NCBI GenBank assembly: GCA_964390375.1
Contig: CAYMIF010000003.1
Span: 1 to 63,474, forward strand
Direction: 5' to 3'
Length of the DNA: 63,474 bases
DNA from: an uncultured Methanosarcinales archaeon
GTDB taxonomy: Archaea; Nanobdellota; Nanobdellia; Woesearchaeales; DSVV01
Shown here: one piece after another, positions 1-63,474 of the stretch
How positions within the stretch are numbered: the first letter of the stretch is position 1
Layout: each line of letters begins with the position of its first letter
The notes under the pieces: generated by a model
Database searches by the model: none
The model's input: the letters and a program-made list of their open reading frames with translations, nothing else
Told to the model about the DNA's origin: nothing
Program-made: the position numbers and the translations under genes

Positions 1-3000
1 ACGTCAGGTTCCGGCACTCAGAAACCTCAAAAGCCCCGCACCCAGTCACGAACGTAGGCGGAGTCGGATCGAACACAGCATCATCGAAGTCCGATGCACA
101 GTCAGTGAACCAAAGTTCGATATCTGCGTTGGTCGGATCCCCTGAGAAATTTGTCGCATTGTAGTTCCCTGTCAGCCTGAGGTATGTTTCTGCGATTGTT
201 ATGTTACCGCCGTCGAGTCCAGTGGTTGTGACGTCCATCGAGGAAATGGCTGAAGTGGTTGCGTTTATATAGACAGAGCCGCCTCCTCCGGATTCACCTG
301 TTGTGCTTATTGCTCCTCTGTTGTCTATTGTTCCGTTGAATAAGATATCTGATGCATGTAGCGCGATCCTTCCGCCTGATCCTCCGCCGTCATTCCCAGT
401 CACATCAGCGGTCCTTGCGCTCAGGTTGCCGTATCCTCTGATATATGTTGCAGCTTCAAGAAGTATGCTTCCGCCGGAAGAGCTGCCCCTCGATGATGCG
501 CTTTGGTTGTTCCCTTTCATGCTGATTGTTCCGTTTACCTCAACATGTCCTGCAGAGATCAGTCTTACCGCGCCGCCGCCGTATGAATCTCCACCTCCGC
601 TTCCGAGTGTAACCGGATATTGCTCTGATCCGTATGTCGAAGCAGGGTTATCCCCTCCTCTGCCAGCATGGGCTCCTCCTTCAAGATCACTCCCCGCTCC
701 TGGTCCGTAATTATTCGCATATCCGCCTCTATAGCCGTCGATCCAGCCGTCGATAGTTATGTTCCCTGTTGCGTTTATCGACACTCCATAATTAGGAGGG
801 CTTGTATGGTTGTATCTTGGGCCCACACCGAACTTGGTGCCTCTGGGGATCACAAAATCACCCAGTATCGTATAGTTATTTGCTTCAAGGCCGATTGTGC
901 CGTTCACAGTCCAGTCGCCGGGATAAGTAAGGTTGTCTATTGTTCCCAGAGGGCTGCTGAAAGAGAAAGTTCCTGCCCTGCCAAGATATCCGTTCTCATA
1001 CTCACTGTATCCATCTGAGTCGACAGTATCCGACTTTCCGCCGGCAGCACTGATGATGCCAGTATATCCATATGAATTGAAATTTACCCTTATTCTTCCG
1101 CCGCCACCTGCACCGCTTGTGACTGTGCTTCCACCATCAGCAGCCAGGATTCCTTTTCCGGTTATATTATCTCCATAGAGCCATATGCTTCCGCCTGATC
1201 CGCCTGCTCTGGCTGCATTGTTGGTAAAGGAACTCATGTTGACTGTGCCGTCTATCCTGATAGTTCCTGGATCAGATCTGATCTTGATTGCAGAGCCTCC
1301 ATAATTGACATTCGAATCGCTTGAACCGCCCATCCCAAGGCTTGTCGGACCGGATGCATTTCCATATATGTCAGGTATTTGCTGGTCAGGCCCTCCTCCT
1401 TTTCCACCGTGTGAAGCGCCTGCAAAAGCGTTCGCGCAGACTCCTCCGCAGCAATTATCCATGAACCCAAGCCCGATTCCGTCGATCTCTGAATCTTGGC
1501 CTATTGTCACATTGCCCTGGCTGTTCCAAGACTGTCCCTGGCCGTATGGAGTGAGGTTGCCCATGACTCCCCAGAAATCCTGGTGCCTGGCATCGCCGTA
1601 GACCTTCACAGTCCCGTTCATGACAGCAATATCCCCGGACACATTCCACTCCTGTGTCCCCGAGTAGTTCCCGCCGTAATACCCTTCCGCAAACAGCGGC
1701 AGGAAGTATATCGTCCCTGCCCCATACGATGCCTCGACAGTAAACGACGCAAGCTCCTGCGGCATGGTATTGTTCGTCACATTGCAGTCCGCAGTCCCAG
1801 AGCCGTTGAACACCACATTTTCCCCTGCAACCGGCACATGCCCCAGCGACCAGCAGCTGCTGTCATTGAATGTCCTTGTCGCGCCGTTGCATACCCAGTT
1901 GTTCACCCCGCCTGAGAACGAGACATTATGTATGTAGTCCCTGCTCACGTTCACATAGGCCACATCCTCTCTTCCTGCAGATGTTGTATTGATGGTATAG
2001 TTAGATGTATCATATTTGTCTGTATAGTTCCAGTAGAATTCAAGAAGCGGCTGGGTATCGATGAATCCGCTGGCATCTGTCAGCACGCTGAAAGCCCATG
2101 TCCTGTTTTCGAATGCTGCTGTCACATTCGCTCCATTCACAGCAAGTCCGTCTGAGGTCACATTCACGTCCAGGTAATTGTAGTTGTAGATGGTTATATT
2201 TCCGTTATTAATAGTCGCATTCGTCTCGTTCCATGTTACATTATATAGTCTTAGATGGCTCGCATCATCTATGGAGCTTGTCAGGATATCGTCACCCATT
2301 ACAGAATTGACAATTGAGTTGTATATGCTTATGTTATAGCTTCCTGAAGAGATATATATTGCCTCTGTACCTGCAGCCAGGGTCGTGATATTGGAATTAT
2401 TGACGATCGCCTCGATACTGTTTCCGCTGTAGAATCTCAGTCCATATGAATCCCCTCTGACAACCATATCATTGTTGTCGAAGACATTGTCATCAGCATC
2501 ATCTCTTATGTACATGCCGATTGACATGCTACCATCCACATCTAAAGAATTATTTACGATAGTATTGTTATGGGATTGGTCTGTGAAATAGATGCCATGC
2601 GACCATCCGCTGCCGGTAGTTGTGATGTTGTTGTTGAATACATTGTTGTTCTCGCTCTCGGATATTTCCAATGCAGATGACCAACCTGTTGGGCTGGTGC
2701 TGTCGATGATGTTGTCTGTGATGTTATTGTTGTCTGATTTGATGAGTCCAAGCACATTAGCTCCTGGCTTGCCGGATGTCAGGTTATTGTTCCTGAAAGT
2801 CGAATTCGTGATGAAATAAACTCTCAGTCCATTTGTCGAGAAATTGCTGTCCTCGATTGTGATATTATTTGAATATGCCATATAGACTGCGCCGTATTCA
2901 CTGAAATTGACTCCAGTATATTCCGCTGAATTATTGTCGAATATATACAGTATCGGTTTCCCGTCTGCGAGGTTTGTCTGCGGTATGGTCTGGTTCAGGT

Positions 3001-6000
3001 AATCGTATCCAGGATTGCTCTGATAGAAACCAAGCGGGATGCAGCTGTCTGTTGTGATGTTGTTGTTGTGCAATGAGATTTCGTTTGATGCCTCTACAAA
3101 ATAAACGCCCATCGAAGCTCTATCCAAGGTATGTATTGTGTTGTATGTTATATTGGTTCCGGAAAGTTCACCTCTGATTCTCATGCCGTTGGATCCTGCT
3201 ACATTGGTAGTGATATTGTTCCTTGAGACGAACGCATCTCCTGAATCTTCAAGATAAATTCCAAATGAATAGCCGCCAAGGGTTATGATTGTATTGTTGT
3301 ATATCCTTGAGAAATTGGAATAAAGTATCCTCAATCCATAGCTTGAGCTCTCAGCATCCCTACCCTGCAAGATCCTGCAGTCTTCGACAGTTGTGTTGAA
3401 CGAGGTAGAGTTCAGCCCATACCCCTGCGAGCTGTAGCTGTAGTTGATCTCATATCCTGAGCAGTCCAGCGTAACATTCTCAGCAGCGACATTGAAGCAT
3501 GTCCCGGCAGAACTCACATTGTCCGTGAGCTGATACTCCCAGTTCGCAAAGGTCAAATCTCTGCATTCCGATACCAGGAAAGCACCACACCTCGTGACAA
3601 ACGTCGGCGGAGTAGGATCAAACCTAGCATCATCAAAGTCAGAGCTGCAGTCTGAATATTCAAGTCTGATCTCACCGCCGCTGTTGCTTCCGTTCGCAAG
3701 ATATGTACCGGACAATGTCATTAGTGTATCATTCAGTGTTATGTTTCCGCCGTTGTATCCGAATACGCTGACGTTCATTGATGATATGATGCTGTTCGAA
3801 GCATTGATATAAACTGTTCCTCCTGAACCATCATTGTTCCCATCTGAATCCTGACCTCCTATATTATTTATTTGACCGCTGAAATTTATTGATTCAGCAT
3901 GCATAGCTATTCTTCCTCCACCGCCACCTTCTTGTCCAATTCCTCCATTAGCATTAAGTGTGCCATTGCCGGAGATGTTTCCTCCCGCAATAAGCAATAT
4001 GGATCCGCCAGCACCCGCAGCAGAATTCCAGTTTGACCTATAGGTATGCATCAAGATCTCTCCTTCGACAGCGATATTGCCTGGTGTCTCAAGTCTTATA
4101 GCTGATCCACCTGGTCCGTTCTCACCTCCGCTACCTACACTTATCGGATATGTTAGAGAACCATATAGTTCGTCTCCTGAATTCCATCCATGTCCGCCAT
4201 ATGATCCGCCTGTATTTGTACCTCCGTCTCCAGGTCCTGCGAGGGATGGGAAGCCGAGCATATAACCATCGAGAGTGGCTCCTGCTGCAATTGATATATT
4301 ACCTGTTGCATTGATCCAGACTCCTCTTCCATCTGCTGTATTATTGTAGCATACATAGGCTTGATAATCACCTGAATTTCCGTGGCAGTCAGCATATATT
4401 CCTATTTCTGATCCTTCATAGACATTGAAATCACCAGCTATATTCGTGATATTGCCCTCGCCATAATCTCCACCCAGAAGACCTATGCTTCCGTTTAGGT
4501 TCCAGTCGAGCGGCCAGGTATTGTTTGTGAATGTAAATACTCCGAAAGTTGATGTATCAAATCCAGGCATTGTTCTGGTATAGATCTCTCCGTTAAAATC
4601 AGTTGTCTTGAAATCAAACCTTATGTATCCTGAGCCTGCAGATGCCCAGCTTCCACCTCCCTGCACTTTCAGAGTACCGCTTCCTGTGATATTTTCAGCA
4701 TCAAGCCATATGCTTCCGCCTGCACCGGAACGGTCCTGATTACCGTTCATGTCTATTTCCCCTTCTATTTCGATGAAACCATCATCTGTTTTCAATCTTA
4801 TTGCACTGCCTCCGTTTGAAGTTGATCCGCCTGAGCCGATGCTTGTTGGTGCAGTGGCATTTCCATAGAATATTGAGCTGCCCGAATATCCATCACTGGC
4901 ATGTGAAGCTCCGCAGTTGCTGTTGCAGCCTCCAGGCCCTTCGGTTGTTGTGAAGCCAAGGCCTTTACCGTCAATTTTTGCATCCTCTCCCACAGTGATA
5001 TTTCCAGACATCGACTGCCACTCCTGCCCGTGTCCTTCTCCAGTTATATTCCCTGGCTCAGTAGCACTCGAAGTCACATTATGCAGAAAATCCCCATATA
5101 TCTTCATAGTTCCATTAAGCACGCTGATATCCCCGCTCACATTCCAAACCTGCGTACCATCGTTGTTCCCTGTCCAGTCGCCTTCCGCAAACAGCGGCAG
5201 GAAGTATATCGTCCCTGCCCCATACGATCCCTCCACAGTAAACGACGCAAGCTCCTGCGGCATAGTATTGTTCGTCACATTGCAGTCCGCAGTCCCAGAG
5301 CTGTTGAACACTACATCATCTCCGGCGACCGGAACCCTTCCAAGGCTCCAGCACGAGTCATTGTCAAACCTGTTGACTGCTCCGTTGCAGATCCAGTAAT
5401 TGACTCCCACAGGATTGTAGTCGTCCGACAGCGGCAGGAAGTCTGTATTGTTTCCGCAGTCAACGCCTTCTGTGCATCCTGTCATCGTGCTCAGGTTCAA
5501 TGCCTGGTCGCAGAAACCATTGAAGTCAGAATCAAGGCAGTTGTCAGAGAAGCTGCCGGTGCTGTTGGTCCAGTAGTTCCCCCCGATCTCTGTTCCAGAG
5601 GAGTATATCCTTGTCCCTGGCTGCTGCGAAACATTCCAGGTATGGTTGTATATGGTATCTGAGAAACGTATATTTCCATACGTCCCGCTGTTGTTCAGCA
5701 GGTTGTTGTAGAATCGGTTGGGTCCGCTTAAGCCTGAGCCATCCTCAAAATATATGCCTGCCTCAGAATTTCCGTAGATTGTCGAGTTGCTTAGGTTGTT
5801 GAGGTCTGATCTCACTATCCTGATTCCGTATTCATTGTTTGTTGAAGTTATGTTCTCGAAATAATTGCTGTCTGAATTAAAATATACATACAATCCAGAA
5901 CCCTGTACAGAATCAACAGTGATATTTATGAACCTGTTATTTGTATCTGAGAAGAATGCGAATCCGTGGTATGAATCATTGACGAATATGTTAGTAAAAT

Positions 6001-9000
6001 TCGAATTATCCACACCTCTAAGCATTATATCATTATTCTCGATATCTGTATGCGACATTGTTACATTATTGACGCTCGATCCGTCTGCATTGCAGAGTAT
6101 CATCTGTGAGAAGTTGTTGTTCCAGCTGTCGATACTCACTGCTTCATCAAAATACACTATCGGCTTGTTGTCTGTCCCCGTCACATTATTTATTTCATGG
6201 TCGCAGCTTGTGCCAGAAATGCTTATGTCACGATAGGTATTGTTGGCTATGACGCTGTCATTTATTGTGACATGATTGGAATACCTGATCTGGATCCCAT
6301 TGAAATTATCTATGCTGGTCAGTCCAATAGCAGTCATATAGTCTCCGTTATATGTTTCCACTCCGTCTCCGCTGCCGGATGTTGTTATGTTTATGAGAGT
6401 GACATTGTCTGCGTTCCTGATATAAATGTTATGGTTGCCCCAATCGCTCACATTGCAGTTCACTACAGTGACATTGGAGTCGGTCTCTGCAGACCTGTAT
6501 ACATATATACCGTCAAGAGCAGTTCCATCGCTGTCAACAGAATGCCCCTGGCAGTCCAGCCAGACATCATCAGCAGATATGTTCATGCAGTAAGGGACAC
6601 CAGAGTCGATGATGCTGTCATTCAGGAGATACACACCGGGCTGTGTGAAGTTACGGCAGCCGCTTATGTTCTCTGCCAGGGTATAGTTTGAGAAATGCGT
6701 CACATTGAAGGTCACATTATTCGCGTCATTCGATATCATATAGCACTCCCTGCAGACCTCTCCGTCCACGAGCACCGCAGGATTGGAGAGATTGACCCAA
6801 TACATCGTGATGTTTGCCGAGCTGTTTAGGCTCTCGTCGAGGAATGACGTATTGACCTTGATATAGTTATGGTTCAGAAGCACATGTGAATCAAAGTCAT
6901 TGCCTCTTGCATCTATGCATGATAGCCAGTCGATTCTCGCAGTATCGTTTATCGCAACCGTAGCATTGCAGACATTATACATGTCAGTGATCTCATTGAA
7001 GTCGGTCGTCGGCGGAACATCGAACAGTTCATAGGTTGCATTGTCAGCGAACTGCCCGCCGGCACCCTGAAGGGTAAGCTGCGGATATTCATCCTCCACC
7101 TCGCTCCACACTGAATAGAAGCTCCAGTTCGCCATTGGCTCGCTTCCCGGATACACGTCTCCCTTGAAATAGTCGCTGTCATCCTCTATTGCATTGCATT
7201 CTGTGTCATAGTCGCCGGTCTCATTCCACCAGCAGTGGTCAGGATTGCCTGAATGATTGTTCCACCACACATTGTCAAGCTGCGTGATGGTATCGTCGAA
7301 CCATGCGATGAATCCGCTCACCTCATTGTTTCCGCTCACATTGTTGTCTGCAAAGGAATAGTTGATGCCGTCGTATGCACCCTGCACGTACCCGATGAAT
7401 CCAGCAGTATAGTTTGCATTTCCTCCCACTACATCCCCTGTCGCATAGCTGTGGCTGATTGTTCCGGATTCAGCATAACCTGCGAATCCGCCTATGTAAT
7501 AATTGGTCGTATCATGGCTCACGATTGTGCTTGTCACGGTTCCTGTAGTATAGCAGTCGATCTTCGCCCTTCTCCTGGCTTTTCCGTCAAATCCGCCGAC
7601 ATTATGCCCGCTGCTCGTCACATTGCCTGCAGCATAGCATCTCGATGTCACCCCGAAGTCTTTTCCGATAAATCCGCCCACGTTCCAGAATCCTCCGCTG
7701 ACATTTCCAAGAGCATACGAATCATTGACAACTCCATTATCATGGCTCTGTCCGATAAGCCCGCCAGCATCATTTGTGTCGTCAGAGTTATTCACGTAGA
7801 CATCAGCAGAGCAGTTGCCCACAAACCCGTCATTGTATCCCATCAGCCCGCCTGCCATGTTCCCGTCGCAGTTCACGATGCCGGTCACATTGCAGTTTTT
7901 CACAGTTCCGCCGTCATTGTATCCGACAAGGCTGCCAGTGGACCAGTTTCCGGTTATGTCCACGTCCAAAAGCTCGACATTGCTGATATTGACAGCGCTG
8001 CTCGTATAGCCGAACAATCCTACATATGTCCTGGAGGGCCTGTTTATCGCAAGTCCGGTGATGCTGTATCCATTGCCTTCAAGCGTTCCTGTGAACTGGT
8101 GTGTGTTGTTTCCGATAGGCTCAAACCCTGCACCTCCGTTGTACAGTGCTCCAGCAGGATCCTGCGTATCGAATGTGCAGTCGACATTCGCGCCCAGGCT
8201 GTAGCTTTCCGTCAGGTCCTGGTTCATCTCCTGCAGCTCTTCGCAGCTCGTGATGTTTGATGTGACAAGTTTTGTCACCCGCGTCTCAGTCCAGTTCAGG
8301 TTTCCTGCCAGGTCCTGTGCATAAGCCTTGAAAGTGTGGTTGCCTTGTGTCAGGTTGTCATCATAGTCGATATAAGCATATCTGGATGAACCGTTCGCAT
8401 ACACTGCTGCGATCTCGTCTGGCTCCAGGCTTCTGTTGAATATCAGGATATCGTCGACTGTTCCGTTGAACTCTTCACCAGGATCATTCCATATAGGGTT
8501 GTTCCAGTCCCTGTGGCTTCCGTCCCATCCGCCGAAATCCAGCGTATACCACCATTTGAGCATAGACTTGTTGAATATGCCCGTGGCCATATGCTCTGCA
8601 TCCAGATATACCTCATAAGAGCCGTTTATCGGGTTTGCTGTATCATTCGTATAGGTCAGTGCGACATGGTGCCATTCCCCAAGCCCCACGTTAGCTATAT
8701 GTTCAGAATAGCTGTCAGCGATCGAATACTGCTGCATATATGCATACATATCATCATCAGTTGCATTGAAGTATATATAGACCCTATCAGACACGCTTGA
8801 GCCGGTTATCTGTCGGGTGCCTCTGCAGTCAGGCCAGCAGAAATGCGAGAACACATAGTTCCTGTCAGTGCTTCCAGCATTTATATTATGATAGCCGTCT
8901 CTTCTGAACCAGAACATGATTGTCCCTGAGGCATTGGTCAATCCATTGGTTGAATTGATCTGCACAGTATCATTGGCGCCGTCAAGCTCGACGCCTCTTC

Positions 9001-12000
9001 CCAGCTTTCCTGAAGCGTATTCAGCATTTCCTTTCAGCCAGTTCGTGCTCTTGTTATTGTTTCCCATGTAATCCCAGACATTATTTTCCAGCCTGAACCA
9101 AGACACAAGCGTTCCGTCAAGATCCACAACGACAGAGACATTCGAAGTATCATTAGCAGACACATTTACTATTATGTCTCCTTCAGTCGAGTCATTCGCA
9201 TTTGTAGGCCAGACAAATGCGATATCCGGATTTATCGTATCCACCTCGACATCCCTGGTCTCAGTGGTATTGACATTGCCTGCCCTATCCTGCGCATACG
9301 CAGTGAAACTATGGCTTCCGTCAGATAGGTCTGTATAGTTCAATCCCTCGTATCTCCGTGACTGGTTCGCATAGAGTGCGGCGACCTCTTCTGAAGACAA
9401 GCTGCGGTTGAATATCATGACATCGTCGATTGTTCCGTTGAAATCTCTATTATCAACACCGTTCCCGATCCTGAGAGGGTTTGTGGCGCCGGTATTCGTC
9501 TTTCCGGTCAATGGGCCCTGTGATTTAGTCCCTAATTCATTGTCGACATACAATAGCACGTTGGTCCCGTTGTATACCCCGACCAGATGATGCCATTTGT
9601 TGAACTCGGATTCTGGTATCCCTACATCATGTGTTCCTTGGCCTGTACTAGTCCCGTTCCATACCATGAAATCCACTTCAAGGTCTCCGTTTGCTTCCCA
9701 CCACATATAGAATACATCTGGTCCCGCACCATATCGTGATATGAAGTACTGGTTGCTTCCGCTGTCTGAGTAGTTGCTCTTGGCATATGCCCATAGCGAT
9801 ACAGTAAGGCCATCGAGGCCCTCATCAAAGTCGACATCTCCGATGTCGATGGAGTCCCCGTCGCCGTCGAAGTCGAAACCTCTCCCGAAATATCCAGAAT
9901 CAGTCTGTATTGCATCCCCTATCGCACTGCCATTGTTCCTGTTGAGGTAATCCACAACCCCTCCGCTCGAATTTAGTTCGTCCATCCGCATCCAGAAAAC
10001 GAGCGAAGAATCAAAGTCCACGAACACCGACACATTATTAGTATCATTCGCAGAAACATTCACAAACACGAAGTCATCCCCTATCATGCTTCCATCTCCT
10101 ATAGTAACGTCAACAAAGCTGATGTTCGGGTTCACAGTATCAACATTGAAGTCCGCCCTGCCGCTTTCTGCAACATTCCCTGACAGGTCCTGCGAATAGG
10201 CAGTATAATGATGTTCTCCTTCCGAGAAATCGCTGACATTCACGATAACATGCTTCGATGAGCTGTTTGCATAAAGCCCTGCGATCTCCTCTGCGCTCAG
10301 TGACCTGTTGAAGAGCATCACGTCATCAATGGTTCCGTTCATGCCGTTGCCCCATCCCCAGTTCGTGTTGACAGCACCGATTCCAGGCACCCTGTCGCCT
10401 GAATAGTCCACAGTATTCGTGGTCGTGGTGGTATTCTCCAGCTGTCCGTTGATATAGATTGATATGTTGTTTCCGTCGTAAGTTCCAGCGATATGATACC
10501 ATGTTTCATTCTCAAGTCTGGTAGAGGATTTTAGGGCAACAGAATCAGGAGCATACCACATGGTTCCTACTTCTGTGCCGCTATATATGAAGAGCTCCCA
10601 GTTTCCGTTTAGCCCCCTGACATCATCAGCGAATATTCCTTGTGTACCTGCTTCATTTTTCCAGACCCAGGCAGCGATTGTAAAGTTATAGACGTGCAGT
10701 GCTGTTGTGTTCGTCAGGTTGATCATGTCTCCGTCCTGGTCAAAGCTGAATCCTTTCCCGAACATCCCTTCTGTCTGCCCGCTGTCACCTGACGGTGTTC
10801 CGTTCGTCCTGCCCATGTAATCGACGACACCGCCTGTAGCATTCAGGTCATCCATCCTCCACCATGACACCAAAGAATCATCTATGTCCACGAACAAGGA
10901 GACATTATTGTAGTCGCTGGCATTCACGTCAAATTCTATGATGCTTGAGTTCCAGTAAGAGTTATTAGATGGTGAATTTGCATCTGCTGTCGGTATGGCA
11001 TTGTCCAACGTAAACACATCGGACATGATGTTTTCGCTCGATGTTATGTTATAGCTGTGCTGCTGGGCATCATAGCTTGAATTCGAGGCATTGATAAGAT
11101 ACTCTGAGAAATATGCGATGCTTCCATTGTTGTTGATATAATCTATTACAGATACACTATCAGTCCATCCGCTCGGATAAGTGAGCTCGCTGAACTGTAT
11201 ATCGCCAGTCGAGTTGTATCCTGAGACATTGATGCCGCCGAGGGAGTTTCCTTCAGTGTCATTCACATAGGCCCTGTAGTACCACAGCCTGACATAATGT
11301 GATGGTCCGCCGTCAAGGCTGTTGTTGAAATAGTCTGAGCTGAAGCTTGCATTATAGAACATGTTCTCAATATTTCCTGAGCCAGGATCATCGGTCCAGA
11401 AATAAACATCTGTTCTGGCAGAGTTCTCGATTTCAGTATCTTTCACAATATTATATGAAGTGTTTCCGCCAGTTCCTGAAGAATACATGTAGATTCCGTC
11501 TGTGGAGTCATTGATATAGTTTGATTGCAGGGTATTGTTCCAGGAAGCGACAATGTAAATTCCTTTCTTGTGTGCCACGAACCTGCAGTCAGACACAGTA
11601 TTGTTTGGGCTTAGATAGAAGGTCACTCCTTCGTCCACGTTCGAGCTGAAGTTCGACCTGATGATTGTATTGTTGCCTGTCCTGGAGAGATATATCCCGT
11701 CATTTCCGTTGAGGTCCATCGTAATGTTGTCGAAAGTATTGTTCTCACCATAATAAATTCCTGCGCCGTCGTCTGCGTTCGAGCTTAGGTTGCAGTCATA
11801 TATCATGTTGTCATATGCCTGCTCAAGCTTCACCCCTTTCCAGTTCTCGTATGCAGATATATTATATATCCTTGAGCCATTGGTTCCATCCAGGAATATC
11901 CCTGCTCCGTCCCGGTCTCCGCATGCATCATAGTCTCCGAAATAGCTGATGTTCTCAAAGTCTTTTATGGTGACATTTACCTGTCCGCCTGCATGTATTC

Positions 12001-15000
12001 CAAAGTCCTCTCCGCAGTCTGTGTTGTTGCCGGTGATAGAATAGCCTCTTCCTTCAAGTGTCACATTGTCTGCTGAGATGACTATGCATGTGACATTGGT
12101 ATAAAGGTCCTGGGTGAGGTAGTAGAGCTTGTTAGGCATGCTCAGTTCAGTGCATTCGCTAATCTCGCTGAAATTCAGTTCAGCATCCTGGCTGTCGGTC
12201 GCATTCACGTTCCCTGCCCTGTCCTGCGCATACGCAGTGAATGTATGGTTGCCTTCAGATAGGCTGCTGAAATTCACCCCAAGATAGACTGAGTTCTGCC
12301 CAGCATAGATTGCACTGATTTCATTGTCTTCCAGCGACCGGTTGAATATCATCACATCATCGATCTTTCCATTCCATTCCTCAGTGAACGATCCTGACAG
12401 GTCCCCTATCCTTGACGTGTCTCCTGGAGGATTGGCTGTCCTGGCAATCGGAATGAGGTCCTGCGAAGCATTGAAAATCCTGCTGCCGTTCACATACAGC
12501 ACCTTGTCTGTTCCGTTCCATGTGACTGCGAGATGTATCCATGTATCGGTTGATAGGTTGGTGTCGAAATTATCTGAATCAAAAGTGGTGCCATTTGAGA
12601 TAGACAGTACTGCATCTCCGTCCGTATCCACGTAGAAATAAGGATGCCGATCAGAATTTCCTCCGAACTCTCCAGTGAATATGACATTGATTCCTCTTGC
12701 ATAATCATAAGCATACACCCATGCAGCGATTGTTCCATAGATAGGGATCAGGCTTGTATCATTGCCAAGATCAATCCAGTCATCATCTCCGTCAAATTCA
12801 AATGCCTTGCCCATGTAGCCAGAATCAACCTGATTCGGTCCGCCAGGACCAGGATTCCAGCCGCCGTTCCTCGTGCCGTTATGTCTTTCTGTGTAGTCTT
12901 GTGGATCTCCTGATGAATTCACATCATCCATCCTCATCCAAAGGAGCAGATCATCATCCCAGTCCACGAACACAGACACATTCGAAGAATCATTAGCAGA
13001 CACATTGACAAAAACGAAGTCATCTGTTGTAGCATATCCGCTGGAAGGCTCGATTATGCTGATGTTCGGGTTCACCGTATCCACGAAGAAATAATCAAAT
13101 CCAGTATATCCCCAGTTGTCCGATGTATCATTGCATGAGAACACGACATGATAGCTGTCATCAGGCATAGAGCCGTTCGTATAGTTGAACATGTACGAGC
13201 TGAACTTCTCCATAGAAACGTTCGCTCCGCCAGAGACAGACATCCCGCACCACGAGCCTGCCCGATCAACGCTGACATTGAAATCCATTGAGCTGTTAGC
13301 GTACCAGCTCCAGTTGACTGGCTTGTTTATTGTTATTATTAGAGGGCAGTTTGTCGAATAGAACGGGTCTGGATTGAAAGTACCCGCACTAAAGTCCGAA
13401 CTGCAGTCTGAGAATTCAAGCCTGATCACGCCGTCGCTGCTTCCGCCTGTCGCATTATAATCTCCGCTGATTATAAGCAGGCTGTCATTGAGTGTTATGT
13501 TCCCGCCTTTTTGTGAGCCATATGCGTCTATTTCAATGCTTGTTTCGATTCTGCTGCTGGCATTGATGAAGACTGTCCCACCGTCGCCCGGCTCCGACCC
13601 GCTGGTTCTTGAGTATGCGTTTATATCTCCTGTGAAGTTGACAACATCGCCCCAGATGGCCACCCTTCCTCCAGCTCCTGAATTGTATCCTATGTTGGTA
13701 TTTGCTCCGATTGCAGAGATAGTTCCATTTCCGCTCACAGTTTCTCCGGAAACCCATATGCTTCCGCCAGAGCCAGTGTGGCCATATGTTCGTGAGTTGG
13801 CATATATAGATCCATTGATCAATACTGTTTCATCTGTCTCTAGTTTTATCGCAGCACCGCCATTGGTTCCCTGTCCACCGCTTCCAAGGGCAACAGGTGA
13901 AGTGAGACTGCCGTAAGGCTGACAGCCGTTGTCTGCGCCTATTCCACCGTGGCATGCCCCTGTGCTCGAAGAACCAGGTCCTGCACCTTTTGTTGAGGGG
14001 AAACCAGTCTCAGAGCCGCTGATTGTCGATCCCCCTGGTATAGTTATATTACCTGTAACATTCAGCCAGACACCACTTCCTTCTGTTGTGGTATTATAGC
14101 AGACAAATGCCTTGTATTGTCCGGAGTTTCCGAAGCAGTCACCGTATATCTTGATATCATACCCATTCAGGTCAAGATTGCCCCTTATGTTTGTCACATT
14201 TCCATCTCCGAAGTCGCCTCCGAGTAGTCCTATGTCTCCTGTAAGTGTCATGTCTTTGGGCCAGGTATTATTTGTGAATGTCAGTGTACCGTGTGTTCCT
14301 GGTTCACTCCCTGTTGTTCTGCTCGCAAGGGATATATTGCCGTCAAATTCCAGATTCTTAAGATATCCGAATCTTATCCTTCCGCCTGCGCCAGCTCCAT
14401 AACCTATGGTTGTCGCACCGCCTCTTGCATGCACAAATCCGTTGCCTGTGATATTATCTGCCAGCAGCCACACGCTCCCCCCTGCTCCGCTGTCGGAGCC
14501 AGCTATTCCGTCCATGTCTATCTCACCGGAAATATTTATTATAGTTCCGGTTAATTTTATTGCAGATCCGCCTTCTCTGGAATCTGTTGCAGATCCCAGG
14601 CTGGTCGGCCCGGTTGCGTTTCCATATGGGTCTGGAGTAAAACTTCCTCTCTCTCCGCCGAACCCTCCGTGTGAAGCAGAATCACCCTCTGATTTATCAT
14701 ATCCAGGTCCTGCACGCGTTCCAAATCCAAGTCCAGCTCCGTCCAGTACAGCATCTTCCCCTATATTTATGTTTCCGCTGATGCTGTTCCAGCCCTGTCC
14801 AGCACCCTCAGCAGTCAGATTCCCCGGCCCATGAGCTGATGAGGTCTCATTATGCAGATAATCACCCCAAACCTCAACAGTACCGTTCAATACAGCAATA
14901 TCCCCAGAAACATTCCACTCCTGTGTTCCTGAATAATTCCCTCCGTAATATCCCTCCGCGAACAGAGGAAGGAAGTATATCGTGCCGGCACCGTACGACC

Positions 15001-18000
15001 CCTCTACTGTAAACGAACCCAAATCCTGCGGCATGGTATTGTTCGTCACATTGCAGTCCGCAGTGCCTGAGCCGTTGAATATCACGTTATCAGTAGCAAT
15101 CGGAACTCTTCCCTGGCTCCAGCATGAAGCATTTGTAAAATTCTGTGTTCCGCCCGAACAGTTCCAGTAGTTCACAAATCCTCCTGAAGCAATCTCAGCG
15201 CTTTGCTCATCTGTCCGGTTCACGTTCCCTGCCCTATCCTGCGCATATGCAGTGAATGTATATGTGCCGTCAGAAAGTCCTGTCATGTTCGCTCCGAGAT
15301 ATCTGCTGGACTGGTTCGCATACAATCCAGCGACCTCTTCTGCTGATAGTGTCCTATTGAACAACATCGCATCATCGATGGTCCCCATCGTATCGAAATT
15401 TCCGAATACGTTTGTTCCCATCCTCAGGTCTTCTGAATTTTGATAATCTTCTGTTCCAACACCAGTCGTTCTGCTGTTATAATTTGTCTCTGTACCGTTA
15501 ATATAAAGGCTTACGTTCTTTGTATCTGTATTGTATGTCATGACCACATGATACCATACCTGAACAGAGTTCCAGCTTTCTTCTGTATATGAGTATGGTA
15601 TAGCTTCAGACACAGCGATTGCATTAGTACCTGCACCAAAGTCTACTATCCCTCTGAATGCCGCCTGCTGGAAACCGACCATATTCCAATCCCACTCGAG
15701 CATCTTTTCCTCATATTTATTGAATATCACCTCTTCTTGAGAGCTTCCATCCCTTGCTGGTTTATACCATGCAGATAATGTGAAATTAGCAATAGAATCC
15801 AGGCTGTCATCGCTTCCGAAGATTACAGCATCATTATCTCCGTCAAAATAAAACCCCTTCCCGAAATATCCAGCATCTGTCTGAGCAGCATCTCCGCTGA
15901 CAGATCCATTGTTCCTTCCCATATGATCCACAACATCCCCGCTAGCGTTCAGCTCATCCATCCGCCACCATGAAACAAGCGAGTCATCCCAGTCCACGAA
16001 CACAGACACATTCGAAGTATCATTCGCAGACACATTGACAAAAACGAAGTCATCTGTTGTAGCATATCCGCTGTAAGGCTCGATTATGCTGATATTCGGG
16101 TTCACAGTATCCAGATAGAAATCCATAGGTCCAGTCTCGCCCAGGTTTCCTGCGAGATCCACTGTATATGCTTCCAGCTCATGACCTCCCTCGCTGAAGT
16201 TTGCGGTATACAGATAGCTGGTCGCATTGTAAATGCTCATCACCTCGTCTGCAGAAATGCTTCTGTTGAATATCATCACATTGTCGATTATGCCCTGGAA
16301 GTCATTCCTGGACTCTCCTCTGCTGCCGATAAAGACTCCGGATCCGTTTGTGCCGATCTCAAAAGGCGAAAAGCTTGTCGACTGGTTATAGGTGCCGTCT
16401 ATATATAATGTCATGTTTGTACCGTTGAAAGTGGCTGCTGCATGATACCACCTGTAGGTCTCTATATTCCCTCCGTCCTGCTGGATCCATCTTGTGGTCT
16501 TGGTTTGATTGGATATCAGGAACCGAAGAGTGTCTCCGCCGCCGCTGAAAGACAATGCATACAGTTCAAATGGAGCACTGAAACTAGGATATGGCCTGAT
16601 TATTAATTTCGGGAAATCATCCGGGCTTGAATATGAGGATTTTGTGTTGTAGAACCAGGCAGAAAGCGTCAGTTCTTCTGTGATATTGAAGCTCGGATCA
16701 TTGGAAACATTGATAGCATCATATGAACCGTCGAACTCAAAACCTTTCCCGAGCTTTCCTGGAACTGCCCTTGCATTGCCATGTCTTGTACCATTGTTCC
16801 TGCCCATTATATCCTGTGGGTCGCCTGAGTTGTTCAGGCTGTCCATCGTCCACCAAGAAACAAGCGAGTTCTCAAGGTTCAAAACAAGCGATCCGTTCCC
16901 TTCCTCAGATGAAGATACATTAATCACGACCATGCTTGAGTTGTACCAGCTGTCGTTCAATGGAGACTCAACATTTACTATAGGATCAGTATTGTCCCTT
17001 TCTGCGACTCTTGAGGTGATATTTATGTTTCCGGCTCGATCCTGCGCATATGCTGTAATCGTATGGTTTCCTGAAGACAGCCCAGTGATGTTCAGGTCAA
17101 GGTATTTGTCTGACTGGTTCGCATAAAGTGCAATCACCTCATCCTCAGATAATGTCCTGTTGAATATCATGACATCATCGATAGTACCATTGAAATGAGT
17201 GTCCCAGCCGTCAGTATAATGCCCGCCTGCCCCAATCTTAAGGTCATAATTGCTGTTCTTGATCTGGTTCAGCATGGCAGAATCATCTTTGAAATCACCG
17301 TCTATATATAACGATATGTTGGTTGAGTTCCAGGTTACCAGGTAGTGGTGCCAGACTTTCCTTGGGATTGACCCGACGCTGGCTGATCTTCCTGTTGTTC
17401 CGTTGCCCAGATAGAACACGACATCCTCGTCGCTCTCATGTCTCAGGAAGTATGCATAATCCGTGGCTGCCTGTCCGCTTCCTTTATATATGATGAAACA
17501 GTTTCCTGTTTCTGTTGGTGTTCCTCCGTTGCTGGAAGTGCAGTTGCCCTTGTTCTTGGCCCACAAGGATATTGTGCCCGAAAGGTTTAGGTCGAGCACA
17601 TCATTATCTGTTACTACGATACTGTCTCCGTTATCTATGAACTCAAATCCGCGCCCGAAATATCCCGCATCAGTCTGAGCAGCATCTCCGCTGACAGATC
17701 CATTATTTCTTCCCATATAATCCACAACATCGCCGGTCGAATTTAGCTCATCCATCCGCCACCAAGACACAAGCGAGCTATCCCAATCTAAAACCATGGA
17801 CACGTTCGCAGTATCATTAGCAGACACGTTCGTGACAACATAATCATCTGCAGTCACATACCTGCCGTCTGGCTCGATTATGCTGATGTTCGGGTTCACA
17901 GTATCCACGAAGAAATAATCAAATCCAGTATATCCCCAGTTGTCCGATGTATCATTGCATGAGAACACCACATTATATCCAGAATCAGGCATAGAGCTGT

Positions 18001-21000
18001 TTGTATAGTTGAACATGTACGAGCTGAACTTCTCCATAGAAACGTTCGCACCGCTGTCCACAGACATCCCGCACCAAGAGCCAGCTCGATCAATGCTGAC
18101 ATTGAATTCCATCGAGCTGTTCCCGTACCATGTCCAGTTATATGGCTTGTTGATGGTTATGCCGAGCGGACAGTTTGTCGAATAGAGCGGGTCTGGCAGG
18201 AATGTGCCTGAGCTGAGGTCTGATGAGCAGTCTGTGAACTCAAGCCTGATCACGCCGTCGTTATTTTCGCCTGTTGCATTATAAACTCCAAAAAGCATAA
18301 GATAGGTGTCATTCAATGTGATGTTTCCTCCGTTGTACCCAGTGGTTGTTATGTTCATGATACTGTATATCTCATTGCTGGCATTGGCATATACTGTGCC
18401 CCCTTCTCCAGGGTCACTGCCAGTGCCCCCTCTGTTTAGTATTGTTCCGTTGAAGCTGATGGTATCTGATGAAGTGAGGGCGATTCTCCCGCCTCCTCCT
18501 CCAGACTGGTGGCTGGCGCCCATTCCGCCCCAGTCTCCGCCTCTTGAATATAGGTCACCAGAACCGCTTATGTTCGGTGCATCGATCCATATTGACCCGC
18601 CTGACCCTTGTCCATATGCATCGTCATCCTTTGCATTCATATTTATTGTGCCTTCGATTGCAACCTCTTTGGCAGACTGAAGCCTCAAAGCAGATCCGCC
18701 TCCTTTATAGGATCTGTATATTGTGGCTCCTTTTCCTGGATTGATGGGTCGTGTCTCATTGTCGTATATTGAGTCTGAAGAAGAGCCTCCTTTTCCGCCG
18801 TGTGAAACAGCAGCAGTTGTTACGGTTGTTGGTGGAAGTCCAAGACCTGTTCCGACCATTGTAGAGCCTGATGTGATTACAATCTCTTCAGTTGCATTTA
18901 TCCATACCCCGAACCCATAGGTGGTTGTCTTATAGCAGGTCACGGTGTTCGAACTATTGAAGAAGCAATCGCTGTATATCCATGCATTATGTCCGCTTGT
19001 GTTGAACACTCCATTTACATTTATGATCAACCCTTCGCTGTGGTTTCCGCCAAGAAGTCCTATGTCGTCTGTGAGTGTCCAGTCACCAGGCCATGTGTTG
19101 TTTGTGAATGTCAGTGTTCCTGCATCAGGTCCGTTTTTGGTGTTGGCTGTAGTTCCGGCTGCGACGCTGATTGTGCCTGTAAGGTTCATTGTCGTTCCAT
19201 ACTCGAGCCTTATTCTTCCGCCACCTCCTGTTCTCCACGAGGTTCCGCCTTTTGCATATAGGTTTCCTCCTCCTTTTATCTCATCTGCCTTGAGCCAGAT
19301 AGATCCGCCTGCTCCGCCGTATGCAGTGGACCCTCCGTTCATGTCTATCTCTCCTTCGACTATAAGAAGGTCAGTCGCATGCAGCTTTATTGCTGAGCCG
19401 CCGTCATCTCCTCCTCCACCAGACCCGATAGAGGTCGGTGCTGTTGCATTTCCATAAGGCAGGGTCCAGACAGATGAGCTATCTGTAAAATGTCCCACTC
19501 CCCCATGTGTGCCTCCGCATTGGCTTGAACCATACCCCGGTCCTTCGCGTTCAGGGAATCCCAGTTTCTCTCCATCAAGCTTTGCTGAGCTTCCGATCAA
19601 GATATCTCCTGATACTGATCTCCAATCCTGGCCATGCCCTTCGCCTGAGATATTCCCTGGTTCGCTGGCACTTGATGTTACATTGTGCAGATAGTCGCTC
19701 CATATTTCCATCGTGCTGTTGATGATGGTGATATTTCCGCTAACATTCCACATCTGCGTCCCATCTCCATTTCCTGTCCAGTCGCCTTCAGCAAAGAGCG
19801 GCAGGAACCTGATTGTCCCGGCACCATAAGAGCCTTCAACCGTAAACGAACCCAAATCCTGCGGCATGGTATTGTTCGTCACATTGCAGTCTGCAGTTCC
19901 CGAGCCGTTGAAAACGACATCATCTCCGGCAAGCGGAACCCTTCCCTCGCTCCAGCATGAGCTGTCATTGAACGTCTTTGTTGCGCCATTGCAGGTCCAG
20001 TAGTTGACAATCTCTTCAGAAAGGCTGGAGTTCTCATCCCCAGTATCAGCCACATTCCCTTCCTTATCCTGAGCATATGCGATATACGTATGCTCTCCTG
20101 CGCTGAGGTTGTCGAATGTAACACCAAGGTATTTCGGACTCTGGTTCATGTAAAGAGCCGCGACCTCTTCAGCAGAAAGAGACCTGTTGAACAGCATCAC
20201 GTCATCCACCATTGCCGGATACCTGTACCCGAAATTTGCGCCTGATATGTATGTGTTTGTATCATTCAGTCCGAGTGTTATGTTATGTCCTCCTCCGGCC
20301 TCCAGCCTGCCGTCCACATATAGTGTGATGTTTGTCTCGTTGAACACTCCAACATAATGGTGCCACTCTCTCAGTGGTATTGTCTCATATGTGCACGCGC
20401 CGATATGATGCCAGGAACCAAGCGCAGTGGAGTACCCGTCGCTTGCCAAAAAGCAAGGATATCCCGGGCTGCTGCCCTTGAAGTCAAGAGCATAAAGTTC
20501 CCAGGGATTATCATTTGCAGCATCATTGCAGGGCTTGACAACAATCTTGTAATGACCGCCAGGCCATGAGTTCTTATATGCCCAGGCAGCGACAGTAAGC
20601 TGCGTCGTGAAATTCAGCGACGGAGACTTGTTTATCATGATATTGTTGCTTCCTGAGAAATTCACTGCCTTTCCTATGTATCCGTCGACCTGCACTGCAT
20701 TGCCCTGCGCCTTTCCTGAGTTGTTGTATATCGATGAGTCATAGAACGTTGCATTAGGTTCTGTCGAGTTCACCTCATCCATCCTCATCCAGAGCTTCAG
20801 CGAATTGTCAAAGTCGATGAACACAGACAGGTTGCTTGTGTCATTCGCAGAGACGTTCAGGAATATATCATCTCCTGCCTGTGTCGAGCCGTTCACAGGA
20901 GCTGTGATGAAGCTTATATTAGGCGCAGAGCTGTCTATAGTGATATCCCTGGTCTCTGTGTAATTATAGTTGCCTGAACCATCTTCTGCATATCCATAAT

Positions 21001-24000
21001 AGCTGTATGTTCCAGAATCGAGCCCATGCGTCGAGTTCTTTGTCTGGTTCACATAAAGGTACCATTGTGTTGAATTATACTTCATCAGGTTTGACATGTA
21101 CAGTTGGTTTATCTCGGCATCTGACAGCGGCCTGTCGAATACCATCAGATCATCCACTTTGCCGTCAAGGGGATTATTTGGGCTGGAATCTCTCTTCATG
21201 CCTACTGATCCAGTATCAACTCCTGTAAGATCATCGAACCATGCTGTTTTATCGACTGGTCCAGCCCAATCCACTGTCTCCTTTTTCTCACCATCGACAA
21301 ACAATGCAGGCTCAACGCCATTCTGCCTCAGGCATACGTGCAGCCATTGATTGGATGGTACGCTCTCAGTCAGGTTTATCAGGAAAAGATAATCAGATCC
21401 ATCTCTACATTCGCCGAAGATTGAACTTCCTCCATCCAAAAAGCAAAGGGAGACCTGTTGGGAATTATCTGATGCATCTCCTCCCCAGAAGATACACCCC
21501 GCTCCGTCTGTTGTGCCAGTCTTCATGGCCCATGCGCATATTGTGCCTGTCGTGTCTCCTGCATAACTCTCATCAAAAGAGACATACTGGTTGCTGCCGT
21601 CAAACATCCATGCGCCATCGTGTCTGCCATTAGCAGTATATCCTGTATCAGCATCCGGGGAAAACCCAAAGCTTCCGTTCTGTTCGCTGGCTGAAAGATC
21701 CACTATAAGTGAATCATTCTCACCCAACTCACTTCTGTTGTCAAAATTATACATAAGCACAAGAGAGCCATTATAGAACGTATGGTTTGTCCCGTCCCAG
21801 TTGAATTTCATAGTATCAAGATCAGATGTACTGACGCTGACATTTATCTCGACATTGGTTTCATTCTGGCTGTCCCCGTCATCCGGTGTAGGAGATTCGA
21901 ATTTGATCTCGCCGCTGGCACCCAGGGTAGGATCAATAACATGGTCAAACTCTATCTCGCCAGACACCCTCAGGTCGAATGTATCATTCGTCCCACTAAG
22001 TCCGCTCAGATAAACCTTATATTTTCCATCCTCGCTGACATTCTCAAAAGAAGCGAGGATATCATCATCGTCAGCAAGCAGGACATCAACCGAAGCGCTT
22101 CCATTAGACCTGGCATAGATAGTAATATCCTTATCCGAAGTAAGATTTTCTTCAAAAACAACCCTCAGGTATTCTCCATCAGAAACCTCTGTATAGTTAA
22201 AATCACGTGCTTTTACATAATCATAAACATCAGCCAGATAGCTCCTATTCGAATCAAGCAGTTCTGCTTTCGAGATATCTATTATGATCTCATATCTCTG
22301 TTCAGAGAGATGCGGAACGATCCACTCAAGATAATCCACAAGCCCGTCTGAGTCCAGATCATGCTTCCATGCCTCCACCTCTGTCCTGCTCTGTCCTTCA
22401 ACATGGTATAACTTGATGTTCTCAGCTTTTGCTTCTTTTTCCAATTCTGCATATGAGAGGACTTTCTCGAACCCCATCTCATCAGGAGCAGATACAACGA
22501 CCGTCTTCTTCCTCCCTGACATTTCGCTCACATTGATTGAAGGCCCGGGTGTTTCGTATTCAAGGACATGCAGGGAAGCGTTCAAAGAGATATTGACCTC
22601 CTTTACTTCGAAATCCTGTGCTGCAGCAGCTCTTGGAACAACATCCCTGCCCTTCTGCTTTTTTCTTTCCTCTTCTTTGAGCAGGCTGATACTCCTGACA
22701 CTGCCTCTTCTATCTCCTTCAATTTCTTCTTCGCTTTCCTCTGCCAGGGTTTTTGCTTCTGTCTTCCTCTTCTTCCTGGACACGGCCTTGATCTTCTCCT
22801 GTGCGTCTTTCTTCTCGTCTCCTTCCATGACATAGGCTTTGACTTCGCTTGCATCCCCTGGGATCACCACCATAGCATCGACTGCTTCGCTGCTTTTGAT
22901 GGTATGGCTCCATCTGACCGGCACTCCTGCGATCACATTATAGTCCTTTGCCTGCACAGAGACATTATCTGGCTCAGAAATCGAAGAATAGTTAGTGCTT
23001 GCCAGCACCAGCTCAGGCTCAGGACCGACCACAATCACGCTGAAATTCGCCAGGATAAAATTCTTTGAATCAATGACCGCGATGCTCAGGTTATAGGTTC
23101 CAGCCACAATACCGCTCTTTATGAACATCACATCTTCGCGGATGATTGCCTCAAGCCCGCCGTCTGAATAAACATCATAGAACAGCATCTCTCCTTCAGT
23201 GTCAGAAAAGCTCTCGCTTAGGTTTATCCTGGCGCTGCTGTTAATATCCATTGTGATGTCTGAAACAGATCCGTTCGGTGGTAGATTATAACTGGCATTT
23301 GACAATGTCCCATTCCCTGTGATGTTAGTCATGTTTGCAGGCCAGCTCTGGCTCATGTTCTCAGCTGACAGGTTATCCATGCTTTCATTTATGATGCTTT
23401 GGTTCCCGATTGTCTTGTTCAGCATTGTCTCATTGATAAAAGTCTGGTTCACGAAGCTTTCATTGATAATAGTCTCATCGATAGCTGTCTCATTGATGCC
23501 GGTCTCATTGATATAGCTTTCATTGACAGCTGTCTCATTGAAAACAATCTCATCGACAACACTCTCGTTTTTCAGGCTCTCATTGAGTATGCTCTCATTA
23601 ATACCACTCTCATTGGCTGTCTTATCATCGATTCCAGTATCATTCACAATACTTTCATTGCCGGTAGTCACATTTATGAAACTGAGATTATCAACGCTTG
23701 CGTTCTCAAGGCTTATGTTGCTGATCGTCTGATTTTCAAAGCTCAGATTCTCGATTGTATCATTCCCTGTTTTCAGGTTCAGTGCAGGCGATTCCCCGGA
23801 TGTTAGATTGCCAAGACTGTCATTCACATCCTTCCAGGCATTCGAAAGATTAGCAGAGATTTGGTCAGTCATATTGGCAGCTGTGATATTGTCTATGCTG
23901 TCATTCTCCCAACTCACATTATCCTTGCTTCCATCATCGTCCTGCTCATAATCAATCTTTGTCTGATTTCCTGCACCCTCATCGGCTGAAGTTTTGTTTA

Positions 24001-24607
24001 GGATCTCTTCCTCCTCTAATTTTTTTTCTTCTTCATTCTCGCTTCCTGCTTCTTCCTCTACTACTTCTTCTCCTCCACCCTCTCCGATCTTTTCTCCAGC
24101 ATCTGATTCAAGTTCATAATAGTCGTATTCCACTTCATGTATCCGAAGCACTGTCTCATTGTCCAGGATAGTGATCAGCTGTCCTTTTCCGACCAGCCCA
24201 AGCTCATTATCTGAAACCCCAACATCCAGGAATCGTCCTTCAGATGAATTGAGCACTAGATATTCTTCTCCGTCGAAGACAAGATAGGCTACAGCATTTC
24301 CGTCTCCCTTGACAGTCCCGCTCAGCCTGATTGCAGACACATTCACCTCTCCGAATGAAAGGATTGCCTCTCCTGAGCGGTCGAATGCAAACTGTCCGTC
24401 TTCCAAAACGACCTGGCCGGTTATTCCGCCCTGCATAAAAAAGATTCCTGGCCGAAGAATCAAAAGCAGTATGGCAAGCATGAGTACAGCATTCAGGATA
24501 ACAAGAGCATCGATATGCTTTTCCTTCCTGTGCCCAGAAGTAAAGCTCTCGCTCATTTCAGCCTTCAGCTTTTTCGCCTCATCCTTCTTCTGTTTAGTTC
24601 TTGCCAT
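1..24607 (-). CDS. Giant (>8,200 aa, 3'-partial) membrane-anchored surface protein: 9 LamG/concanavalin-like domains, parallel beta-helix regions, GLUG repeats, Ig-like linkers, 4 Gly-rich modules
   Basis: ATG at 24607 (MARTKQKKDEAKK...), with an in-frame stop just upstream at ~24670. The N-terminal TM helix ALVILNAVLMLAILLLIL is followed by GITGQVV. The same frame reads as coherent protein at spot checks near 24000, 21790, 16990, 10030, 5400 and 1. The ORF track lists no long terminated ORF in this frame, consistent with no stop inside the window. LamG C-terminal motifs (DDVMxFNRxL type) lie near 21140, 20190, 17160, 16250, 15360, 12340, 10310, 9410 and 8440. GLUG-like VGGxxG repeats lie at ~7250-8260. 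Confidence 0.9.
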   Translation of the reverse strand, partial: MARTKQKKDEAKKLKAEMSESFTSGHRKEKHIDALVILNAVLMLAILLLILRPGIFFMQGGITGQVVLEDGQFAFDRSGEAILSFGEVNVSAIRLSGTVKGDGNAVAYLVFDGEEYLVLNSSEGRFLDVGVSDNELGLVGKGQLITILDNETVLRIHEVEYDYYELESDAGEKIGEGGGEEVVEEEAGSENEEEKKLEEEEILNKTSADEGAGNQTKIDYEQDDDGSKDNVSWENDSIDNITAANMTDQISANLSNAWKDVNDSLGNLTSGESPALNLKTGNDTIENLSFENQTISNISLENASVDNLSFINVTTGNESIVNDTGIDDKTANESGINESILNESLKNESVVDEIVFNETAVNESYINETGINETAIDETIINESFVNQTFINETMLNKTIGNQSIINESMDNLSAENMSQSWPANMTNITGNGTLSNASYNLPPNGSVSDITMDINSSARINLSESFSDTEGEMLFYDVYSDGGLEAIIREDVMFIKSGIVAGTYNLSIAVIDSKNFILANFSVIVVGPEPELVLASTNYSSISEPDNVSVQAKDYNVIAGVPVRWSHTIKSSEAVDAMVVIPGDASEVKAYVMEGDEKKDAQEKIKAVSRKKRKTEAKTLAEESEEEIEGDRRGSVRSISLLKEEERKKQKGRDVVPRAAAAQDFEVKEVNISLNASLHVLEYETPGPSINVSEMSGRKKTVVVSAPDEMGFEKVLSYAELEKEAKAENIKLYHVEGQSRTEVEAWKHDLDSDGLVDYLEWIVPHLSEQRYEIIIDISKAELLDSNRSYLADVYDYVKARDFNYTEVSDGEYLRVVFEENLTSDKDITIYARSNGSASVDVLLADDDDILASFENVSEDGKYKVYLSGLSGTNDTFDLRVSGEIEFDHVIDPTLGASGEIKFESPTPDDGDSQNETNVEINVSVSTSDLDTMKFNWDGTNHTFYNGSLVLMYNFDNRSELGENDSLIVDLSASEQNGSFGFSPDADTGYTANGRHDGAWMFDGSNQYVSFDESYAGDTTGTICAWAMKTGTTDGAGCIFWGGDASDNSQQVSLCFLDGGSSIFGECRDGSDYLFLINLTESVPSNQWLHVCLRQNGVEPALFVDGEKKETVDWAGPVDKTAWFDDLTGVDTGSVGMKRDSSPNNPLDGKVDDLMVFDRPLSDAEINQLYMSNLMKYNSTQWYLYVNQTKNSTHGLDSGTYSYYGYAEDGSGNYNYTETRDITIDSSAPNISFITAPVNGSTQAGDDIFLNVSANDTSNLSVFIDFDNSLKLWMRMDEVNSTEPNATFYDSSIYNNSGKAQGNAVQVDGYIGKAVNFSGSNNIMINKSPSLNFTTQLTVAAWAYKNSWPGGHYKIVVKPCNDAANDNPWELYALDFKGSSPGYPCFLASDGYSTALGSWHHIGACTYETIPLREWHHYVGVFNETNITLYVDGRLEAGGGHNITLGLNDTNTYISGANFGYRYPAMVDDVMLFNRSLSAEEVAALYMNQSPKYLGVTFDNLSAGEHTYIAYAQDKEGNVADTGDENSSLSEEIVNYWTCNGATKTFNDSSCWSEGRVPLAGDDVVFNGSGTADCNVTNNTMPQDLGSFTVEGSYGAGTIRFLPLFAEGDWTGNGDGTQMWNVSGNITIINSTMEIWSDYLHNVTSSASEPGNISGEGHGQDWRSVSGDILIGSSAKLDGEKLGFPEREGPGYGSSQCGGTHGGVGHFTDSSSVWTLPYGNATAPTSIGSGGGGDDGGSAIKLHATDLLIVEGEIDMNGGSTAYGGAGGSIWLKADEIKGGGNLYAKGGTSWRTGGGGRIRLEYGTTMNLTGTISVAAGTTANTKNGPDAGTLTFTNNTWPGDWTLTDDIGLLGGNHSEGLIINVNGVFNTSGHNAWIYSDCFFNSSNTVTCYKTTTYGFGVWINATEEIVITSGSTMVGTGLGLPPTTVTTAAVSHGGKGGSSSDSIYDNETRPINPGKGATIYRSYKGGGSALRLQSAKEVAIEGTINMNAKDDDAYGQGSGGSIWIDAPNISGSGDLYSRGGDWGGMGASHQSGGGGGRIALTSSDTISFNGTILNRGGTGSDPGEGGTVYANASNEIYSIMNITTTGYNGGNITLNDTYLMLFGVYNATGENNDGVIRLEFTDCSSDLSSGTFLPDPLYSTNCPLGITINKPYNWTWYGNSSMEFNVSIDRAGSWCGMSVDSGANVSMEKFSSYMFNYTNSSMPDSGYNVVFSCNDTSDNWGYTGFDYFFVDTVNPNISIIEPDGRYVTADDYVVTNVSANDTANVSMVLDWDSSLVSWWRMDELNSTGDVVDYMGRNNGSVSGDAAQTDAGYFGRGFEFIDNGDSIVVTDNDVLDLNLSGTISLWAKNKGNCTSSNGGTPTETGNCFIIYKGSGQAATDYAYFLRHESDEDVVFYLGNGTTGRSASVGSIPRKVWHHYLVTWNSTNISLYIDGDFKDDSAMLNQIKNSNYDLKIGAGGHYTDGWDTHFNGTIDDVMIFNRTLSEDEVIALYANQSDKYLDLNITGLSSGNHTITAYAQDRAGNINITSRVAERDNTDPIVNVESPLNDSWYNSSMVVINVSSSEEGNGSLVLNLENSLVSWWTMDSLNNSGDPQDIMGRNNGTRHGNARAVPGKLGKGFEFDGSYDAINVSNDPSFNITEELTLSAWFYNTKSSYSSPDDFPKLIIRPYPSFSAPFELYALSFSGGGDTLRFLISNQTKTTRWIQQDGGNIETYRWYHAAATFNGTNMTLYIDGTYNQSTSFSPFEIGTNGSGVFIGSRGESRNDFQGIIDNVMIFNRSISADEVMSIYNATSYLYTANFSEGGHELEAYTVDLAGNLGETGPMDFYLDTVNPNISIIEPYSGYATTDDFVFVNVSANDTSNVSVFVDWDDSLVSWWRMDELNASGDVVDHMGRNNGSVSGDAAQTDAGYFGKGFYFDGDNDAVIFGSDDSLDSIANFTLSAWYKPARDGSSQEEVIFNKYEEKMLEWDWNMVGFQQAAFRGIVDFGAGTNAIAVSEAIPYSYTEESWNSVQVWYHVVMTYNTDTKNVSLYINGTETNYNSRTTGVGTEDYQNSEDLRMGTNVFGNFDTMGTIDDAMLFNRTLSAEEVAGLYANQSSRYLGANMTGLSDGTYTFTAYAQDRAGNVNRTDEQSAEIASGGFVNYWNCSGGTQNFTNASCWSQGRVPIATDNVIFNGSGTADCNVTNNTMPQDLGSFTVEGSYGAGTIYFLPLFAEGYYGGNYSGTQEWNVSGDIAVLNGTVEVWGDYLHNETSSAHGPGNLTAEGAGQGWNSISGNINIGEDAVLDGAGLGFGTRAGPGYDKSEGDSASHGGFGGERGSFTPDPYGNATGPTSLGSATDSREGGSAIKLTGTIINISGEIDMDGIAGSDSGAGGSVWLLADNITGNGFVHARGGATTIGYGAGAGGRIRFGYLKNLEFDGNISLASRTTGSEPGTHGTLTFTNNTWPKDMTLTGDIGLLGGDFGDGNVTNIRGNLDLNGYDIKIYGDCFGNSGQYKAFVCYNTTTEGSGVWLNVTGNITIPGGSTISGSETGFPSTKGAGPGSSSTGACHGGIGADNGCQPYGSLTSPVALGSGGQGTNGGAAIKLETDETVLINGSIYANSRTYGHTGSGGSIWVSGETVSGNGTISAIGANTNIGYNSGAGGRVAIWGDVVNFTGDINAYSRTSGSEPGDGGTVFINASSRIETSIEIDAYGSQKGGNITLNDSLLIISGDYNATGGSSDGVIRLEFSDCSSDFSAGTFNPDPFYSTNCPLIITINKPVNWSWYANSSMDFNVSVDRAGSWCGMSVSGGANVSMEKFSSYMFNYTNGSMPDDSYHVVFSCNDTSDNWGYTGFDYFFVDTVNPNISIIEPSSGYATTDDFVFVNVSANDSSNVSVFVDWDDDLLLWMRMDDVNSSGDPQDYTERHNGTRNGGWNPGPGGPNQVDSGYMGKAFEFDGDDDWIDLGNDTSLIPIYGTIAAWVYAYDYARGINVIFTGEFGGNSDRHPYFYVDTDGDAVLSISNGTTFDSDNFDTNLSTDTWIHLAVTWNGTDKVLYVNGSRIFNASQDLIPIARTANPPGDTSRIGDLSGSFTEEWNGKIDDVMIFNRSLEDNEISAIYAGQNSVYLGVNFSSLSEGNHTFTAYAQDRAGNVNATDSQDAELNFSEISECTELSMPNKLYYLTQDLYTNVTCIVISADNVTLEGRGYSITGNNTDCGEDFGIHAGGQVNVTIKDFENISYFGDYDACGDRDGAGIFLDGTNGSRIYNISAYENWKGVKLEQAYDNMIYDCNLSSNADDGAGIYYGENNTFDNITMDLNGNDGIYLSRTGNNTIIRSNFSSNVDEGVTFYLSPNNTVSDCRFVAHKKGIYIVASWNNTLQSNYINDSTDGIYMYSSGTGGNTSYNIVKDTEIENSARTDVYFWTDDPGSGNIENMFYNASFSSDYFNNSLDGGPSHYVRLWYYRAYVNDTEGNSLGGINVSGYNSTGDIQFSELTYPSGWTDSVSVIDYINNNGSIAYFSEYLINASNSSYDAQQHSYNITSSENIMSDVFTLDNAIPTADANSPSNNSYWNSSIIEFDVNASDYNNVSLFVDIDDSLVSWWRMDDLNATGGVVDYMGRTNGTPSGDSGQTEGMFGKGFSFDQDGDMINLTNTTALHVYNFTIAAWVWKNEAGTQGIFADDVRGLNGNWELFIYSGTEVGTMWYAPDSVALKSSTRLENETWYHIAGTYDGNNISIYINGQLENTTTTTNTVDYSGDRVPGIGAVNTNWGWGNGMNGTIDDVMLFNRSLSAEEIAGLYANSSSKHVIVNVSDFSEGEHHYTAYSQDLSGNVAESGRADFNVDTVNPNISFVDVTIGDGSMIGDDFVFVNVSANDTNNVSVFVDFDSSLVFWMRMDELNSSGGVVDYLNRNNGSAIGDAIQTDSGYFGRGFDFDGDGDSIDIGDVDFDEGLDGLTVSLWAYAKSNYSDSGSNQYFISRYGAGPDVFYMWWEANGDLEVDFMVWNGTSTGQGTHDVGIPESEFNKWHHLVGVYNGTNVLLYVDNELGTKSQGPLTGKTNTGATNPLRIGNGVDNRDFNGTIDDVMIFNRSLSSEEVAALYANQSRRYEGLNYTDLSDGSHSFTAYAQDRAGNVNTTETRDVEVDTINPDIAFVWPTNANDSTEGDIIVNVSANDTSNVSVVVDLDGTLVSWFRLENNVWDYMGNNNKSTNWLKGNAEYASGKLGRGVELDGANDTVQINSTNGLTNASGTIMFWFRRDGYHNINAGSTDRNYVFSHFCWPDCRGTRQITGSSVSDRVYIYFNATDDDMYAYMQQYSIADSYSEHIANVGLGEWHHVALTYTNDTANPINGSYEVYLDAEHMATGIFNKSMLKWWYTLDFGGWDGSHRDWNNPIWNDPGEEFNGTVDDILIFNRSLEPDEIAAVYANGSSRYAYIDYDDNLTQGNHTFKAYAQDLAGNLNWTETRVTKLVTSNITSCEELQEMNQDLTESYSLGANVDCTFDTQDPAGALYNGGAGFEPIGNNTHQFTGTLEGNGYSITGLAINRPSRTYVGLFGYTSSAVNISNVELLDVDITGNWSTGSLVGYNDGGTVKNCNVTGIVNCDGNMAGGLMGYNDGFVGNCSADVYVNNSDDTNDAGGLIGQSHDNGVVNDSYALGNVSGGFWNVGGFIGKDFGVTSRCYAAGNVTSSGHNVGGFDGKARRRAKIDCYTTGTVTSTIVSHDTTNYYIGGFAGYAESGTISHSYATGDVVGGNANYTAGFIGYVQGAYDGINYSFADNNVSGNNEVSGFIAWFDDTITQLDNVWWNNHSGNPDHCWWNETGDYDTECNAIEDDSDYFKGDVYPGSEPMANWSFYSVWSEVEDEYPQLTLQGAGGQFADNATYELFDVPPTTDFNEITDMYNVCNATVAINDTARIDWLSCIDARGNDFDSHVLLNHNYIKVNTSFLDESLNSSANITMYWVNLSNPAVLVDGEVCRECYMISNDANNVTFNVTHFSNYTLAENISGCRNFTQPGVYLLNDSIIDSGVPYCMNISADDVWLDCQGHSVDSDGTALDGIYVYRSAETDSNVTVVNCNVSDWGNHNIYIRNADNVTLINITTSGSGDGVETYNGDYMTAIGLTSIDNFNGIQIRYSNHVTINDSVIANNTYRDISISGTSCDHEINNVTGTDNKPIVYFDEAVSIDSWNNNFSQMILCNADGSSVNNVTMSHTDIENNDIMLRGVDNSNFTNIFVNDSYHGFAFFSDTNNRFINITVDSVQGSGLYVYFNSDSNYFENITSTNNEYGIRIVRSDLNNLSNSTIYGNSEAGIYFEDGSGLSGPNRFYNNLLNNSGTYGNIRFSDTIYNHTWNVSQQPGTRIYSSGTEIGGNYWTNSTGSFSDNCLDSDFNGFCDQALNLSTMTGCTEGVDCGNNTDFLPLSDDYNPVGVNYWICNGAVNRFDNDSCWSLGRVPVAGDDVVFNSSGTADCNVTNNTMPQELASFTVEGSYGAGTIYFLPLFAEGDWTGNNDGTQVWNVSGDISVLNGTMKIYGDFLHNVTSSATEPGNITGEGHGQEWQSMSGNITVGEDAKIDGKGLGFTTTEGPGGCNSNCGASHASDGYSGSSIFYGNATAPTSIGSGGSTSNGGSAIRLKTDDGFIEIEGEIDMNGNQDRSGAGGSIWLDAENITGSGTLKVQGGGSWASAGSGYIRFDFKTTDFNGEIYTRTMPGFDTSTFGVFTFTNNTWPLDWNLNGSIGLLGGDYGEGNITNIAGDFNVYEGSEIGIYADCHGNSGDYQAYVCYNNTADGRGVWINATGNISIAAGATLDGYMLGFPSLAGPGDGGTNTGGSYGGHGWNSGDELYGSLTYPISVGSGGENGPGGSAIRLETPGNIAVEGEILMHTYRSNWNSAAGAGGSILLIAGGNISGNGTLNANGGIGQEGGGGGRIAMHAESINFSGQINNIGGQDSDGNNDGSGGTVYINASNSIISSMNVSVFGYNGGNITLNDTLMTLSGTYLANGSNSGGEIRLEYSDCSSDFDDARFDPTPPTFVTRCGAFLVSECRDLTFANWEYQLTDNVSSAGTCFNVAAENVTLDCSGYEINYSYSSQGYGLNSTSFNTTVEDCRILQGRDAESSSYGLRILYSNFSRIYNNTIITLGGYSFGIYLEDSGDAFVSRNNITTNVAGSNGMRIRGELSGTNITYNTIHTLDRASMGVYFVEASNEISLHNNNITTDSCIPLGFYQSNPGYDYLNQTIPQTNLADGKPILYIFDNNSAEYTGVNFSEYGAVYMAYSNNITIEDSNFSTNGLRVYFITNSTFRNNNLTSGKPGANVLGLIKSDNNNITDNIIDSTSPTGWSSALEISESENNNVFNNNITTTGSGWSHGIYFTDQSHNNTIVNNSLDVDGSMSIGMYIRDDADDNVFDNNDMVVRGDSYGLRFYSGNSIEAIVNNSNITTLAAGTEAIYISSGSYNISIYNSIVNSVMGDDILTSSIDDASHLRLYNVTWNETNATINNGNITIYNYNYLDVNVTSDGLAVNGANVTAAFENRTWAFSVLTDASGFIDTQPLLEFYWNYTDKYDTSNYTINTTSAGREDVAYVNVSRDYIHNVSFSGGVNNWVCNGATRTFNDSSCWSLGHVPVAGENVVFNGSGTADCNVTNNTMPQELASFTVEASYGAGTIYFLPLFAEGYYGGNYSGTQEWNVSGDIAVMNGTVKVYGDARHQDFWGVMGNLTPYGQGQSWNSQGNVTIGQDSEIDGIGLGFMDNCCGGVCANAFAGASHGGKGGGPDQQIPDIYGNASGPTSLGMGGSSDSNVNYGGSAIKIRSDPGTIRIDGTVNMSSFTNNAARAGGSGGSIWLYGDNITGKGILAADGGSTVTSGAGGGGRIRVNFNSYGYTGIISAAGGKSDTVDSDGYSEYENGYLGRAGTFSFSSPLGTIDNLTYPGDWTVNGTIGLEANNYTILGDFVIPRGTKFGVGPRYNHTSPPNYGVSINATGNITIDGWIDGYRGGYANNYGPGAGSDLEGGAHAGRGGDNPASTYGSEQYPVTLGSGGGDSYGGGAVRLISAGHVEVNGTISMKGNNQSASSRGSSSGGSILLEAATYIRGYGNLSARTADVTGNDGGGSGGRIALHASDILFNGTIDNRGAISTTGESGGGGSVYINATTSAISSMDVTTTGLDGGNITIAETYLRLTGNYNATNFSGDPTNADIELWFTDCASDFDDAVFDPTPPTFVTGCGAFEVSECRNLT
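12954..13372. repeat. Near-identical intragenic repeat (mosaic of 15984-16113 and 17871-18196)
   Basis: 13047-13144 matches 17871-17968 with 1 mismatch in 98 nt, and homology continues to ~13372/18196. 12954-13083 matches 15984-16113 with only a few mismatches. Confidence 0.85.
23345..23764 (-). repeat. 28 x 15-nt degenerate tandem repeat encoding N-x-S/T-x-x pentapeptides
   Basis: Hand translation gives NDTIE NLSFE NQTIS NISLE NASVD NLSFI NVTTG NESIV NDTGI DDKTA NESGI NESIL NESLK NESVV DEIVF NETAV NESYI NETGI NETAI DETII NESFV NQTFI NETML NKTIG NQSII NESMD NLSAE NMSQS. Confidence 0.9.
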
Positions 24608-25136
24608 GTTTTCCTCTTTTCTTGCACGCGCGGCTATAGCAGGTCCACACGGTCCTTTGGTCTCTGTTCATGCATTCGCCGATCTCAGAATATCGAAGGC
24701 CGGCTTCTTCTTTGAGGTATACGACGCATATTTCCAATACCCCGAGATTTTTGTTCCCGAAAATCTCTGTAGGGAGGAAATATTCGCCGCCGCTCACCCG
24801 GATCCTTCTGTGTTGTTTGGATGCGGCCTTGTGGTAGACCGTCCAGATGAGCTTGTTGTCGCGAAAGAGGATGTCAGCGATCTCCCGGAAAGGAAGATCG
24901 CGGTTCTCCCGGAGGTACTTGACAATGCACTCCAACGTGCCAAGTTTGTTGTCAGAAAAGATTGAGACCGGGATTTGAAGGGTCTCCTCATCCTCTTTCT
25001 GGATATGGGAGATGTCTCTTCTGATCTCGAATATCTCGCTTTCAAGCTTCAGAAGTGAATTTTGCAGCAGTTCAAGCCTTTGAGAACTAGATTTATGTCT
25101 ATTTTTCCCTCTCCCTATACCCTTCTTTGTGCGCAC
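24594..25136 (-). CDS. Tandem helix-turn-helix DNA-binding protein
   Basis: Two similar units: LGTLECIVKYLRENRDLPFREIADILFRDNKLIWTVYHKA and LGVLEICVVYLKEEAGLRYSEIGECMNRDQRTVWTCYSRA. It overlaps the giant gene start by 14 nt. The start codon (GTG) is uncertain. Confidence 0.8.
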   Translation of the reverse strand: MRTKKGIGRGKNRHKSSSQRLELLQNSLLKLESEIFEIRRDISHIQKEDEETLQIPVSIFSDNKLGTLECIVKYLRENRDLPFREIADILFRDNKLIWTVYHKAASKQHRRIRVSGGEYFLPTEIFGNKNLGVLEICVVYLKEEAGLRYSEIGECMNRDQRTVWTCYSRACKKRGKHGKN

Positions 25137-25170
25137 TTTTCTGACTAAAAAACGTTTTTTACTAATTATG

Positions 25171-25397
25171 TAAGTAATGACTATTTAAAGCTTTCGTTTT
25201 TTTAGACGATAATTAGAGAGGGGCAGTTTCAAATTATCTTACCAAATATGAAAATAAACATACAGATTCAAATCAAATAAGTAAAAAACAAAACCAAGTA
25301 AGTATAATAATTATTAATTTAATATCAAATAAGTATTTAAGAGAAAAAAATAATATTAAATAAGTAAAAAATGCATTAATAATCAACTAAGTAAGTA
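25171..25397. promoter_or_regulatory. AT-rich upstream region with phased TAAGTA hexamers
   Basis: TAAGTA starts at 25171, 25278, 25299, 25330, 25361 and 25392 (plus an overlapping copy at 25388). Spacings are 107, 21, 31, 31, 31. Confidence 0.45.
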
Positions 25398-25502
25398 TTA
25401 AAATCAAGAAGGCTCAAGCTAGGTTCAGATGACAAAAAATCAAGCAAAAAATAGCATCAGAAAAAGAAGATAAACAAGATGGCTGTCGCTTTTTGTTTTA
25501 TC

Positions 25503-25625
25503 GGCTATTATGAAATCCTATCCTACTTCACCGATGTTTCACATCGGTTCCGCCTGGCCACGAGAATATTTACTAATGTAAATATTCTCTCTCATGGCAC
25601 AGACGGCTAGGATTTCATAATAGCC
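25503..25625 (-). mobile_element. MITE-like element (structured element copy 1)
   Basis: Perfect 18-bp terminal inverted repeats GGCTATTATGAAATCCTA (25503-25520, 25608-25625). Perfect 9-bp flanking direct repeat TGTTTTATC (25494-25502, 25626-25634). Internal hairpins, no ORF. Confidence 0.8.
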
Positions 25626-25692
25626 TGTTTTATCATTAGATTTAAAAAGTCATCAACAGAAATAGTCTCAAAAGAAAAAACAGGAAAAAATT

Positions 25693-25962
25693 TTACTCTT
25701 CTTCGTCCTGGTTATAGTTTGGCACAGCAGACTTCGATATTATCATGATGTCTCCGATAGCCTTGACCAGCTGGTGAGGGACGATAACTCCTTTTGCCGA
25801 CCCCAGGATCCTGTTCAGGTATGAGTTTTTCGTAGATTTCACTCTCCACCCGAACACTTTGTTTGCTGTGAGTATTGACTCCTCGACATCCCCGAAGTAT
25901 TCACCTGAATCTGTGAATACTCTCATGTCATATGATTCAGTGATCTTTTTCATATTAAGCAT
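25693..25962 (-). CDS. PRC-barrel domain protein
   Basis: MLNMKKITESYDMRVFTDSGEYFGDVEE...IVPHQLVKAIGDIMII is the archaeal PRC-barrel pattern. Start moved from 26070 to the ATG at 25962. Confidence 0.8.
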   Translation of the reverse strand: MLNMKKITESYDMRVFTDSGEYFGDVEESILTANKVFGWRVKSTKNSYLNRILGSAKGVIVPHQLVKAIGDIMIISKSAVPNYNQDEEE

Positions 25963-26030
25963 AGTGAATCCCTCCGATATTGAAGATAAGTAAATTTTTA
26001 TAAGTATATAAATTTTTCCGTTGAAACAGC

Positions 26031-26780
26031 ATGTCACAGATAAAACTGGTAGGAACATCACACATAGCAAAGCAGTCAGTAAAGGAGATCAAGGCAGCGA
26101 TAGCCTCATTCAGGCCAGACATCGTCGCAGTAGAGCTGGATCAAAGAAGGCTCTACGGTCTGCTCACTCAGGAAAGGAAGCAGAAATACTCTTTGTCTAT
26201 GGCAAAGGACATCGGTCTGAGCGGATACATCTTTGCAGTCATAGGCTCTTTTCTCTCGCGAAAGCTAGGGAAATCTGTCGGTGTTATGCCTGGCGAGGAT
26301 ATGCTGACTGCAGTCAGGATAGCAAAAGAGCACAAGCTCGAAATTGCCCTGATTGACCAGGATATCGGCATAACCCTCAGGAACTTCTCAAAGGGCCTGA
26401 GCTGGAAAGAGAGGTTTCAGTTCATAAAAGACATTTTCAAGGGCATATTTTTCAAAAAAAGCCAGATGAAAAAATACGGCCTGAAGAAGATGGATCTGTC
26501 TAAAGTTCCGACAGGAAAGGTGATCCAGAAGCTTTTAGGCTCGATGAAGATAGACTATCCAAACATCTACAAGGCCCTGGTAGAGGACAGAAACCATTAC
26601 ATGGCAAAAAAGCTCAACTTTTTGCGCGGGAAATTCCCGGAGAAGAAGATTCTGGCGATTGTAGGTGCTGGTCACATAGATGGTATGCAAAATCTGATAG
26701 CACAAGGCCCAAAAGAAACCTTCAGCTATTCATACACTTTCGGCGGGACAACATATCCTCAGATAAACATCCTGGATTAG
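26031..26780 (+). CDS. TraB/GumN family protein
   Basis: IKLVGTSHI, VAVELD, LIDQDI, LVEDRNHYMA and AIVGAGHIDG are TraB-family motifs. Confidence 0.88.
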   Translation: MSQIKLVGTSHIAKQSVKEIKAAIASFRPDIVAVELDQRRLYGLLTQERKQKYSLSMAKDIGLSGYIFAVIGSFLSRKLGKSVGVMPGEDMLTAVRIAKEHKLEIALIDQDIGITLRNFSKGLSWKERFQFIKDIFKGIFFKKSQMKKYGLKKMDLSKVPTGKVIQKLLGSMKIDYPNIYKALVEDRNHYMAKKLNFLRGKFPEKKILAIVGAGHIDGMQNLIAQGPKETFSYSYTFGGTTYPQINILD

Positions 26781-26848
26781 CCAGAAATCTGCTGTTTCTC
26801 AAATTGAAAAATCAAAAGAAAGATAATAATAAAAAAACGAACATATTA

Positions 26849-28099
26849 TCAAAGCTTGTCAGCGATCAGTATCGCGCAGCTGTTTGATGATTTTACCTTT
26901 GAGTCCATGCCGATAAGAAACTTGATCTTGCTTTTCTCAGCCTGGTTCACAAGGGAAGAATCGATCACTCCGTCGAAGACTATTGCATATATCCCTGTGT
27001 TGAGTGACTGGATTGTGGTCTGCAGTTCGCTGTTAGGTACCTTTCCTAGGATATTCATCTTGTCGTCCAGGATATATGCGCCCCTTGTTCCGATTAGGTC
27101 TTCGAGCATGTCTTTTATGGTCTTCTTTTCCTGTCCAGTTAGTCTTGGAAGCTGCGAACTGCTGCTTCCTCCTCTTGAATTGCTGCCTCTCTTGTCATAG
27201 TTTTGCCTTTGGTGATGCTGTGGTTTGCCTGACCTTCTTTGGCTGTTTCCGCCTGAATCATCTCTTGTTTGAAGATCATGTTTTGCCTGTTCAGTCGAGA
27301 TCTTGCCTCTGAGAGCCTTGTGTATCTCCTTTTTGGTCAGCTCCTCGACCTCTTTTCCGTCAGGTGCTTTTGCCACAAAATCGATCTCTGCTCGGTCAGT
27401 CATCTCCTTGACAATAAGGTTGCCGCCGCGATCACCGTCCACAAAGACAGTCACGATCTTTCTCTTTGACAGTTCTACTACTGTCTCTGGAACATTCGTC
27501 CCGTTGATTGCAATAGCATTCTTAAACCCGTGCTTGAGCAGATTTATGACATCTGCTCTACCTTCGACTACGATGATATCGTCTGAATCCTCGACATTCG
27601 GTCCTGCAGGAAGCCTTTCATTTCCGTATTCCTGTATTTCCATGATACGCACAGAATAAGCTACTTCGTCTGCAAGTTCTTGTGAATCCGGCATCGATGT
27701 GTCCATGAGTTTTCTAAGAAGGTCCTTTGCCCGGTCTATGACAAAAGTCCTCTTGCTGACCCTGACATCCTCGATCTTCTCGACCCTGATCTTTGCGCTG
27801 CAAGGTCCGATTCTCTGGATGATCTCAAGCGCAGCAGCGACAATCACTGTCTCTGCCTTGTCCAGGCTTGAGGGGATCACGATCTCGCCGAGTGTCTTTC
27901 CTGATCTTGTCTCGACCTTGACCTCTATCCTTCCGATTCTTCCTGATCTTTGAAGCTCGCGAAGTTCCAGGTCAGCTCCGAGTAGTCCTTCTGTCTGTCC
28001 GAATATAGCACCTATCACATCTGGTCTGTCCACTACTCCGCCGATATTGATTGATGCATGGATGATGTATTTTGCTGATACTGGACTGATCTTTCCCAT
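26849..28099 (-). CDS. dnaG: Archaeal DnaG-type primase (exosome-associated)
   Basis: [34 protein letters not shown], Toprim [10 protein letters not shown] and FVDGDRGG. Confidence 0.95.
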
Positions 28100-28581
28100 T
28101 TTCTCATTCCTCCTGTAAGTCTTATGATGATAGAATCGAAAAAACTTTTCATTCCATCATTCTAGAAGAAGTCTGTTTATGGCTAGGTCCCTATATGTCT
28201 GCGTCCGAAAATTCGCAAAATTACCTTTTATTTGGTTGGATCTGATGAACATGAACAACACTTCTTCTGTTTTCTACTGTTTTTAAAGAATAAGCAATCC
28301 TTTCAGGCTTCCAAAAATAGGCAAATTCCACTGACAAAAAAGCTCATTTTTGTCTTATTTTTCCCATTTGGAAGCATATTGTTGATATCTGATGAAAATA
28401 AAGGTATTGCTTACCCTGTTTTTATTCTTTATGATTATAAAGGGTTTGTTGCCCGAAACACTAACTCCCAGGCTCATTGCTTGCATTTAGCGACTGCTCC
28501 ACTGAGTACTCTCGTGACGGGCTGCAGTACAAAAGGGTATCTCGATATCACAGCACAAAACCAAGGTTTCAGCTCAAACAA

Positions 28582-28811
28582 GGACCCATTTCTGTACTTT
28601 TGGCGTACTTATAAGTAACGCAGATATGTTTTTAAAGTTTCGTTTTTTGTCCAGAATTCTAACTATCATTCTTTTTTTTTTAAGTACGCGGAAACTCGTA
28701 GAGTTCAACGTACCTCGGTGCTCTGCGGACGAACCCGCAGGGACCCATTTCTGTACTTTTGGCGTACTTATAAGTAACGCAGATATGTTTTTAAAGTTTC
28801 GTTTTTTGTCC
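28582..28811. repeat. 71-bp direct repeat, two identical copies (28582-28652, 28741-28811)
   Basis: GGACCCATTTCTGTACTTTTGGCGTACTTATAAGTAACGCAGATATGTTTTTAAAGTTTCGTTTTTTGTCC occurs twice, separated by 88 nt. Confidence 0.9.
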
Positions 28812-28901
28812 GATTTCTGGATTTTTAAAAAAGGAGATTTAGCCCCTAAAATCAAAAAGCCCGCGAAAACTTTTTAAGCCACCAAGTCAAGAACACATAT
28901 C

Positions 28902-30578
28902 ATGTCCAAAAGGCGATCACAGAAGGATGAAGATTTTCAAAAAGCAGTCGAATTCTTCGCACAGAACATAGAATACTTAAAATCATTGCGAAAGGTTCTC
29001 GAAGGCCTGCAGAAGCAGGACCCCATGACCGCCCAGTCAAGAAAAGAGAAGGTCTTCAAGAAAGCATATCATGTTCTTGAGGAATTTGCGTCAAACAACC
29101 ACAGGACATTTGAGGTCGACAAGCAGATAAGGGACGACATGATGCAGGTCTCACGTCTCATGCAGGACCAGAACAGGTCTGTGCGTCTAGGTTCTCTTCC
29201 AAGGAAAGTCAATCCCAGGGACTATTATATCCGCTATCACAAGGCAATCGAAGGCCAGATGAGCGCATTGGAAAACCAGATTGCAGGATTCACAAAAGAT
29301 GTATGGGATGATCTCAAAAAGATACATCAGGACATACTTACTGGCCAAAAAAAGCCTTTTGCCAGGGATGATCTGAAGACAGACATAGCAGGGATAACCA
29401 AGGCAGCGGTCCAGGAGATTGACGCGATGCTCACGACCCTCTCCCAGCTTGAGAACCTTCTTGATAAGTTCCAGGGTTTTGAGAAGGACCTTGTGAACCA
29501 GAGCACCACATCACCTGATGTCCTGAGAGCCGGTGACAATATCTACATAGTGGTCAGGGTAACAAACGGAGTGAAGTTTTCAGAAGAGATTTACCGCTAT
29601 GGAAAAGCAATAGATTTCACCAGGTACGAGAAGCTCTCAAGGAGAGGTCTTCTTGCTCTGCTCACAGCAGGAGCAGCGACCGTGTTCTTCAAGTTCGGCC
29701 TAAAGCCAATAAAACAGCTAGGGCAAAGTGCTGATTATCTTATGAGCACAGCAGTGAAACTAAAGGATCTCTCTGTCGGGCTGACCAGGAGGATAATGCT
29801 GCGGGTAAAAGAAGATGAGAAGATGAAAGAGCAGCTAAAAGAGTTCGACGCGAAGGCCACAGAGAAGGAAAGACAGATGGTCCAGAGGTTCGAGTCAGCA
29901 TTCAGGCAGCAGCAGGCCATTTTGCAGCAGGCCAGGGATGCCGCCAATGACTATCAGAATTTCACAAAGAGCTTCACTGATTTTGCAAATAAGATCGGTG
30001 CGGGCAAGGTCTTTGAGACCGAGCCACTCTCAGCCTACGAAAAGCTTGCAGAAAAGATCTGGGGAGTGGGAAGAGAAGAGATAAACAAGGAAAAGTATGA
30101 GAAGGATTTCAACCTGGTAATAAAGAAGCAGGATCAGCTCATCAAAGGCATAGATATGCTGGAAAAGGAGATCGCTCAGGCCTTGGAAGAGAAGGATCAC
30201 GAGAAAGCCATGCAGGCCATGAGAGATTATCTGGTTGTCGTGGGCGAGAGAAGAAGGTTCATGCAGAAGGTCAGGGAGCAGGAGATCGGCAACCTCGAGA
30301 ATAATATCACAAAAGAGATAGACGCAGAGCTCAAGGAAAGGCTTGGCCCGGATTATATCGAGAAGATCGAGGAGTTCAGGAAGACCAGGTTCAACTGTGA
30401 GTTTTGGCTGCCGGTGATAGCTGGAGTCGCAGGAGGCGGTCTTGCCTTGGCTTACATCATATATCCTGTTTCCAAGATTGGCGGAAAGGTCATGTCGATA
30501 CCGTTGAATGCAAAGGCCAGAAGAAAGGACAGGATATCGAGGCGGGATTTCCTCAAGAAGATCACCGGCCAGAGATGA
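28902..30578 (+). CDS. Hypothetical coiled-coil membrane protein with two twin-arginine-like motifs
   Basis: 558-aa ORF rich in E/K/Q. It has LSRRGLLALLTAGAATVFF internally, a TM segment WLPVIAGVAGGGLALAYIIY, and a C-terminal ISRRDFLKK. Confidence 0.75.
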   Translation: MSKRRSQKDEDFQKAVEFFAQNIEYLKSLRKVLEGLQKQDPMTAQSRKEKVFKKAYHVLEEFASNNHRTFEVDKQIRDDMMQVSRLMQDQNRSVRLGSLPRKVNPRDYYIRYHKAIEGQMSALENQIAGFTKDVWDDLKKIHQDILTGQKKPFARDDLKTDIAGITKAAVQEIDAMLTTLSQLENLLDKFQGFEKDLVNQSTTSPDVLRAGDNIYIVVRVTNGVKFSEEIYRYGKAIDFTRYEKLSRRGLLALLTAGAATVFFKFGLKPIKQLGQSADYLMSTAVKLKDLSVGLTRRIMLRVKEDEKMKEQLKEFDAKATEKERQMVQRFESAFRQQQAILQQARDAANDYQNFTKSFTDFANKIGAGKVFETEPLSAYEKLAEKIWGVGREEINKEKYEKDFNLVIKKQDQLIKGIDMLEKEIAQALEEKDHEKAMQAMRDYLVVVGERRRFMQKVREQEIGNLENNITKEIDAELKERLGPDYIEKIEEFRKTRFNCEFWLPVIAGVAGGGLALAYIIYPVSKIGGKVMSIPLNAKARRKDRISRRDFLKKITGQR

Positions 30579-30665
30579 TCAAAACAGCATAAACAGCATA
30601 TATACTATTATATTTTTTATATTCAGAGAATATTTATCAGATAGATGCTATATAAGGTGATATAG

Positions 30666-31055
30666 ATGGAAGACATAAAGATGCATGAGGCCATAACCTG
30701 CAGAAAAGACACAAGTATTGTCGAGGCAGCGAGGATAATAAAGGACAAGAACATACGCCACATTTATGTCGTGGATGAGTCAGACATCCCGGTAGGCATA
30801 ATATCAGCGATGGATATAAACAACAAGGTTGTCGCAGAAGGAAAGGACCCAAACCAACTGGCAGCATCAGAGGTCATGAACTCGCCGGTTGATTCTGTTG
30901 ACATAAAAGCTCCGATAGAGCTTGCCATGAACATAATGATGAAGCGCAAGACCTACTCCTGCCTGGTCACGCAGGATAGGAAAATAAAGGGCGTTGTCGA
31001 TTACAAGACAGTGATGGAGCAGATAGTGAAACATTTGGAGGAGGAAGATGCTTGA
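30666..31055 (+). CDS. CBS domain protein
   Basis: Two CBS repeats (SIVEAARIIKDKNIRHIYVVD...GIISAMDI and IELAMNIM...LVTQDRKIKGVVDYKTV). Confidence 0.88.
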   Translation: MEDIKMHEAITCRKDTSIVEAARIIKDKNIRHIYVVDESDIPVGIISAMDINNKVVAEGKDPNQLAASEVMNSPVDSVDIKAPIELAMNIMMKRKTYSCLVTQDRKIKGVVDYKTVMEQIVKHLEEEDA

Positions 31056-31722
31056 GGATATCGTAAACTCAGTCAGGAGTGCTGTAAAGGATGTCAAGGA
31101 TTATTTCATTGTCCCGGGAAAGATTGAAGGCATGCGTGATTATGCCTGGGACCACTATGTCGACGAGCGCTATAAGGAAAAGCTTCTGCAGGGAAAGACA
31201 GATGAGGAGAAGGATAGGATACTTGGACGTCTCGAAGCAAGGATAAATGACAGTGTGGACAGATCCCAGAAATATCTCAAGAAGCTGTCCTTGAAAGGGG
31301 GCTTTCTCAATGGTCTTGCGAATTTCGGTCATCAGACTTTCCATTACCTATCAAAGACACCTTTCCACAATTACTTCAGGGGCTACATGTTCATGGTAGG
31401 CACAAAGGCACTGCTTGAGTTCCCTGCCTTGTACAAGTATGTCTGGGACACCCATGACTTTTACGCAGCAGCAGAGTGGACTTTTGGAAAGGCCCTGTCC
31501 GGTCTTGTTCCGATATTCGGTCCTGCTTTCGACCTGAATGTTCTTCAGAGGAACATAAAGAAGCATGCGGTCCGTGATGGTGTATACAAGTTCTTGATAG
31601 AGGAAGGCCTGATTGAGAAGAAGCCCTCTCTCTACGATAGGGTCAAGGAGCGTGTAAAAAGGGTCGCTGAGCAGTATAGTCCAGGAGAGACAGCCGGAGG
31701 ATTCAGACCGGCCTTAGGATGA
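31048..31722 (+). CDS. Hypothetical protein
   Basis: 224-aa ORF overlapping the CBS gene stop, with a GGAGG upstream. No recognised family. Confidence 0.7.
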   Translation: MLEDIVNSVRSAVKDVKDYFIVPGKIEGMRDYAWDHYVDERYKEKLLQGKTDEEKDRILGRLEARINDSVDRSQKYLKKLSLKGGFLNGLANFGHQTFHYLSKTPFHNYFRGYMFMVGTKALLEFPALYKYVWDTHDFYAAAEWTFGKALSGLVPIFGPAFDLNVLQRNIKKHAVRDGVYKFLIEEGLIEKKPSLYDRVKERVKRVAEQYSPGETAGGFRPALG

Positions 31723-31812
31723 CATTTTTTTCTTTCTCTTTTTTCTCTCATTCCCACTCTGTCTTCCCATATCTCACAACCTTTATTAACACCCTCAGCT
31801 TTATTGCCCAGA

Positions 31813-32517
31813 ATGGCTAGAAAATCCAAGGAAGAATGGAAGATATACAAGAACGTGTTCGACAATTTCACCATAAACACGCTCAACAAGCTGGAGGCCC
31901 AGGGCCATTTCGATGAGCTTCTAAGCCCTGTCATGATAGGCAAGGAGGCAAATGTTTTCTCAGCAGCAAAAGCAGGCAAAAAAGTAATAGTCAAGATCTA
32001 CCGTCTTCATTCCTGCAATTTCAACAGGATGTATGACTATATAAGGCAGGACAAGCGCTTCATCAATCTCAGGAACCAGAGGCGCAAGGTGATCTTCGCC
32101 TGGGTTCAGAGGGAATACAGAAACCTTCTCAAGGCAAGGGAAGCCGGAGTGCGAGTCCCGACACCGATAACTGCAGAGAATAACATAATAGTGATGGAGT
32201 TCATAGGAGGCAATGATCCTGCTCCCCAGGCAAAAGACCATTATCCGAAGGATTCAAAAGCATTTATCGATAACATACTAAGGAACATGACTCTTCTTCA
32301 CAGGAAGGCAAAAATCGTCCACGCAGACCTAAGCCCGTTCAACATCCTGAACCATAACGATCAGCCGGTATTGATAGATTTCTCTCAGGGAGCATCTACA
32401 GACAGCAGTAATGCAAAAGAGCTTTTAGAAAGGGACATAACAAACATCGCAAAGTACGCAAAGAAGCTTGGGATAATCTTGGATGAAGACAAGGTAAAAA
32501 AGAAGATTTTGGCATAA
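31813..32517 (+). CDS. rio1: RIO1 family Ser/Thr kinase
   Basis: IGKEANVF, VKIYR, REYRNL, IVHADLSPFNIL and LIDFSQG. Start moved to the ATG at 31813. Confidence 0.93.
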   Translation: MARKSKEEWKIYKNVFDNFTINTLNKLEAQGHFDELLSPVMIGKEANVFSAAKAGKKVIVKIYRLHSCNFNRMYDYIRQDKRFINLRNQRRKVIFAWVQREYRNLLKAREAGVRVPTPITAENNIIVMEFIGGNDPAPQAKDHYPKDSKAFIDNILRNMTLLHRKAKIVHADLSPFNILNHNDQPVLIDFSQGASTDSSNAKELLERDITNIAKYAKKLGIILDEDKVKKKILA

Positions 32518-32591
32518 ATGAGCGTGCTTTATTTCTTAATGGCCCAGTGAAGAAAAAGATTTAAAAACAAGTCCTAAAATCTTCTCATAAA

Positions 32592-33110
32592 ATGGAACCG
32601 ATAACATCAGAATACATAGAAGTCAGAGATTCGAGCATCCACAACAAGGGTGTTTTCGCAGCAAAGGACATACCGAAGGGCACCAAGATAATCGAGTATG
32701 TCGGAGAGAAGGTGACAAAGGCAGAGTCATCCAGGAGGGTGACCAGGACCATTGATGACGCAGACCACGAGAACGGCGCAGTCTACATATTTGAGCTTAA
32801 CAAGCGCCATGACATTGACGGCAATTTTCCCTACAACACAGCTCGGCTCATAAATCATTCATGTGATCCGAACTCTGAAGTAGACATAATCAAAGGCCAC
32901 ATATGGATAATTGCCCAAAGGAACATAAGAAAAGGGGAAGAGATAAGCTACAACTACGGATATGACTTTGAGGACTGGGAGGACCATCCTTGCAGATGCG
33001 GTGCCAAGAACTGCATCGGCTACATCCTGGCAGAGGATGAATGGCCAAAGCTTCGGAGGGTCTTGACCAGAAGGAGAAACGCAGCGATTAAGAAAACACA
33101 GCAGGAATGA
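32592..33110 (+). CDS. SET domain protein-lysine methyltransferase with post-SET Cys motif
   Basis: GVFAAKDIPKG, IIEYVGE, ARLINHSCDPN, GEEISYNYG and CRCGAKNCIG. Confidence 0.92.
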   Translation: MEPITSEYIEVRDSSIHNKGVFAAKDIPKGTKIIEYVGEKVTKAESSRRVTRTIDDADHENGAVYIFELNKRHDIDGNFPYNTARLINHSCDPNSEVDIIKGHIWIIAQRNIRKGEEISYNYGYDFEDWEDHPCRCGAKNCIGYILAEDEWPKLRRVLTRRRNAAIKKTQQE

Positions 33111-33146
33111 TTCAGTGATGCTTCCCTGTTTCTTTTTCTTCTTTTT

Positions 33147-33839
33147 TCATCTTATCTCAAACATGAGTTCTGCCCTGGTAAGTTCATCCAGCAATTCTCT
33201 TAGGTTCTCAGGCTTCACTCTTTTTCTTGTATAGAAGATCATGTCATGTCCTTTTCCTTCGACATCATGTTTCCATTCTCTTTCTTCGAAGAAATTCAGC
33301 ACATGCGGTTTGAATATTTTCCTGAGCGCTTCCTCATCTTTGCCTTTCAGCCTGTATTTCCTGGAAAAGACCGGAAAATCAGGGAAATTGATATCATGCA
33401 GGCCAAGTACGTTTCCGATCTTGTGCCAGAATGTCTCCCTAGTCAGGATAAAGCTTGGCAGTTTCTTCTTCTCAGGCGGTATTTTAACGCTTGCGCAGGT
33501 TATAGAGCATGTATGCGAGTTCCTGCCATATCCGACAGTGTACCGATAGTCCATGACATTCCATTTACGGCTTCGAAATGTACCTTTCATGACATTTCTT
33601 GATTTCCTGGAATGCCCTTTAGAAAAAAGCTTGAAATCCTTCTTCATCTCAAGGATAATGCTCGGGTCTGTTTGGAGGAACGCAAGTCCCATCTCTCTTG
33701 CTCGTCTTTCCATGTCCCTGGTCCTTTTTCGTTCCTTGACAAGGGAATATATTATCCCGAATATCACCATCCCAAAAACCACAGCTAAGAGTATTACTGG
33801 AATTATTTTTATCAAGCCGATTTGTTCAACAGAGATCAT
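33147..33839 (-). CDS. Hypothetical membrane-anchored protein
   Basis: 230-aa ORF with an N-terminal TM helix (IIPVILLAVVFGMVIFGIIYSLV) and a soluble C-terminal domain. Confidence 0.7.
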   Translation of the reverse strand: MISVEQIGLIKIIPVILLAVVFGMVIFGIIYSLVKERKRTRDMERRAREMGLAFLQTDPSIILEMKKDFKLFSKGHSRKSRNVMKGTFRSRKWNVMDYRYTVGYGRNSHTCSITCASVKIPPEKKKLPSFILTRETFWHKIGNVLGLHDINFPDFPVFSRKYRLKGKDEEALRKIFKPHVLNFFEEREWKHDVEGKGHDMIFYTRKRVKPENLRELLDELTRAELMFEIR

Positions 33840-33907
33840 GTAACTGTATTGTGTTGGTTGTTTATATAAACTTAGCGATTGCTACGAAGAAATATCCAGG
33901 AATTTTT

Positions 33908-36631
33908 TCAGGCCAAGGGCCTGTTCTCATTCAGCCTTTGGTATGCTGTGATATAAGATGCGATCATGTTGTCCAGGCTCCAGGTTTCCCTGGCCTCGCG
34001 CATGATCCTTCTCATCTGTCTTTCATATTCTGCAGGCACCTGCCGAAGTCTTTTGTGTGCAGCAATGCTTTGGTTAAGTCCCCATTCAAGGCCAAAAGCA
34101 TTATAGTCCTTGAACAAGAAGCCGTTGCCATGGTCTCTTGTCGCGCCCCATGACTTCACTCTCAGGGTGGTGATCTTGTCATGATATCCGCCAGTGTCTC
34201 TGTTCGTAGCAGTCGCTCCATAGATATTCCCTACAACATCATTCTGTCCGAAAGGCTCATACAAAGAGGCTCCGAAGCAATCAGCGCATGCTGCGTACCC
34301 GAGGATGCTCAGCTTCTCATCAAACTTTCGAAACGCGATCTTTCCGTCTGAAGCGCATGCTATCTGTCCCATCCTGTCCTCGTACCATGTGTCTCCATTT
34401 GCAACAACCCCTATCTGCACCTCAGGATGGGCTCCAGCGACTTTTTGTGCGACAGCCAGAAGATGCTCCGGTCCTTTCTGCGTAGGATCCAGCCTTGATG
34501 ACCAGAATAAAAGGATTGCATCAGGATCGAATTTCAGTCCCATCTGTTTCTGGAATTTCACAAGATTCGCTTTCTTTGCGCCGATAAGGTCTACTGTGTC
34601 CTGGCCATAACTTTGAGCAAGTCCAGGTGTATCCGGATTCGGATCAGATTTTTGGTTTTCAGGATACATGACAGGAGATATGCCGTTCGGTATAACTATC
34701 GCAGAACCATGGTCGTACTTGTGCTTAGTCTCATGTCGTACTCCCCATGGTATGAAAGTTCTGTCAGTAAAATAATCCTCAACAACCTCTTTCAAAAAAC
34801 TCTCTCCTACATAGCTCACAAGATCAGCAGACTTGATTGCTGTTGCCTGGGAATCCATCATATTTCCTGTCCCCCCTGGTATATGCATATTCTCTCTCAG
34901 CATCCCAAGATTAACTCCCCTGAGAAGTTCCAGCGGGATATCCCTTGTGTGGGTATTATGTACAGTATGGAGTGATTGGATTCCCCTTGCATGTGTGTAG
35001 GCCAGTATCGCGCCTCCTGCCATCCAGTCATGGGTATGCACGATACCTCTTCCGCTGTGCTTGCTTCTTATATCCCTGATTATGGTATTCACCACCTGCT
35101 TTTGGTATTCTGCTGCAGTCTCGACTGGGTTGCCTTCATATGCTGACCTGTGGTCAGCAAATATCGCAGAGTTCACCAGTTTGATGAATTCAGGATCCAG
35201 CCTATGCCTTTTCTGTATCCATTCTCTTTCAGAAAGCCCGGATTCGTCCATGAATCTTCTTCTCAGGTTGAGGCCCACGAAATAGGCAGGGATCTGTCTT
35301 TCGCTGAGGCCAAAGCATATTGCAGCCACGACCTCGCCCATCCCTCCTGTCTTTCCGGATATCAGGTTTGCCTGCTCGCCCATGCCGTGTTCCGGAAGCC
35401 TTCCAGTCTCAGGTGCAACTATTATGACTGGTGTCTGTTCTGCTTTTTTTAGTATATGGAAATGCCTGACTGAATCTTCAAGTCCGTCCATCTTCCTTGT
35501 TAGCACATATGCAGCCATAGGACCGTCCTTGTAAAGATTTTGATATGAATGGACGTCCTGCACATTTTGCTCTTTGTATGATAGGAAATATATCTGATCA
35601 GAGGTTGTCAGATGTCTCCATTTGGTAAGATTTTCCTTTCCTGCCAACCTGACCTTTCCTTCAAGTCCTTCAACTTCAGAAAATAAAGAAAATTGCGCAT
35701 CAGTAGAAACCCTGCCATGACTATCTCTCCTGACTTCATCATGTCTTGATTTATGTCCTTCATGTATCCTGACTTCAGGAATATCAGCATCTGCATATTG
35801 TTCTGCGATATCGCTTGGATTGGCAGCCCTGACTCCTTCTCGTTTAGAGATTTCTCCTGCAAGCTCTCTCCAGAAATTAAACATGTTCCCATCCTGCCAT
35901 GAGTCTTCTCTGAGCTGGCAAAAGTCATATCCAAGCAGCACGCTCTGTCCTTTGATTTTAGACAGCCACTCAGCGAACTCCTCGCTTGTGACCTGTGCAT
36001 TTTGATACCTGCCGATCATTGTTTCAGAGATCTCTTTGTTTCTCGGTATGACAATGAGATCCGTACCCTGTGCACGCATGACCTGGTCTGGTGCAACAGG
36101 ATGGTCGCTTTCAAACATGTCTGCTCTTCTTTCGCAGATGATTGATTTATATCCCATGTCAGCGACTGCTTTTGCGATATCGTCATTGTATATAAGATCA
36201 GTATTGCGAAAAGATGTTGGTCTGAATCCGAAATATTCGTGCATCTGTTCCCTGTGCAGCGACACCTGGTCCCGAAATTCCCGCATATCAGGATCTGAGA
36301 AAAGCGATGCCAGGGAATGATAGTATGTCTCGTCAAGAAATTCCACAGTGCCTCTCTCGAGCCCTGCTTCATGGAGTCCTTTAAGTGCGTCGATGACCTC
36401 TGGCCTGTATTGCGCAGCCTGCTCGATAAAGGTTCCGGACATGCTCATGGTAAGCTTAAAATCAGGATTGGACTCGACGATCTCCCGAAACAGCCCAATT
36501 GCAGGAAGATAGCTCCGATCAGCTGTCCTTTGGAATACCTGTTCATTTTGCTCATCCCAAAGAAAGCTGTCTCTAGATGGATCCAGCCTGAATGGCTGAT
36601 GTAACTGGAAGTAAAATGTTGCGATAACCAT
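33908..36631 (-). CDS. GH57 family domain fused to GT5 glycogen/starch synthase
   Basis: The N-half has FQLHQPFRL, ETYYHSLA, FRNTDLIYN and LTTSD. The C-half has KTGGMGEV, HTHDW, IPNGI, SRLDPTQKG and YEPFG. Confidence 0.88.
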   Translation of the reverse strand: MVIATFYFQLHQPFRLDPSRDSFLWDEQNEQVFQRTADRSYLPAIGLFREIVESNPDFKLTMSMSGTFIEQAAQYRPEVIDALKGLHEAGLERGTVEFLDETYYHSLASLFSDPDMREFRDQVSLHREQMHEYFGFRPTSFRNTDLIYNDDIAKAVADMGYKSIICERRADMFESDHPVAPDQVMRAQGTDLIVIPRNKEISETMIGRYQNAQVTSEEFAEWLSKIKGQSVLLGYDFCQLREDSWQDGNMFNFWRELAGEISKREGVRAANPSDIAEQYADADIPEVRIHEGHKSRHDEVRRDSHGRVSTDAQFSLFSEVEGLEGKVRLAGKENLTKWRHLTTSDQIYFLSYKEQNVQDVHSYQNLYKDGPMAAYVLTRKMDGLEDSVRHFHILKKAEQTPVIIVAPETGRLPEHGMGEQANLISGKTGGMGEVVAAICFGLSERQIPAYFVGLNLRRRFMDESGLSEREWIQKRHRLDPEFIKLVNSAIFADHRSAYEGNPVETAAEYQKQVVNTIIRDIRSKHSGRGIVHTHDWMAGGAILAYTHARGIQSLHTVHNTHTRDIPLELLRGVNLGMLRENMHIPGGTGNMMDSQATAIKSADLVSYVGESFLKEVVEDYFTDRTFIPWGVRHETKHKYDHGSAIVIPNGISPVMYPENQKSDPNPDTPGLAQSYGQDTVDLIGAKKANLVKFQKQMGLKFDPDAILLFWSSRLDPTQKGPEHLLAVAQKVAGAHPEVQIGVVANGDTWYEDRMGQIACASDGKIAFRKFDEKLSILGYAACADCFGASLYEPFGQNDVVGNIYGATATNRDTGGYHDKITTLRVKSWGATRDHGNGFLFKDYNAFGLEWGLNQSIAAHKRLRQVPAEYERQMRRIMREARETWSLDNMIASYITAYQRLNENRPLA

Positions 36632-36757
36632 AAGAAATCACATATAAGTCTGATTGAGTTTCTCTTGGACTTGGCATTGGTTTATAAACTTTACTGTCCT
36701 CTACATGTATAGGCAGGCATAGTTTTAAATACAACTAAAAGTTTAACCTGCTCGACT

Positions 36758-38470
36758 ATGGATTTCAAGCTTGAGGGGTACAGGCCTGACGTGATACTGT
36801 TCAGCATGGGTGCATATCTGCAGAGATACATGCCGACAGCATGCGGAGGGCTCGAGATGCTCGAAGGAGATACCATAAGGTCTATGGCAGACCAGAGGAT
36901 AAAGGGCCTGGCCGTCATTCAGGCAAGCACGAACGGCTATTTCAGGCAGAGGATAGATGATGAGGGATGGCAGCATGAGGAGCCTATACACTGGTCGCCT
37001 CAAAACACTCTTCCACGGCTTGATCAGACTGTTCAGCTGGACTTCTACGACCACAAGCTGACTGTCGGAGCAGAGCTATATGTTGTCCGCGGCCAGACCG
37101 GTGTTCGTTTTCCTGTTCTTCTTCTGGATACAGACATAGAGCCTAACAGTCCGACAGACAGAGGGATCACCGGCATGCTCTACGACCACAACCAGGGCAC
37201 GAGGATTGCTCAGGAATATGTCCTTGGCTATGGTGGAGCAGCTCTTCTACAGAATCTTGGAATAGACGCCAGGACTGTTCAGATGAACGAGGGCCATCCT
37301 GCTTTTCTGGCCTTGCAGCTGAAGAACAGGGGCATGAATGATGATGAGATAAGGAGCAGATGTGCCCTGACCACCCACACGCCTTTAGACACAGCTCACG
37401 AGAGATGGGACTATGGATTGATAAAAAGCATCATGGGCACTACTCTTCCCGATAATATACGGGATATGGCTGGCGGAGATAAGCTCGAGATGACCCGTCT
37501 TGCAGGCTATTTCAGTAAATACATGAATGCAGTGGCAGAGAAGCATGCAAGGGTTTGCGATGCCATGGGCGTATTTCAGTATCTGAGAAATGGAAAGCCA
37601 ATGGATCATATAACAAACGGGATCCATCCTCCTACTTGGGCAAGTCCGCATGTAGCACAGCTTCTCGACAGCCACACAGCCTACAAATGGAGGCTTCAGC
37701 CTGAGATGATTGGCCAGGTAGCAGCAAGGATATCTCCGGAAGAGATGCTCGAGGCCAAGAAAGATGCAAAGATGGATCTTATCGGCCAGCTGAATCTTTA
37801 CAACCCAGTGAAATATGACGCAGACGCATTCACCATGGTCTGGGCAAGAAGATTGACTGACTACAAGAGGCCATGGCTTTTGTTCCGTGACCAAGACCGG
37901 CTTCATCAACTGGCAGACAAGCACGGCCCGATCCAGATCCTGTTCGCAGGCAAGGCACATCCCAATGACAGGGAGGGCAAACAGGCTCTCCAGTATATCT
38001 GGAAGACCTGTCAGAAGCTCGGAAATAAGGTCAAGGCAGACTTTCTTGACAACTACGATCCAAGCCTGGCAAGGCTTCTTTTAGGCGGTTCTGATGTATG
38101 GCTCAACACTCCGAGAAGGCCGCAGGAAGCATCAGGAACATCTGGCATGAAGGCATCTCTCAATCTAGGTGTCAATCTCAGTACCTGGGACGGTTGGGTT
38201 CCTGAAGGCTATGCAATGGACCCTGAAGGTATTTTCATAATCGGACCGAAATCAGATCAGGTCACGGTCTCTGCGGATCAATCCAGGGAAGACCAGGAGG
38301 ACCTCGCGAGTCTTTTCGAAGGTCTGGATGAACTGCTTGGAATCTATTACAGCGAAGAATATCGAAAAAACACTGCCTGGGCTGAGTTGATGGCCCACTC
38401 ACTTGGATTGGTATCCTATGCCAACACAGACAGGATGGTTCGGGAATACAGCCAGAAGATCTGGTGGTAA
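36758..38470 (+). CDS. glgP: Alpha-glucan (glycogen) phosphorylase, GT35
   Basis: MNEGHPAF, TTHTP, ITNGIH, ARRLTDYKR, FAGKAHPND, DVWLNTP and EASGTSGMKA (PLP lysine). Confidence 0.93.
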   Translation: MDFKLEGYRPDVILFSMGAYLQRYMPTACGGLEMLEGDTIRSMADQRIKGLAVIQASTNGYFRQRIDDEGWQHEEPIHWSPQNTLPRLDQTVQLDFYDHKLTVGAELYVVRGQTGVRFPVLLLDTDIEPNSPTDRGITGMLYDHNQGTRIAQEYVLGYGGAALLQNLGIDARTVQMNEGHPAFLALQLKNRGMNDDEIRSRCALTTHTPLDTAHERWDYGLIKSIMGTTLPDNIRDMAGGDKLEMTRLAGYFSKYMNAVAEKHARVCDAMGVFQYLRNGKPMDHITNGIHPPTWASPHVAQLLDSHTAYKWRLQPEMIGQVAARISPEEMLEAKKDAKMDLIGQLNLYNPVKYDADAFTMVWARRLTDYKRPWLLFRDQDRLHQLADKHGPIQILFAGKAHPNDREGKQALQYIWKTCQKLGNKVKADFLDNYDPSLARLLLGGSDVWLNTPRRPQEASGTSGMKASLNLGVNLSTWDGWVPEGYAMDPEGIFIIGPKSDQVTVSADQSREDQEDLASLFEGLDELLGIYYSEEYRKNTAWAELMAHSLGLVSYANTDRMVREYSQKIWW

Positions 38471-38539
38471 GGACACAGCAGCATAGGATTTTAAGTCCTT
38501 CCAAAAGATTTAAAAACACAGCATTTTTTTTAACCGACC

Positions 38540-39082
38540 ATGGAAGAGTACAGCTATGATCTCAAGATCCCGAAAGAGAGGGTCGCGGTTTTGATTGGAG
38601 AGAAAGGAAGCGTAAAAAAGCAGCTCGAAGAGGACTGCTCAGCCAAGATTGAGATAGACTCAAAGGAAGGGGATGTCGTGGTCATAGGCAGGGACGCGAT
38701 CAAGTTATATACCCTAAGAGAGATAATCAAGGCGATTGGAAGGGGATTCAACCCAGATGTCGCGATGTTCCTGGAGAAGCAGGATTATGTATATGAGAAG
38801 CTGAATCTTTCAGAATATGTCAAGACTAAAAACAGCGCAGTGAGGCTGAAAGGAAGGGTGATTGGAAGATCAGGAAAATCCCGCAGGAAGATTGAGGAGC
38901 TCACAGAATGCTACATAGTCGTATATGGAAAGACCATTGGAATAATCGGAGAGGCGACCAATGTCGCTGCAGCAAGAAAGGCGGTTGTCTCTCTTCTGAC
39001 AGGAAGCACTCATTCTTCTGTCTTCAGGTCGCTTGAGAGGAACCGCGCTTCTATGAAGACCAACGCATTAGATTCGATCTGA
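38540..39082 (+). CDS. KH-domain rRNA processing protein (Dim2/Pno1 family)
   Basis: RVAVLIGEKG, IKAIGRGF, KGRVIGRSGKSR, VYGKTIGIIG and LLTGSTHSSVF. Confidence 0.92.
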   Translation: MEEYSYDLKIPKERVAVLIGEKGSVKKQLEEDCSAKIEIDSKEGDVVVIGRDAIKLYTLREIIKAIGRGFNPDVAMFLEKQDYVYEKLNLSEYVKTKNSAVRLKGRVIGRSGKSRRKIEELTECYIVVYGKTIGIIGEATNVAAARKAVVSLLTGSTHSSVFRSLERNRASMKTNALDSI

Positions 39083-39107
39083 TTTATTTTATAAAGAGGT
39101 ATGAGAC

Positions 39108-40817
39108 ATGGCACAGACAAAACTTTCAGATGACGCAAAAGGAAGCTCCCCGATAGCAGTGGAGCTGGCAAAAGGCCAAAGGGAGATAGGTGTTGCAGAG
39201 TTCTTCTCCCGCAACCGTCACCTTTTGGGGTTTGACAACAAGAGAAAAGCACTTCTGACTACAGTGAAGGAAGCTGTAGACAATGCCCTTGATGCATGTG
39301 AAGACGGAAATATCCTTCCTGAGCTCAATGTCCAGGTCATAGACATGAGCAACGACAGGTTCAGGATAATCGTCGAGGATAATGGTCCGGGGATAGTTAA
39401 GGCTCAGATACCTAAGATATTCGCAAAGCTTCTCTACGGTTCCAAGTTCCACAGGCTTAAGATGTCGCGTGGCCAGCAGGGTATAGGAATCAGCGCAAGC
39501 GTTATGTACGGTCAGCTGACAACAGGAAGGCCTGCAAAGATAACATCAAAGATAGATCCAAAAAGCCCTGCGCATTATTATGAACTCAAGATAAACACCC
39601 AGAAGAATGCGCCGGAGATCGTCAGGGATGAGCAGAAGGACTGGATAGGAAAAGACCATGGGACAAAGGTGGAGATAGACCTTGAAGGAAGTTATGCTGG
39701 CGGTTCGCAGTCAGTCGACCAGTACCTGAAAGCAACAGCGATATCCAATCCGCACGTGACGATAATTTATACTAATCCAAAAGCGCAGCAGATAATATTT
39801 CCCAGGGCAACAGAGAAGATGCCAAAATCAACCACCGAGATCAAGCCTCATCCTTATGGTGTCGAGCTGGGAATACTGATGACCATGCTAAAGGTCACAG
39901 AATCCCGCACTCTACAGAGTTTCCTGACCAATGATTTCTCGAGGGTCGGATCAGGAACAGCAAAACAGATTTGCGAAAATGCTGCTCTTCTTCCGAACAC
40001 AAAACCAGTTAAGATGAACAGGGAGATGGCGGAGAAGTTGATAGACGGGATCAAGAAGACCAAGATAATGGCGCCTTCTTCTGACTGTATCGCACCTATC
40101 GGCTCGCACCAGCTCGAGAAGGGCCTAAAAAAAGAGATCAACGCTGAGTTTTATTATACATGCACAAGACCGCCATCTGTCTACAGAGGCAATCCATTCA
40201 TAATCGAAGCAGGTATAGCCTATGGCGGAGATCTTGGAAAAGAGAATGCAGCGATATTATATAGGTTCGCAAACAGGGTGCCTCTTCAGTACCAGCAGGG
40301 TGGATGTGCATCCACGAAATCAGTGACCAGCATGAACTGGAGATCATATGGCCTCAGCCAGTCTGCAGGATCGATGCCTGTTGGCCCGATTGCCATCCTT
40401 ATCCATATCGCATCAGTCTGGGTTCCCTTCACCTCAGAGAGCAAGGAGGCGATTGCCCATTATCCGGAGATTATCAAGGATATTAAGCTGGCATTGCAGG
40501 AATGCGGCCGCAACCTTGGCTATTATGTAAAGAAGAAGAGAAGGGTCAAGGATGAGCTCAAGAAAAGAAGCTACATAGAAAAATACATTCCTCATGTCTC
40601 AGAGGCTTTGCAGAACATACTTGGCTTCACAGACAATGAGAAGGACCGCACGACAACCATGCTCAAGGGAATGCTTGAGCAGCACAGGGGAAAGGTGGAG
40701 AGTATGGATTTTGATCCCAAGAAGAATGTTGATTATGATGAGACCTTTGCCAAGATAGGCAAGGTGGAAGTCAAAAAAGAAGAGGAACCTGAAGATGAGG
40801 ATGGTGATGAGCAATGA
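39108..40817 (+). CDS. top6B: DNA topoisomerase VI subunit B
   Basis: GHKL motifs KEAVDNALDA, VEDNGPGI, GSKFH and RGQQGIGIS, plus RFANRVPL. Confidence 0.96.
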   Translation: MAQTKLSDDAKGSSPIAVELAKGQREIGVAEFFSRNRHLLGFDNKRKALLTTVKEAVDNALDACEDGNILPELNVQVIDMSNDRFRIIVEDNGPGIVKAQIPKIFAKLLYGSKFHRLKMSRGQQGIGISASVMYGQLTTGRPAKITSKIDPKSPAHYYELKINTQKNAPEIVRDEQKDWIGKDHGTKVEIDLEGSYAGGSQSVDQYLKATAISNPHVTIIYTNPKAQQIIFPRATEKMPKSTTEIKPHPYGVELGILMTMLKVTESRTLQSFLTNDFSRVGSGTAKQICENAALLPNTKPVKMNREMAEKLIDGIKKTKIMAPSSDCIAPIGSHQLEKGLKKEINAEFYYTCTRPPSVYRGNPFIIEAGIAYGGDLGKENAAILYRFANRVPLQYQQGGCASTKSVTSMNWRSYGLSQSAGSMPVGPIAILIHIASVWVPFTSESKEAIAHYPEIIKDIKLALQECGRNLGYYVKKKRRVKDELKKRSYIEKYIPHVSEALQNILGFTDNEKDRTTTMLKGMLEQHRGKVESMDFDPKKNVDYDETFAKIGKVEVKKEEEPEDEDGDEQ

Positions 40818-41902
40818 AGGAGACAGAGCTTCTGGAAAATATTAAGGTCAAGGCAAAGGACGTGTTTGAGCATATTCAGGCATCCAAGCACCCTTCACTG
40901 ATTACGCCTATCCGGTCTTTGCAGAATGTCTCATATGACCCTAAATTAGGTTATTTTGAGATGAACGGCAGGACAAAGGAGCGAAAGCTCACAGCATCGA
41001 CAGTCAAGTCATTCGCCCAGACTCTCAAGCTCATGGGCCTGTCCAAGGGTCTCATAGAAACTGACGACATAGCCACGAAAAGAGAAGCATATTATGTCAG
41101 CAAGAACTGGGGCGAGGCAGGCTTCAAGGAGCAGCAGGAATCAGACAGCATAATGGACGACGTCGAGGCAATGATGCTGGTCAACCGTGAACAGCTTGGA
41201 TTCATACCTGAGGAGAAAGGAGGAGACATAGCAGGCAAGCTGATAGTCATCGACCGTGACCCTGAAACAGGAAAAGAGATAAGGATTGACTGCACAAGGT
41301 TCGGCTCAGGAGCATATTCTATCCCAAGCTCTGTCGAGCATCTCAGGTTCGAGACAGAGGCAAAGTTCATCCTGGCGATAGAGACAGCAGGTATGTTCCA
41401 AAGGCTCGTCAAGCACAACTTCTGGAAGAAGTCCAACTGCATCCTCATATCCCTCGGTGGAGTTCCTACCAGGGCCTGCAGAAGGTTCATACGAAGATTA
41501 TCAGACGAGATGAAGCTTCCTGTCTATGGATTCGTGGACTGTGATCCATACGGTGTCGGTAACATCTACAGGACCCTTAAGGTCGGTTCAGGGAACGCAG
41601 CCCACATAAACAAGTTCTTCTGCGTCCCGAACGCAAAATTTCTTGGAGTGACTCCTCAGGACATAATCGATTACAAGCTTCCTACCCATCCGCTCAAGGA
41701 AGTCGACATAAAGAAGATCAAGGACATGCTGAAAAACGACCCGTTCATAAAGCACCACAAGGAATGGCAAAAGCAGCTCCAGCTTCTCCACACCATGAAG
41801 AAGAGGGCAGAGCAGCAGTCATTGGCTGCCTGGGGCCTGAATTTCGTGATCGAGAAGTACCTGCCTGACAAGATAGCCAATGCCAGCAAGTTTCTGCCAT
41901 GA
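40814..41902 (+). CDS. top6A: DNA topoisomerase VI subunit A
   Basis: KREAYY (catalytic Tyr), LAIETAGMFQRL, GVPTRACR and FVDCDPYG. It overlaps top6B by 4 nt. Confidence 0.95.
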   Translation: MKETELLENIKVKAKDVFEHIQASKHPSLITPIRSLQNVSYDPKLGYFEMNGRTKERKLTASTVKSFAQTLKLMGLSKGLIETDDIATKREAYYVSKNWGEAGFKEQQESDSIMDDVEAMMLVNREQLGFIPEEKGGDIAGKLIVIDRDPETGKEIRIDCTRFGSGAYSIPSSVEHLRFETEAKFILAIETAGMFQRLVKHNFWKKSNCILISLGGVPTRACRRFIRRLSDEMKLPVYGFVDCDPYGVGNIYRTLKVGSGNAAHINKFFCVPNAKFLGVTPQDIIDYKLPTHPLKEVDIKKIKDMLKNDPFIKHHKEWQKQLQLLHTMKKRAEQQSLAAWGLNFVIEKYLPDKIANASKFLP

Positions 41903-41909
41903 TTATTTT

Positions 41910-43016
41910 TTATGTATTTGGATGCTGATTATTCTTTTCATTCTTGTTTTCTTTATTTATTTTTCTCACAATTCCTTTCTCCGCATCCACCTCGACCATG
42001 TCGCCGTCGCGCAGAACCTTCGTCGCAATCTTCGTCCCGATTACGCAGGGCTTGTTCATTTCCCTTGATATTATCGCAGCATGTGAAGTTATTCCTCCTT
42101 CATCTGTTACAAAAGCAGTAGCCTTGTTCAGTGCAAATGTAATATCTGGTTGGGTCATGCCGCATACCAGTATGTCCCCCTCTTTCAATTCCTTTGCAGT
42201 CTCAATCATTTTATCATAATCATCCTGCGGTATTATTTTAACTGGTCCCATGGCCTTTCCGGGATTTGCTGTCTTTCCACTTATGTTATCAGTTGCCGAT
42301 ATTTCTGTGCTGGCTATCCTTGATATCAGATCAGCCTCTTTTCCTGTTACAATGAATTTTTTAAGTCCTATGATACCCAAGACACAGCCTTTTTCGCGTT
42401 CCTCACCAAGCTTTATTGATCTTGCAATTGAAATTGTTTTATTAGCCAGCATCCTGATCTCGTCGTTTGTCAGCCTCTCCATCTGTTCAAGACTTAGCCC
42501 AAAGCCCTTAGCCGCAGCTTCTTTCATCGTCCTGGAATCCCGCTCTGCCTCAAGCCATGCCTTTTTAAGTTCAAGCCGAAGCTTGCCATATCTGTTCACA
42601 AGTCTCCTGATCTGTTCATTATCTATCATATCTTCGACAAGATCAAATATTTCAGGTCTCGAGGCGCGATAGTAAGACAGCAATTCTTCCAGTATTTCAG
42701 AATATGAAAAGATATCTCCTTTGAATTGCCTGATCCTCTGAATTGCCTTTCTTGCACCTTCTTCATGGTTTCTCATGTACTGTTCATTTAGTAATTTTCT
42801 CTTCCGGACAGACTTCAGCTGTGCAATCTCTTCTTCGCAGAAAAAAGCTTCTTCACTTCTGTTTTTATAGATATGTATCGTATCCTTGTTTTCATAACCC
42901 AGCCTTTTATTGAACTTTATATGGACATCCATTGCCCTGTCCAAAAACCATATAGTAAAATAGAACTCCCACAGCCTTCTCCATTTCCTCTTCTCTATCT
43001 CAGAAAGCAAATTCAT
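41910..43016 (-). CDS. PEP-utilizing enzyme mobile-domain protein
   Basis: C-terminal ILVCGMTQPD...FVTDEGGITSHAAIISREMNKPCVIGTKIAT...VEVDAEKGIV. The N-terminal region is unrecognised. Confidence 0.88.
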   Translation of the reverse strand: MNLLSEIEKRKWRRLWEFYFTIWFLDRAMDVHIKFNKRLGYENKDTIHIYKNRSEEAFFCEEEIAQLKSVRKRKLLNEQYMRNHEEGARKAIQRIRQFKGDIFSYSEILEELLSYYRASRPEIFDLVEDMIDNEQIRRLVNRYGKLRLELKKAWLEAERDSRTMKEAAAKGFGLSLEQMERLTNDEIRMLANKTISIARSIKLGEEREKGCVLGIIGLKKFIVTGKEADLISRIASTEISATDNISGKTANPGKAMGPVKIIPQDDYDKMIETAKELKEGDILVCGMTQPDITFALNKATAFVTDEGGITSHAAIISREMNKPCVIGTKIATKVLRDGDMVEVDAEKGIVRKINKENKNEKNNQHPNT

Positions 43017-44251
43017 CCGATCCGCCTCACAATCCCCTTCTCCGCATCCACTTCCACCATATCTCCATCCTTTAGGGTCTCAGTGATTCCTGCAACTCCG
43101 ATGATGCAGGGAACACCATACTCTCTGCTCATGATAGCAGCATGTGATGTGATTCCGCCTTTTTCTGTGATTATTGCCCCTGCTCTCTTTATTCCAGTGA
43201 AAAACTCTGGAGAAGTCTCATAGGCTACAAGTATATCTCCTTGTTCGACTTTTTCTATATCTTCAGTGTCTGAAACGACCTTGACGATTCCCTTGGCATG
43301 CCCATTCTTTGCAACCCTTCCCTTCATATCTGATCTTGATATCTCAACCTTAAGTTGCTCCAATATTCCATCCACCCTGCTGCCAGTGACTATTCTTCCG
43401 CCAGGCTCTATCCCATACTTGCTTCTGTCGCCGATTGTTATCTTATGCCCTTTCAGCCCAAATATCAGTTCATCGAAAGTTAAATCCAGATGATTCACTC
43501 CCAATCTCATGCCGGCTTTCTCAAGAATAGGTCTTATCTTATACTGAAGCATTCCTGAAAGTTCAGCAAAGAAGGTCCTGGAATACATCGCGATTGACGC
43601 AAGCTCAGCATGCCATTTAAGCTCTTCTGGAATATCAATCTCTTTTACCATAGACGGTTTGGTATCCTTAAGTTCCAGAAATTTTTCCATATCATATTCT
43701 TCCCCGATAAAATGATGGATTCCGCAGAACCTGAACCTGTCGATGTGCGCCTCAATCTCTTTTTTCGAAGCATTCTTCAGTTTCCTCGCCTCTTCAGCCT
43801 GCATCATAGTAAATGTCTTTCTGAATGGCCTGATTCCTGATATTATCTCATTGAGGTCATATCCTTTTTTTTTGCAGATCTCGAGCATCTGATTTTCAAG
43901 TGGAGAGTCAATAAATGCAAAAAAATTCCACAGACAGAGTACCTTCCTGAACCTGTCATTGAAGTCATTGATTGTCTTGACTCCAGCTCCCGCAGAAAAG
44001 CCTTCAGCTTCCCTCTTTATTTTTTCGATCCATTTCTTGAATGACTCGATTATTTCAAAATTGTTTTCAATGCACTTCAGAAATCTCGCGAATTCGTCCC
44101 TATCATCCTTCAGCCGGAAGAAATGCCCGTCAAGATAATACATGCTTCCGTCTATCTTGCATTCCTTGAAAGGAAATTCATAGTTCCATTTGTCCCAGAA
44201 GCAGGCTGAAAGCACAGGCTGTACCCATCTGCCCCAGTATTCCCATTTCAT
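43013..44251 (-). CDS. PEP-utilizing enzyme mobile-domain protein
   Basis: C-terminal ILVAYETSPE...ITEKGGITSHAAIMSREYGVPCIIG...VEVDAEKGIV. Confidence 0.88.
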   Translation of the reverse strand: MKWEYWGRWVQPVLSACFWDKWNYEFPFKECKIDGSMYYLDGHFFRLKDDRDEFARFLKCIENNFEIIESFKKWIEKIKREAEGFSAGAGVKTINDFNDRFRKVLCLWNFFAFIDSPLENQMLEICKKKGYDLNEIISGIRPFRKTFTMMQAEEARKLKNASKKEIEAHIDRFRFCGIHHFIGEEYDMEKFLELKDTKPSMVKEIDIPEELKWHAELASIAMYSRTFFAELSGMLQYKIRPILEKAGMRLGVNHLDLTFDELIFGLKGHKITIGDRSKYGIEPGGRIVTGSRVDGILEQLKVEISRSDMKGRVAKNGHAKGIVKVVSDTEDIEKVEQGDILVAYETSPEFFTGIKRAGAIITEKGGITSHAAIMSREYGVPCIIGVAGITETLKDGDMVEVDAEKGIVRRIG

Positions 44252-44307
44252 TTTTAAGATTTAGACAAGAATTGCTTCCATAAATAAAAAATTGCCGATT
44301 ATACTGG

Positions 44308-45750
44308 TCACTTCCCCATGCTCCTGGGATCGATCCAGCTCATAAACACCTTCTTGTAGTCCTCGTCGCTCTCGACCTTCTCTATGACATAGTCGAACAT
44401 ACCCATGTGTATCTTGCACCTGGAGGACTCAGCGACATTCGTGATAGTCGTTCCTTTCTCCATGTAGTTCATCACCGGACACACTCCGCAGAACGGCTTG
44501 TATGCACAGGTCGAGCAGTGCAGTGTGTCCAGTACTGAAGAGCTCATCAGGCTGCAGGCCCTGGGAGACGACACGACTTCCTTGTATTCATCATCGACTG
44601 TACCGAGCTTGAATATGTCCTCTTTGACCATCCTGCCTTCGTCGCAGCTGTATACACCGCCGTCCACATTGTATGCAAGCTGGCACAGCACAGCACCGCA
44701 TGGGTTCATCATCTCAGTATAGGCAGGATCAGTGTCAGTGAAAAGCTTCTGCATGATTATCTGCACGAATCTCTCGAATATGTATGTGCCCTCTTGGTTC
44801 TTCTTCACGATATAGTCAACGCTTTTTTTCCAGAAATCCAGGAATTCCTCTGGGGTATACCCCAGCTCTTCCCATTCCTCGTTCGCATACCCGAGATTGT
44901 TCATGAATCTGAGGTGTATTGCAGAGAATCCGAACTCAATGTACTTGTCGATTATCTCCTTGTAATATGGCAGTGAGTATCGCGTGATTGTAAGCAGTGT
45001 GTTTAGGTATCTCTTGTTCGGGTCAAGCACTTCTCCTGTCTGTATGCTGTTGATCTTTTTGATCCATTTCACCACATTCTCATAGCTCCCAGCGCCTGAC
45101 CGAAAAACCCTTACCTTGTCATGCACCTCTTTTATGCCCTCAAAAGAGCTGCACACTCCGATCTTGTGGTCGATGAAGAACTGCAGTTTTTCATCATCCA
45201 TGAGCGTGAGATTTGTGACAATAGAAAAATCTATGTTGCGTTCAGGGTCCTTGTTCGACTCCTTTGCATACTTCACGATATACTTTATTGCATCGAAGTT
45301 CAAAAGAGGCTCTCCTCCCTGGAATTCTATTATGATGTTCTTGGAAGGGCCTTTTAGTATGAAGTCGACTGTCTTCTTGGCAGTCTCCAGGCTCATGTGG
45401 TTAGAGCTGTCATTGTCCATCTTTGCGCTTGCCTGGCAGTATCTGCATTTCAGGTTGCACTGTTTTGTTACGACCACTATATGAAGCGATGGTCCTTGGT
45501 AGAGATAGAAATATCTTTTCCTGTAGTCCTCGATGAACTTGTCCATGTTCTCTTCTGCATTGATGATGCCTACGTTGGTCAGTTCTGCTTTGAGCTTGTC
45601 ATCTGTTTTCCCAGACATCATGTCTTCGTATTCTTTTTTGGAAAGTATGATCCACGAGCCATGTTCACATGATAAGAAGACCTTCTTTCCAGCTATCTCT
45701 CTTGCCCTGAAAAATCCCAGTTCATGGGATGCTTTTTTCTCCATTTTCAT
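44308..45750 (-). CDS. hxsB: His-Xaa-Ser system radical SAM maturase HxsB
   Basis: LHIVVVTKQCNLKCRYCQAS, IEFQGGEPLLNF, NPCGAVLCQLAYNVDGGVYSCDEGRM and SPASM-type CSTCAYKPFCGVCP. It is clustered with HxsD and the HxS precursor. Confidence 0.88.
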   Translation of the reverse strand: MKMEKKASHELGFFRAREIAGKKVFLSCEHGSWIILSKKEYEDMMSGKTDDKLKAELTNVGIINAEENMDKFIEDYRKRYFYLYQGPSLHIVVVTKQCNLKCRYCQASAKMDNDSSNHMSLETAKKTVDFILKGPSKNIIIEFQGGEPLLNFDAIKYIVKYAKESNKDPERNIDFSIVTNLTLMDDEKLQFFIDHKIGVCSSFEGIKEVHDKVRVFRSGAGSYENVVKWIKKINSIQTGEVLDPNKRYLNTLLTITRYSLPYYKEIIDKYIEFGFSAIHLRFMNNLGYANEEWEELGYTPEEFLDFWKKSVDYIVKKNQEGTYIFERFVQIIMQKLFTDTDPAYTEMMNPCGAVLCQLAYNVDGGVYSCDEGRMVKEDIFKLGTVDDEYKEVVSSPRACSLMSSSVLDTLHCSTCAYKPFCGVCPVMNYMEKGTTITNVAESSRCKIHMGMFDYVIEKVESDEDYKKVFMSWIDPRSMGK

Positions 45751-45977
45751 ACCATAGATTCGTTCTTCATTACGCCCAGAACATAGTTCTTGAATTCCAG
45801 GCCGATGCTCTCAGCATCCTCTTCTGATGATATTGTCACTAGAAATGCATCATTTTCGTGAAAATCAAGCTTGGCGACCTCTGAGAAATCATTGATAGCC
45901 TGTTCGATCGCCTCTTTTAAATAGAGCTTCTTGTTAAACATAATCTTCGCTTTCTTTTCCATCTTTTGGTCTTGCAT
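45747..45977 (-). CDS. HxsD-like small protein
   Basis: FNKKLYLKEAIEQAINDF...IGLEFKNYVL is an HxsD-like pattern. It sits between hxsD and hxsB with overlapping ends. The true start may be 45962 or 45941. Confidence 0.7.
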   Translation of the reverse strand: MQDQKMEKKAKIMFNKKLYLKEAIEQAINDFSEVAKLDFHENDAFLVTISSEEDAESIGLEFKNYVLGVMKNESMV

Positions 45978-46575
45978 CAGCCTTCACTTTTTCTCTCTTT
46001 TCCTTCTTTGCTTTATCTTCTGGCTTTTTTTCAGGATTATCAGATTCTTTTTTCATTTGTTCCGAATCCTTCTTTTCCTGCTTATCGCTTCCATCGGTCT
46101 CTTTATTTTTCTTGTCCTTTCCGTACTTTTCCTCCCAGGGTATCGCGATTCCTTCCGGGTCCTCAAGGAAGTCATCATCACTGATATCATCGAAGAACTC
46201 GTCATCATCGCTGTCAGCGATTTCGCTTTCATCCTCTCGGGTGATATCCGAAAGAGCATCCGGTCCCATGTTGGTGATAAGCGCTCTTTGCAGCATCATG
46301 TTCCTGGCATCCTTGTTGTCATCCAGCACGTTCTTGTAATGTGCATAGAAAAGCAGTTGGTTCATGAACTCTTTTCCCATGCCTTTCGCATCATCCTGGC
46401 CTTTCGGTCTGATAGACACTAAAACCTTACTATCCGGATCACCATCAAGCGAGATGAAAGCTTTATCCAGAAATATATATGATGCAGTATAGATCACATC
46501 AAGAGGATACAAAGAAGTCTTGACAGGTATGTCGCAGCAGTTCTCCTCTTTATTATACTTCATGTTCTGGTCCAT
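45934..46575 (-). CDS. hxsD: His-Xaa-Ser system protein HxsD with acidic/charged C-terminal extension
   Basis: SLYPLDVIYTASYIFLDKAFISLDGD...EFMNQLLFYA...ARNMMLQRAL. GGAGG lies upstream of the ATG at 46575. Confidence 0.8.
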   Translation of the reverse strand: MDQNMKYNKEENCCDIPVKTSLYPLDVIYTASYIFLDKAFISLDGDPDSKVLVSIRPKGQDDAKGMGKEFMNQLLFYAHYKNVLDDNKDARNMMLQRALITNMGPDALSDITREDESEIADSDDDEFFDDISDDDFLEDPEGIAIPWEEKYGKDKKNKETDGSDKQEKKDSEQMKKESDNPEKKPEDKAKKEKREKVKADARPKDGKESEDYV

Positions 46576-46652
46576 AGAAACAACCTCCCTATGCATTGGC
46601 AAAATAAATTTTACTATATAAGTTTTATCTTTTGAATTATTATCAGAAAAGA

Positions 46653-47804
46653 TCAGTTCCGAAATAACCGAAGGACATCATTTAGCCCGAGCCTGATCCA
46701 GTAGATCTTCACCATGTTAAGGAAATTGCCTCTGTTTAAGAGAAGAAGTATGATGCCGATGAACATGAATGGCGCGAACGGGATTGTATGTGATATGCGC
46801 ACGCTGTGCTGGCTGAACCTCCCGCTCGAATGCAGCTTTTGGAGCTCTTTTATGTTCTCCTTGTTCAGCCCTTCAGGAAAATACTCTATCGCCTGGCTTT
46901 GGGTAGTGCTGCGAAACAGCGAGTTTAGGCTGTAGAATATGTTCTTCTCTGTATGATATCTGACCTTCTCCTTGCCATCTTTCTTGTCCTTTTCCTTGAT
47001 TATCCTCTCTGCCAGGACCATCCCGGGTTTCAGCCTCTCGATCTGCACCTCTTCAGTCAGGTACTCATAGCTGAGGTTCAGGACAAAATACCGAAGTACG
47101 ATGTATGAGGCGACAAGTTTCAGTGACATCAGGATGAATTGGCCTGAGCTGATTGTCTCATAATCAAAAACAGCCCGGATGATTGCCAGTATCAGAAGTG
47201 CGATCTTCATCTTCATGCTCTTGTTCGAGAGTGTCTCTATGAATAGGAAGAAGAACACGAATCTTCCGAAGAATCCCGGGTCGATGTTGAATGGTCCTAA
47301 AATCAGGGTCAATATCCAGTCGCCGACAAAGAAATAGAGAAATATCATCCCGATCAATCTCAGCTTGAACTTTTTGAAGACATCGATCTTCTGCTGGGTT
47401 GTCGTCCTGGTCAGGCACAGGTAAAGGTAATAGATGAACATGGGTATGAATGTATTGATGAGGATTATTATCGCCTGGAAATATGGAAACTCCGAGAATT
47501 GGTATGCAGACATTGGAACAAGCATCGAAAACGCAAAGAAAAGTTTCGCATCCCCAGCACTCCAAAGACCGGCAAGCCATATGAATATCCCGAATGCAAG
47601 AGCGATCCCGGAGCTAAGCAGCAGCTTTGCGATATCCAGGTAGCCGATCACCTGAAATGCCACTAGAATGATATTGACCAAAATGCTGTACCCAAGTCCA
47701 AACAGGATCATGTTGTTCCTGATCTTCCCGTACCTGATATCTGTATAGCTTGTGACTGCCCCGAGGACCAATATCCCGGGAAGGAAAGCATATATAGGGT
47801 CCAT
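46653..47804 (-). CDS. A24 family (prepilin/TadV-like) aspartic peptidase, extended multi-TM form
   Basis: SYTDIRYGKIRN (first Asp), WSAGDAKLF (second Asp) and a C-terminal IPFAPFMFIG. Start moved to the ATG at 47804. Confidence 0.88.
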   Translation of the reverse strand: MDPIYAFLPGILVLGAVTSYTDIRYGKIRNNMILFGLGYSILVNIILVAFQVIGYLDIAKLLLSSGIALAFGIFIWLAGLWSAGDAKLFFAFSMLVPMSAYQFSEFPYFQAIIILINTFIPMFIYYLYLCLTRTTTQQKIDVFKKFKLRLIGMIFLYFFVGDWILTLILGPFNIDPGFFGRFVFFFLFIETLSNKSMKMKIALLILAIIRAVFDYETISSGQFILMSLKLVASYIVLRYFVLNLSYEYLTEEVQIERLKPGMVLAERIIKEKDKKDGKEKVRYHTEKNIFYSLNSLFRSTTQSQAIEYFPEGLNKENIKELQKLHSSGRFSQHSVRISHTIPFAPFMFIGIILLLLNRGNFLNMVKIYWIRLGLNDVLRLFRN

Positions 47805-47913
47805 GCCGAATCTGCAAAAGAATATGGAATATAAATCTTTGCATAACTTTGGATTTAACATATAATCGCAACATTTATAAGTGTTCTTCAGGCAGCTGGA
47901 TCTGTGTCAGCCA

Positions 47914-48909
47914 ATGTCAAAGATAACGTTTTATGAGATAAAACCATGGGAAAAGAAATATCTGCAGAAAAACCTAAAAGAACATACATTGAAATTTTAT
48001 GAGCAGCCTCTTGGCAGCAGCAACATCGAAAAAGACTCTGAAATTATATCAACATTCATATATTCAAAACTAAATCCAGATTTTCTGAAAAAATTTCCAA
48101 AGCTTAAGTTGGTCACGACCAGATCAACCGGTTATGATCATATCAACACAGTCCTTTGCAAAAAAAAAGGCATTGCTGTATGCAATGTTCCCTATTATGG
48201 CGAGAATACTGTCGCAGAGCACACTTTCGGGCTGATACTGACTCTCTCCCGGAACATACACAAGTCCTACGTGCGCACCCAAAGGAACGATTTTTCCATA
48301 GAAGGCCTGACCGGATCTGATCTTAAGGATAAGACAATAGGTATAATCGGGGGAGGCCACATAGGGCTGCATGTGGCGCGGATGGCTCGGGCTTTCGGTA
48401 TGCATGTCAGGGTTTTCGATATAAACAGGGACAATTTCCTGGCAGAGGTAATAAACTTCAGATATACTCAGCTTGATGAATTATTGAAAATATCAGACAT
48501 AATCACCTTGCATGTCCCTTACAATAAGCACACCCATCATCTGATAAACAAGGATAACATAGGAACGATAAAAAAAGGCGCTATATTGATAAATACCTCA
48601 CGTGGAGGCGTGGTCGACACAGATGCATTGCATAATGCGCTTCGAACAAAGAAGTTAGGCGGTGCAGGGCTTGACGTAATAGAAGGTGAGGAGTATATAA
48701 AAGAGGAGCATCAGCTGCTGAAAAGCGAGAGAAATCCCCAGAAATGGAGGGCCATTGTCAGGGACCATAAGATATTCGATATGGACAATGTGGTTTTCAC
48801 GCCCCACAATGCTTTTAACAGCAAGGAGGCGTTGATGAGGATATTGGACGTAACTATTGAAAACATACAGGCATTTCTTCAGAAAAAAGACAAAAACCAG
48901 GTCAACTGA
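47914..48909 (+). CDS. D-isomer-specific 2-hydroxyacid dehydrogenase (D-lactate dehydrogenase-like)
   Basis: TRSTGYDHIN, NVPYYGENTVAEH, GIIGGGHIG, LINTSRGGVVD, GLDVIEGE and TPHNAF. Start moved to 47914. Confidence 0.92.
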   Translation: MSKITFYEIKPWEKKYLQKNLKEHTLKFYEQPLGSSNIEKDSEIISTFIYSKLNPDFLKKFPKLKLVTTRSTGYDHINTVLCKKKGIAVCNVPYYGENTVAEHTFGLILTLSRNIHKSYVRTQRNDFSIEGLTGSDLKDKTIGIIGGGHIGLHVARMARAFGMHVRVFDINRDNFLAEVINFRYTQLDELLKISDIITLHVPYNKHTHHLINKDNIGTIKKGAILINTSRGGVVDTDALHNALRTKKLGGAGLDVIEGEEYIKEEHQLLKSERNPQKWRAIVRDHKIFDMDNVVFTPHNAFNSKEALMRILDVTIENIQAFLQKKDKNQVN

Positions 48910-48993
48910 CTTTGACTATTTTCTCTTATATCCCAAAAGCAAACATTAAAAACTGATTAGTTGTTCTGCAGCACCAGGCGAGGTGTAGATTCT

Positions 48994-49881
48994 ATGAACA
49001 GGTTAGACTTGAAGGTCGGCTTTACCTGTAACAACAACTGCAGGTTCTGCGCTCAGGCCCACAAGAAGAGATTCAAAGACAGGAGGACCCAAGACCTTCT
49101 AAAAGAGCTCAGGGAGGCTAAAAAGACCTGTGATGGGGTGGTGTTCACAGGCGGCGAGCCGACTATCAGGCCGAACATCTTGGATATGGTCAGGGAAGCA
49201 AAAGACCTGGGATATCAGACCATCCAGATACAGTCCAACGGCCGCATGTTCTCTTCGATGGAATTCTGCAGGAAGATGATTGCTGCCGGAGCAACAGAAT
49301 TCTCGCCGGCACTGCACGGCCATCGGCCAGAGCTTCATGATTTTTTGACAAGATCCAAGGGAAGTTTCAGCCAGACCCTAAAAGGCATAATGAACCTCAG
49401 GAAGCTTGATCAGTTCATCCTGACAAACACAGTAGTTGCAAAGCCCAACTATCGTCATCTGCCTGCATTGGCCAGGCTCTTTGTCAGGCTTGGTGTGGAT
49501 CAGTTCCAGCTGGCTTTTGTGCATGCAGTAGGAAATGCCCAGAAATACTATGACTCTATTGTACCTGTAAAGACCCTGGCCATGCCCTACATAAAAAAAG
49601 CCATGCAGATAGGTATAGACAACAGCATCTCGGTCATGGCAGAGGCCATACCGTTCTGCATGATGACTGGGTACGAAAGATACTGCTCAGAGAATTTCAT
49701 ACCAGATACAGAGATAGCTGATCTGGATGTAAGAATAGACAATTACACGAAAGTTCGAAGGGACCAGGGTAAGACAAAATTCTCTTTTTGCTCTGATTGC
49801 AGATATGACAGTATCTGCGAAGGCCCCTGGAAGGAATACCCGGAAAAGAAAGGTGATAAGGAATTCCATCCGATAAGATGA
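48994..49881 (+). CDS. Radical SAM protein (HxsC-like)
   Basis: CNNNCRFC, FTGGEPTIR, IQSNGRMF and C-terminal CSDCRYDSICEG. GAGGTG lies upstream of the ATG at 48994. Confidence 0.9.
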   Translation: MNRLDLKVGFTCNNNCRFCAQAHKKRFKDRRTQDLLKELREAKKTCDGVVFTGGEPTIRPNILDMVREAKDLGYQTIQIQSNGRMFSSMEFCRKMIAAGATEFSPALHGHRPELHDFLTRSKGSFSQTLKGIMNLRKLDQFILTNTVVAKPNYRHLPALARLFVRLGVDQFQLAFVHAVGNAQKYYDSIVPVKTLAMPYIKKAMQIGIDNSISVMAEAIPFCMMTGYERYCSENFIPDTEIADLDVRIDNYTKVRRDQGKTKFSFCSDCRYDSICEGPWKEYPEKKGDKEFHPIR

Positions 49882-52145
49882 AAAAGGCTCAGGATGCAGT
49901 ATTTGTAAAAAAGTTCTGGATAAGCCTGACCGGCCTATGCAACAACAACTGCATCTTCTGTCTGGACGGCGAGCGAAAAGACAGGTTCCACAAGGATCCA
50001 GAAAGCATAAAAAAGGAGATATTAAAGGCAAAAGAGGACGGCGCGACAAGACTGGTCCTATCTGGTGGAGAGCCTACGATATTTCCCCAGATAATAGACA
50101 TCGTAAGATACGGGCGATCCATAGGATTCGACCGTATACAGACCATATCCAACGGCCGCATGTATGCATACAAGAGATTCACAAAAGACATGGTAGATGC
50201 AGGTCTGAATGAGGTGACTTTCTCGATTCATGGCCCGAACTCAAAGGTACATGATGCCATGACGCGCGTTCCAGGCTCCTTTCGCGAGTCCATTCTTGGG
50301 CTAAAAAATATCAGTTCAGTCCCTGGGATGATATATAACACCGACACTGTTGTCACAAGACTAAACTACATGCATCTTTTTTCGACAGTCCGCGTTCTTC
50401 ATGAGAGGTTCGATGTCTGGGAGATGAACCTGATGAACATAGTTCCTCAGGGAAATTCCATGAGATACAGGGACAAGGTGCTCTATGATTATGATGAGGT
50501 CATGCCAGAGGTAAAAAGAGTGATTGATTATTGCAGGAAAAGAGGGATTTACATCTGGCTTTCCCGTTTTCCTGAAAGAGAGCTTGAAGGCTATGAGGAT
50601 TTCATACAGGATGCCCACAAGATGATAGACGATGTCAGAGGCACATATGAGATATTCGACAGCAACGATGAGCCGCCCTGCGAGGCAGTCCGGTGCAGAT
50701 ACTGCGGAGTCGCGCCCATATGCAGCAGGATATTCCAGGTGAAAAAAAGGTTCAAGGAGCAGGGCATAACAAAGAATGAAAAAACACAAAAAGAGCTCAT
50801 AACAGATAGATCCATACTCCCTGATCTTGAACAAGAGATTGAAAGATTAGCAGGAAAAGGAAGCAGCATCAGGATAAGATACCCTAGTCCAGTTGAAAGG
50901 CTTGAGGATTGCCAAAGTTTGATGCCAAGGTTCTCAGACCTGATCCCAAGGCTTGCACAAGCACTGAAAAACTCAGATAAGATAAAGAAAATCGAGTTCA
51001 TCGACTTCCCGTTCTGCATGATCGAGGATGCGATGACCAAAGCAGGGATTCCGCATTACTCTACCCAGAACCGCTTCATCCCAGTAGTCAAGCCTTCTTA
51101 TCAGAAAAATGGAAAGCTTGACTATATCAGGGTCGCCCAAGACCTCTGTCTTGCGGTCAGGACGAATCCCAAGGTCTGTGATTCATGCATGATGCAGGGT
51201 ATCTGCCAGGGAATATTCAAGAAATACATGCGCCTATACAGCACATCTGAGCTCAGGCCCAGGTTCTGCCGTGAGCTGAGGATAGGCCTCAGATGCAATC
51301 AGGACTGTATTTTCTGCAACACCGACTCTGGTGCCATGAACATGATATCTGATGATAAAAAGATAAAGGATCAGATCACAGAATGGTCAAAACAGGGAAT
51401 AGAGCTTCTGATAATTAGCGGAGGCGAGCCTTCAATGATGAAGGGCCTGCCTTCATACATAAGGATGGCAAAAGAGCAGGGTGCAAAGCACATCGAGCTT
51501 CAGACCAACGCAGTGGTGATAGATAAGGAATATGCAAAACAGCTATCTGAGGCAGGACTAAACATGGCCTTTGTTTCATTCCACGCAATTGACGAGAATA
51601 CCAATGCATTGATAACAAGGGTCAGGGGAACGTTTGAAAAGACTGTCGCAGGTATAAAGAATCTTCTGGATAGCAAGGTCGATGTGACCCTCAACATCGT
51701 AGTCAACACTTATAACTACAAGCAGTTGAAGGGTATTGTAAGATTCATCCAGGAAAATTTCCCTGACATCAAGGCCATTACCCTCTCCTTTGTCGCACCC
51801 CTTTGTCAAGCAAGAAAAAACAAAGAGTGCATACCCTCTATATCAGAGACCCTGCCTTTCATAAAACAAGCGATAGATTATTGCAGGGCCAATGCGATGG
51901 ATATTCGGATACCAGCAAGATGCGGGATTCCGCCCTGCTTCCTTCCCGGATACGAGCATCTCTTCGACACACTCAAGGAATCAGGAAGATGGGATGATTT
52001 CGATGATAAGACAAAGCTTGATGTCTGCGCGGGCTGCAGCAACGATAGTCGCTGTTCAGGCTTGTGGGATTTCTACATAGCCATTCATGGCTCAGATGAA
52101 TTCAGCTCCTATGCAGGCAAATATGTCAAAGGTGAGGTCAGATGA
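49878..52145 (+). CDS. Double radical SAM domain protein (HxsC-like x2)
   Basis: Two motif sets, CNNNCIFC/SGGEPT and CNQDCIFC/SGGEPS. Auxiliary Cys clusters are CRYCGVAPIC, CDSCMMQGIC and CAGCSNDSRC. Confidence 0.9.
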   Translation: MKKAQDAVFVKKFWISLTGLCNNNCIFCLDGERKDRFHKDPESIKKEILKAKEDGATRLVLSGGEPTIFPQIIDIVRYGRSIGFDRIQTISNGRMYAYKRFTKDMVDAGLNEVTFSIHGPNSKVHDAMTRVPGSFRESILGLKNISSVPGMIYNTDTVVTRLNYMHLFSTVRVLHERFDVWEMNLMNIVPQGNSMRYRDKVLYDYDEVMPEVKRVIDYCRKRGIYIWLSRFPERELEGYEDFIQDAHKMIDDVRGTYEIFDSNDEPPCEAVRCRYCGVAPICSRIFQVKKRFKEQGITKNEKTQKELITDRSILPDLEQEIERLAGKGSSIRIRYPSPVERLEDCQSLMPRFSDLIPRLAQALKNSDKIKKIEFIDFPFCMIEDAMTKAGIPHYSTQNRFIPVVKPSYQKNGKLDYIRVAQDLCLAVRTNPKVCDSCMMQGICQGIFKKYMRLYSTSELRPRFCRELRIGLRCNQDCIFCNTDSGAMNMISDDKKIKDQITEWSKQGIELLIISGGEPSMMKGLPSYIRMAKEQGAKHIELQTNAVVIDKEYAKQLSEAGLNMAFVSFHAIDENTNALITRVRGTFEKTVAGIKNLLDSKVDVTLNIVVNTYNYKQLKGIVRFIQENFPDIKAITLSFVAPLCQARKNKECIPSISETLPFIKQAIDYCRANAMDIRIPARCGIPPCFLPGYEHLFDTLKESGRWDDFDDKTKLDVCAGCSNDSRCSGLWDFYIAIHGSDEFSSYAGKYVKGEVR

Positions 52146-53107
52146 CCAAAAGAAAGCCGGCCTTCATGCAGGTGACAAGAAAGTGCAACAACAGATGCGT
52201 ATTCTGCTCAAACCCTCAGTTCGAGAAGGACTACACATTCGAAGAGGCAAGAGATAGAATCAAGGAGCTGCATTCTCAGGGTGTGAATGAGATTAGCTTT
52301 ACCGGAGGCGAGCCCACGCTTGTTGAGTTCCTCCCTGACCTGATAGGATTTGCAGTGGACTTCGGCATATCTACCAGGATGATAACAAACGGTGCCAATC
52401 TTTCAGATAAAGCTCTTGTCAGGAAGCTCAGGTCCGCTGGACTGCAGGGCATAAACGTATCGGTTCACACCCACAAGGAAGAAGACTCAATAAAGCTTGG
52501 CGCAGCAGAAGGAAATTTTAAGAAGACACTGGCCGGTATAAGAAATGCAGTGGATGCAGGGTTCCATGTTGTGATAAATTCGACCATCAATTCAGTCAAC
52601 TGCAGCTATCTTTCTGACTTCATAGCTTTCTACATGAACACCTATCCGTCGGTCCGTCATTTTGTATTCAACAACCTCGATCCCGGAACAGCTGACGGAA
52701 ACATCCAGTCGCGCGCAGGCGAGAATCCCTGGATCGTCGCAAGATTGGTCGATATGGAGCTTGAGCTCTACAAGACAGCCATGCTTCTTAAGAAGAATGG
52801 CAGGACCTTCAGGATAGAGAGAGTGCCGTTGTGTTATATGCAGGGGTTTGAGGAATTCTCTACAGAGACCCGAAAGATTGTCAAGGAGGAGCAGTACATA
52901 TGCTCATTTGTTGAAAAAGACAAAGATAATGAGGTCAGGATTGTCGAGCCAGGTAGATGGAAGACTGTGGCCCCCTGCTGCGAGGTCTGCGCCCTGAATT
53001 CTATATGTGCAGCAGTCCAGAAGGAATATGCAGACCTCCACGGTCTGGATGAGCTCTACCCTGTATTCACAGACCCAAGAAAGATCAGAGAAAAGATTCT
53101 TTCATAG
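52142..53107 (+). CDS. Radical SAM protein (HxsC-like)
   Basis: CNNRCVFC, FTGGEPTL, ITNG, VPLCYM and C-terminal CEVCALNSIC. Confidence 0.9.
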   Translation: MTKRKPAFMQVTRKCNNRCVFCSNPQFEKDYTFEEARDRIKELHSQGVNEISFTGGEPTLVEFLPDLIGFAVDFGISTRMITNGANLSDKALVRKLRSAGLQGINVSVHTHKEEDSIKLGAAEGNFKKTLAGIRNAVDAGFHVVINSTINSVNCSYLSDFIAFYMNTYPSVRHFVFNNLDPGTADGNIQSRAGENPWIVARLVDMELELYKTAMLLKKNGRTFRIERVPLCYMQGFEEFSTETRKIVKEEQYICSFVEKDKDNEVRIVEPGRWKTVAPCCEVCALNSICAAVQKEYADLHGLDELYPVFTDPRKIREKILS

Positions 53108-53109
53108 CC

Positions 53110-53249
53110 TCTTCATCCAAAAAATGTGTCTGTGCCAAGGGAGGAAATATTTATGAAATACTGAGAACAGAATGTTCTCCTGATTGAGAATTTTTAATTC
53201 TCAATAAATATTTTCGTGGCCAGGCGGAGTAGTATTTTTTGGATGAAGA
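53110..53249 (+). ncRNA. Structured element copy 2 (RNA or ssDNA)
   Basis: Outer stem TCTTCATCCAAAAAAT/ATTTTTTGGATGAAGA, core GTCTGTGCCA...GTGGCCAGGCGGAGTA, and internal hairpins GAGAACA-GAA-TGTTCTC and ATTGAGAATT-TTT-AATTCTCAAT. Confidence 0.65.
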
Positions 53250-53269
53250 CCTTCTCAATTCTGATTATA

Positions 53270-54145
53270 TCACGAAAATGGCAAAAGCTCAGAATCCCCA
53301 AAAAGCTTCAGGTATTCCTCATCTATCCCAAAGCATTCTTCAGCTCTTCTGCACTCTTTGCATCTATCAGGTTTTATCCTAGGTCCATAGTCTGTGGAAT
53401 AGAACTCAGACTCGAATGGCTCTGACATGAATCTGATATTGTTTGAGAAAAGGTCATCGCAAAGATCTGATCTGCCTGATATCAGGCAAAGGGAAAAGCC
53501 TTCGACACCAGCCTTGATTCCTCTCTTCTCAGCCTCTTCACAGGCACGAACAGATGCCTCAGCACACCTGCTTATCTTCTCGACCAAAAGGTTTTTGTTC
53601 GATAAAGCAGCTCCATTGATGACAAGGCTTGCAAACTTTATCCTGTCCACGCCCATATCATCTGCAAGGCCGACAATCTCGTTCAGCTCTTCGAAGTTCA
53701 TCTTGTTGACGACAACGCTCAGGATGACGTCGACTCCTGCAGATCTCAGGTTCCTGATCCCCTGGATAGTCTGTTCAAATGCCTGTGCCTGGCTCAGCCT
53801 GTCATGGACCTCTTTTTTATGGCTGTGAAGTGAGACAAAAACCTCAGCCAGCCCGATATCGCAGCATTTCACAAGAAAATCTTTCGATGAGAACATCCTT
53901 GCGTTTGACACCATACCCGCAGAAAATCCATGATTTCTGATATGTCTGAGGATCCTGAATATATCTTTTCTGATTGTAGGTTCACCCCCTGAAAGGATAA
54001 TCTCTTTTGCGCCTGTCTTTTTTGCAGCTTCGATCTTTTTGAACGCTCCTTCAGAAGAAAGCCGCGAATCAGAGAAACGCTTCGCATGGCAGAACAGGCA
54101 GTTGTTGTTGCATTCATAGCTTAGTTTGATTATAGCCTTGCCCAT
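53270..54145 (-). CDS. Radical SAM protein (HxsC-like)
   Basis: MGKAIIKLSYECNNNCLFC, LSGGEPTIR, VSNARMF and C-terminal CKECRRAEEC. The track ORF (to 54295) is over-extended into the precursor gene. Confidence 0.88.
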   Translation of the reverse strand: MGKAIIKLSYECNNNCLFCHAKRFSDSRLSSEGAFKKIEAAKKTGAKEIILSGGEPTIRKDIFRILRHIRNHGFSAGMVSNARMFSSKDFLVKCCDIGLAEVFVSLHSHKKEVHDRLSQAQAFEQTIQGIRNLRSAGVDVILSVVVNKMNFEELNEIVGLADDMGVDRIKFASLVINGAALSNKNLLVEKISRCAEASVRACEEAEKRGIKAGVEGFSLCLISGRSDLCDDLFSNNIRFMSEPFESEFYSTDYGPRIKPDRCKECRRAEECFGIDEEYLKLFGDSELLPFS

Positions 54146-54191
54146 ATGAAAACAAGAAAAATAGCATGATTTAATTAATTTGCTGATGTCT

Positions 54192-54500
54192 TCACCACTG
54201 CCCATGCGATCCGTGCGACCCGTGTGATCCATGCGATCCGTGCGACCCATGGCTGGAATGCGACCCGTGGCTTCCATGATGTGAATGCGAGCCATTCAGG
54301 TTTCCCGGAGGAAATCCAGAGAATATAGATACATTGTTTGAATGCAGATATGCAGCCTCCACATCCTTGTTCATGATTAGCGATGACATAGCTGCACCTG
54401 AAAGTATTGCGCCGATTGTAAGAAGTGATTGTTTTGATATCTTTCCATCATCTCCGAGAAGGAATGCGTTTATCCTCTTTTTTAGTCTTGGGCACACCAT
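54192..54500 (-). CDS. hxsA: His-Xaa-Ser repeat precursor peptide (HxsA-type)
   Basis: The C-terminus is SHSH-HGS-HGS-HSS-HGS-HGS-HGS-HGS-HGS-HGQW (8 consecutive HxS). The N-terminus is a basic leader followed by a hydrophobic helix. Confidence 0.92.
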   Translation of the reverse strand: MVCPRLKKRINAFLLGDDGKISKQSLLTIGAILSGAAMSSLIMNKDVEAAYLHSNNVSIFSGFPPGNLNGSHSHHGSHGSHSSHGSHGSHGSHGSHGSHGQW

Positions 54501-54653
54501 ATCACTCCATCAGAGGATTTATATATATAAATATTTTTTGTTTGGTAGGCGCAGTCCCAAAAGTCATGGATTAGTATATGAATTTTTTTCCAATTTACTT
54601 TTTAATTATATGATTGGAAAAAATTCGACCAGAAAAACTCCATTTTTCTGAGC

Positions 54654-54757
54654 ACTGTTAAATCCGTCTGCGTCACGAGAGAGAATATTTATGAAGTAAA
54701 TATTCTCGAGACCAGACGAAGTTTTCACGAAGTGAAAACGTAGTAGGATTTAATAGT
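54654..54757 (+). ncRNA. Structured element copy 3 (RNA or ssDNA)
   Basis: Outer stem ACTGTTAAATCC/GGATTTAATAGT, core GTCTGCGTCACG...CGAGACCAGACGAA, hairpin GTTTTCAC-GAA-GTGAAAAC, then GTAGTA. Confidence 0.65.
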
Positions 54758-54796
54758 ATACAGAAAAGGTACTTTCGGGACAGCGCCGATTGGTAG

Positions 54797-54983
54797 GGCT
54801 AATATGAAATCCTAGCCGTCTGTGCCATGAGAATATATATCTTTAGGCAATATTCTCAGTTGGGCTAAGCCAACCATTTATGGTTGGCGCACGCCCTACA
54901 TGGCTGGTCTGCGGGCCAGAGCGTAGGGCCAGGCGAAACCGATGTGAAACATCGGTGAAGTAGGATAGGAGTTCATATTAGCC
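54797..54983 (+). mobile_element. Structured element copy 4 (MITE-like, same ends as copy 1)
   Basis: TIRs GGCTAATATGAAATCCTA / TAGGAGTTCATATTAGCC (17/18 complementary). It has the same core and ACCGATGTGAAACATCGGTGAAGTAGGA as copy 1, plus extra internal hairpins. Flanks GATTGGTAG/TTTTGTTAG match only 6/9. Confidence 0.7.
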
Positions 54984-55210
54984 TTTTGTTAGACTGTATT
55001 GAAAACATCTAATCCATAGGATTTGATGATGCCTGGGCCAGATTAATGCTAGCGAGGCTGATGTGAAATTTAGTTCTTGCCATGGACCGATTCCTGTGAA
55101 TTTCCCTGAGGGCCGGGAATCGGCTGAGTGAGGCTGCCTGTCACTATCAAATCCTTAAACGAGGATGATTTCAACACAGTCGTTGGCTTATAACAGAGAG
55201 GACTATCAGA

Positions 55211-56092
55211 ATGGCGCTACCACAAGACCAGGCAAAGCAGTTGATAGAGAAAAGCTATCCTCAGAAGATAGCTAAAATAGAGAGGATAAGCTCGCACTCT
55301 GATAAGTTCCGGATAATCTTTGAGAAGCCCAAAGAGAGCCCCTGGCTATCGTCCATTTCTCCGGCCTTGCAGCATAAACAAGCAATAGCTATAATCTACC
55401 ATGATTTTGAATATTTCGAGCATGAGGTTGAGATGCTCAGGCTTCTGTCTGGCAAAGGTCTCAGGGTGCCGAAGATAATCTATTCTGATCCATTCGATAA
55501 GCCCGATAAAGGCCAGACCAGCCTAGCCTTATATACAAGGTTGCCTGGAATCCCTCTGTCTCAGTCCAGGATATTGCTTGATGAAAAGAAGACATCATCG
55601 CAGATAATATCTTTCCTGGACCAGCTCCACACGATTAAGATAGCAAAGGAAAAGATATGGAAAAAGAATCTGGCAGATAACTTAAAAGAGCTTCCTAAAG
55701 ACAAGCAGGATTTTCTCTTGACCAATATTCAGGAGCCCAAAGAATACTGCCTGGTTCATGGCGACCTCGCACCGGACAACATATTGATTGATCCAAGAAC
55801 AGGAGCAATAACAGGTTTTGTCGATTTCACGACATCATATTTCGGCGACAGGCTCCAGGATTATTCTGTTTTTTATGTATGGAAAAAGGTCCTGGAACAT
55901 GCCGGCAAGAAGAACATAAGCGCAATCTACGGCAACATATGGAATCGCTTTGCTATGCGTAGCATGATAAATTCATATAATTTCGTAGCATATTACTCTT
56001 CCCTGATCCCGAGATTCAAGGAAAAAGACATCAGATTGATGCTCAACAAGCATCTTCTGGAGCTTCTGTTCACTAATTTCTGTATAAGATAA
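55211..56092 (+). CDS. Aminoglycoside phosphotransferase/choline kinase-like phosphotransferase
   Basis: LRVPKII, LVHGDLAPDNILID (Brenner motif), GFVDF and GDRLQD. Confidence 0.85.
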   Translation: MALPQDQAKQLIEKSYPQKIAKIERISSHSDKFRIIFEKPKESPWLSSISPALQHKQAIAIIYHDFEYFEHEVEMLRLLSGKGLRVPKIIYSDPFDKPDKGQTSLALYTRLPGIPLSQSRILLDEKKTSSQIISFLDQLHTIKIAKEKIWKKNLADNLKELPKDKQDFLLTNIQEPKEYCLVHGDLAPDNILIDPRTGAITGFVDFTTSYFGDRLQDYSVFYVWKKVLEHAGKKNISAIYGNIWNRFAMRSMINSYNFVAYYSSLIPRFKEKDIRLMLNKHLLELLFTNFCIR

Positions 56093-56138
56093 AGTAAATA
56101 ATAATTATAAATCAATAAAACAAATAGAAAAAGGCACT

Positions 56139-56249
56139 CTACTCTTCTTCTTCCTCTTCAACATAGCTCAGACTATCTCTTCCTCTTCTCATGCCCGATG
56201 AATACACATCGTCTAATCGTATTTCAATCCACTCAGTCATCGTTATCAT
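56139..56249 (-). CDS. Small acidic-tailed ORF (36 aa)
   Basis: MITMTEWIEIRLDDVYSSGMRRGRDSLSYVEEEEEE*. GGGGTG lies 9 nt before the second in-frame ATG (56240). It is below the ORF-track cutoff. Confidence 0.5.
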   Translation of the reverse strand: MITMTEWIEIRLDDVYSSGMRRGRDSLSYVEEEEEE

Positions 56250-56367
56250 CACCCCCTGAACTTATTTCGCTGATAAAATTTGACCCTTTATAAAATTTAT
56301 TCTTTATCAGAATCATTGGTTAGTGCATGCATATGTTGATATACAAAAAACACAACAAGTATACTAA

Positions 56368-57447
56368 TCAGGTATTATCTATGCCTGTCTTTTTCATATT
56401 TTTCAGCATAATTAGCAAGAGACCAAGCAATATGCCTATCAGGGCAGCCCAGAACACCAGATAGCTGAACATGAAGATTCGCGAAATTTCATGGATGCTC
56501 AGTTTTATTATAACATTCAGAGGATTGAATACGTATCCTTTTGTGACAATGATGATTATGAAGAGCAATGAAAATATTGTCTGTGCATTCACTCTTTCCC
56601 TGAAGTATACAGAGACAAGAGCAGCAGCAAGAAGCATTGTCAGGTTTATAAGAACAAGTATTGCGAAAAGCTTGATAGGATAGTTGATGTCTATCCCTCT
56701 TGATGTTATGACAAGGATCCATGCACCGATCTGTATGACTGAAAGCAGAAGTGCAGCAGCGATTTTCTGAAGCATGATATTGCTCAGGCTGAATGGTGTG
56801 CTGAGAAGTACGCCTATTGTCTTTTTCTTGAATTCTTCTGTCGTGTTGTCGATGAGCAGTGTTCCGGAAAGATATATCGGCAGGAAGAAAAGGATTGGTA
56901 TCATGATAAGATAGGTGAATTCAAATATCAGCCTTCTGATAGTAAAATCATCTGGGTCCCTTCCGCCCATGACCTCTGTTACAGGATAGTCACGAAGGTC
57001 TGTCCTCTCCTCCCTTTTTATGACTTCGTATTCTTCGAGCATTTTCTTTGACTCAGACATATGAAAGCTTGCCTCAAAGTCTCCTGAATCGATAAAGATC
57101 CTCACGAAATCATAATCAAAATCAAGGTCTCTTTTGTATATCCAGACGACCTCTTCTCCGGATATCTCATCCTGTATGTCTTCTGGTGAGAATTCCTTGA
57201 CCTCTCTTAGTTCAAATCCACGGTTTTCTTTCACGAGCCTGACAAGATCACCTGGATATTCGTTCTCATATATTATCTTCAGCGGGATATCTGATCCAGA
57301 GCTGCCGCCTGGGTTGAATATAACGATTATACCGAATATCGCGACAGTATAGAAAGCTACCATGAATATCTGCAGGAGTACAGTGGATATGAATGTCTTT
57401 TCGCGGACAATGTCTTTTAGGTCTTTTTTGAATATCGAAAGCCTCAT
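56368..57447 (-). CDS. ABC-2 type transporter permease
   Basis: MRLSIFKKDLKDIVREK, multiple TM helices and TEEFKKKTIGVLLSTP. Its ATG overlaps the upstream stop (ATGA) at 57444-57447. Confidence 0.85.
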   Translation of the reverse strand: MRLSIFKKDLKDIVREKTFISTVLLQIFMVAFYTVAIFGIIVIFNPGGSSGSDIPLKIIYENEYPGDLVRLVKENRGFELREVKEFSPEDIQDEISGEEVVWIYKRDLDFDYDFVRIFIDSGDFEASFHMSESKKMLEEYEVIKREERTDLRDYPVTEVMGGRDPDDFTIRRLIFEFTYLIMIPILFFLPIYLSGTLLIDNTTEEFKKKTIGVLLSTPFSLSNIMLQKIAAALLLSVIQIGAWILVITSRGIDINYPIKLFAILVLINLTMLLAAALVSVYFRERVNAQTIFSLLFIIIIVTKGYVFNPLNVIIKLSIHEISRIFMFSYLVFWAALIGILLGLLLIMLKNMKKTGIDNT

Positions 57448-59270
57448 CCGATGCTCACCCCGACCGATGCAGTCAATGCCACGACCGCGATATTGTATAT
57501 GACATGTATTGTGATAGGGATGGCAATCAGGCTCCCAAATCTCATCCTCGTCCTCTTCGCAAGAGCAGCAAAAGCTATGCATGTCAGCGAGTGGAATATG
57601 AACGGCACGATAAGTATGGGTATGACGATTGTGTTGTAGTTTGACACAAGCTCAGGAAGCATCACAAGCAGCATGGCCTTCTCAGCAAGCGCAAACCCTG
57701 CACCGGAAAAAGCACCTATCAAAAGAGGGTTCGTCTGGAGTTTGTTTATCCTGTATGCAGAATAGATTGAAATATTCTTCACGATCTCCTCAGTGACCCC
57801 GGCGACGGCGATGAGCGCAAGCATTGGCCAGAAAGGGTTGTCAAAAGGCAGCAACAGGAATATGAGGAACACAGACTCGACAAGGACCACCACAGGAAAA
57901 GACACGAATGAGACCAGGAATATGTTTAGTTTATTCTTAACAATCCTGGAAAGACTGAAATATAGTTTTCTTGGGATGCTGTCGATCAGAAGCCCTTCCT
58001 CACAGAATATCTTAGAGAAGAAATAGTATATTATGATTGACGAAAGAAGTATAGGGATTATCGAAAAAGCGTATAATTGAAGCCCAAGCTCGCCGGATGT
58101 CATGATCTCGGTCACAGCAGATATAGGCGACATGAAAGCTGCGTCATGCAATGATAAAAAGAAGGTCGGAAGCAGCAGGTATCCGATGTATACTGATGCG
58201 ATTGAGGTCTTCAGAAAAGAGATCTCCTTATAGCTTCTCGAGAGAAGCACCAGCGCAAAACAGACCGAGAAATATCCAAGTATAGAGGTCAGTATTGCAG
58301 GGATAGCATATATCACAGACCAGAATTCTGGCCTGACAGCAAAGACAAGAGCAGTCGAGACAATCATTGCAGCGACAAGATATGGCAGGGTCTTGCCGAT
58401 GACGATCTCGCCCCTGGTTATTGCGCAGCTGAAAAGAACAGATGATCTGTTCTTGATCCTTTCGTTGTAGAGCGATGACAGATAGCCGGTGGATATGAAC
58501 ATCAATGGTGTCAGGATAAGAAGGCCGAAGACGATCGACTGCAGCGGGAGTGATATCACAAGATTGCTTGGTGTTGTCATGTCTTCATAATTTGACTGGA
58601 ACAGAAGGTCGCTGACCTGCTTTTGAAAATCATGGTCCTCACCTGTTGCAATTCCTCTCCTGAAATTGTTTATATCCTGCTGCAGCCTGCTCTCGGCATC
58701 AGTCTCCTGCTCAAGGCTTGTGTTGAATTCCTCATAGAACCTTCGTTCATCTGATATTATCTCATTACGGTCAAAAAGCATGACCCACACAGGAAAAAGG
58801 TCATAGAACAGGTCGTCATTCCTGTTGTATTCATGTATGTATAAGTTATAGTTATACTCGCTGACAGCATCGATTATGTTCTTGACTGCCGCATCGTTCT
58901 TGAGCCTTCCTCTGTATCCTCTCTTGTTGCTCATAAGGACAAGATTCTCTTCAGGCATAAGCTCTCCAGGCCCCTGGACCAAGAACAGGCCAGAATCATA
59001 CGACCTGCTGTCATAATCCTCTAAATCGATGATATCCAAAGAAAGCTTGTCATTTGTCCCAAGAACAGATTTTATCTCTTCGGAATTTGTCGCCACGCTG
59101 TATACTGCGTTGTCAGATGCGATTTCAGTGGTCATCGACAAGAAAAAAAGCAGCGAATATACAGCGAGAATTGCCAGGCTGAAGAATATTGTCTTTTTAG
59201 AGATCGTTTTTCTGTTTTTGTATATCTCTTCTTTTGAGATAAGATAGATATTCTTCAGCTTGATTTTCAT
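57444..59270 (-). CDS. ABC-2 permease fused to PrsW-family intramembrane protease
   Basis: The permease has LYNERIKNRSSVL...IVIGKTLPY. The C-terminal domain has AGVTEEIVK, GAGFALAEK, FHSL and HVIYN. Confidence 0.8.
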   Translation of the reverse strand: MKIKLKNIYLISKEEIYKNRKTISKKTIFFSLAILAVYSLLFFLSMTTEIASDNAVYSVATNSEEIKSVLGTNDKLSLDIIDLEDYDSRSYDSGLFLVQGPGELMPEENLVLMSNKRGYRGRLKNDAAVKNIIDAVSEYNYNLYIHEYNRNDDLFYDLFPVWVMLFDRNEIISDERRFYEEFNTSLEQETDAESRLQQDINNFRRGIATGEDHDFQKQVSDLLFQSNYEDMTTPSNLVISLPLQSIVFGLLILTPLMFISTGYLSSLYNERIKNRSSVLFSCAITRGEIVIGKTLPYLVAAMIVSTALVFAVRPEFWSVIYAIPAILTSILGYFSVCFALVLLSRSYKEISFLKTSIASVYIGYLLLPTFFLSLHDAAFMSPISAVTEIMTSGELGLQLYAFSIIPILLSSIIIYYFFSKIFCEEGLLIDSIPRKLYFSLSRIVKNKLNIFLVSFVSFPVVVLVESVFLIFLLLPFDNPFWPMLALIAVAGVTEEIVKNISIYSAYRINKLQTNPLLIGAFSGAGFALAEKAMLLVMLPELVSNYNTIVIPILIVPFIFHSLTCIAFAALAKRTRMRFGSLIAIPITIHVIYNIAVVALTASVGVSIG

Positions 59271-60151
59271 TCATCCTCTTTTGAAAACTCTGTGATGAAA
59301 AGTTTTTGAAGGGAGATCTGTTCTGCGTCGATGTTTGTGATTCTTGTTGTGTCGATCTGGTTGATGTAATCGATCATCTGCTGTTTATCAGAGAATTCTC
59401 TGTGATGTTTCTTTTTATTGTATATGAAATCTAGCTTGTAACCTTTGTATCTTGCTCTTTTCTTGATATTTGGTATCGTATCGCAGATAAGTTCTTTTCC
59501 GTCTTTTAGGATAAGGACCCGATCAGAGATCTCCTCCACCTGGTAAAGATTATGAGCAGAGAATATGATGGTCTTCCCTTCCTGTCTGAGTTTCCTGATA
59601 AATCCCAGGAAGACCGATGTTGTCACAGGATCAAGCCCGGATGTCGGCTCATCAAGGATAAGCAATCTGGGCTTATGCATCAATGCCCGCATGAGAAGCA
59701 CTTTTCTTTTGTTTCCTTTGGACAGGTTCCCTATCTTTTGGTTTATGTCCCTCACTCCAAGGTCCCTGCACATCTCTTCTGCCCGACTGTCTGCTTCTTT
59801 TTTCGGAATAGAATAGAGTTCAGAGAAGAATCTAAGGTAGTGGCGCACGCTCAGGTTCTCATAGAGCGCATTCTCTTCAGGCATGTATCCTATGGCTTTG
59901 TTTATTTTCAGCCTTTCTTTATCAGGATCCATGCCCAGGATAGACACAACACCAGAGCTTTTGTCCACGATTCCGATGATTATTTTCAGAAGTGTCGACT
60001 TGCCAGCTCCATTAGGCCCGATTATCGTGAATATCTCGCCTTTCTTGATAGAGAACCCCAATGAGTCCACAGCCTTGATCTCACCATAGTTCTTGCACAG
60101 TCCCTTTGTTTCCACAACTCTCTCCATCGATAATCGGTTTAGAGTGTTCAT
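59267..60151 (-). CDS. ABC transporter ATP-binding protein
   Basis: Walker A GPNGAGKST, signature LSKGN, Walker B LILDEPTSGLDP and the H-loop SAHNL. Confidence 0.95.
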   Translation of the reverse strand: MNTLNRLSMERVVETKGLCKNYGEIKAVDSLGFSIKKGEIFTIIGPNGAGKSTLLKIIIGIVDKSSGVVSILGMDPDKERLKINKAIGYMPEENALYENLSVRHYLRFFSELYSIPKKEADSRAEEMCRDLGVRDINQKIGNLSKGNKRKVLLMRALMHKPRLLILDEPTSGLDPVTTSVFLGFIRKLRQEGKTIIFSAHNLYQVEEISDRVLILKDGKELICDTIPNIKKRARYKGYKLDFIYNKKKHHREFSDKQQMIDYINQIDTTRITNIDAEQISLQKLFITEFSKEDE

Positions 60152-60263
60152 TTATATATTTTTTTTAATCAATCAATTTATAAATAAAGCCCGCATTTCT
60201 GCACATAAAAGCAGGTGATTTCTATTGACATCCTATCGATGGCATGATAGGGGATTATCTAAT

Positions 60264-61367
60264 ATGCTTGACAAATTCCAGCACCATGTAGATGGGTTGA
60301 ACAGCTCGCTTGAGATGATGCTTCATTCTGTTAGTTCAACTAACACAGTCTCAGAGCCAAGGCTTCTGTCTGATGTGAGCCGGAAAACCTACAAGGTCCT
60401 CTCAGACTTTGTGCTTTGCCCAGGCTCAGACAAGACTCCGAAGAGGCTCAGGCCCCTCTTAGTGGTGCTCACAGCAGAGAATCTTTCACAGGATCTGCCC
60501 CAAGATTACGAAAGCCTCTACCGCGCTGCTCTTGCAGTCGAGCTATATCATAATTCAACATTGGTTCATGATGACATGGTTGACGAGGATGACTGGAGAA
60601 GGGGTCTGCCTTCTGTTCCAAAAGCATGCCAAAACCACTATCCTCAAGATGCGAATGGAGCAAGATATTTCAGGTCTGCTAATATACAGGGTGCATATTC
60701 CCATGCCCTCATGATAGGCAATCTCCTGTCCCATCACGCAATAGAGCAGTTGATGAAAAGCGGCAGCAGGAATACCCCTGAGATCATTTCAGAACTGAAC
60801 CAAGCAGCGATCAGGGTCAACCAGGGTCAGGTCTTGGATTTGCAGCCGATTGAGACTGTTGATGACTATATCACGATGATACATCTCAAGACAGCAAGGC
60901 TTTTCTCAGCCAGTGCAAGGATAGGTGCCTATCTTTCAGATATTCCTGCCAACCAAAAAGACCGATACGCAGACATGGCAGGAGAGATATTCACCCCTGC
61001 AGGGATAGCTTTCCAGGTACAGGATGATATACTGGATATCAGCCCGGATAGAGAGGACAAGAGAGGTTCTGACATAAGAAGCGGCAAGAGGAACATATTA
61101 TATCTTGCTTTGCTGGACACAGGAAATGGGAATGATATAGAAGAATTCAAAAGATATTTCGGAAATCCTAAACTCAGGCCGCAGGAACTTGATATGGCAA
61201 TAGGGATTCTAAAGGATACTGGCGCAGTCGATAAGGCAGAGCAGGTGAGAGATTTGCATTATAGGCGCAGCGATGAACTGCTCAGGTTATTTTTCTCCGA
61301 TTGCCCCAATCAGATTGAATGTGTCTTCCGTGACTATATGGACATGCTCACATACAGGCGAAGGTAA
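60264..61367 (+). CDS. Polyprenyl diphosphate synthase (GGPP synthase family)
   Basis: KRLRP, LVHDDMVDEDDWRRG, GQVLD, KTARLF and FQVQDDILD...GSDIRSGK. Start moved to the ATG at 60264. Confidence 0.9.
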   Translation: MLDKFQHHVDGLNSSLEMMLHSVSSTNTVSEPRLLSDVSRKTYKVLSDFVLCPGSDKTPKRLRPLLVVLTAENLSQDLPQDYESLYRAALAVELYHNSTLVHDDMVDEDDWRRGLPSVPKACQNHYPQDANGARYFRSANIQGAYSHALMIGNLLSHHAIEQLMKSGSRNTPEIISELNQAAIRVNQGQVLDLQPIETVDDYITMIHLKTARLFSASARIGAYLSDIPANQKDRYADMAGEIFTPAGIAFQVQDDILDISPDREDKRGSDIRSGKRNILYLALLDTGNGNDIEEFKRYFGNPKLRPQELDMAIGILKDTGAVDKAEQVRDLHYRRSDELLRLFFSDCPNQIECVFRDYMDMLTYRRR

Positions 61368-61399
61368 TATTTATAAACACCTGTAAAATCTAAAAAACC

Positions 61400-61555
61400 A
61401 TGAAATGCGTTGTATGCAAGGAAAAGGTCCAGGAGACATTTCTGCAGAAACCAGTAGGGACCTATATAAAAGACAGCAAAGGCAAGAAGAAGCTGGTGTG
61501 CAAAGAGTGCCAGAAGAAGCTCGGCTCTAAGGAAAAGATTCTAAAGAAGCTTTGA
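61400..61555 (+). CDS. Small zinc-finger protein (CxxC...CxxC, 51 aa)
   Basis: MKCVVCKEKVQETFLQKPVGTYIKDSKGKKKLVCKECQKKLGSKEKILKKL*. It is below the ORF-track cutoff. Confidence 0.75.
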   Translation: MKCVVCKEKVQETFLQKPVGTYIKDSKGKKKLVCKECQKKLGSKEKILKKL

Positions 61556-61580
61556 AAAGGATGAGGCTTCCTCCGGCATT

Positions 61581-63077
61581 TTATTTATTTTTCCTTTGTT
61601 TTAAGACTGATTTTTGTGTTTTAGCAAGATAAGCGAACCTTTCGCTCGGAAGAGGGACATCTTCTATATATGATATCTGTCTCGGTTCTCCAGGAGGTCT
61701 GTCCTCATAGACCACATTCTCACCCCAAGTGTATTCTGCAGCTAATGTCTTTAGGTCATCGACCGCGCTTTTTGGGCCTCGAAACTTTGCTTTTATCTCA
61801 GAATTCGGATGCTCTCTCTTGAGTCTTTCAAGTTCTTCATTTGGCCTTCCCATCATCTGTAGAACACTTTCAACTTCATATTCTGTGGGGTTCCATATTG
61901 TCCTGCCTTCCGGGTTGGTCCAGCCAAGCAGCAATGATACCATACCATAGGTCTGATTGACTTTAACTGCATAAGTCGATGGTCTTACATGAAAACCAGC
62001 TTCTGGAGGATTAGTGACGACCTCATGATATGGTATGTATCCTTTCCCCTCTATCTTTGGAATCTCTACATCATGTCCGTATGTCAATAGCCTGTGTACA
62101 TATCTTGTCCCGAAGTTTGTGATGAACTCAAGTGCTTCATCTCTTCTTATTATCTTCTCAAAATCCACAAGTTCTCTGTCGACAGCATCAGAATACACAT
62201 GCCTCTCGAAGAAATGTGTCATGTACATTGTCGCTTCAAGGATATCTCTTGAGGCTTGGACAATCGTGCTCAGGCAGGACAGGTCATCATCTATTTTACG
62301 GGCAGGCCTGACTCTGGTGTCATAATCACTTAGCAGTCCATGCACCCTGTTCTTATGATATCTCAATACTCCCTCGGATATCCCTTCCCCTACTATGGCT
62401 TTGACCTCTTCAGCTCTCAGTTCAGAATCATCCTGCGCATCCAGATATTCTCTTGCTATTCTCTTGAAATGAAGACAGAATATGCCTGCCTGCATCTGCT
62501 CTCTTTTTCTTTTCGTACCGTTTCCATTCTCGTCTTCTATATCATCTGTCGGCACGATATCAGTCTCCAGCACAGATTCATCCCCGTTCATGTCTCTTGC
62601 CAGAAGGTCTCGTAATCCTCTGCCTGCTCTTGAAAGAAGATATCTTGAGGGATGAAGGCCCAAAGGTTTAAATCTTGCAAGCAAAGATTGGGACATGCTC
62701 TGCATATGATGGAAAAAGGTTTCTTTGTACAGTTCAACATCCTTTAATATCGATCCGACAAGTTCTTCAGGAAGCCTGCTTTTAGAGAGAGTGTGTTCTG
62801 CAGAGAAGAGATCATATTGTATCACTGCGAAATTCTTGACACCAGACACCAGCTCTTCAATCCCGTGGAACACTCTATTGCTTTCTGCATTATGTCTGTT
62901 GAGCAGGTCCTGAAGCTCTTGTGAATGTGAGGCAGTATCTTCATAGAAATAAGGGTTATGATTTACATTCCTATCTCTGCTTTTCCGAAGCCTCATGAAA
63001 TGGAAGAATGCCTCTTCGAATCTGCTGTCCTGGCGCAGTCTATGTGCAAATTTTCTGGCGTTGACCCTATTCACCAT
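61581..63077 (-). CDS. Hypothetical protein with C-terminal HPr-like phosphocarrier domain
   Basis: AGFHVRPST (HPr His15-like), ESVLQMM (Ser46-like) and KFRGPKSAVDDL. The N-terminal ~370 aa are helical and unrecognised. Confidence 0.7.
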   Translation of the reverse strand: MVNRVNARKFAHRLRQDSRFEEAFFHFMRLRKSRDRNVNHNPYFYEDTASHSQELQDLLNRHNAESNRVFHGIEELVSGVKNFAVIQYDLFSAEHTLSKSRLPEELVGSILKDVELYKETFFHHMQSMSQSLLARFKPLGLHPSRYLLSRAGRGLRDLLARDMNGDESVLETDIVPTDDIEDENGNGTKRKREQMQAGIFCLHFKRIAREYLDAQDDSELRAEEVKAIVGEGISEGVLRYHKNRVHGLLSDYDTRVRPARKIDDDLSCLSTIVQASRDILEATMYMTHFFERHVYSDAVDRELVDFEKIIRRDEALEFITNFGTRYVHRLLTYGHDVEIPKIEGKGYIPYHEVVTNPPEAGFHVRPSTYAVKVNQTYGMVSLLLGWTNPEGRTIWNPTEYEVESVLQMMGRPNEELERLKREHPNSEIKAKFRGPKSAVDDLKTLAAEYTWGENVVYEDRPPGEPRQISYIEDVPLPSERFAYLAKTQKSVLKQRKNK

Positions 63078-63293
63078 TTTATCATCCCTAAACAGTGAAT
63101 ATCCTTTATAAACCTTCCGAGGATAAAATAATACATTTATACCAAAATTACCACTTTTTGAGTAACTGGTTTATAAACCAAAGGAAAAATCAGCTTAAAA
63201 CTATAACATTTTAAGAAAAAATCAGCATTTCACCAGCGTCACTAACAAATCCGTAAAATCTATAAATAAGGTCAAAGTTTTTGATACAGAACC

Positions 63294-63393
63294 GCCCCTG
63301 TAGCATAGTAGCCATTGCGGCAGACTCGTAATCAGCGGCTTGCGCCAACGATAAGAAATCTGCAGGTCGAGGGTGCAACTCCCTCCAGGGGCT
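63294..63393 (+). tRNA. tRNA-Thr(CGU) with 27-nt intron (63331-63357)
   Basis: Acceptor stem GCCCCTG/CAGGGGC, anticodon stem GCAGA/TCTGC, loop CT-CGT-A, T-arm GAGGG-TGCAACT-CCCTC. The intron sits at the canonical 37/38 position. Confidence 0.88.
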
Positions 63394-63474
63394 TTGTTCT
63401 TTTGCGTGGGGCTGATCCGGAGTTTGGTTAGTAAAGTTTAAGTAGCTGAAATTTCAAAGGAGATTTGGTGAAAA

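Follow-up and report, generated by a model that had tools for sequence, protein, structure and literature searches.

How DPANN archaea recognise and attach to their hosts is largely unknown, and giant surface proteins, described mostly in Nanohaloarchaeota, are the main candidates. The window analysed here, a stretch of 63,474 bp, is occupied over its first 24.6 kb by a single reading frame that leaves the sequence without a stop. The locus thus raises the question of whether this frame is one real gene, what kind of protein it would specify, and what such a protein would do for an archaeon of this type.

An unbroken giant gene in a Woesearchaeota-type archaeon

The giant ORF is a real, unbroken gene. 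It lies on the minus strand (24667..2), as do the protein segments and upstream features located below, and its 8,222 visible codons contain no stop. The initial annotation had claimed a single ORF of more than 8,200 aa running off the window; translation of the whole visible frame, searched for in-frame stops, bears out the length, and the frame is indeed open at the left edge, although this edge is the end of the contig and not merely that of a window. Since the 63,474-bp stretch is the entire contig, with no neighbouring sequence, the C-terminus, which lies beyond the contig end, is irrecoverable. The two other forward frames of the same DNA hold 17–51 stops per 500 codons, so several hundred stops would be expected if the 24.6-kb frame were non-coding. 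Its absence from the ORF track, also remarked on before, is explained by the fact that ORF listings skip frames crossing the end of a sequence. The gene starts at ATG 24607, the first start codon in frame, with GAGG 6 nt upstream and a second ATG at 24556. From this start 8,202 aa are visible, so that the predicted protein measures 8,202 aa and 882 kDa or more.

The genes next to it are archaeal (TopoVI, a DnaG-type Toprim protein, a RIO kinase and an archaeal prepilin peptidase) and include two of glycan metabolism, a GH57-GT5 gene and a phosphorylase. The TopoVI-B protein is 70–76% identical to Woesearchaeota/Nanoarchaeota proteins, and the 70 related loci were without exception found in MAGs of Woesearchaeota, Pacearchaeota or Nanoarchaeota type, some of them bins that carry the label 'Methanosarcinales' or 'archaeon'. 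An earlier guess of a small-genome DPANN archaeon was therefore right about the lineage, while "small" holds only in relative terms: the median size of a Woesearchaeales genome is 1.4 Mb (bioRxiv 10.64898/2026.05.13.725050), and that of the nearest relative with a complete genome 1.84 Mb. The visible part of the giant gene corresponds to roughly 1.7% of the median Woesearchaeales genome. The neighbouring proteins have a pI of ~9, so the organism is not a halophile, and a nanohaloarchaeal origin is rejected.

Architecture of the giant protein

The protein begins with a short basic cytoplasmic tail (MARTKQKKDEAKKLK..., aa 1-33, 24509..24607), followed by a single transmembrane helix or signal anchor (aa 34-56, 24440..24508) identified by a Kyte-Doolittle scan. 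The hydrophobic segment to which this helix belongs (aa 29-63, Kyte-Doolittle 2.81) is the sole strong one in 8,202 aa, in agreement with the N-terminal membrane anchor noted at first reading. Further on lies an acidic, low-complexity stalk (aa ~191-460, 23228..24037) dense in N-x-S/T sequons, 30 of which fall within aa 200-400. Over its visible length the protein holds 428 sequons where 140 are expected, a roughly threefold excess, and has a pI of 4.15. Together with the single N-terminal helix, the sequon excess and the acidic pI support a location at the cell surface.

A custom HMM, built from the Pfam-supported LamG copies of the giant protein itself, finds exactly nine LamG domains, the number that the initial annotation had given. 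Pfam Laminin_G_3 (PF13385) matches them with E-values of 1e-19 to 1e-45, and the 69.7–155.3 bits obtained per 900-aa piece lie well over the gathering threshold of 27.6 bits, which places them in the family. LamG 1 and 2 (aa 1003-1167 and 1318-1483; 20159..21601) are followed by LamG 3-5 with Ig-like (Big_13) linkers (aa 2325-2492, 2626-2790 and 2922-3093; 15329..17635), by LamG 6 (aa 3939-4098; 12314..12793) and by LamG 7-9, again with Big_13 linkers (aa 4623-4776, 4914-5076 and 5209-5400; 8408..10741).

Beta-helical segments stand between and after these domains. Three right-handed beta-helix blocks are recognised by Pfam, two as Beta_helix/NosD (aa ~4233-4392, 11432..11911; aa ~6170-6351, 5555..6100) and one as NosD (aa ~7219-7355, 2543..2953), which fits the "several" reported earlier. 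The GLUG region proposed with them is likewise found by Pfam (aa ~5459-5730, 7418..8233), with three motifs around aa 5702-5727 (E 7e-15); a PDB sequence search gave it no match. This combination of LamG (PF13385), Big_13 and Beta_helix/NosD is common to the related giants P0179, L072 and L074. One part of the ectodomain (aa 461-1002, 21602..23227) is unannotated and has no Pfam, NCBIfam or PDB match; searches of NCBIfam and of PDB sequences with the N-terminal region were likewise negative. Over aa ~600-1050, identity to a giant protein encoded on the Woesearchaeota chromosome OY970338.1 is 41-51%. At the other end, the last 400 visible aa are without relatives in GTDB genomes and JGI metagenomes.

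The four Gly-rich modules of the first description were all located. Each copy spans about 620 aa, the later ones being 46-56% identical to the first, and they occupy aa 1536-2150 (18158..20002), aa 3147-3760 (13328..15169), aa 6404-7020 (3548..5398) and aa 7570-8202 (2..1900), the last cut by the contig end. The AlphaFold model of copy 1 is all-beta (pLDDT 83.7, pTM 0.88), and such modelling predicts that the module folds as a beta-solenoid. It has no relative in Pfam, NCBIfam or PDB sequences, and a Foldseek search of the model against the PDB gave nothing significant (best E 0.38, TM at most 0.27). A module of this size without relatives in the three collections is now open to experimental tests. 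The non-significant neighbours in the Foldseek search were adhesin passengers (Ag43, EspP, EtpA, HMW1), phage tailspikes and polysaccharide lyases.

At the DNA level, the repeats inside the gene have diverged: no exact repeat is longer than ~68 nt, and the highest similarities are 94% across 139 nt and 81% across 545 nt. A diversity-generating retroelement was considered for the visible part and rejected, as the mismatches of the 94% pair are not adenine-specific and no reverse transcriptase was found among the scanned ORFs.

The HTHx2 gene and a conserved cassette

Directly upstream lies a gene of 180 aa (24594..25136), with a GTG start that is the single possible start codon of its ORF. Its product, which we call HTHx2, has a long N-terminal helix followed by two tandem sigma-70-region-4-like HTH units, and the stop end of the gene overlaps the giant ATG (24607) by 14 nt. 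In the AlphaFold model (pLDDT 88.8), single units superpose on region 4 of SigR, SigF, SigE and SigW, both units being region-4-like; Foldseek E-values of the whole model are weak (best 0.023). At the sequence level the protein scores 19.7 bits against Pfam PF08281, below the cut-off of 25.7, NCBIfam sigma models score far under their cut-offs, and no sigma-70 region 2 domain was found. From the fold alone, HTHx2 may be predicted to bind DNA. The AT-rich intergenic region before it (25137..25692), as read from the sequence, is the probable promoter of an HTHx2-giant operon and contains a TATA-like 'ctttaaatag' ~45 nt before the HTHx2 start.

An exhaustive HMMER search returned 1,998 representative relatives of HTHx2. 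The family HMM, built from 25 members with the window's own copy among them, scores that copy at E 2.7e-66. An exact look-up found no identical protein on record in public assemblies. Among the best 150 relatives, 27 have 1,000 aa or more, and in nearly all of these 27 the match is at or near the C-terminus. That the cassette came from a virus or a mobile element was considered and set aside, given that no relatives were found in IMG/VR and that no transposase domain is adjacent.

Related loci, searched for in genomes with a 6-sequence alignment, show that the arrangement is conserved. In 49/57 standalone loci HTHx2 is followed, within ±150 nt and on the same strand, by an ORF of 150 aa or more, and 47 of these 49 ORFs begin with an N-terminal TM helix, as the giant protein does after its own N-terminal tail. 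Stop and start overlap by a median of 4 nt, seven loci sharing the 14-nt overlap of the window, and the downstream ORF has at least 1,000 aa in 18 of 42 evaluable loci. Paralogous cassettes are numerous within related genomes, their proteins ranging from 160 to >3,300 aa. L006, L009 and L014 have downstream proteins with the same short basic type of tail. In a second form, HTHx2 is fused to the C-terminus of LamG/beta-helix proteins of 1,500-5,900 aa; P0008, P0173, P0179 and L074 combine LamG/beta-helix or Gly-rich modules with a C-terminal HTHx2. The window (24594-25136) holds the first form, with HTHx2 directly upstream and a stop/start overlap.

Giants linked to HTHx2 in either way occur in Woesearchaeota, Pacearchaeota and Nanoarchaeota (e.g., the 4,739-aa and >3,208-aa ORFs of OY970338.1, L072, L074, P0179 and P0191), the same lineage as the window, and share with its protein the vocabulary of LamG, Big_13, Beta_helix/NosD and Gly-rich modules. 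All, the window's included, have an N-terminal cytoplasmic tail and a TM helix. In databases they are named only 'LamG-like jellyroll fold domain-containing' or 'right-handed parallel beta-helix repeat-containing'. The protein of the window, with its 8,202+ aa and four Gly-rich modules, is larger than all retrieved relatives (at most 5,919 aa), its tail is short and basic where many of them have a helical N-terminal domain of ~65-95 aa, and identity to them is patchy, at just 28-51%. Where the C-terminus of a relative is complete, it consists of a TM helix and basic tail or of an HTHx2 domain, or it lacks a recognisable anchor.

A limited literature search found no description of a cassette of HTHx2 and surface protein, and this partner of giant surface proteins appears to have been previously undescribed. 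The link, as two genes or as a fusion, offers a handle on the regulation of, or signalling through, DPANN surface proteins. The conserved upstream gene is also absent from the initial annotation.

A probable surface adhesin, its alternatives and its partner

We consider it probable that the locus encodes a glycosylated, modular lectin/beta-solenoid surface adhesin of a Woesearchaeota-type DPANN archaeon, with HTHx2 as its dedicated partner. As read from the sequence, the short basic tail stays in the cytoplasm and one TM helix anchors the protein; the remainder would be exported and, to judge from the threefold sequon excess, heavily N-glycosylated. The ectodomain would form a modular fibre in which rigid beta-solenoid spacers (the four Gly-rich modules, the three pectate-lyase-type beta-helix blocks and the GLUG region) and Ig-like linkers present nine LamG/ConA-like lectin domains. 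These may bind glycans on another cell or surface and so provide multivalent adhesion to a host or partner. We infer glycan binding and adhesion, and with them a putative role in host attachment, from the domain families and from proposals made for LamG proteins of DPANN; LamG and giant surface proteins of this group have been proposed as mediators of host recognition (PMC10266531). The giant gene is the second of the conserved cassette, translationally coupled to HTHx2 through the 14-nt overlap, and HTHx2 most likely works in the cytoplasm as a DNA-binding regulator or partner dedicated to the surface protein.

Bacterial beta-helix adhesins, both autotransporters (Ag43, EspP, UpaB) and TPS proteins (EtpA, HMW1, FHA), likewise have a long beta-solenoid that serves as a rigid, extended adhesive stalk. 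These, however, carry a beta-barrel translocator or a TPS domain, and no such Pfam domain occurs in the visible giant protein, which is anchored by a TM helix in an archaeal single-membrane cell and has no significant sequence or structure match to them.

LamG and beta-helix folds occur in glycoside hydrolases and lyases too, and the protein could be mainly an enzyme, a surface-tethered polysaccharide degrader whose LamG domains serve as carbohydrate-binding modules in an attack on the host envelope or on environmental polymers. The pectate-lyase fold of the Beta_helix/NosD blocks would suit this, as would the tailspike depolymerases and fucoidan/alginate lyases among the structural neighbours of the Gly-rich module, the GH57-GT5 and phosphorylase genes nearby, and weak, sub-threshold matches to GH16, sialidase and M26-peptidase-N. 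Yet no catalytic family passes the Pfam threshold, the GH16 and sialidase matches fall under LamG domains, no active-site residues were identified, and the Foldseek neighbours are, as given above, non-significant, so that we regard a mainly enzymatic role as unlikely.

We give the same low standing to a purely structural role, in which the protein would belong to the envelope of the archaeon itself, as an S-layer-associated scaffold or a protective glycocalyx like halomucin, and would bind no other cell. The membrane anchor, the acidic pI and the great abundance of sequons would agree with this, as would the many paralogous cassettes of widely differing length (160 to >3,300 aa) in related genomes; no host of this organism is known, and part of the Woesearchaeota may live without one. 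Nine lectin-type domains and adhesin-like beta-solenoids, however, suit ligand binding better than the formation of a lattice, and a mosaic ectodomain with 28-51% identity to the related giants that were fetched fits a diversifying interaction surface.

That the 24.6-kb frame is an assembly artefact, in which repeated modules belonging to several shorter genes or strains were joined into a chimera or collapsed, seems to us very improbable. The gene is made of repeated modules, the contig breaks off within the fourth Gly-rich module, as is typical of a break in repeats, and an independent Logan assembly of SRR7048225 yields just a 2.9-kb contig, which is 100% identical to 25598-28472, holds the DnaG-like neighbour and stops before the cassette. 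A chimera, on the other hand, would rarely hold one frame open for 8,222 codons, the repeats have diverged to the point that exact identity extends to ~68 nt, and no near-identical copy of the last 600 nt of the contig was found elsewhere in the 63,474-bp window. Moreover, ORFs of the same architecture, with some 3,400-5,900 aa, occur in independent assemblies: 3,456 aa (L074), 4,739 aa (the complete chromosome OY970338.1), >5,200 aa (L072) and 5,919 aa (P0191).

Giant DPANN surface proteins are already known, and the protein of the window is a large Woesearchaeota example. With 8,202 aa visible, it comes close to the maximum size of archaeal proteins, which in cultivated archaea is 9,409 aa (PMC10266531). 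The nanohaloarchaeal SPEARE giants SVXNc_0300 (9,409 aa) and BNXNv_0298 (8,880 aa) are comparable (PMC10266531; Hamm et al. 2019 cited there): they are DPANN proteins of ~9,000 aa, acidic (pI ~4) and membrane-bound, with a giant, repeated, beta-rich ectodomain and a proposed role in host interaction. They differ in having Ig-like and WD40-like domains, a cytosolic VirB4/TraG-like ATPase and a second ATPase gene downstream, none of which is seen in the visible part of the window's protein; an HTHx2 partner is not described for SPEARE proteins, and the present organism is not a halophile. None of the named homologue matches came from Nanohaloarchaeota. A SPEARE-like secretion conduit of the kind proposed for the nanohaloarchaeal giants, whose ectodomain would bind the host while a C-terminal VirB4/TraG-like ATPase drives effector transfer, draws on the similar size, the DPANN origin and a C-terminus and downstream gene that lie beyond the contig end (PMC10266531), but Pfam finds no ATPase domain in visible aa 1-8202 and none of the complete C-termini of relatives is an ATPase, which leaves it the least probable of the alternatives. 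A further domain (catalytic, toxin, ATPase or second anchor) could nevertheless lie beyond the contig end of the adhesin that we favour.

The coupling of a gene for a small, helical, two-domain HTH protein to that of a single-pass membrane protein directly downstream, whose cytoplasmic N-terminus is short and whose extracytoplasmic domain is large, recalls ECF sigma/anti-sigma pairs and ToxR/CadC-type regulators, a likeness to the ECF pairs that concerns gene organisation only (49/57 loci, median overlap 4 nt) and not membership. In contrast to ECF sigma factors, HTHx2 has no sigma-2 domain, both its units are region-4-like, and its partner is a giant adhesin-like protein and not a small sensor; to our knowledge, archaea have no sigma factors. 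By analogy with such pairs or with ToxR- or Notch-like membrane-tethered transcription factors, we tentatively raise the idea, which we hold to be rather doubtful, that HTHx2 and the giant adhesin form an archaeal contact-sensing switch, in which the surface protein, through its cytoplasmic end, would keep HTHx2 at the membrane and the activity of HTHx2 would change once the ectodomain binds a host. The tether would be covalent in fused forms and non-covalent in split forms such as that of the window. If this were so, each surface-protein gene would bring its own cognate regulator, and DPANN cells might link attachment to a host with gene expression or change from one adhesin variant to another. 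The fused forms resemble membrane-tethered transcription factors. In these relatives HTHx2 sits behind a C-terminal membrane anchor, and the C-terminus shows a 'G.WTI' motif, a short hydrophobic segment and a poly-basic stretch.

The giant open reading frame and its modules

On the minus strand, a single frame stays free of stops for 8,222 codons, from 24667 to 2, where it reaches the left edge of the window, which is the complete 63,474-bp contig; the second-longest open stretch found anywhere in the window by six-frame analysis has 909 codons. The first start codon in this frame is an ATG at 24607 with a GAGG six bases upstream, giving 8,202 residues inside the window, a lower bound because the contig ends before the ORF does. 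The initial annotation had proposed a single ORF of more than 8,200 residues running off the window, and this is what we find. Chance origin is excluded, since the two other forward frames of the same DNA contain 17–51 stops per 500 codons. No continuation past the contig end was found in 185,579 species-representative genomes or in JGI metagenomes.

That the frame is an assembly artefact is very unlikely. Its internal DNA repeats are diverged (longest exact match ~68 nt; best pairs 94% over 139 nt and 81% over 545 nt), no near-identical copy of the terminal 600 nt of the contig exists elsewhere in the window, and every module junction is crossed by the one open frame. Independently assembled relatives share the architecture: a 4,739-aa ORF in the complete 1.84-Mb Woesearchaeota chromosome OY970338.1, ORFs of >5,200 aa and 3,456 aa on the JGI contigs L072 and L074, and, in database representatives, ORFs reaching 5,919 aa. 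We are highly confident that the ORF encodes a real giant surface protein.

The protein opens with a basic tail of 33 residues, followed by a hydrophobic segment at aa 29–63, the sole strong one in the visible protein, which agrees with the N-terminal membrane anchor suggested initially. A small unannotated domain separates it from an acidic stalk (aa ~191–460) very dense in N-x-S/T sequons, and a further unannotated region extends from there to aa 1002. Searching with an HMM made from the LamG copies that Pfam supports gave exactly nine LamG domains (Pfam Laminin_G_3 E-values 1e-19 to 1e-45), several of them followed by Big_13 Ig-like linkers; Pfam also matches three Beta_helix/NosD blocks, and the GLUG region contains three motifs. 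The nine LamG domains, several beta-helix blocks, GLUG region and four Gly-rich modules read from the sequence at first have thus all held up. The visible protein has at least 882 kDa, a pI of 4.15 and 428 N-glycosylation sequons versus 140 expected from composition. Taken together, sequence and models show a predicted type-II-anchored, extracellular, sequon-rich protein of modular build, in which nine domains have a lectin fold and long segments are beta-solenoids; a small double-HTH protein is encoded with it.

The Gly-rich modules were delimited by self-comparison: each spans ~620 aa, the other copies are 46–56% identical to the first, and the fourth is truncated at the contig end. Their opening is near-invariant in all four ('FNGSGTADCNVTNNTMPQ...SFTVEGSYGAGTIYFLPLFAEG'). 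The sequence has no match in Pfam, NCBIfam or PDB. From an alignment of 15 sequences, AlphaFold2 modelled it confidently as all-beta (pLDDT 83.7, pTM 0.88); the short strands are grouped in threes, by which the module is a beta-solenoid. Foldseek returned nothing significant against PDB (best E 0.38, TM at most 0.27); this non-significant list is almost entirely made up of right-handed beta-helix proteins, among them autotransporter/TPS adhesins, phage tailspikes and polysaccharide lyases. The solenoid module appears to be previously undescribed.

The module is rare, with 34 database matches (P0319–P0326 among them), of which ~8 are strong, plus eight JGI loci (L072–L079); most carriers are short contigs, i.e., fragments of larger genes. 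One match is labelled 'Candidatus Nealsonbacteria' (CPR bacteria) and reflects either a mis-binned contig or transfer between episymbiont lineages.

A double-HTH gene coupled to surface proteins

Overlooked in the initial annotation, a conserved 180-aa gene (24594–25136, minus strand) precedes the giant gene on the same strand, and its stop lies 14 nt inside it. In this protein, which we call HTHx2, a motif of ~55 aa ('IPxSIF..LGxLE..VKYLKE...EIA..L.RD.RTIW..Y..A.KK') occurs twice in tandem; the window has no second HTHx2 gene. The GTG start has a TATA-like box ~45 nt in front of it, inside an AT-rich spacer (25137–25692) that is unusually long (~550 nt) and is itself preceded by an 89-aa PRC-barrel gene (25693–25962, minus strand; Pfam E 1.8e-4). 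In the independent Logan assembly of SRR7048225, a 2,875-bp contig is 100% identical to 25598–28472, so that sample holds the same organism; the contig ends within this spacer, before the cassette formed by the HTHx2 and giant genes.

Pfam returns only a sub-threshold Sigma70_r4_2 match for the HTHx2 copy of the window. Its AlphaFold model is confident (pLDDT 88.8), with a long N-terminal helix followed by two small helical units. Single units superpose on sigma-70 region 4, namely that of SigR (0.6 Å over 45 residues) and also those of SigF, SigE and SigW bound to -35 DNA; matches to the whole model are weak and include ECF sigma factors and the Tc3 bipartite DNA-binding domain. HTHx2 is a putative dedicated DNA-binding regulator or cytoplasmic partner of the surface protein.

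HMMER, run exhaustively against 1.84 billion representatives, gave 1,998 relatives, and none were found in IMG/VR. Among the 150 best, 27 are proteins of 1,000–5,919 aa, nearly all with the domain at or near the C-terminus; the long relatives that were scanned contain LamG domains, beta-helix domains or both, or else the Gly-rich module. The 70 genomic loci surveyed (L002–L071), all from Woesearchaeota/Pacearchaeota/Nanoarchaeota-type MAGs, show two arrangements, standalone or fused. Standalone genes have a same-strand ORF of ≥150 aa downstream within ±150 nt in 49 of 57 evaluable loci, and 47 of these 49 ORFs open with a cytoplasmic tail followed by a TM helix. The stop/start overlap has a median of 4 nt, and the 14-nt overlap of the window recurs at seven loci. 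Where enough flank was present, the downstream ORF reached ≥1,000 aa in 18 of 42 loci, several lengths being lower bounds cut at >3,300 aa by the 10-kb flank.

Fused proteins run from an N-terminal cytoplasmic helical domain through TM1, ectodomain, a 'G.WTI' motif, a second, short hydrophobic membrane segment and a poly-Lys/Arg stretch to HTHx2, an order that places both ends in the cytoplasm. The complete 3,456-aa protein of L074 combines the Gly-rich module of the window, three LamG domains and a C-terminal HTHx2; by this gene fusion ('Rosetta stone') the two genes of the window are directly linked. A limited literature search found no description of the cassette, and this widespread cassette or fusion appears to be previously undescribed. 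OY970338.1 has two cassettes in tandem, and two or three occur in several MAGs, BM511 and SRP214966_co3_191 also among them.

Many relatives carry a conserved ~65–95-aa N-terminal cytoplasmic helical domain ahead of the TM helix, with a motif like 'G(R/K)T.EEWI.YYD.YI' (L004, L008, L010, L011, L012, L015, L018; downstream ORFs of L002, L016, L023, L034 and L071). This domain could be a docking site for HTHx2; the giant protein has its short basic tail in that place.

Possible function and known systems

We favour, with moderate confidence, an adhesin fibre. The solenoids and Ig-like linkers would form an extended, heavily glycosylated fibre on which the LamG domains are displayed, so that they would bind glycans of another cell multivalently; such a role has been proposed for the LamG and giant surface proteins of other DPANN archaea (PMC10266531). 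That this adhesin works as a contact-sensing switch together with its HTH protein, as a tethered domain or a partner, is a tentative conjecture. Two other readings, an enzyme-laden depolymerase and a scaffold of the cell's own envelope, both strike us as unlikely, one no more so than the other. We give hardly any credence to a secretion conduit of the type of SPEARE, the nanohaloarchaeal giant surface proteins. These would work in a similar way, but the domain set differs and membership is not demonstrable; their ATPase is not visible in the 8,202 aa (the C-terminus lies beyond the contig end), and they have no described HTH partner.

The protein belongs to a group of LamG/beta-helix giant proteins, poorly annotated so far, from Woesearchaeota and relatives, of whose four defined features three are present and the fourth, a C-terminal anchor motif, has its position beyond the contig end. 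Bacterial beta-helix adhesins are alike in the solenoid principle only, their secretion domains being absent here. In gene organisation the cassette resembles ECF sigma/anti-sigma operons, with a small HTH protein of two units translationally coupled to a membrane protein that has a single pass and a large external domain; it is nevertheless not one of them, since HTHx2 lacks a sigma-2 domain and, to our knowledge, archaea have no sigma factors. As giant DPANN surface proteins are already known, our main result adds a large new member to a known kind, which at 8,202+ aa comes near the 9,409-aa record of cultivated archaea (PMC10266531).

The organism and the remaining genes

The DPANN affiliation suggested initially is confirmed by TopoVI-B: its sequence identity is 94% to a relative on a JGI contig, 76% to the OY970338.1 protein and 70–73% to named matches, which are from Woesearchaeota or Nanoarchaeota. 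A halophile was considered and rejected, since the proteins neighbouring the giant gene are basic (pI ~9). The visible gene alone amounts to ~1.7% of the median Woesearchaeales genome of 1.4 Mb (bioRxiv 10.64898/2026.05.13.725050). Many TPA-assembled bins with a DPANN-type cassette are labelled 'uncultured Methanosarcinales archaeon' (L007, L014, L019–L021, L024, L027, L034, L035, L041, L047 and others) and look Woesearchaeota-like in content; this label may be wrong.

The rest of the window holds typical archaeal genes. Information processing is represented by a DnaG-type Toprim protein, a RIO kinase, a KH protein and topoisomerase VI A and B; there are also an archaeal prepilin peptidase, carbohydrate genes of the glycogen type and several radical-SAM proteins. 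Rfam detects a 100-nt tRNA (63294–63393, plus strand; 50.4 bits) that ARAGORN in bacterial mode did not report; it is probably an archaeal tRNA with an intron. A 907-aa fusion of GH57 and starch-synthase-type GT5 adjoins a glycogen-phosphorylase-like gene (33908–38470), which suggests that an organism with a reduced genome turns over glycogen or starch. Five radical-SAM genes (44308–45750, minus strand, and 48961–54295), four of them clustered in ~5.3 kb and one encoding a 755-aa protein with two radical-SAM domains, may form a peptide- or cofactor-modification cluster. Two tandem genes of 368 and 412 aa (41910–44251, minus strand) each have a C-terminal PEP-utilising-enzyme mobile domain and no other recognised domain. 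Three ORFs belong to no Pfam family: 558 aa (28902–30578, plus strand), 230 aa (33147–33839, minus strand) and 498 aa (61581–63077, minus strand), the last with a coiled-coil look.

What the first reader, a model, noticed from the sequence alone, without database searches (positions are those of the whole stretch)
25494..25634. 123-bp MITE-like element with 18-bp TIRs and a perfect 9-bp target-site duplication
GGCTATTATGAAATCCTA inverted ends are flanked directly by TGTTTTATC on both sides, the signature of DDE transposition. The 18-bp/9-bp geometry and the GGCT....TGAA start resemble IS5-family IS903 ends (GGCTTTGTTGAATAAATC, 9-bp TSD). A second copy with the same ends lies at 54797-54983. 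No transposase is in the window.
Basis: partly seen in the sequence, partly recalled or inferred. Interest (0 to 1): 0.7.

Follow-up and report, generated by a model that had tools for sequence, protein, structure and literature searches.

The report
Small non-autonomous transposon in a DPANN archaeon
This is a genuine 123-bp miniature transposon (MITE), present in tens of copies in an uncultured Woesearchaeota archaeon and moved by an unnamed IS5-family insertion sequence with the same ends; it is an ordinary kind of element, but this family has not been described.

Summary
A 123-bp element (25503-25625) has perfect 18-bp terminal inverted repeats and sits between two copies of TGTTTTATC.

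It is a real MITE:
- The same 18-bp ends bound 123-289-bp elements in many DPANN (Woesearchaeota/Nanoarchaeota) genomes assembled from metagenomes (MAGs). 13 of the 28 end pairs scored there, window included, have perfect 9-bp target duplications.
- The same ends also bound 1018-1023-bp autonomous insertion sequences with 9-bp duplications. These encode a 305-313-aa DDE transposase that best fits the NCBIfam IS5 model that also holds IS903.
- In the source microbial-mat metagenomes, depth over the element is 30-100 times that of its flanks. Other contigs stop matching exactly at 25503 and 25625/6.
- A relative with 90% nucleotide identity lacks the element. The window minus 132 bp aligns collinearly with it.

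Copy 2 (54797-54983) is an older, longer variant. It lies in a cluster of decayed repeats.

The window has no transposase. Diverged contigs collinear with the insertion sequence do occur in the same samples.

The IS903 comparison holds for geometry only. The transposase is 23% identical to IS903's and 33% identical to haloarchaeal IS5 members.

Verdict: a new member of a known kind, of modest interest.

The parts
25494..25502 (.). Left copy of the 9-bp target-site duplication, TGTTTTATC.
   Evidence: It is identical to 25626-25634 and directly abuts the left inverted repeat.
25503..25520 (+). Left 18-bp terminal inverted repeat, GGCTATTATGAAATCCTA. Inferred to be the transposase binding and cleavage site.
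   Evidence: 0 mismatches. Other contigs in the source metagenome stop matching exactly at 25503 (section 7). It has one mismatch to the repeat of the autonomous insertion sequence at L048.
25521..25607 (.). Non-coding core made of two hairpins: an 8-bp stem at 25530-25548 and a long imperfect stem at about 25550-25606.
   Evidence: Folding gives z = -8.6 for the core as RNA and z = -11.1 for the whole element as DNA. Only chance ORFs of 43 and 23 aa are present. No Rfam family matches.
25608..25625 (-). Right 18-bp terminal inverted repeat, the exact reverse complement of the left one.
   Evidence: Other contigs diverge at 25625/25626.
25626..25634 (.). Right copy of the 9-bp target-site duplication, TGTTTTATC.
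54797..54983 (-). Copy 2, a 187-bp variant of the same subfamily in the opposite orientation. Its inverted repeats lie at 54797-54814 and 54966-54983, and it has about 64 extra internal bases. Its flanks match at 6 of 9 positions, which suggests an older insertion.
   Evidence: (I1, I2). Depth in run X1 reaches about 2000 against a baseline of 7.9.
54650..54759 (-). Copy 3, a decayed relative with both terminal repeats degenerate. The long hairpin is retained. The short hairpin has a different 8-bp stem around the same GAA loop.
   Evidence: (I3). Intact relatives exist in runs X1 and X3: the loose end TATGAAATCCTATG precedes 54665.
53186..53228 (-). A 43-bp fragment of the core, 84% identical to 25549-25589. 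It lies in the intergenic region between two radical-SAM-like genes.
55016..55033 (-). A lone degenerate end resembling the terminal repeat (ATAGGATTTGATGATGCC), inside another repeated segment at 54999-55095.
   Evidence: Depth is 50-215 against 7.9 in run X1.

Best explanation
The element at 25503-25625 is a miniature inverted-repeat transposable element (MITE). It is a non-coding, hairpin-rich passenger that carries only the 18-bp ends recognised by the DDE transposase of a roughly 1.02-kb IS5-family insertion sequence. That insertion sequence is widespread in Woesearchaeota/Nanoarchaeota (DPANN) archaea.

Inferred mechanism: a transposase supplied in trans binds the two GGCTAWTATGAAAYCCTM ends and cleaves at the terminal GGC. 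It joins the 3' ends to target DNA with a 9-bp stagger, and repair of the gaps creates the TGTTTTATC duplication.

The host is an uncultured Woesearchaeota archaeon from a microbial mat, where the subfamily has reached tens of copies.

Copy 1 landed in a long AT-rich spacer. It lies about 58 bp past the stop codon and T-runs of the PRC-barrel gene, and about 370 bp upstream of the next gene. It is probably neutral.

Shown: the anatomy, the family-wide 9-bp duplications, autonomous insertion sequences with the same ends and an intact DDE/YREK transposase, the multicopy status, and absence from a close relative.

Inferred: which transposase moves it, whether that transposase is in the same genome, and whether the element is still active.
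For: - Anatomy: perfect 18-bp inverted repeats and a perfect 9-bp duplication, far beyond chance.
- Family-wide duplications: elements of 123-289 bp with the same ends in DPANN MAGs, with 13 of the 28 end pairs scored (window included) showing 9/9 flank matches and 6 more showing 8/9.
- Autonomous partners: L048:5119-6141 is 1023 bp with duplication CTTAATTTA. L063 is 1019 bp with ACTAAAATA. L068 is 1018 bp with CTTAAAAAC.
- Transposase identity: it matches PF01609 (1.4e-8) and NF033579 'IS5 family transposase' at 134-156 bits, far ahead of every other model.
- Catalytic residues: D115, D191, E249 and Y242/R245/K256 are invariant in an alignment with IS903-type and haloarchaeal IS5 transposases.
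- Constraint on the ends: the last four codons and the TAG stop of the transposase lie inside one terminal repeat. This helps explain why the 18-mer is so conserved.
- Copy number: depth over the element is 252-892 against 7.5-9.9 in run X1, and 102-350 against 4.3-4.8 in run X2. 76 and 50 contigs were laid on the region. Their flanks diverge exactly at 25503 and 25625/6.
- Absence from a relative: contig L074 is 90% identical over 8.4 kb and has no terminal repeat. The window minus the element and one duplication copy aligns collinearly with it.
- Transposase source nearby: contigs in X1 and X2 are collinear with the insertion sequence, and one starts exactly at the terminal repeat.
Against: - No transposase lies in the window, and none was shown to be in the same genome. 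The contigs in the same samples match the insertion sequence only in patches of under 90% identity and could belong to other organisms.
- No identical empty allele was found. An exact search of JGI metagenomes gave 0 hits, and contigs from the source runs show no skipping joints. Only contigs were available for those runs, not reads.
- The relative's site is diverged, with the 9-mer not conserved. Insertion in the window's lineage is therefore inferred from collinearity.
- No other copy of this exact subfamily could be read together with its flanks, so its own duplication record rests on copy 1.
Confidence: 0.9

Rival explanations
1. It is a chance palindrome, such as a terminator-like hairpin, that happens to be flanked by a short direct repeat. 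On this view it is not a mobile element.
For: The element folds into one long hairpin. It sits downstream of a gene in AT-rich spacer DNA, where short repeats are common.
Against: Only 0.01 matches to the 18-mer are expected in the window. The same ends with 9-bp duplications recur in many genomes. Depth is 30-100 times that of the flanks, with sharp boundaries at the ends of the repeats. A relative lacks the element.
Confidence: 0.01
2. It is a REP/BIME-like palindromic repeat spread by a RAYT-type tyrosine (HUH) transposase, or a structured RNA gene family. On this view it is not a DDE-mobilised MITE.
For: The core is strongly structured (z = -8.6). The short hairpin in copy 3 has a different stem sequence around the same loop. 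A preprint notes a REP-associated tyrosine transposase in a Pacearchaeales genome (10.64898/2026.05.13.725050).
Against: REP elements have no terminal repeats shared with a DDE insertion sequence and make no fixed-length target duplications. Here the ends equal those of a DDE insertion sequence, and 9-bp duplications are the rule. No Rfam family matches. No RNA run holds the stretch.
Confidence: 0.04
3. It is a fossil: a once-mobile deletion derivative whose transposase source has been lost from this lineage, so it can no longer move.
For: The window holds no transposase. Copies 2 and 3 and the fragments are decayed. Only diverged contigs resembling the insertion sequence were seen in the same samples.
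Against: Copy 1 has perfect repeats and a perfect duplication and is absent from a 90%-identical relative. The very high copy number, with many contigs at 99% identity or more, points to a recent burst (45 of 76 contigs are at least 99% alike).
Confidence: 0.2

Closest known systems
IS903 (IS5 family, IS903 group) and its E. coli relatives
   Same: Both have 18-bp terminal inverted repeats that start with GGCT and carry TGAA at positions 9-12. Both make a 9-bp target duplication. Both are about 1.0 kb long (1057 bp against 1018-1023 bp) and have a single transposase of about 305 aa. The DDE triad and the Y-x2-R-x3-E-x6-K motif are shared, and both transposases have NF033579 as their best NCBIfam model.
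   Different: The transposases are only 23-25% identical, and pairwise BLASTP gives E = 0.019 over 84 aa. The inverted repeats share 9 of 18 positions. The hosts are DPANN archaea, not enterobacteria. In the archaeal elements the transposase stop codon lies inside the terminal repeat. In the IS903-type copy the ORF ends about 56 bp before the element's end.
Haloarchaeal IS5-family elements (ISHma13 and ISHla2 families)
   Same: These are the closest annotated transposases: about 32-33% identity over roughly 88-95% of the length, with E values down to 1e-26 to 6e-27. They share the NCBIfam model NF033579. Both groups are archaeal.
   Different: Their transposase is shorter (273 aa) and lacks the C-terminal tail that the DPANN clade encodes inside its terminal repeat. 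Their ends and duplications could not be defined here. No shared 18-mer was seen.
Prokaryotic MITEs in general, including the high MITE density reported for a Woesearchaea genome
   Same: The element is short, non-coding, palindromic and intergenic, is present in many copies, and shares its terminal repeats with an insertion sequence. A survey of 183,232 genomes lists a Woesearchaea genome at 105 conserved MITEs per Mb, among the highest values in archaea (PMC11602168).
   Different: That survey gives densities, not this family. No paper in the library names the family, its 18-mer or its transposase.

Membership tests
MITE (non-autonomous derivative of a DDE transposon) | Short (tens to a few hundred bp) with no coding capacity. 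| tested here: met
   The element is 123 bp. Only chance ORFs of 43 and 23 aa overlap it.
MITE (non-autonomous derivative of a DDE transposon) | Terminal inverted repeats. | tested here: met
   The 18-bp repeats match at 18 of 18 positions.
MITE (non-autonomous derivative of a DDE transposon) | Target-site duplication of a fixed length typical of the family. | tested here: met
   Copy 1 matches at 9 of 9 positions. 13 of the 28 end pairs scored (window included) match at 9 of 9. The autonomous insertion sequences also match at 9 of 9.
MITE (non-autonomous derivative of a DDE transposon) | Many copies at unrelated loci. | tested here: met
   The window holds two full copies, one decayed copy and fragments. 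76 and 50 contigs carry it in two runs, with unlike flanks and 30-100 times the flanking depth.
MITE (non-autonomous derivative of a DDE transposon) | Ends match those of an autonomous element that supplies transposase in trans in the same cell. | tested here: inconclusive
   Matching autonomous insertion sequences exist in other DPANN MAGs. Collinear contigs exist in the same samples. Presence in the same genome was not shown.
MITE (non-autonomous derivative of a DDE transposon) | An empty site exists in a relative or in the population. | tested here: met
   The 90%-identical contig L074 lacks the element and is collinear with the window minus 132 bp. An exact empty allele was not found.
IS5 family (for the autonomous partner) | A DDE_Tnp_1 transposase with the DDE triad and the YREK motif. 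| tested here: met
   PF01609 matches at 1.4e-8. D115, D191, E249, Y242, R245 and K256 are invariant in alignment A4.
IS5 family (for the autonomous partner) | Passes a curated IS5 family model. | tested here: inconclusive
   Against NF033579 (cutoff 140 bits), P0029 scores 155.5 and passes. P0025 scores 139.1 and L048 scores 133.7, both just below. The next best model scores 68 bits or less.
IS903 group of the IS5 family | A 9-bp duplication, ends starting with GGC, and a length of about 950-1150 bp. These are the ISfinder group criteria as I recall them. | tested here: met
   for the archaeal insertion sequences. for an E. coli IS903-type copy: 1057 bp, 18-bp repeats, duplication GGTTAACTA.
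IS903 group of the IS5 family | The transposase groups with IS903-group transposases rather than with other IS5 groups. | tested here: inconclusive
   It is 23-25% identical to the IS903-type protein and 33% identical to ISHma13/ISHla2. No ISfinder reference set or phylogeny was available.
REP/BIME elements mobilised by RAYT transposases | Short palindromes without DDE-type terminal repeats and without target duplications. | tested here: not met
   Terminal repeats identical to the ends of a DDE insertion sequence, together with 9-bp duplications.

The most novel reading that the evidence does not exclude
This MITE and insertion-sequence clade could be an unnamed subgroup of the IS5 family seen so far only in DPANN archaea. 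It may have expanded to roughly 50-100 or more copies in a genome of about 1 Mb.

Its cores may not be junk. They could be selected structured modules that act as regulatory DNA or as RNA. Two observations point that way.
- The short hairpin keeps its loop and stem length while the stem sequence differs completely between copies 1/2 and copy 3.
- Sister subfamilies of about 165 bp in other Woesearchaeota share a central motif, GCGTTCCCGTAGGGAGC..CCCCTCGCGAC.
Probability: 0.12. Interest if true: 0.55.

Novelty: new member of a known kind. Interest (0 to 1): 0.3.

Why it matters
The practical value is for annotation and assembly.
- The 18-mer GGCTAWTATGAAAYCCTM marks a repeat family that breaks Woesearchaeota assemblies. 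Many matches sit at contig ends, and the insertion sequence usually assembles as a contig of about 1.02-1.3 kb on its own.
- Masking the family, or scaffolding across it, would improve DPANN MAGs.

Biologically, it documents an active-looking pairing of an insertion sequence and a MITE in very small, host-dependent archaeal genomes. Repeat expansions are not the default expectation there, although a survey has already reported high MITE density in a Woesearchaea genome.

It adds no new transposition mechanism.

Tried and rejected
- **Exact empty-site search.** A 38-mer for the empty site and a 25-mer from the subfamily core both gave 0 hits in JGI metagenomes.
- **Viral contigs.** The terminal repeat gave 2 single-ended hits, which is consistent with chance. 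Two core patterns gave 0 hits. No link to a virus was found.
- **Sharing with Methanosarcinales.** Many hits carry the record title 'uncultured Methanosarcinales archaeon'. The TFB protein of one such MAG (CAZXTQ) is 87-92% identical to named Woesearchaeota TFBs. Loci from another (CAZKVI) have 30-32% GC. I therefore rejected the idea of transfer between symbiont and host. The other MAGs with that label were not checked.
- **Bacterial hits.** The 18 bacterial hits in the genome scan, one per contig, are at the chance level. About 70 chance matches are expected in 596 Gb for this pattern, and none has a second end.
- **Rfam.** Nothing matched the elements.
- **RNA runs.** None holds the stretch.
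- **Ends of the haloarchaeal relatives.** I tried to define the ends and duplications of ISHma13 and ISHla2 to settle the subgroup. No clear terminal repeats were found.
- **Origin of the core.** Beyond the 18-bp ends I saw no convincing similarity between the MITE core and the interior of the insertion sequence.
- **Archaeal IS review.** My guessed id (PMC1847376) for the Filée et al. 2007 review of archaeal insertion sequences was not held.

Full report
**1. The observation.**

Reading the window at the stated coordinates confirms every detail of copy 1:
- TGTTTTATC at 25494-25502.
- GGCTATTATGAAATCCTA at 25503-25520.
- Its exact reverse complement at 25608-25625.
- TGTTTTATC again at 25626-25634.

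The 18-mer, allowing 3 mismatches, occurs four times in 63 kb against 0.01 expected. All four are the ends of the two copies.

Copy 2 (54797-54983) is real but older-looking:
- It is 187 bp long and in the opposite orientation.
- Its own two terminal repeats differ from each other at one position.
- Its flanks match at 6 of 9 positions.
- It has about 64 extra internal bases.

Both junctions of copy 1 also appear in independently assembled contigs from two public runs. One of those contigs starts inside the element, as happens at repeats.

**2. More copies in the window.**

Self-comparison found further pieces:
- A third, decayed copy at about 54650-54759, directly upstream of copy 2.
- A 43-bp core fragment at 53186-53228.
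- A lone degenerate end at 55016-55033.

The whole spacer from 54513 to 55095 is repetitive in the source metagenome, with depth 50-2000 against 7.9. Copy 2 therefore sits in a pile of old insertions.

**3. The host.**

- The neighbouring genes are archaeal: a DnaG primase at 26849-28099 (-), a TraB-family gene at 26031-26780 (+) and a PRC-barrel gene at 25693-26070 (-).
- The DnaG protein has one 98%-identical relative in a JGI metagenome. Its next relatives, at about 70% identity, are named Candidatus Woesearchaeota or Nanoarchaeota.
- The runs that hold the window are microbial-mat metagenomes.
- The host is therefore an uncultured DPANN archaeon of the Woesearchaeota.

**4. The family beyond the window.**

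- About 20 are hits with no second end, 18 in bacteria and 2 in other archaea. That is the chance level for this pattern in 596 Gb.
- The rest fall in a few archaeal MAGs with several hits each. Downstream of the 18-mer they form distinct sequence families.

Pairing plus-strand and minus-strand ends gave 28 candidate pairs, the window's two copies included. The elements are 123-289 bp long. 13 of the 28 pairs have 9/9 identical flanks and 6 more have 8/9. The 9-bp duplication is thus a property of the family, not a coincidence at one site.

Many of these MAGs are titled 'uncultured Methanosarcinales archaeon'.
- The TFB protein of one (CAZXTQ) is 87-92% identical to named Woesearchaeota TFBs.
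- Loci from another (CAZKVI) have 30-32% GC.

I treat those labels as wrong or unverified and make no claim of sharing across phyla.

**5. The autonomous partner.**

One pair of ends encloses 1023 bp (L048:5119-6141, a Nanoarchaeota MAG) with the perfect duplication CTTAATTTA and a single ORF. The protein has these properties:
- It matches Pfam DDE_Tnp_1 at 1.4e-8.
- It matches NCBIfam NF033579 'IS5 family transposase' at 133.7 bits against a cutoff of 140. The next best model scores 39 bits.
- It has at least 624 relatives of about 305 aa. Most lie on contigs of 1.0-1.3 kb, which is the signature of a repeat assembled on its own.

Two of those relatives were traced to their contigs:
- P0025 occurs in Tara Oceans marine metagenomes at several different sites. 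Its element is 1019 bp, with duplication ACTAAAATA at L063.
- P0029 lies in an element of 1018 bp with duplication CTTAAAAAC.
- P0029 passes the NF033579 cutoff at 155.5 bits, and P0025 scores 139.1.

In an alignment with an E. coli IS903-type protein and two haloarchaeal IS5 transposases, D115, D191 and E249 are invariant. So are Y242, R245 and K256, which form the Y-x2-R-x3-E-x6-K motif.

The last four codons (R-I/V-S-Y) and the TAG stop of the transposase lie inside one terminal repeat. That repeat is therefore constrained both as a binding site and as coding sequence. This plausibly explains why the 18-mer is nearly identical across subfamilies whose cores are unrelated.

In two MAGs the ends of the insertion sequence sit at contig ends:
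- L037 carries the first 28 codons of the transposase next to the terminal repeat.
- The L012, L015 and L025 contig ends (CAZXTQ), read by eye in the output, encode its C-terminus next to the repeat.

**6. Comparison with IS903.**

I fetched an E. coli IS903-type copy and read it directly.
- It is 1057 bp long with 18-bp repeats GGCTTTGTTGAATAAATC.
- Its duplication is GGTTAACTA, 9 bp.
- Its transposase is 307 aa and scores 352 bits on NF033579.

The geometry is the same, and so is the best family model. The relationship is distant, however:
- The proteins are 23-25% identical, and pairwise BLASTP gives E = 0.019.
- The inverted repeats share 9 of 18 positions: GGCT at 1-4, TGAA at 9-12 and T at 17.

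The nearest annotated transposases are haloarchaeal IS5 members of the ISHma13 and ISHla2 families. They are 32-33% identical and also fall under NF033579.

Assignment to the IS5 family is therefore well supported. Assignment to a subgroup is not settled.

**7. Copy number and boundaries in the source community.**

I laid the contigs of the two mat runs on 24900-26200.
- Depth is 7.5-9.9 (X1) and 4.3-4.8 (X2) on the flanks.
- Depth is 252-892 (X1) and 102-350 (X2) over the element.
- 76 and 50 contigs were laid, and 45 of the 76 in X1 are at least 99% alike.
- Their unmatched parts begin exactly at 25503 and 25625/25626 and disagree with each other.

This means many loci share precisely this unit. 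Many of the contigs have the same depth as the window's genome, so tens of copies in this organism is a fair estimate. Part of the signal could come from related populations.

Both the 123-bp form and the longer form exist at other loci (loose ends at 25559 and 25590).

**8. The empty site.**

The 98%-identical DnaG protein led to a 19-kb JGI contig, L074.
- L074 matches the window at 90% nucleotide identity from 34087 down to 25673.
- It matches again, at 79%, from 25429 down to 21774.
- The unaligned gap is 113 bp in L074 and 243 bp in the window. The 130-bp difference is close to the 132 bp of the element plus one copy of the duplication.

Removing 25503-25634 from the window makes the two spacers align end to end without a large gap. 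L074 has no match to the terminal repeat even with 3 mismatches.

The site itself has diverged and the 9-mer is not conserved. This is an orthologous empty site in a relative, not an identical empty allele. No empty allele was seen in the contigs of the source runs or in JGI metagenomes.

**9. Is a transposase available?**

- The window has none.
- I laid the L048 insertion sequence on the mat runs at 80% likeness. X1 has a 1449-bp contig, and X2 a 777-bp contig that starts exactly at the terminal repeat. Both match the insertion sequence collinearly in patches.
- Relatives of the insertion sequence therefore live in the same community.
- Whether one is in the same genome is unknown.

**10. 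Structure and likely effect.**

- The whole element folds into one long hairpin (z = -11 as DNA).
- The core alone forms a long stem and a short stem (z = -8.6 as RNA).
- Sister subfamilies are likewise near-palindromes.
- Copy 3 keeps the short hairpin's 8-bp stem length and GAA loop but with a different stem sequence. With one comparison this is suggestive only.
- No Rfam family matches, and no RNA run holds the stretch.

Copy 1 lies about 58 bp past the stop codon and T-runs of the PRC-barrel gene. It is about 370 bp upstream of the next start codon and more than 300 bp from that gene's TATA-like box. I expect no strong effect on expression, but this is inference.

**11. Verdict.**

The element is an ordinary MITE of an IS5-family insertion sequence with IS903-like geometry.

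What is new is the family itself. It is abundant, it was seen here only in DPANN archaea, and it is not named in any paper I could find. A published survey had already noted a very high MITE density in a Woesearchaea genome (PMC11602168).

It is a new member of a known kind, of modest interest.

Noticed in passing
window 1-24607 (- strand): One open reading frame of at least 8,202 aa starts at 24607 and runs off the start of the window. It is full of internal repeats of roughly 900 bp to 3 kb (families D1-D13). It is a giant repetitive protein of the kind seen in DPANN genomes. The relative L074 carries the orthologue.
   Followed up: partly
window 63294-63393 (+): Rfam reports a tRNA of 100 nt (50.4 bits) that ARAGORN did not call. 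It is probably an intron-bearing archaeal tRNA.
   Followed up: no
window 25267-25411: A motif of about 17 nt (TTACTTATTTGAT-like on the - strand) is repeated at spacings of 52-58 bp in the AT-rich spacer next to the MITE (family D17). The stretch is conserved in the relative L074. It could be a set of protein-binding sites.
   Followed up: no
window 28579-28652 and 28738-28811: Two 74-nt direct repeats, 99% identical and 159 bp apart, lie just beyond the 5' end of the dnaG gene (family D14). Both are also present in L074. Their function is unknown.
   Followed up: no
window 54192-54500 (- strand): A small protein of 102 aa ends in a His-Gly-Ser repeat (HGSHGSHSSHGSHGSHG...) encoded by a 9-bp tandem repeat (family D16). 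It lies between two radical-SAM-like genes.
   Followed up: no
L008, L009, L017, L018, L032, L038, L042, L046, L047, L054, L056 (centres of MITEs of about 165-290 bp): Several MITE subfamilies in other Woesearchaeota/Nanoarchaeota MAGs share the terminal repeats and also a central motif, GCGTTCCCGTAGGGAGC..CCCCTCGCGAC, at about position 70. The motif is absent from the window. It may reflect common descent or a selected module.
   Followed up: partly
L003, L004 and other loci from MAG CAZXTQ (title 'uncultured Methanosarcinales archaeon'): The record's taxonomic label looks wrong. Its TFB protein is 87-92% identical to Woesearchaeota TFBs. Other MAGs with the same label (CAZKVI, CAZDUE, CAZNUS, CAYIZT) were not checked. 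Loci from CAZKVI have only 30-32% GC.
   Followed up: partly
L060-L067 (Tara Oceans marine metagenome contigs): An identical 305-aa transposase (P0025) sits at several different sites, and the same left or right flanks recur in different combinations. This suggests either chimeric assembly across the repeat or a very recently active insertion sequence in marine DPANN.
   Followed up: no

Follow-up and report, generated by a model that had tools for sequence, protein, structure and literature searches.

A probable MITE-like mobile DNA family with a conserved three-way-junction fold in Nanoarchaeota and Woesearchaeota

Four copies of a structured element are present in the window, i.e., the whole 63,474-nucleotide stretch of DNA analysed here. 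A sequence-only reading had described them as a four-copy structured non-coding element that might act as RNA or in single-stranded DNA form; we consider it probable that they are members of a large, non-autonomous family of mobile DNA, MITE-like in kind and not peculiar to this window, with many copies across Nanoarchaeota and Woesearchaeota (DPANN). Members of the family have defined ends flanked by target-site duplications, and orthologous sites empty of the element were recovered. They would be mobilised in trans, and their fold may have a role of its own. On our best reading this is a new MITE-type family, whose interior fold is under selection on one strand, as RNA or as single-stranded DNA (ssDNA).

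DPANN genomes are tiny and dense, yet a census of archaeal genomes ranked them first in MITE density (PMC11602168). Until now the MITEs of these archaea had been counted in bulk only (PMC11602168). None of them is known to have been characterised. The family described here supplies a searchable model, made up of a covariance model together with defined ends, the duplications and an empty site.

Four copies in the window and their shared fold

All four copies were found in the sequence at the following positions.

25503–25625 (−): copy 1, whole element, 123 nt; MFE −68.4, z-score −12.45; 53.9 bits, E 8.6e-17
25625–25605 (−): copy 1, 5' arm of outer stem P1
25604–25552 (−): copy 1, P2
25551–25549 (−): copy 1, junction strand J2/3, GGA
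25548–25530 (−): copy 1, P3
25529–25524 (−): copy 1, junction strand J3/1, GAAGUA
25523–25503 (−): copy 1, 3' arm of P1
25626–25634 (−): copy 1, 5' target-site duplication GATAAAACA, exact 9-bp direct repeat read from the sequence
25494–25502 (−): copy 1, 3' target-site duplication GATAAAACA, exact 9-bp direct repeat read from the sequence
53110–53249 (+): copy 2; z-score −7.84; 21.8 bits, E 3e-5
54654–54757 (+): copy 3, 104 nt; z-score −7.38; 49.9 bits, E 2.4e-15
54797–54983 (+): copy 4, 187 nt; z-score −8.35; 36.5 bits, E 1.5e-10

The copies share one fold, composed of the outer stem P1, P2 (GUCUG-Y-GYC...GRC-CAGRC), J2/3 (GRA), the hairpin P3 and J3/1 (GWAGUA). Their MFE values range from −40 to −87 kcal/mol with z-scores of −7.4 to −12.5, and 0 of 200 shuffles equalled any copy. 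Both half-motifs occur together at just these four sites of the window. The compensatory differences quoted earlier were all found in the sequence: GGCTATTATG/CATAATAGCC versus GGCTAATATG/CATATTAGCC, GCC/GGC versus GTC/GAC, and ACCGATGT/ACATCGGT versus GTTTTCAC/GTGAAAAC.

Copy 4 is a close paralog of copy 1, with which it shares the P1 family and an identical P3, and its P2 contains an insert of about 70 nt. It lies 39 nt downstream of copy 3 in the same orientation, so that the two form a tandem. Copy 3 differs from the other copies in its P1 and P3 sequences, has GUC/GAC in P2, and its P1 pairing can be extended to about 54645–54766. The most diverged of the four is copy 2, which lacks P3, carries a two-hairpin extra insert at the P2 apex and begins 3 nt beyond the stop codon of a radical SAM gene (52142–53107). 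In Logan, an independent assembly of the same sample, a contig terminates within this copy; the family accounts for assembly breaks in such genomes. Extra hairpins were said to be tolerated at fixed positions, and copies 2 and 4, as well as one homolog (L046), do carry them at the P2 apex; GAA/GNA triloops are frequent in the element, as had also been remarked for GAA.

As to the host, the window's Topo VI A has its closest named relatives among Nanoarchaeota/Woesearchaeota proteins (74–78% identity), and an exact-protein look-up of the window genes matched only short contigs from the same sample.

Ends, insertion sites and genomic context

P1 consists of terminal inverted repeats of 12–23 bp with ends GG.../...CC, 86% paired over 40 homologs. 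Most P1 ends begin with GGnnnTG (clean ends are GGCTCTG, GGTTGTG, GGCTGTG and GGAACTG), and some P1 families fall outside this motif (GGCTATT, GGTAGGG). In copy 1 both inverted-repeat ends are directly abutted by the 9-bp GATAAAACA. Around copy 2 no recognisable flanking duplication remains, and for copy 4 a decayed one is possible, with GATTGGTAG (54788–54796) and TTTTGTTAG (54984–54992) matching by eye at 6 of 9 positions. Throughout the family, exact direct repeats of at least 8 bp with the right geometry flank 22 of 67 copies, in comparison to 0.29 in the control (maximum of 2 in 200 permutations). The duplications are 8–9 bp long (9 bp being commoner than 8 bp), AT-rich and of a different sequence at each locus. 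The idea that the duplicated 9-mer serves the element as a TATA box was dropped, since the duplications, although AT-rich, are unlike the TATA consensus. The flanking direct repeats, and hence mobility, had been overlooked in the earlier reading.

At two loci (L039 and L043) a clean 140-nt insertion lies between convergent AMMECR1 and CBS genes. The element is absent from the orthologous loci L090 (89% protein identity) and L089 (82%), where only about 1 nt separates the two stop codons. These empty sites were recovered by protein search; among orthologous pairs of element-found loci every pair was filled, because these loci were found through the element.

The element is about 100–190 bp in size and has no coding capacity. 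Its end motifs and duplication length suggest that a DDE-type transposase, with IS1/IS6-like ends, may mobilise it in trans. Neither the 0.5 Mb of flanks nor the window yielded a cognate autonomous IS or a transposase, and the loci contained no GG...CC inverted-repeat pair 0.5–4 kb apart with a duplication. Elsewhere in the loci, 10–13-mers matching the inverted repeats occurred at chance level only, and so did the matches of a 13-mer inverted-repeat scan, in which one 15-mer (in L006) lay within coding sequence.

The fold might also be the ssDNA structure of single-strand (HUH/Y1-type) transposition, like IS200/IS605 ends, PATEs and REP/REPIN. The structure is strand-specific, the folded strand tolerates T5–T6 runs, orientation is independent of transcription, and many loops are C-GNA-G triloops, a type of high stability in DNA. 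However, IS200/IS605 and REP elements are, to our knowledge, without terminal inverted repeats and without target duplication, whereas both inverted repeats and locus-specific duplications are present here, and no HUH gene was detected among the neighbours. We thus rejected an assignment to IS200/IS605-type, PATE or REP ssDNA elements, and consider this origin of the fold improbable.

Copies are mostly intergenic (63/69), and in these very compact genomes they occupy what little free sequence is left between stop codons and archaeal BRE/TATA promoters, with promoters about 10 nt beyond the duplications. Orientation is unbiased in respect to genes: 20 copies are co-oriented with both flanking genes and 16 are opposite to both, while 20 of 65 lie between divergent promoters. 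Tandem pairs of copies occur. The neighbours are unrelated housekeeping genes, and among 140 neighbouring proteins no family is enriched (none exceeds 4/140). A gene-specific riboswitch was ruled out, because the element stands in either orientation beside such diverse neighbours.

Rfam 15 (including hammerhead, twister, pistol, hatchet, HDV, 5S, SRP, and C/D and H/ACA sRNAs) was searched at gathering and permissive thresholds with the window copies and six typical homologs. There was no match, with the best chance scores far below threshold, which agrees with the earlier reading, in which the element was not recognised as a named family. Hammerhead, hairpin, K-turn, H/ACA, 5S and SRP were rejected by eye as well, since core motifs or junction-strand order misfit and no Rfam model scores.

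These observations also bear on the possibility that the element is a cis-acting or small RNA serving the host (a riboswitch, leader, terminator/insulator or sRNA gene) and merely spread by transposition. Its conserved junction and covarying helices resemble those of riboswitches and ribozymes, its positions just after stop codons and shortly upstream of promoters would suit such a function, and tandem pairs exist. However, there is neither gene-family association nor orientation bias, the 20 copies between divergent promoters are uncrossed by flanking transcripts, Rfam gives no match, and archaeal termination requires oligo-T rather than hairpins. A host-serving RNA is therefore quite improbable.

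Covariation and strand bias of the interior fold

About 75 homologous loci were obtained by pattern scans of Woesearchaeota/Nanoarchaeia MAGs and metagenomes; viral contigs scanned with two patterns gave 0 matches. A covariance model built from metagenome homologs only recovered exactly the four window copies and nothing else there (53.9, 49.9, 36.5 and 21.8 bits; E 9e-17 to 3e-5). In an alignment of 40 homologs, 93.2% of cells were paired in comparison to 29–42% in slid-partner controls, the counted cells not being independent events, since a good number of the copies come from related populations and duplicate one another almost exactly. Double changes were found in 35 of 45 pairs, and 0 of 500 shuffles attained any of five covariation measures. 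The structured element with covarying stems and a conserved junction core was thus upheld on independent homologs, and its covariation stayed strong with more homologs aligned.

The conserved interior reads C-GUCUG-Y-GYCA ... GRC-CAGRC-GRA ... GNAGUA, with pairing kept by compensatory change, on one strand only. Stem sequences in P2 and P3 are many and different, 24 of the 33 internal pairs being changed on both sides, and P2 has two alternative registers, each of which covaries. In the junction, the unpaired nucleotides of GRA / GNAGUA are near-invariant and might fold as a GA-flanked 3x3 loop or as a loop-E-like motif. Conservation appears higher in the core than in the inverted repeats, part of which is ascertainment bias, because the search patterns fixed core positions; copies recovered by the model alone vary in AGUA (AGAA, AGGA, AAUA).

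The claim that G-T wobbles all favour one strand held for P2 and P3, where G.U was counted 103 times and A.C 5 times, and only weakly for P1 (23 versus 11). Reverse-strand matches to the covariance model reached at most 25 bits, in comparison to 47–133 for sense matches. Asymmetric features are conserved too: the Y bulge, a GUU/GUU mismatch motif, a 5' bulge of 4–6 nt and a G.U shared by 38 of 40 sequences. The outer stem, which had been presented as covarying, is paired, but this is largely what transposon inverted repeats look like. Since P1 represents such repeats and its wobble bias is weak, only P2 and P3 call for a structural explanation. Motif searches should take into account that covarying 'outer stems' may be mere transposon ends.

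One explanation would be a passive by-product, i.e., an ordinary palindromic MITE with a functionless fold, whose P2 and P3 arms are matched at the DNA level, by hairpin-templated repair or by being regenerated often from a few master copies. MITE transcripts in general form stable stem-loops (PMC10969869), many of the copies are near-identical duplicates, and orientation is random relative to genes. However, the diversity of the P2/P3 stems with their doubly changed pairs, the retained asymmetric features and the G.U excess on one strand all speak against it. Because of the last two, one-strand selection fits better than symmetric homogenisation of the arms, and we find a passive origin distinctly unlikely.

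Alternatively, the element could depend on RNA for its mobility, with a fold that, as a ribozyme or a guide/scaffold RNA, would be catalytic or recruit protein, much like IS110 bridge RNAs or TnpB omega RNAs. The apparent conservation of core over ends, the near-invariant junction nucleotides and the two registers of P2 would agree with this. However, the known families of ribozymes and guide RNAs give no match, a protein gene associated with the element was not found, and there is no conserved loop for target base-pairing, the target sites being unrelated AT-rich 9-mers; such a dependence appears very improbable indeed.

We therefore return to a MITE-like family with a selected interior fold. 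The fold would work single-stranded, either as a transcript or as ssDNA exposed in transposition or replication. It would serve the element's own propagation, e.g., as a structure recognised by the mobilising machinery, and not regulation of neighbouring genes. Sense transcription is hypothetical; 20 of 65 copies lie between divergent promoters, and one subfamily has sense-strand T5–T6 runs in its P3 loops. For DDE elements that make duplications we know of no ssDNA step. The apparently higher conservation of the core than of the inverted repeats is the reverse of ordinary MITEs and sits uneasily with this reading; it could mean that recognition is not of the inverted repeats.

The puzzle is why a parasitic mini-transposon lets its inverted repeats drift but keeps a strand-specific three-way junction, near-invariant nucleotides in that junction and a bistable helix. 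Solving it could expose an RNA- or ssDNA-dependent step of transposition, or a domesticated RNA. It is unlikely, though not negligibly so, that the mobilising machinery recognises the conserved three-way junction and not the inverted repeats, i.e., that transposition with 8–9 bp duplications depends on folded RNA or ssDNA, or that a MITE brings along the catalytic or scaffold RNA which its mobility requires. For DDE-type elements we know of neither, and if true, this would be a new mechanism in DPANN archaea.

Comparison with known systems

Three-way-junction RNAs such as the hammerhead ribozyme, the purine riboswitch and 5S rRNA loop E share with the element three helices and conserved purine-rich junction strands, and the AGUA/GRA pairing recalls loop E. 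However, the CUGANGA/GAAA core of the hammerhead is missing and the order of junction strands is opposite, whereas in comparison to 5S rRNA, AGUA lies 3' of the hairpin and not 5'.

With IS200/IS605 ends, PATEs, REP/REPIN and integron attC sites the element has in common strand-specific imperfect hairpins with bulged bases, and non-coding derivatives scattered through intergenic DNA. It differs from them by its terminal inverted repeats and target duplication.

The IS6/IS26 end criterion was drawn from the literature: GGnnnTG ends with an 8-bp duplication, the end motif being common to IS1 (PMC6807381). Most clean ends of the element have the GG start and T6 G7 of IS6/IS26 and IS1, the duplication is likewise of 8(–9) bp, and adjacent copies in the same orientation are weakly reminiscent of IS26 behaviour. 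However, no transposase gene was found for the element, GGCTATT and GGTAGGG misfit, and 9 bp is commoner than 8 bp.

The element agrees with general MITE traits as reviewed (PMC10969869). Like the prokaryotic MITEs (Neisseria Correia/NEMIS, enterobacterial ERIC, Coxiella QMITE, Sulfolobus SM elements), the element is small and non-coding, has terminal inverted repeats and short, age-decaying duplications, targets AT-rich intergenic DNA, reaches many copies per genome and folds as a whole into a hairpin. It departs from them in that its parental IS was not found, its hosts are DPANN archaea and its inverted repeats vary more than its core, the latter being partly pattern-fixed, while a conserved three-way junction, whose helices covary and show a one-strand wobble bias, makes up its interior.

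Four copies of a folded element in the window

The positions that the sequence-only reading had assigned to four copies of a structured element were borne out in every case, and so was their number, as both half-motifs co-occur nowhere else in the window. The copies and the features around them are as follows.

Features of the window
25503-25625, reverse strand: copy 1
25626-25634 and 25494-25502: target-site duplication of copy 1, GATAAAACA
53110-53249, forward strand: copy 2
54654-54757, forward strand: copy 3
54797-54983, forward strand: copy 4
1-24609, reverse strand: giant ORF of >8,200 codons, running off the left end and starting MARTKQKK (about 24609)
24594-25136, reverse strand: 180-aa ORF with two repeats of an HTH-like segment and a TTTAAATA box ahead of it at about 25186
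25137-25502: AT-rich spacer (~300 nt) with short tandem repeats, between the 180-aa ORF and copy 1
41910-54295: radical SAM cluster, with five genes of that kind, two for PEP-utilising-domain proteins and one for a 2-hydroxyacid dehydrogenase
63294-63393, forward strand: tRNA gene with a 29-nt anticodon-loop intron (Rfam, 50.4 bits; missed by ARAGORN)

Copy 1 has a PRC-barrel gene on one side and, on the other, the 180-aa HTH-like ORF that precedes the giant gene. The latter has a membrane anchor near its N-terminus, Laminin_G_3 and NosD/beta-helix matches and an internal 15-nt tandem repeat (23427-23566), and probably encodes a giant surface protein. Copy 2 begins 3 nt past a radical SAM gene, and the tandem copies 3 and 4 precede an APH-type kinase gene. 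The radical SAM cluster, one protein of which has 755 aa and two radical SAM stretches, may serve a cofactor or peptide-modification pathway; the gene at 53270-54295 contains a 9-nt tandem repeat (54201-54248).

Each of the four copies reached the same predicted fold, in keeping with the common architecture proposed for them earlier. A long outer stem (P1) encloses P2, which runs through GUCUG, a bulged pyrimidine and GYC and ends in GRC-CAGRC; a GRA linker joins P2 to P3, an 8-bp hairpin with a GAA loop that is missing from copy 2, and GWAGUA returns from P3 to P1. Predicted energies ranged from -40 to -87 kcal/mol, with z-scores of -7.4 to -12.5 against dinucleotide shuffles, none of which equalled any copy. 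The compensatory differences cited in the sequence-only reading are visible directly in the window, and the Rfam search it had proposed gave no Rfam 15 match for the window copies, whether gathering thresholds were applied or E values up to 10 were allowed. P1 families of the element include GGCTCTGT..., GGCTAWTATGAAA... and GGTAGGGTCAGG.... At least three P1 families occur together within this single window; the junction core looks better conserved than the inverted repeats.

The 5' segment of P2 is duplicated in tandem, which allows P2 to pair in two registers: the first has a 5' bulge of 4-6 nt, and the second leaves a 3' AUGGC free. Both are well paired, their energies lie within about 2 kcal/mol, and the variable GYC position covaries with both alternative partners. 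P3 could be lengthened by a GA-flanked 3x3 loop formed from the linkers G-R-A and G-N-A-G-U-A. Copy 4 carries a GC-rich P2 insert of ~70 nt (54850-54925) with hairpins of its own and a core-like piece, GTCTGCGG..GCCAGAGCG; it is possibly a nested or partly duplicated element copy.

A one-strand fold kept by compensatory change

A degenerate pattern gave 8 true matches in the genome collection, 6 in Woesearchaeota or Nanoarchaeia MAGs and 2 in MAGs labelled Methanosarcinales, and 4 more in GC-rich bacterial genes, which are chance hits at about the expected number. Of 74 metagenome loci matched by an improved pattern, about 67 are true; the source samples include SRR7048225, JGI Ga0233421-Ga0233425 and Ga0209541. 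The viral contigs scanned for the element patterns yielded no match. The two Methanosarcinales-labelled contigs (L006, L012) point either to a broader range of hosts or to DPANN contigs that were binned wrongly. For the window itself, the nearest named relatives of Topo VI A are Nanoarchaeota/Woesearchaeota proteins (74-78% identity), and DnaG, RIO kinase, an archaeal prepilin peptidase and an intron-containing tRNA are also encoded. These genes place the host among the DPANN archaea, as had been guessed.

Covariation was analysed, with RNAalifold also applied, in 40 homologs from which the window copies were excluded. In the P1-P2-P3 structure 93.2% of cells were paired, in comparison to 29-42% when partners were slid by 1-3 columns, and double-sided changes occurred in 35 of 45 pairs. 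The covariation score was 0.588 (slid controls at most 0.138), and none of 500 shuffles reached any of five covariation measures. The strand bias, which had been claimed for all wobbles, holds in P2 and P3 (G.U 103 vs A.C 5), where a single G.U pair is kept in 38 of the 40 sequences, but is no stronger than 23 to 11 in P1; P1 also shows a recurring purine-purine mismatch around its third pair.

A covariance model built from the homologs scored the window copies at 53.9, 49.9, 36.5 and 21.8 bits. Beyond these, the window contains a single weak match (15.3 bits), on the strand opposite copy 3. Over 0.5 Mb of loci, sense scores were 47-133 bits and reverse-strand scores at most 25 bits. Thus, the fold is real, selected and strand-specific. 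Invariance of GUCUG, CCAGRCGRA and AGUAG is partly by construction, as these were fixed in the search patterns; in 5 copies found by the model alone the core is kept and AGUA varies (AGAA, AGGA, AAUA).

The element is mobile, with inverted repeats and 8-9 bp duplications

The sequence-only reading, in describing a non-coding element, had missed its mobility, which flanking repeats and empty sites reveal. Many copies have direct repeats just outside P1 that differ in sequence at each locus; beside the duplication of copy 1, these include ATTTAATAC, GATTAAAAG, GAATTGACA, CTACAAACC and TTAAAAAC. An exact repeat of at least 8 bp in the correct geometry was present in 22 of 67 copies, while pairing one copy's left flank with another copy's right flank gave an expectation of 0.29 per 67 (maximum 2 in 200 permutations). 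Copies whose two ends are both clean have repeats of 8 or 9 bp. P1 thus acts as paired terminal inverted repeats, whose tips are mostly GGnnnTG (GGCTCTG, GGTTGTG, GGCTGTG, GGAACTG). Such ends are typical of IS6/IS26, which make 8-bp duplications, and are also common to IS1 (PMC6807381).

One locus proves insertion directly. On two contigs (L039, L043) convergent AMMECR1 and CBS genes flank the element; on two orthologous ones, at 89% and 82% protein identity, the stop codons of this gene pair are about 1 nt apart, and alignment of filled and empty sites shows a clean 140-nt insertion. In 2 of 3 same-orientation tandem pairs, a copy was inserted 0-3 nt from the other copy's end. In an independent Logan assembly of the same sample as the window (L087, 4373-4476), the contig stops inside copy 2, which points to the repeat family as a cause of breaks in short-read assemblies. 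At another locus (L081, 3-104) a second long hairpin, with only weak matches to miRNA-precursor models and ~260 nt away from the element, may represent a palindromic MITE of another kind.

Genomic context, mechanism and comparison with known elements

Sixty-three of 69 copies are intergenic. Between tandem genes, co-oriented and opposite copies are about equal (20 and 16); a further 20 copies have divergent genes on their two sides, and 5 have convergent ones. Genes that read outward, on either side, have start codons clustered 49-66 nt from the model 3' end, with BRE/TATA boxes (TTTAAATA, TTTATATA) about 10 nt past the duplication and ~30 nt ahead of the ATG, while stop codons lie 8-13 nt off the opposite flank. 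These distances mean that the element sits where very short intergenic regions have their only bases to spare; the context also means that many copies are crossed by no flanking sense transcript. The 140 neighbouring proteins belong to diverse housekeeping genes, with no family enriched and no transposase in the 25 commonest families, and this diversity excludes a gene-specific riboswitch.

From the ends and duplications we infer that a DDE transposase with IS1/IS6-like end specificity would move the element in trans; no autonomous partner was found in the loci and window sequence searched. The fold would act in the element's own propagation. The strand bias and the GNA/GNRA loops fit both RNA and ssDNA. 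The random orientation, together with the oligo-T runs, speaks against a required full-length transcript, and elements that make duplications are not known to pass through an ssDNA step. One subfamily has T5-T6 runs in the P3 loops of the folded strand; since such runs should stop transcription in archaea, they mildly favour a DNA-level role, at least in that subfamily.

A MITE census found the highest archaeal densities in Altiarchaeum and one Woesearchaea genome (PMC11602168), and a review of prokaryotic MITEs has no DPANN family in its listing (PMC10969869); DPANN MITEs have previously been counted in bulk only. An IS200/IS605-type or REP element was rejected, as the defining features of those are absent here. 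The element has all testable defining features of MITEs except an identified parent IS: it is likewise small, with terminal inverted repeats and target-site duplications.
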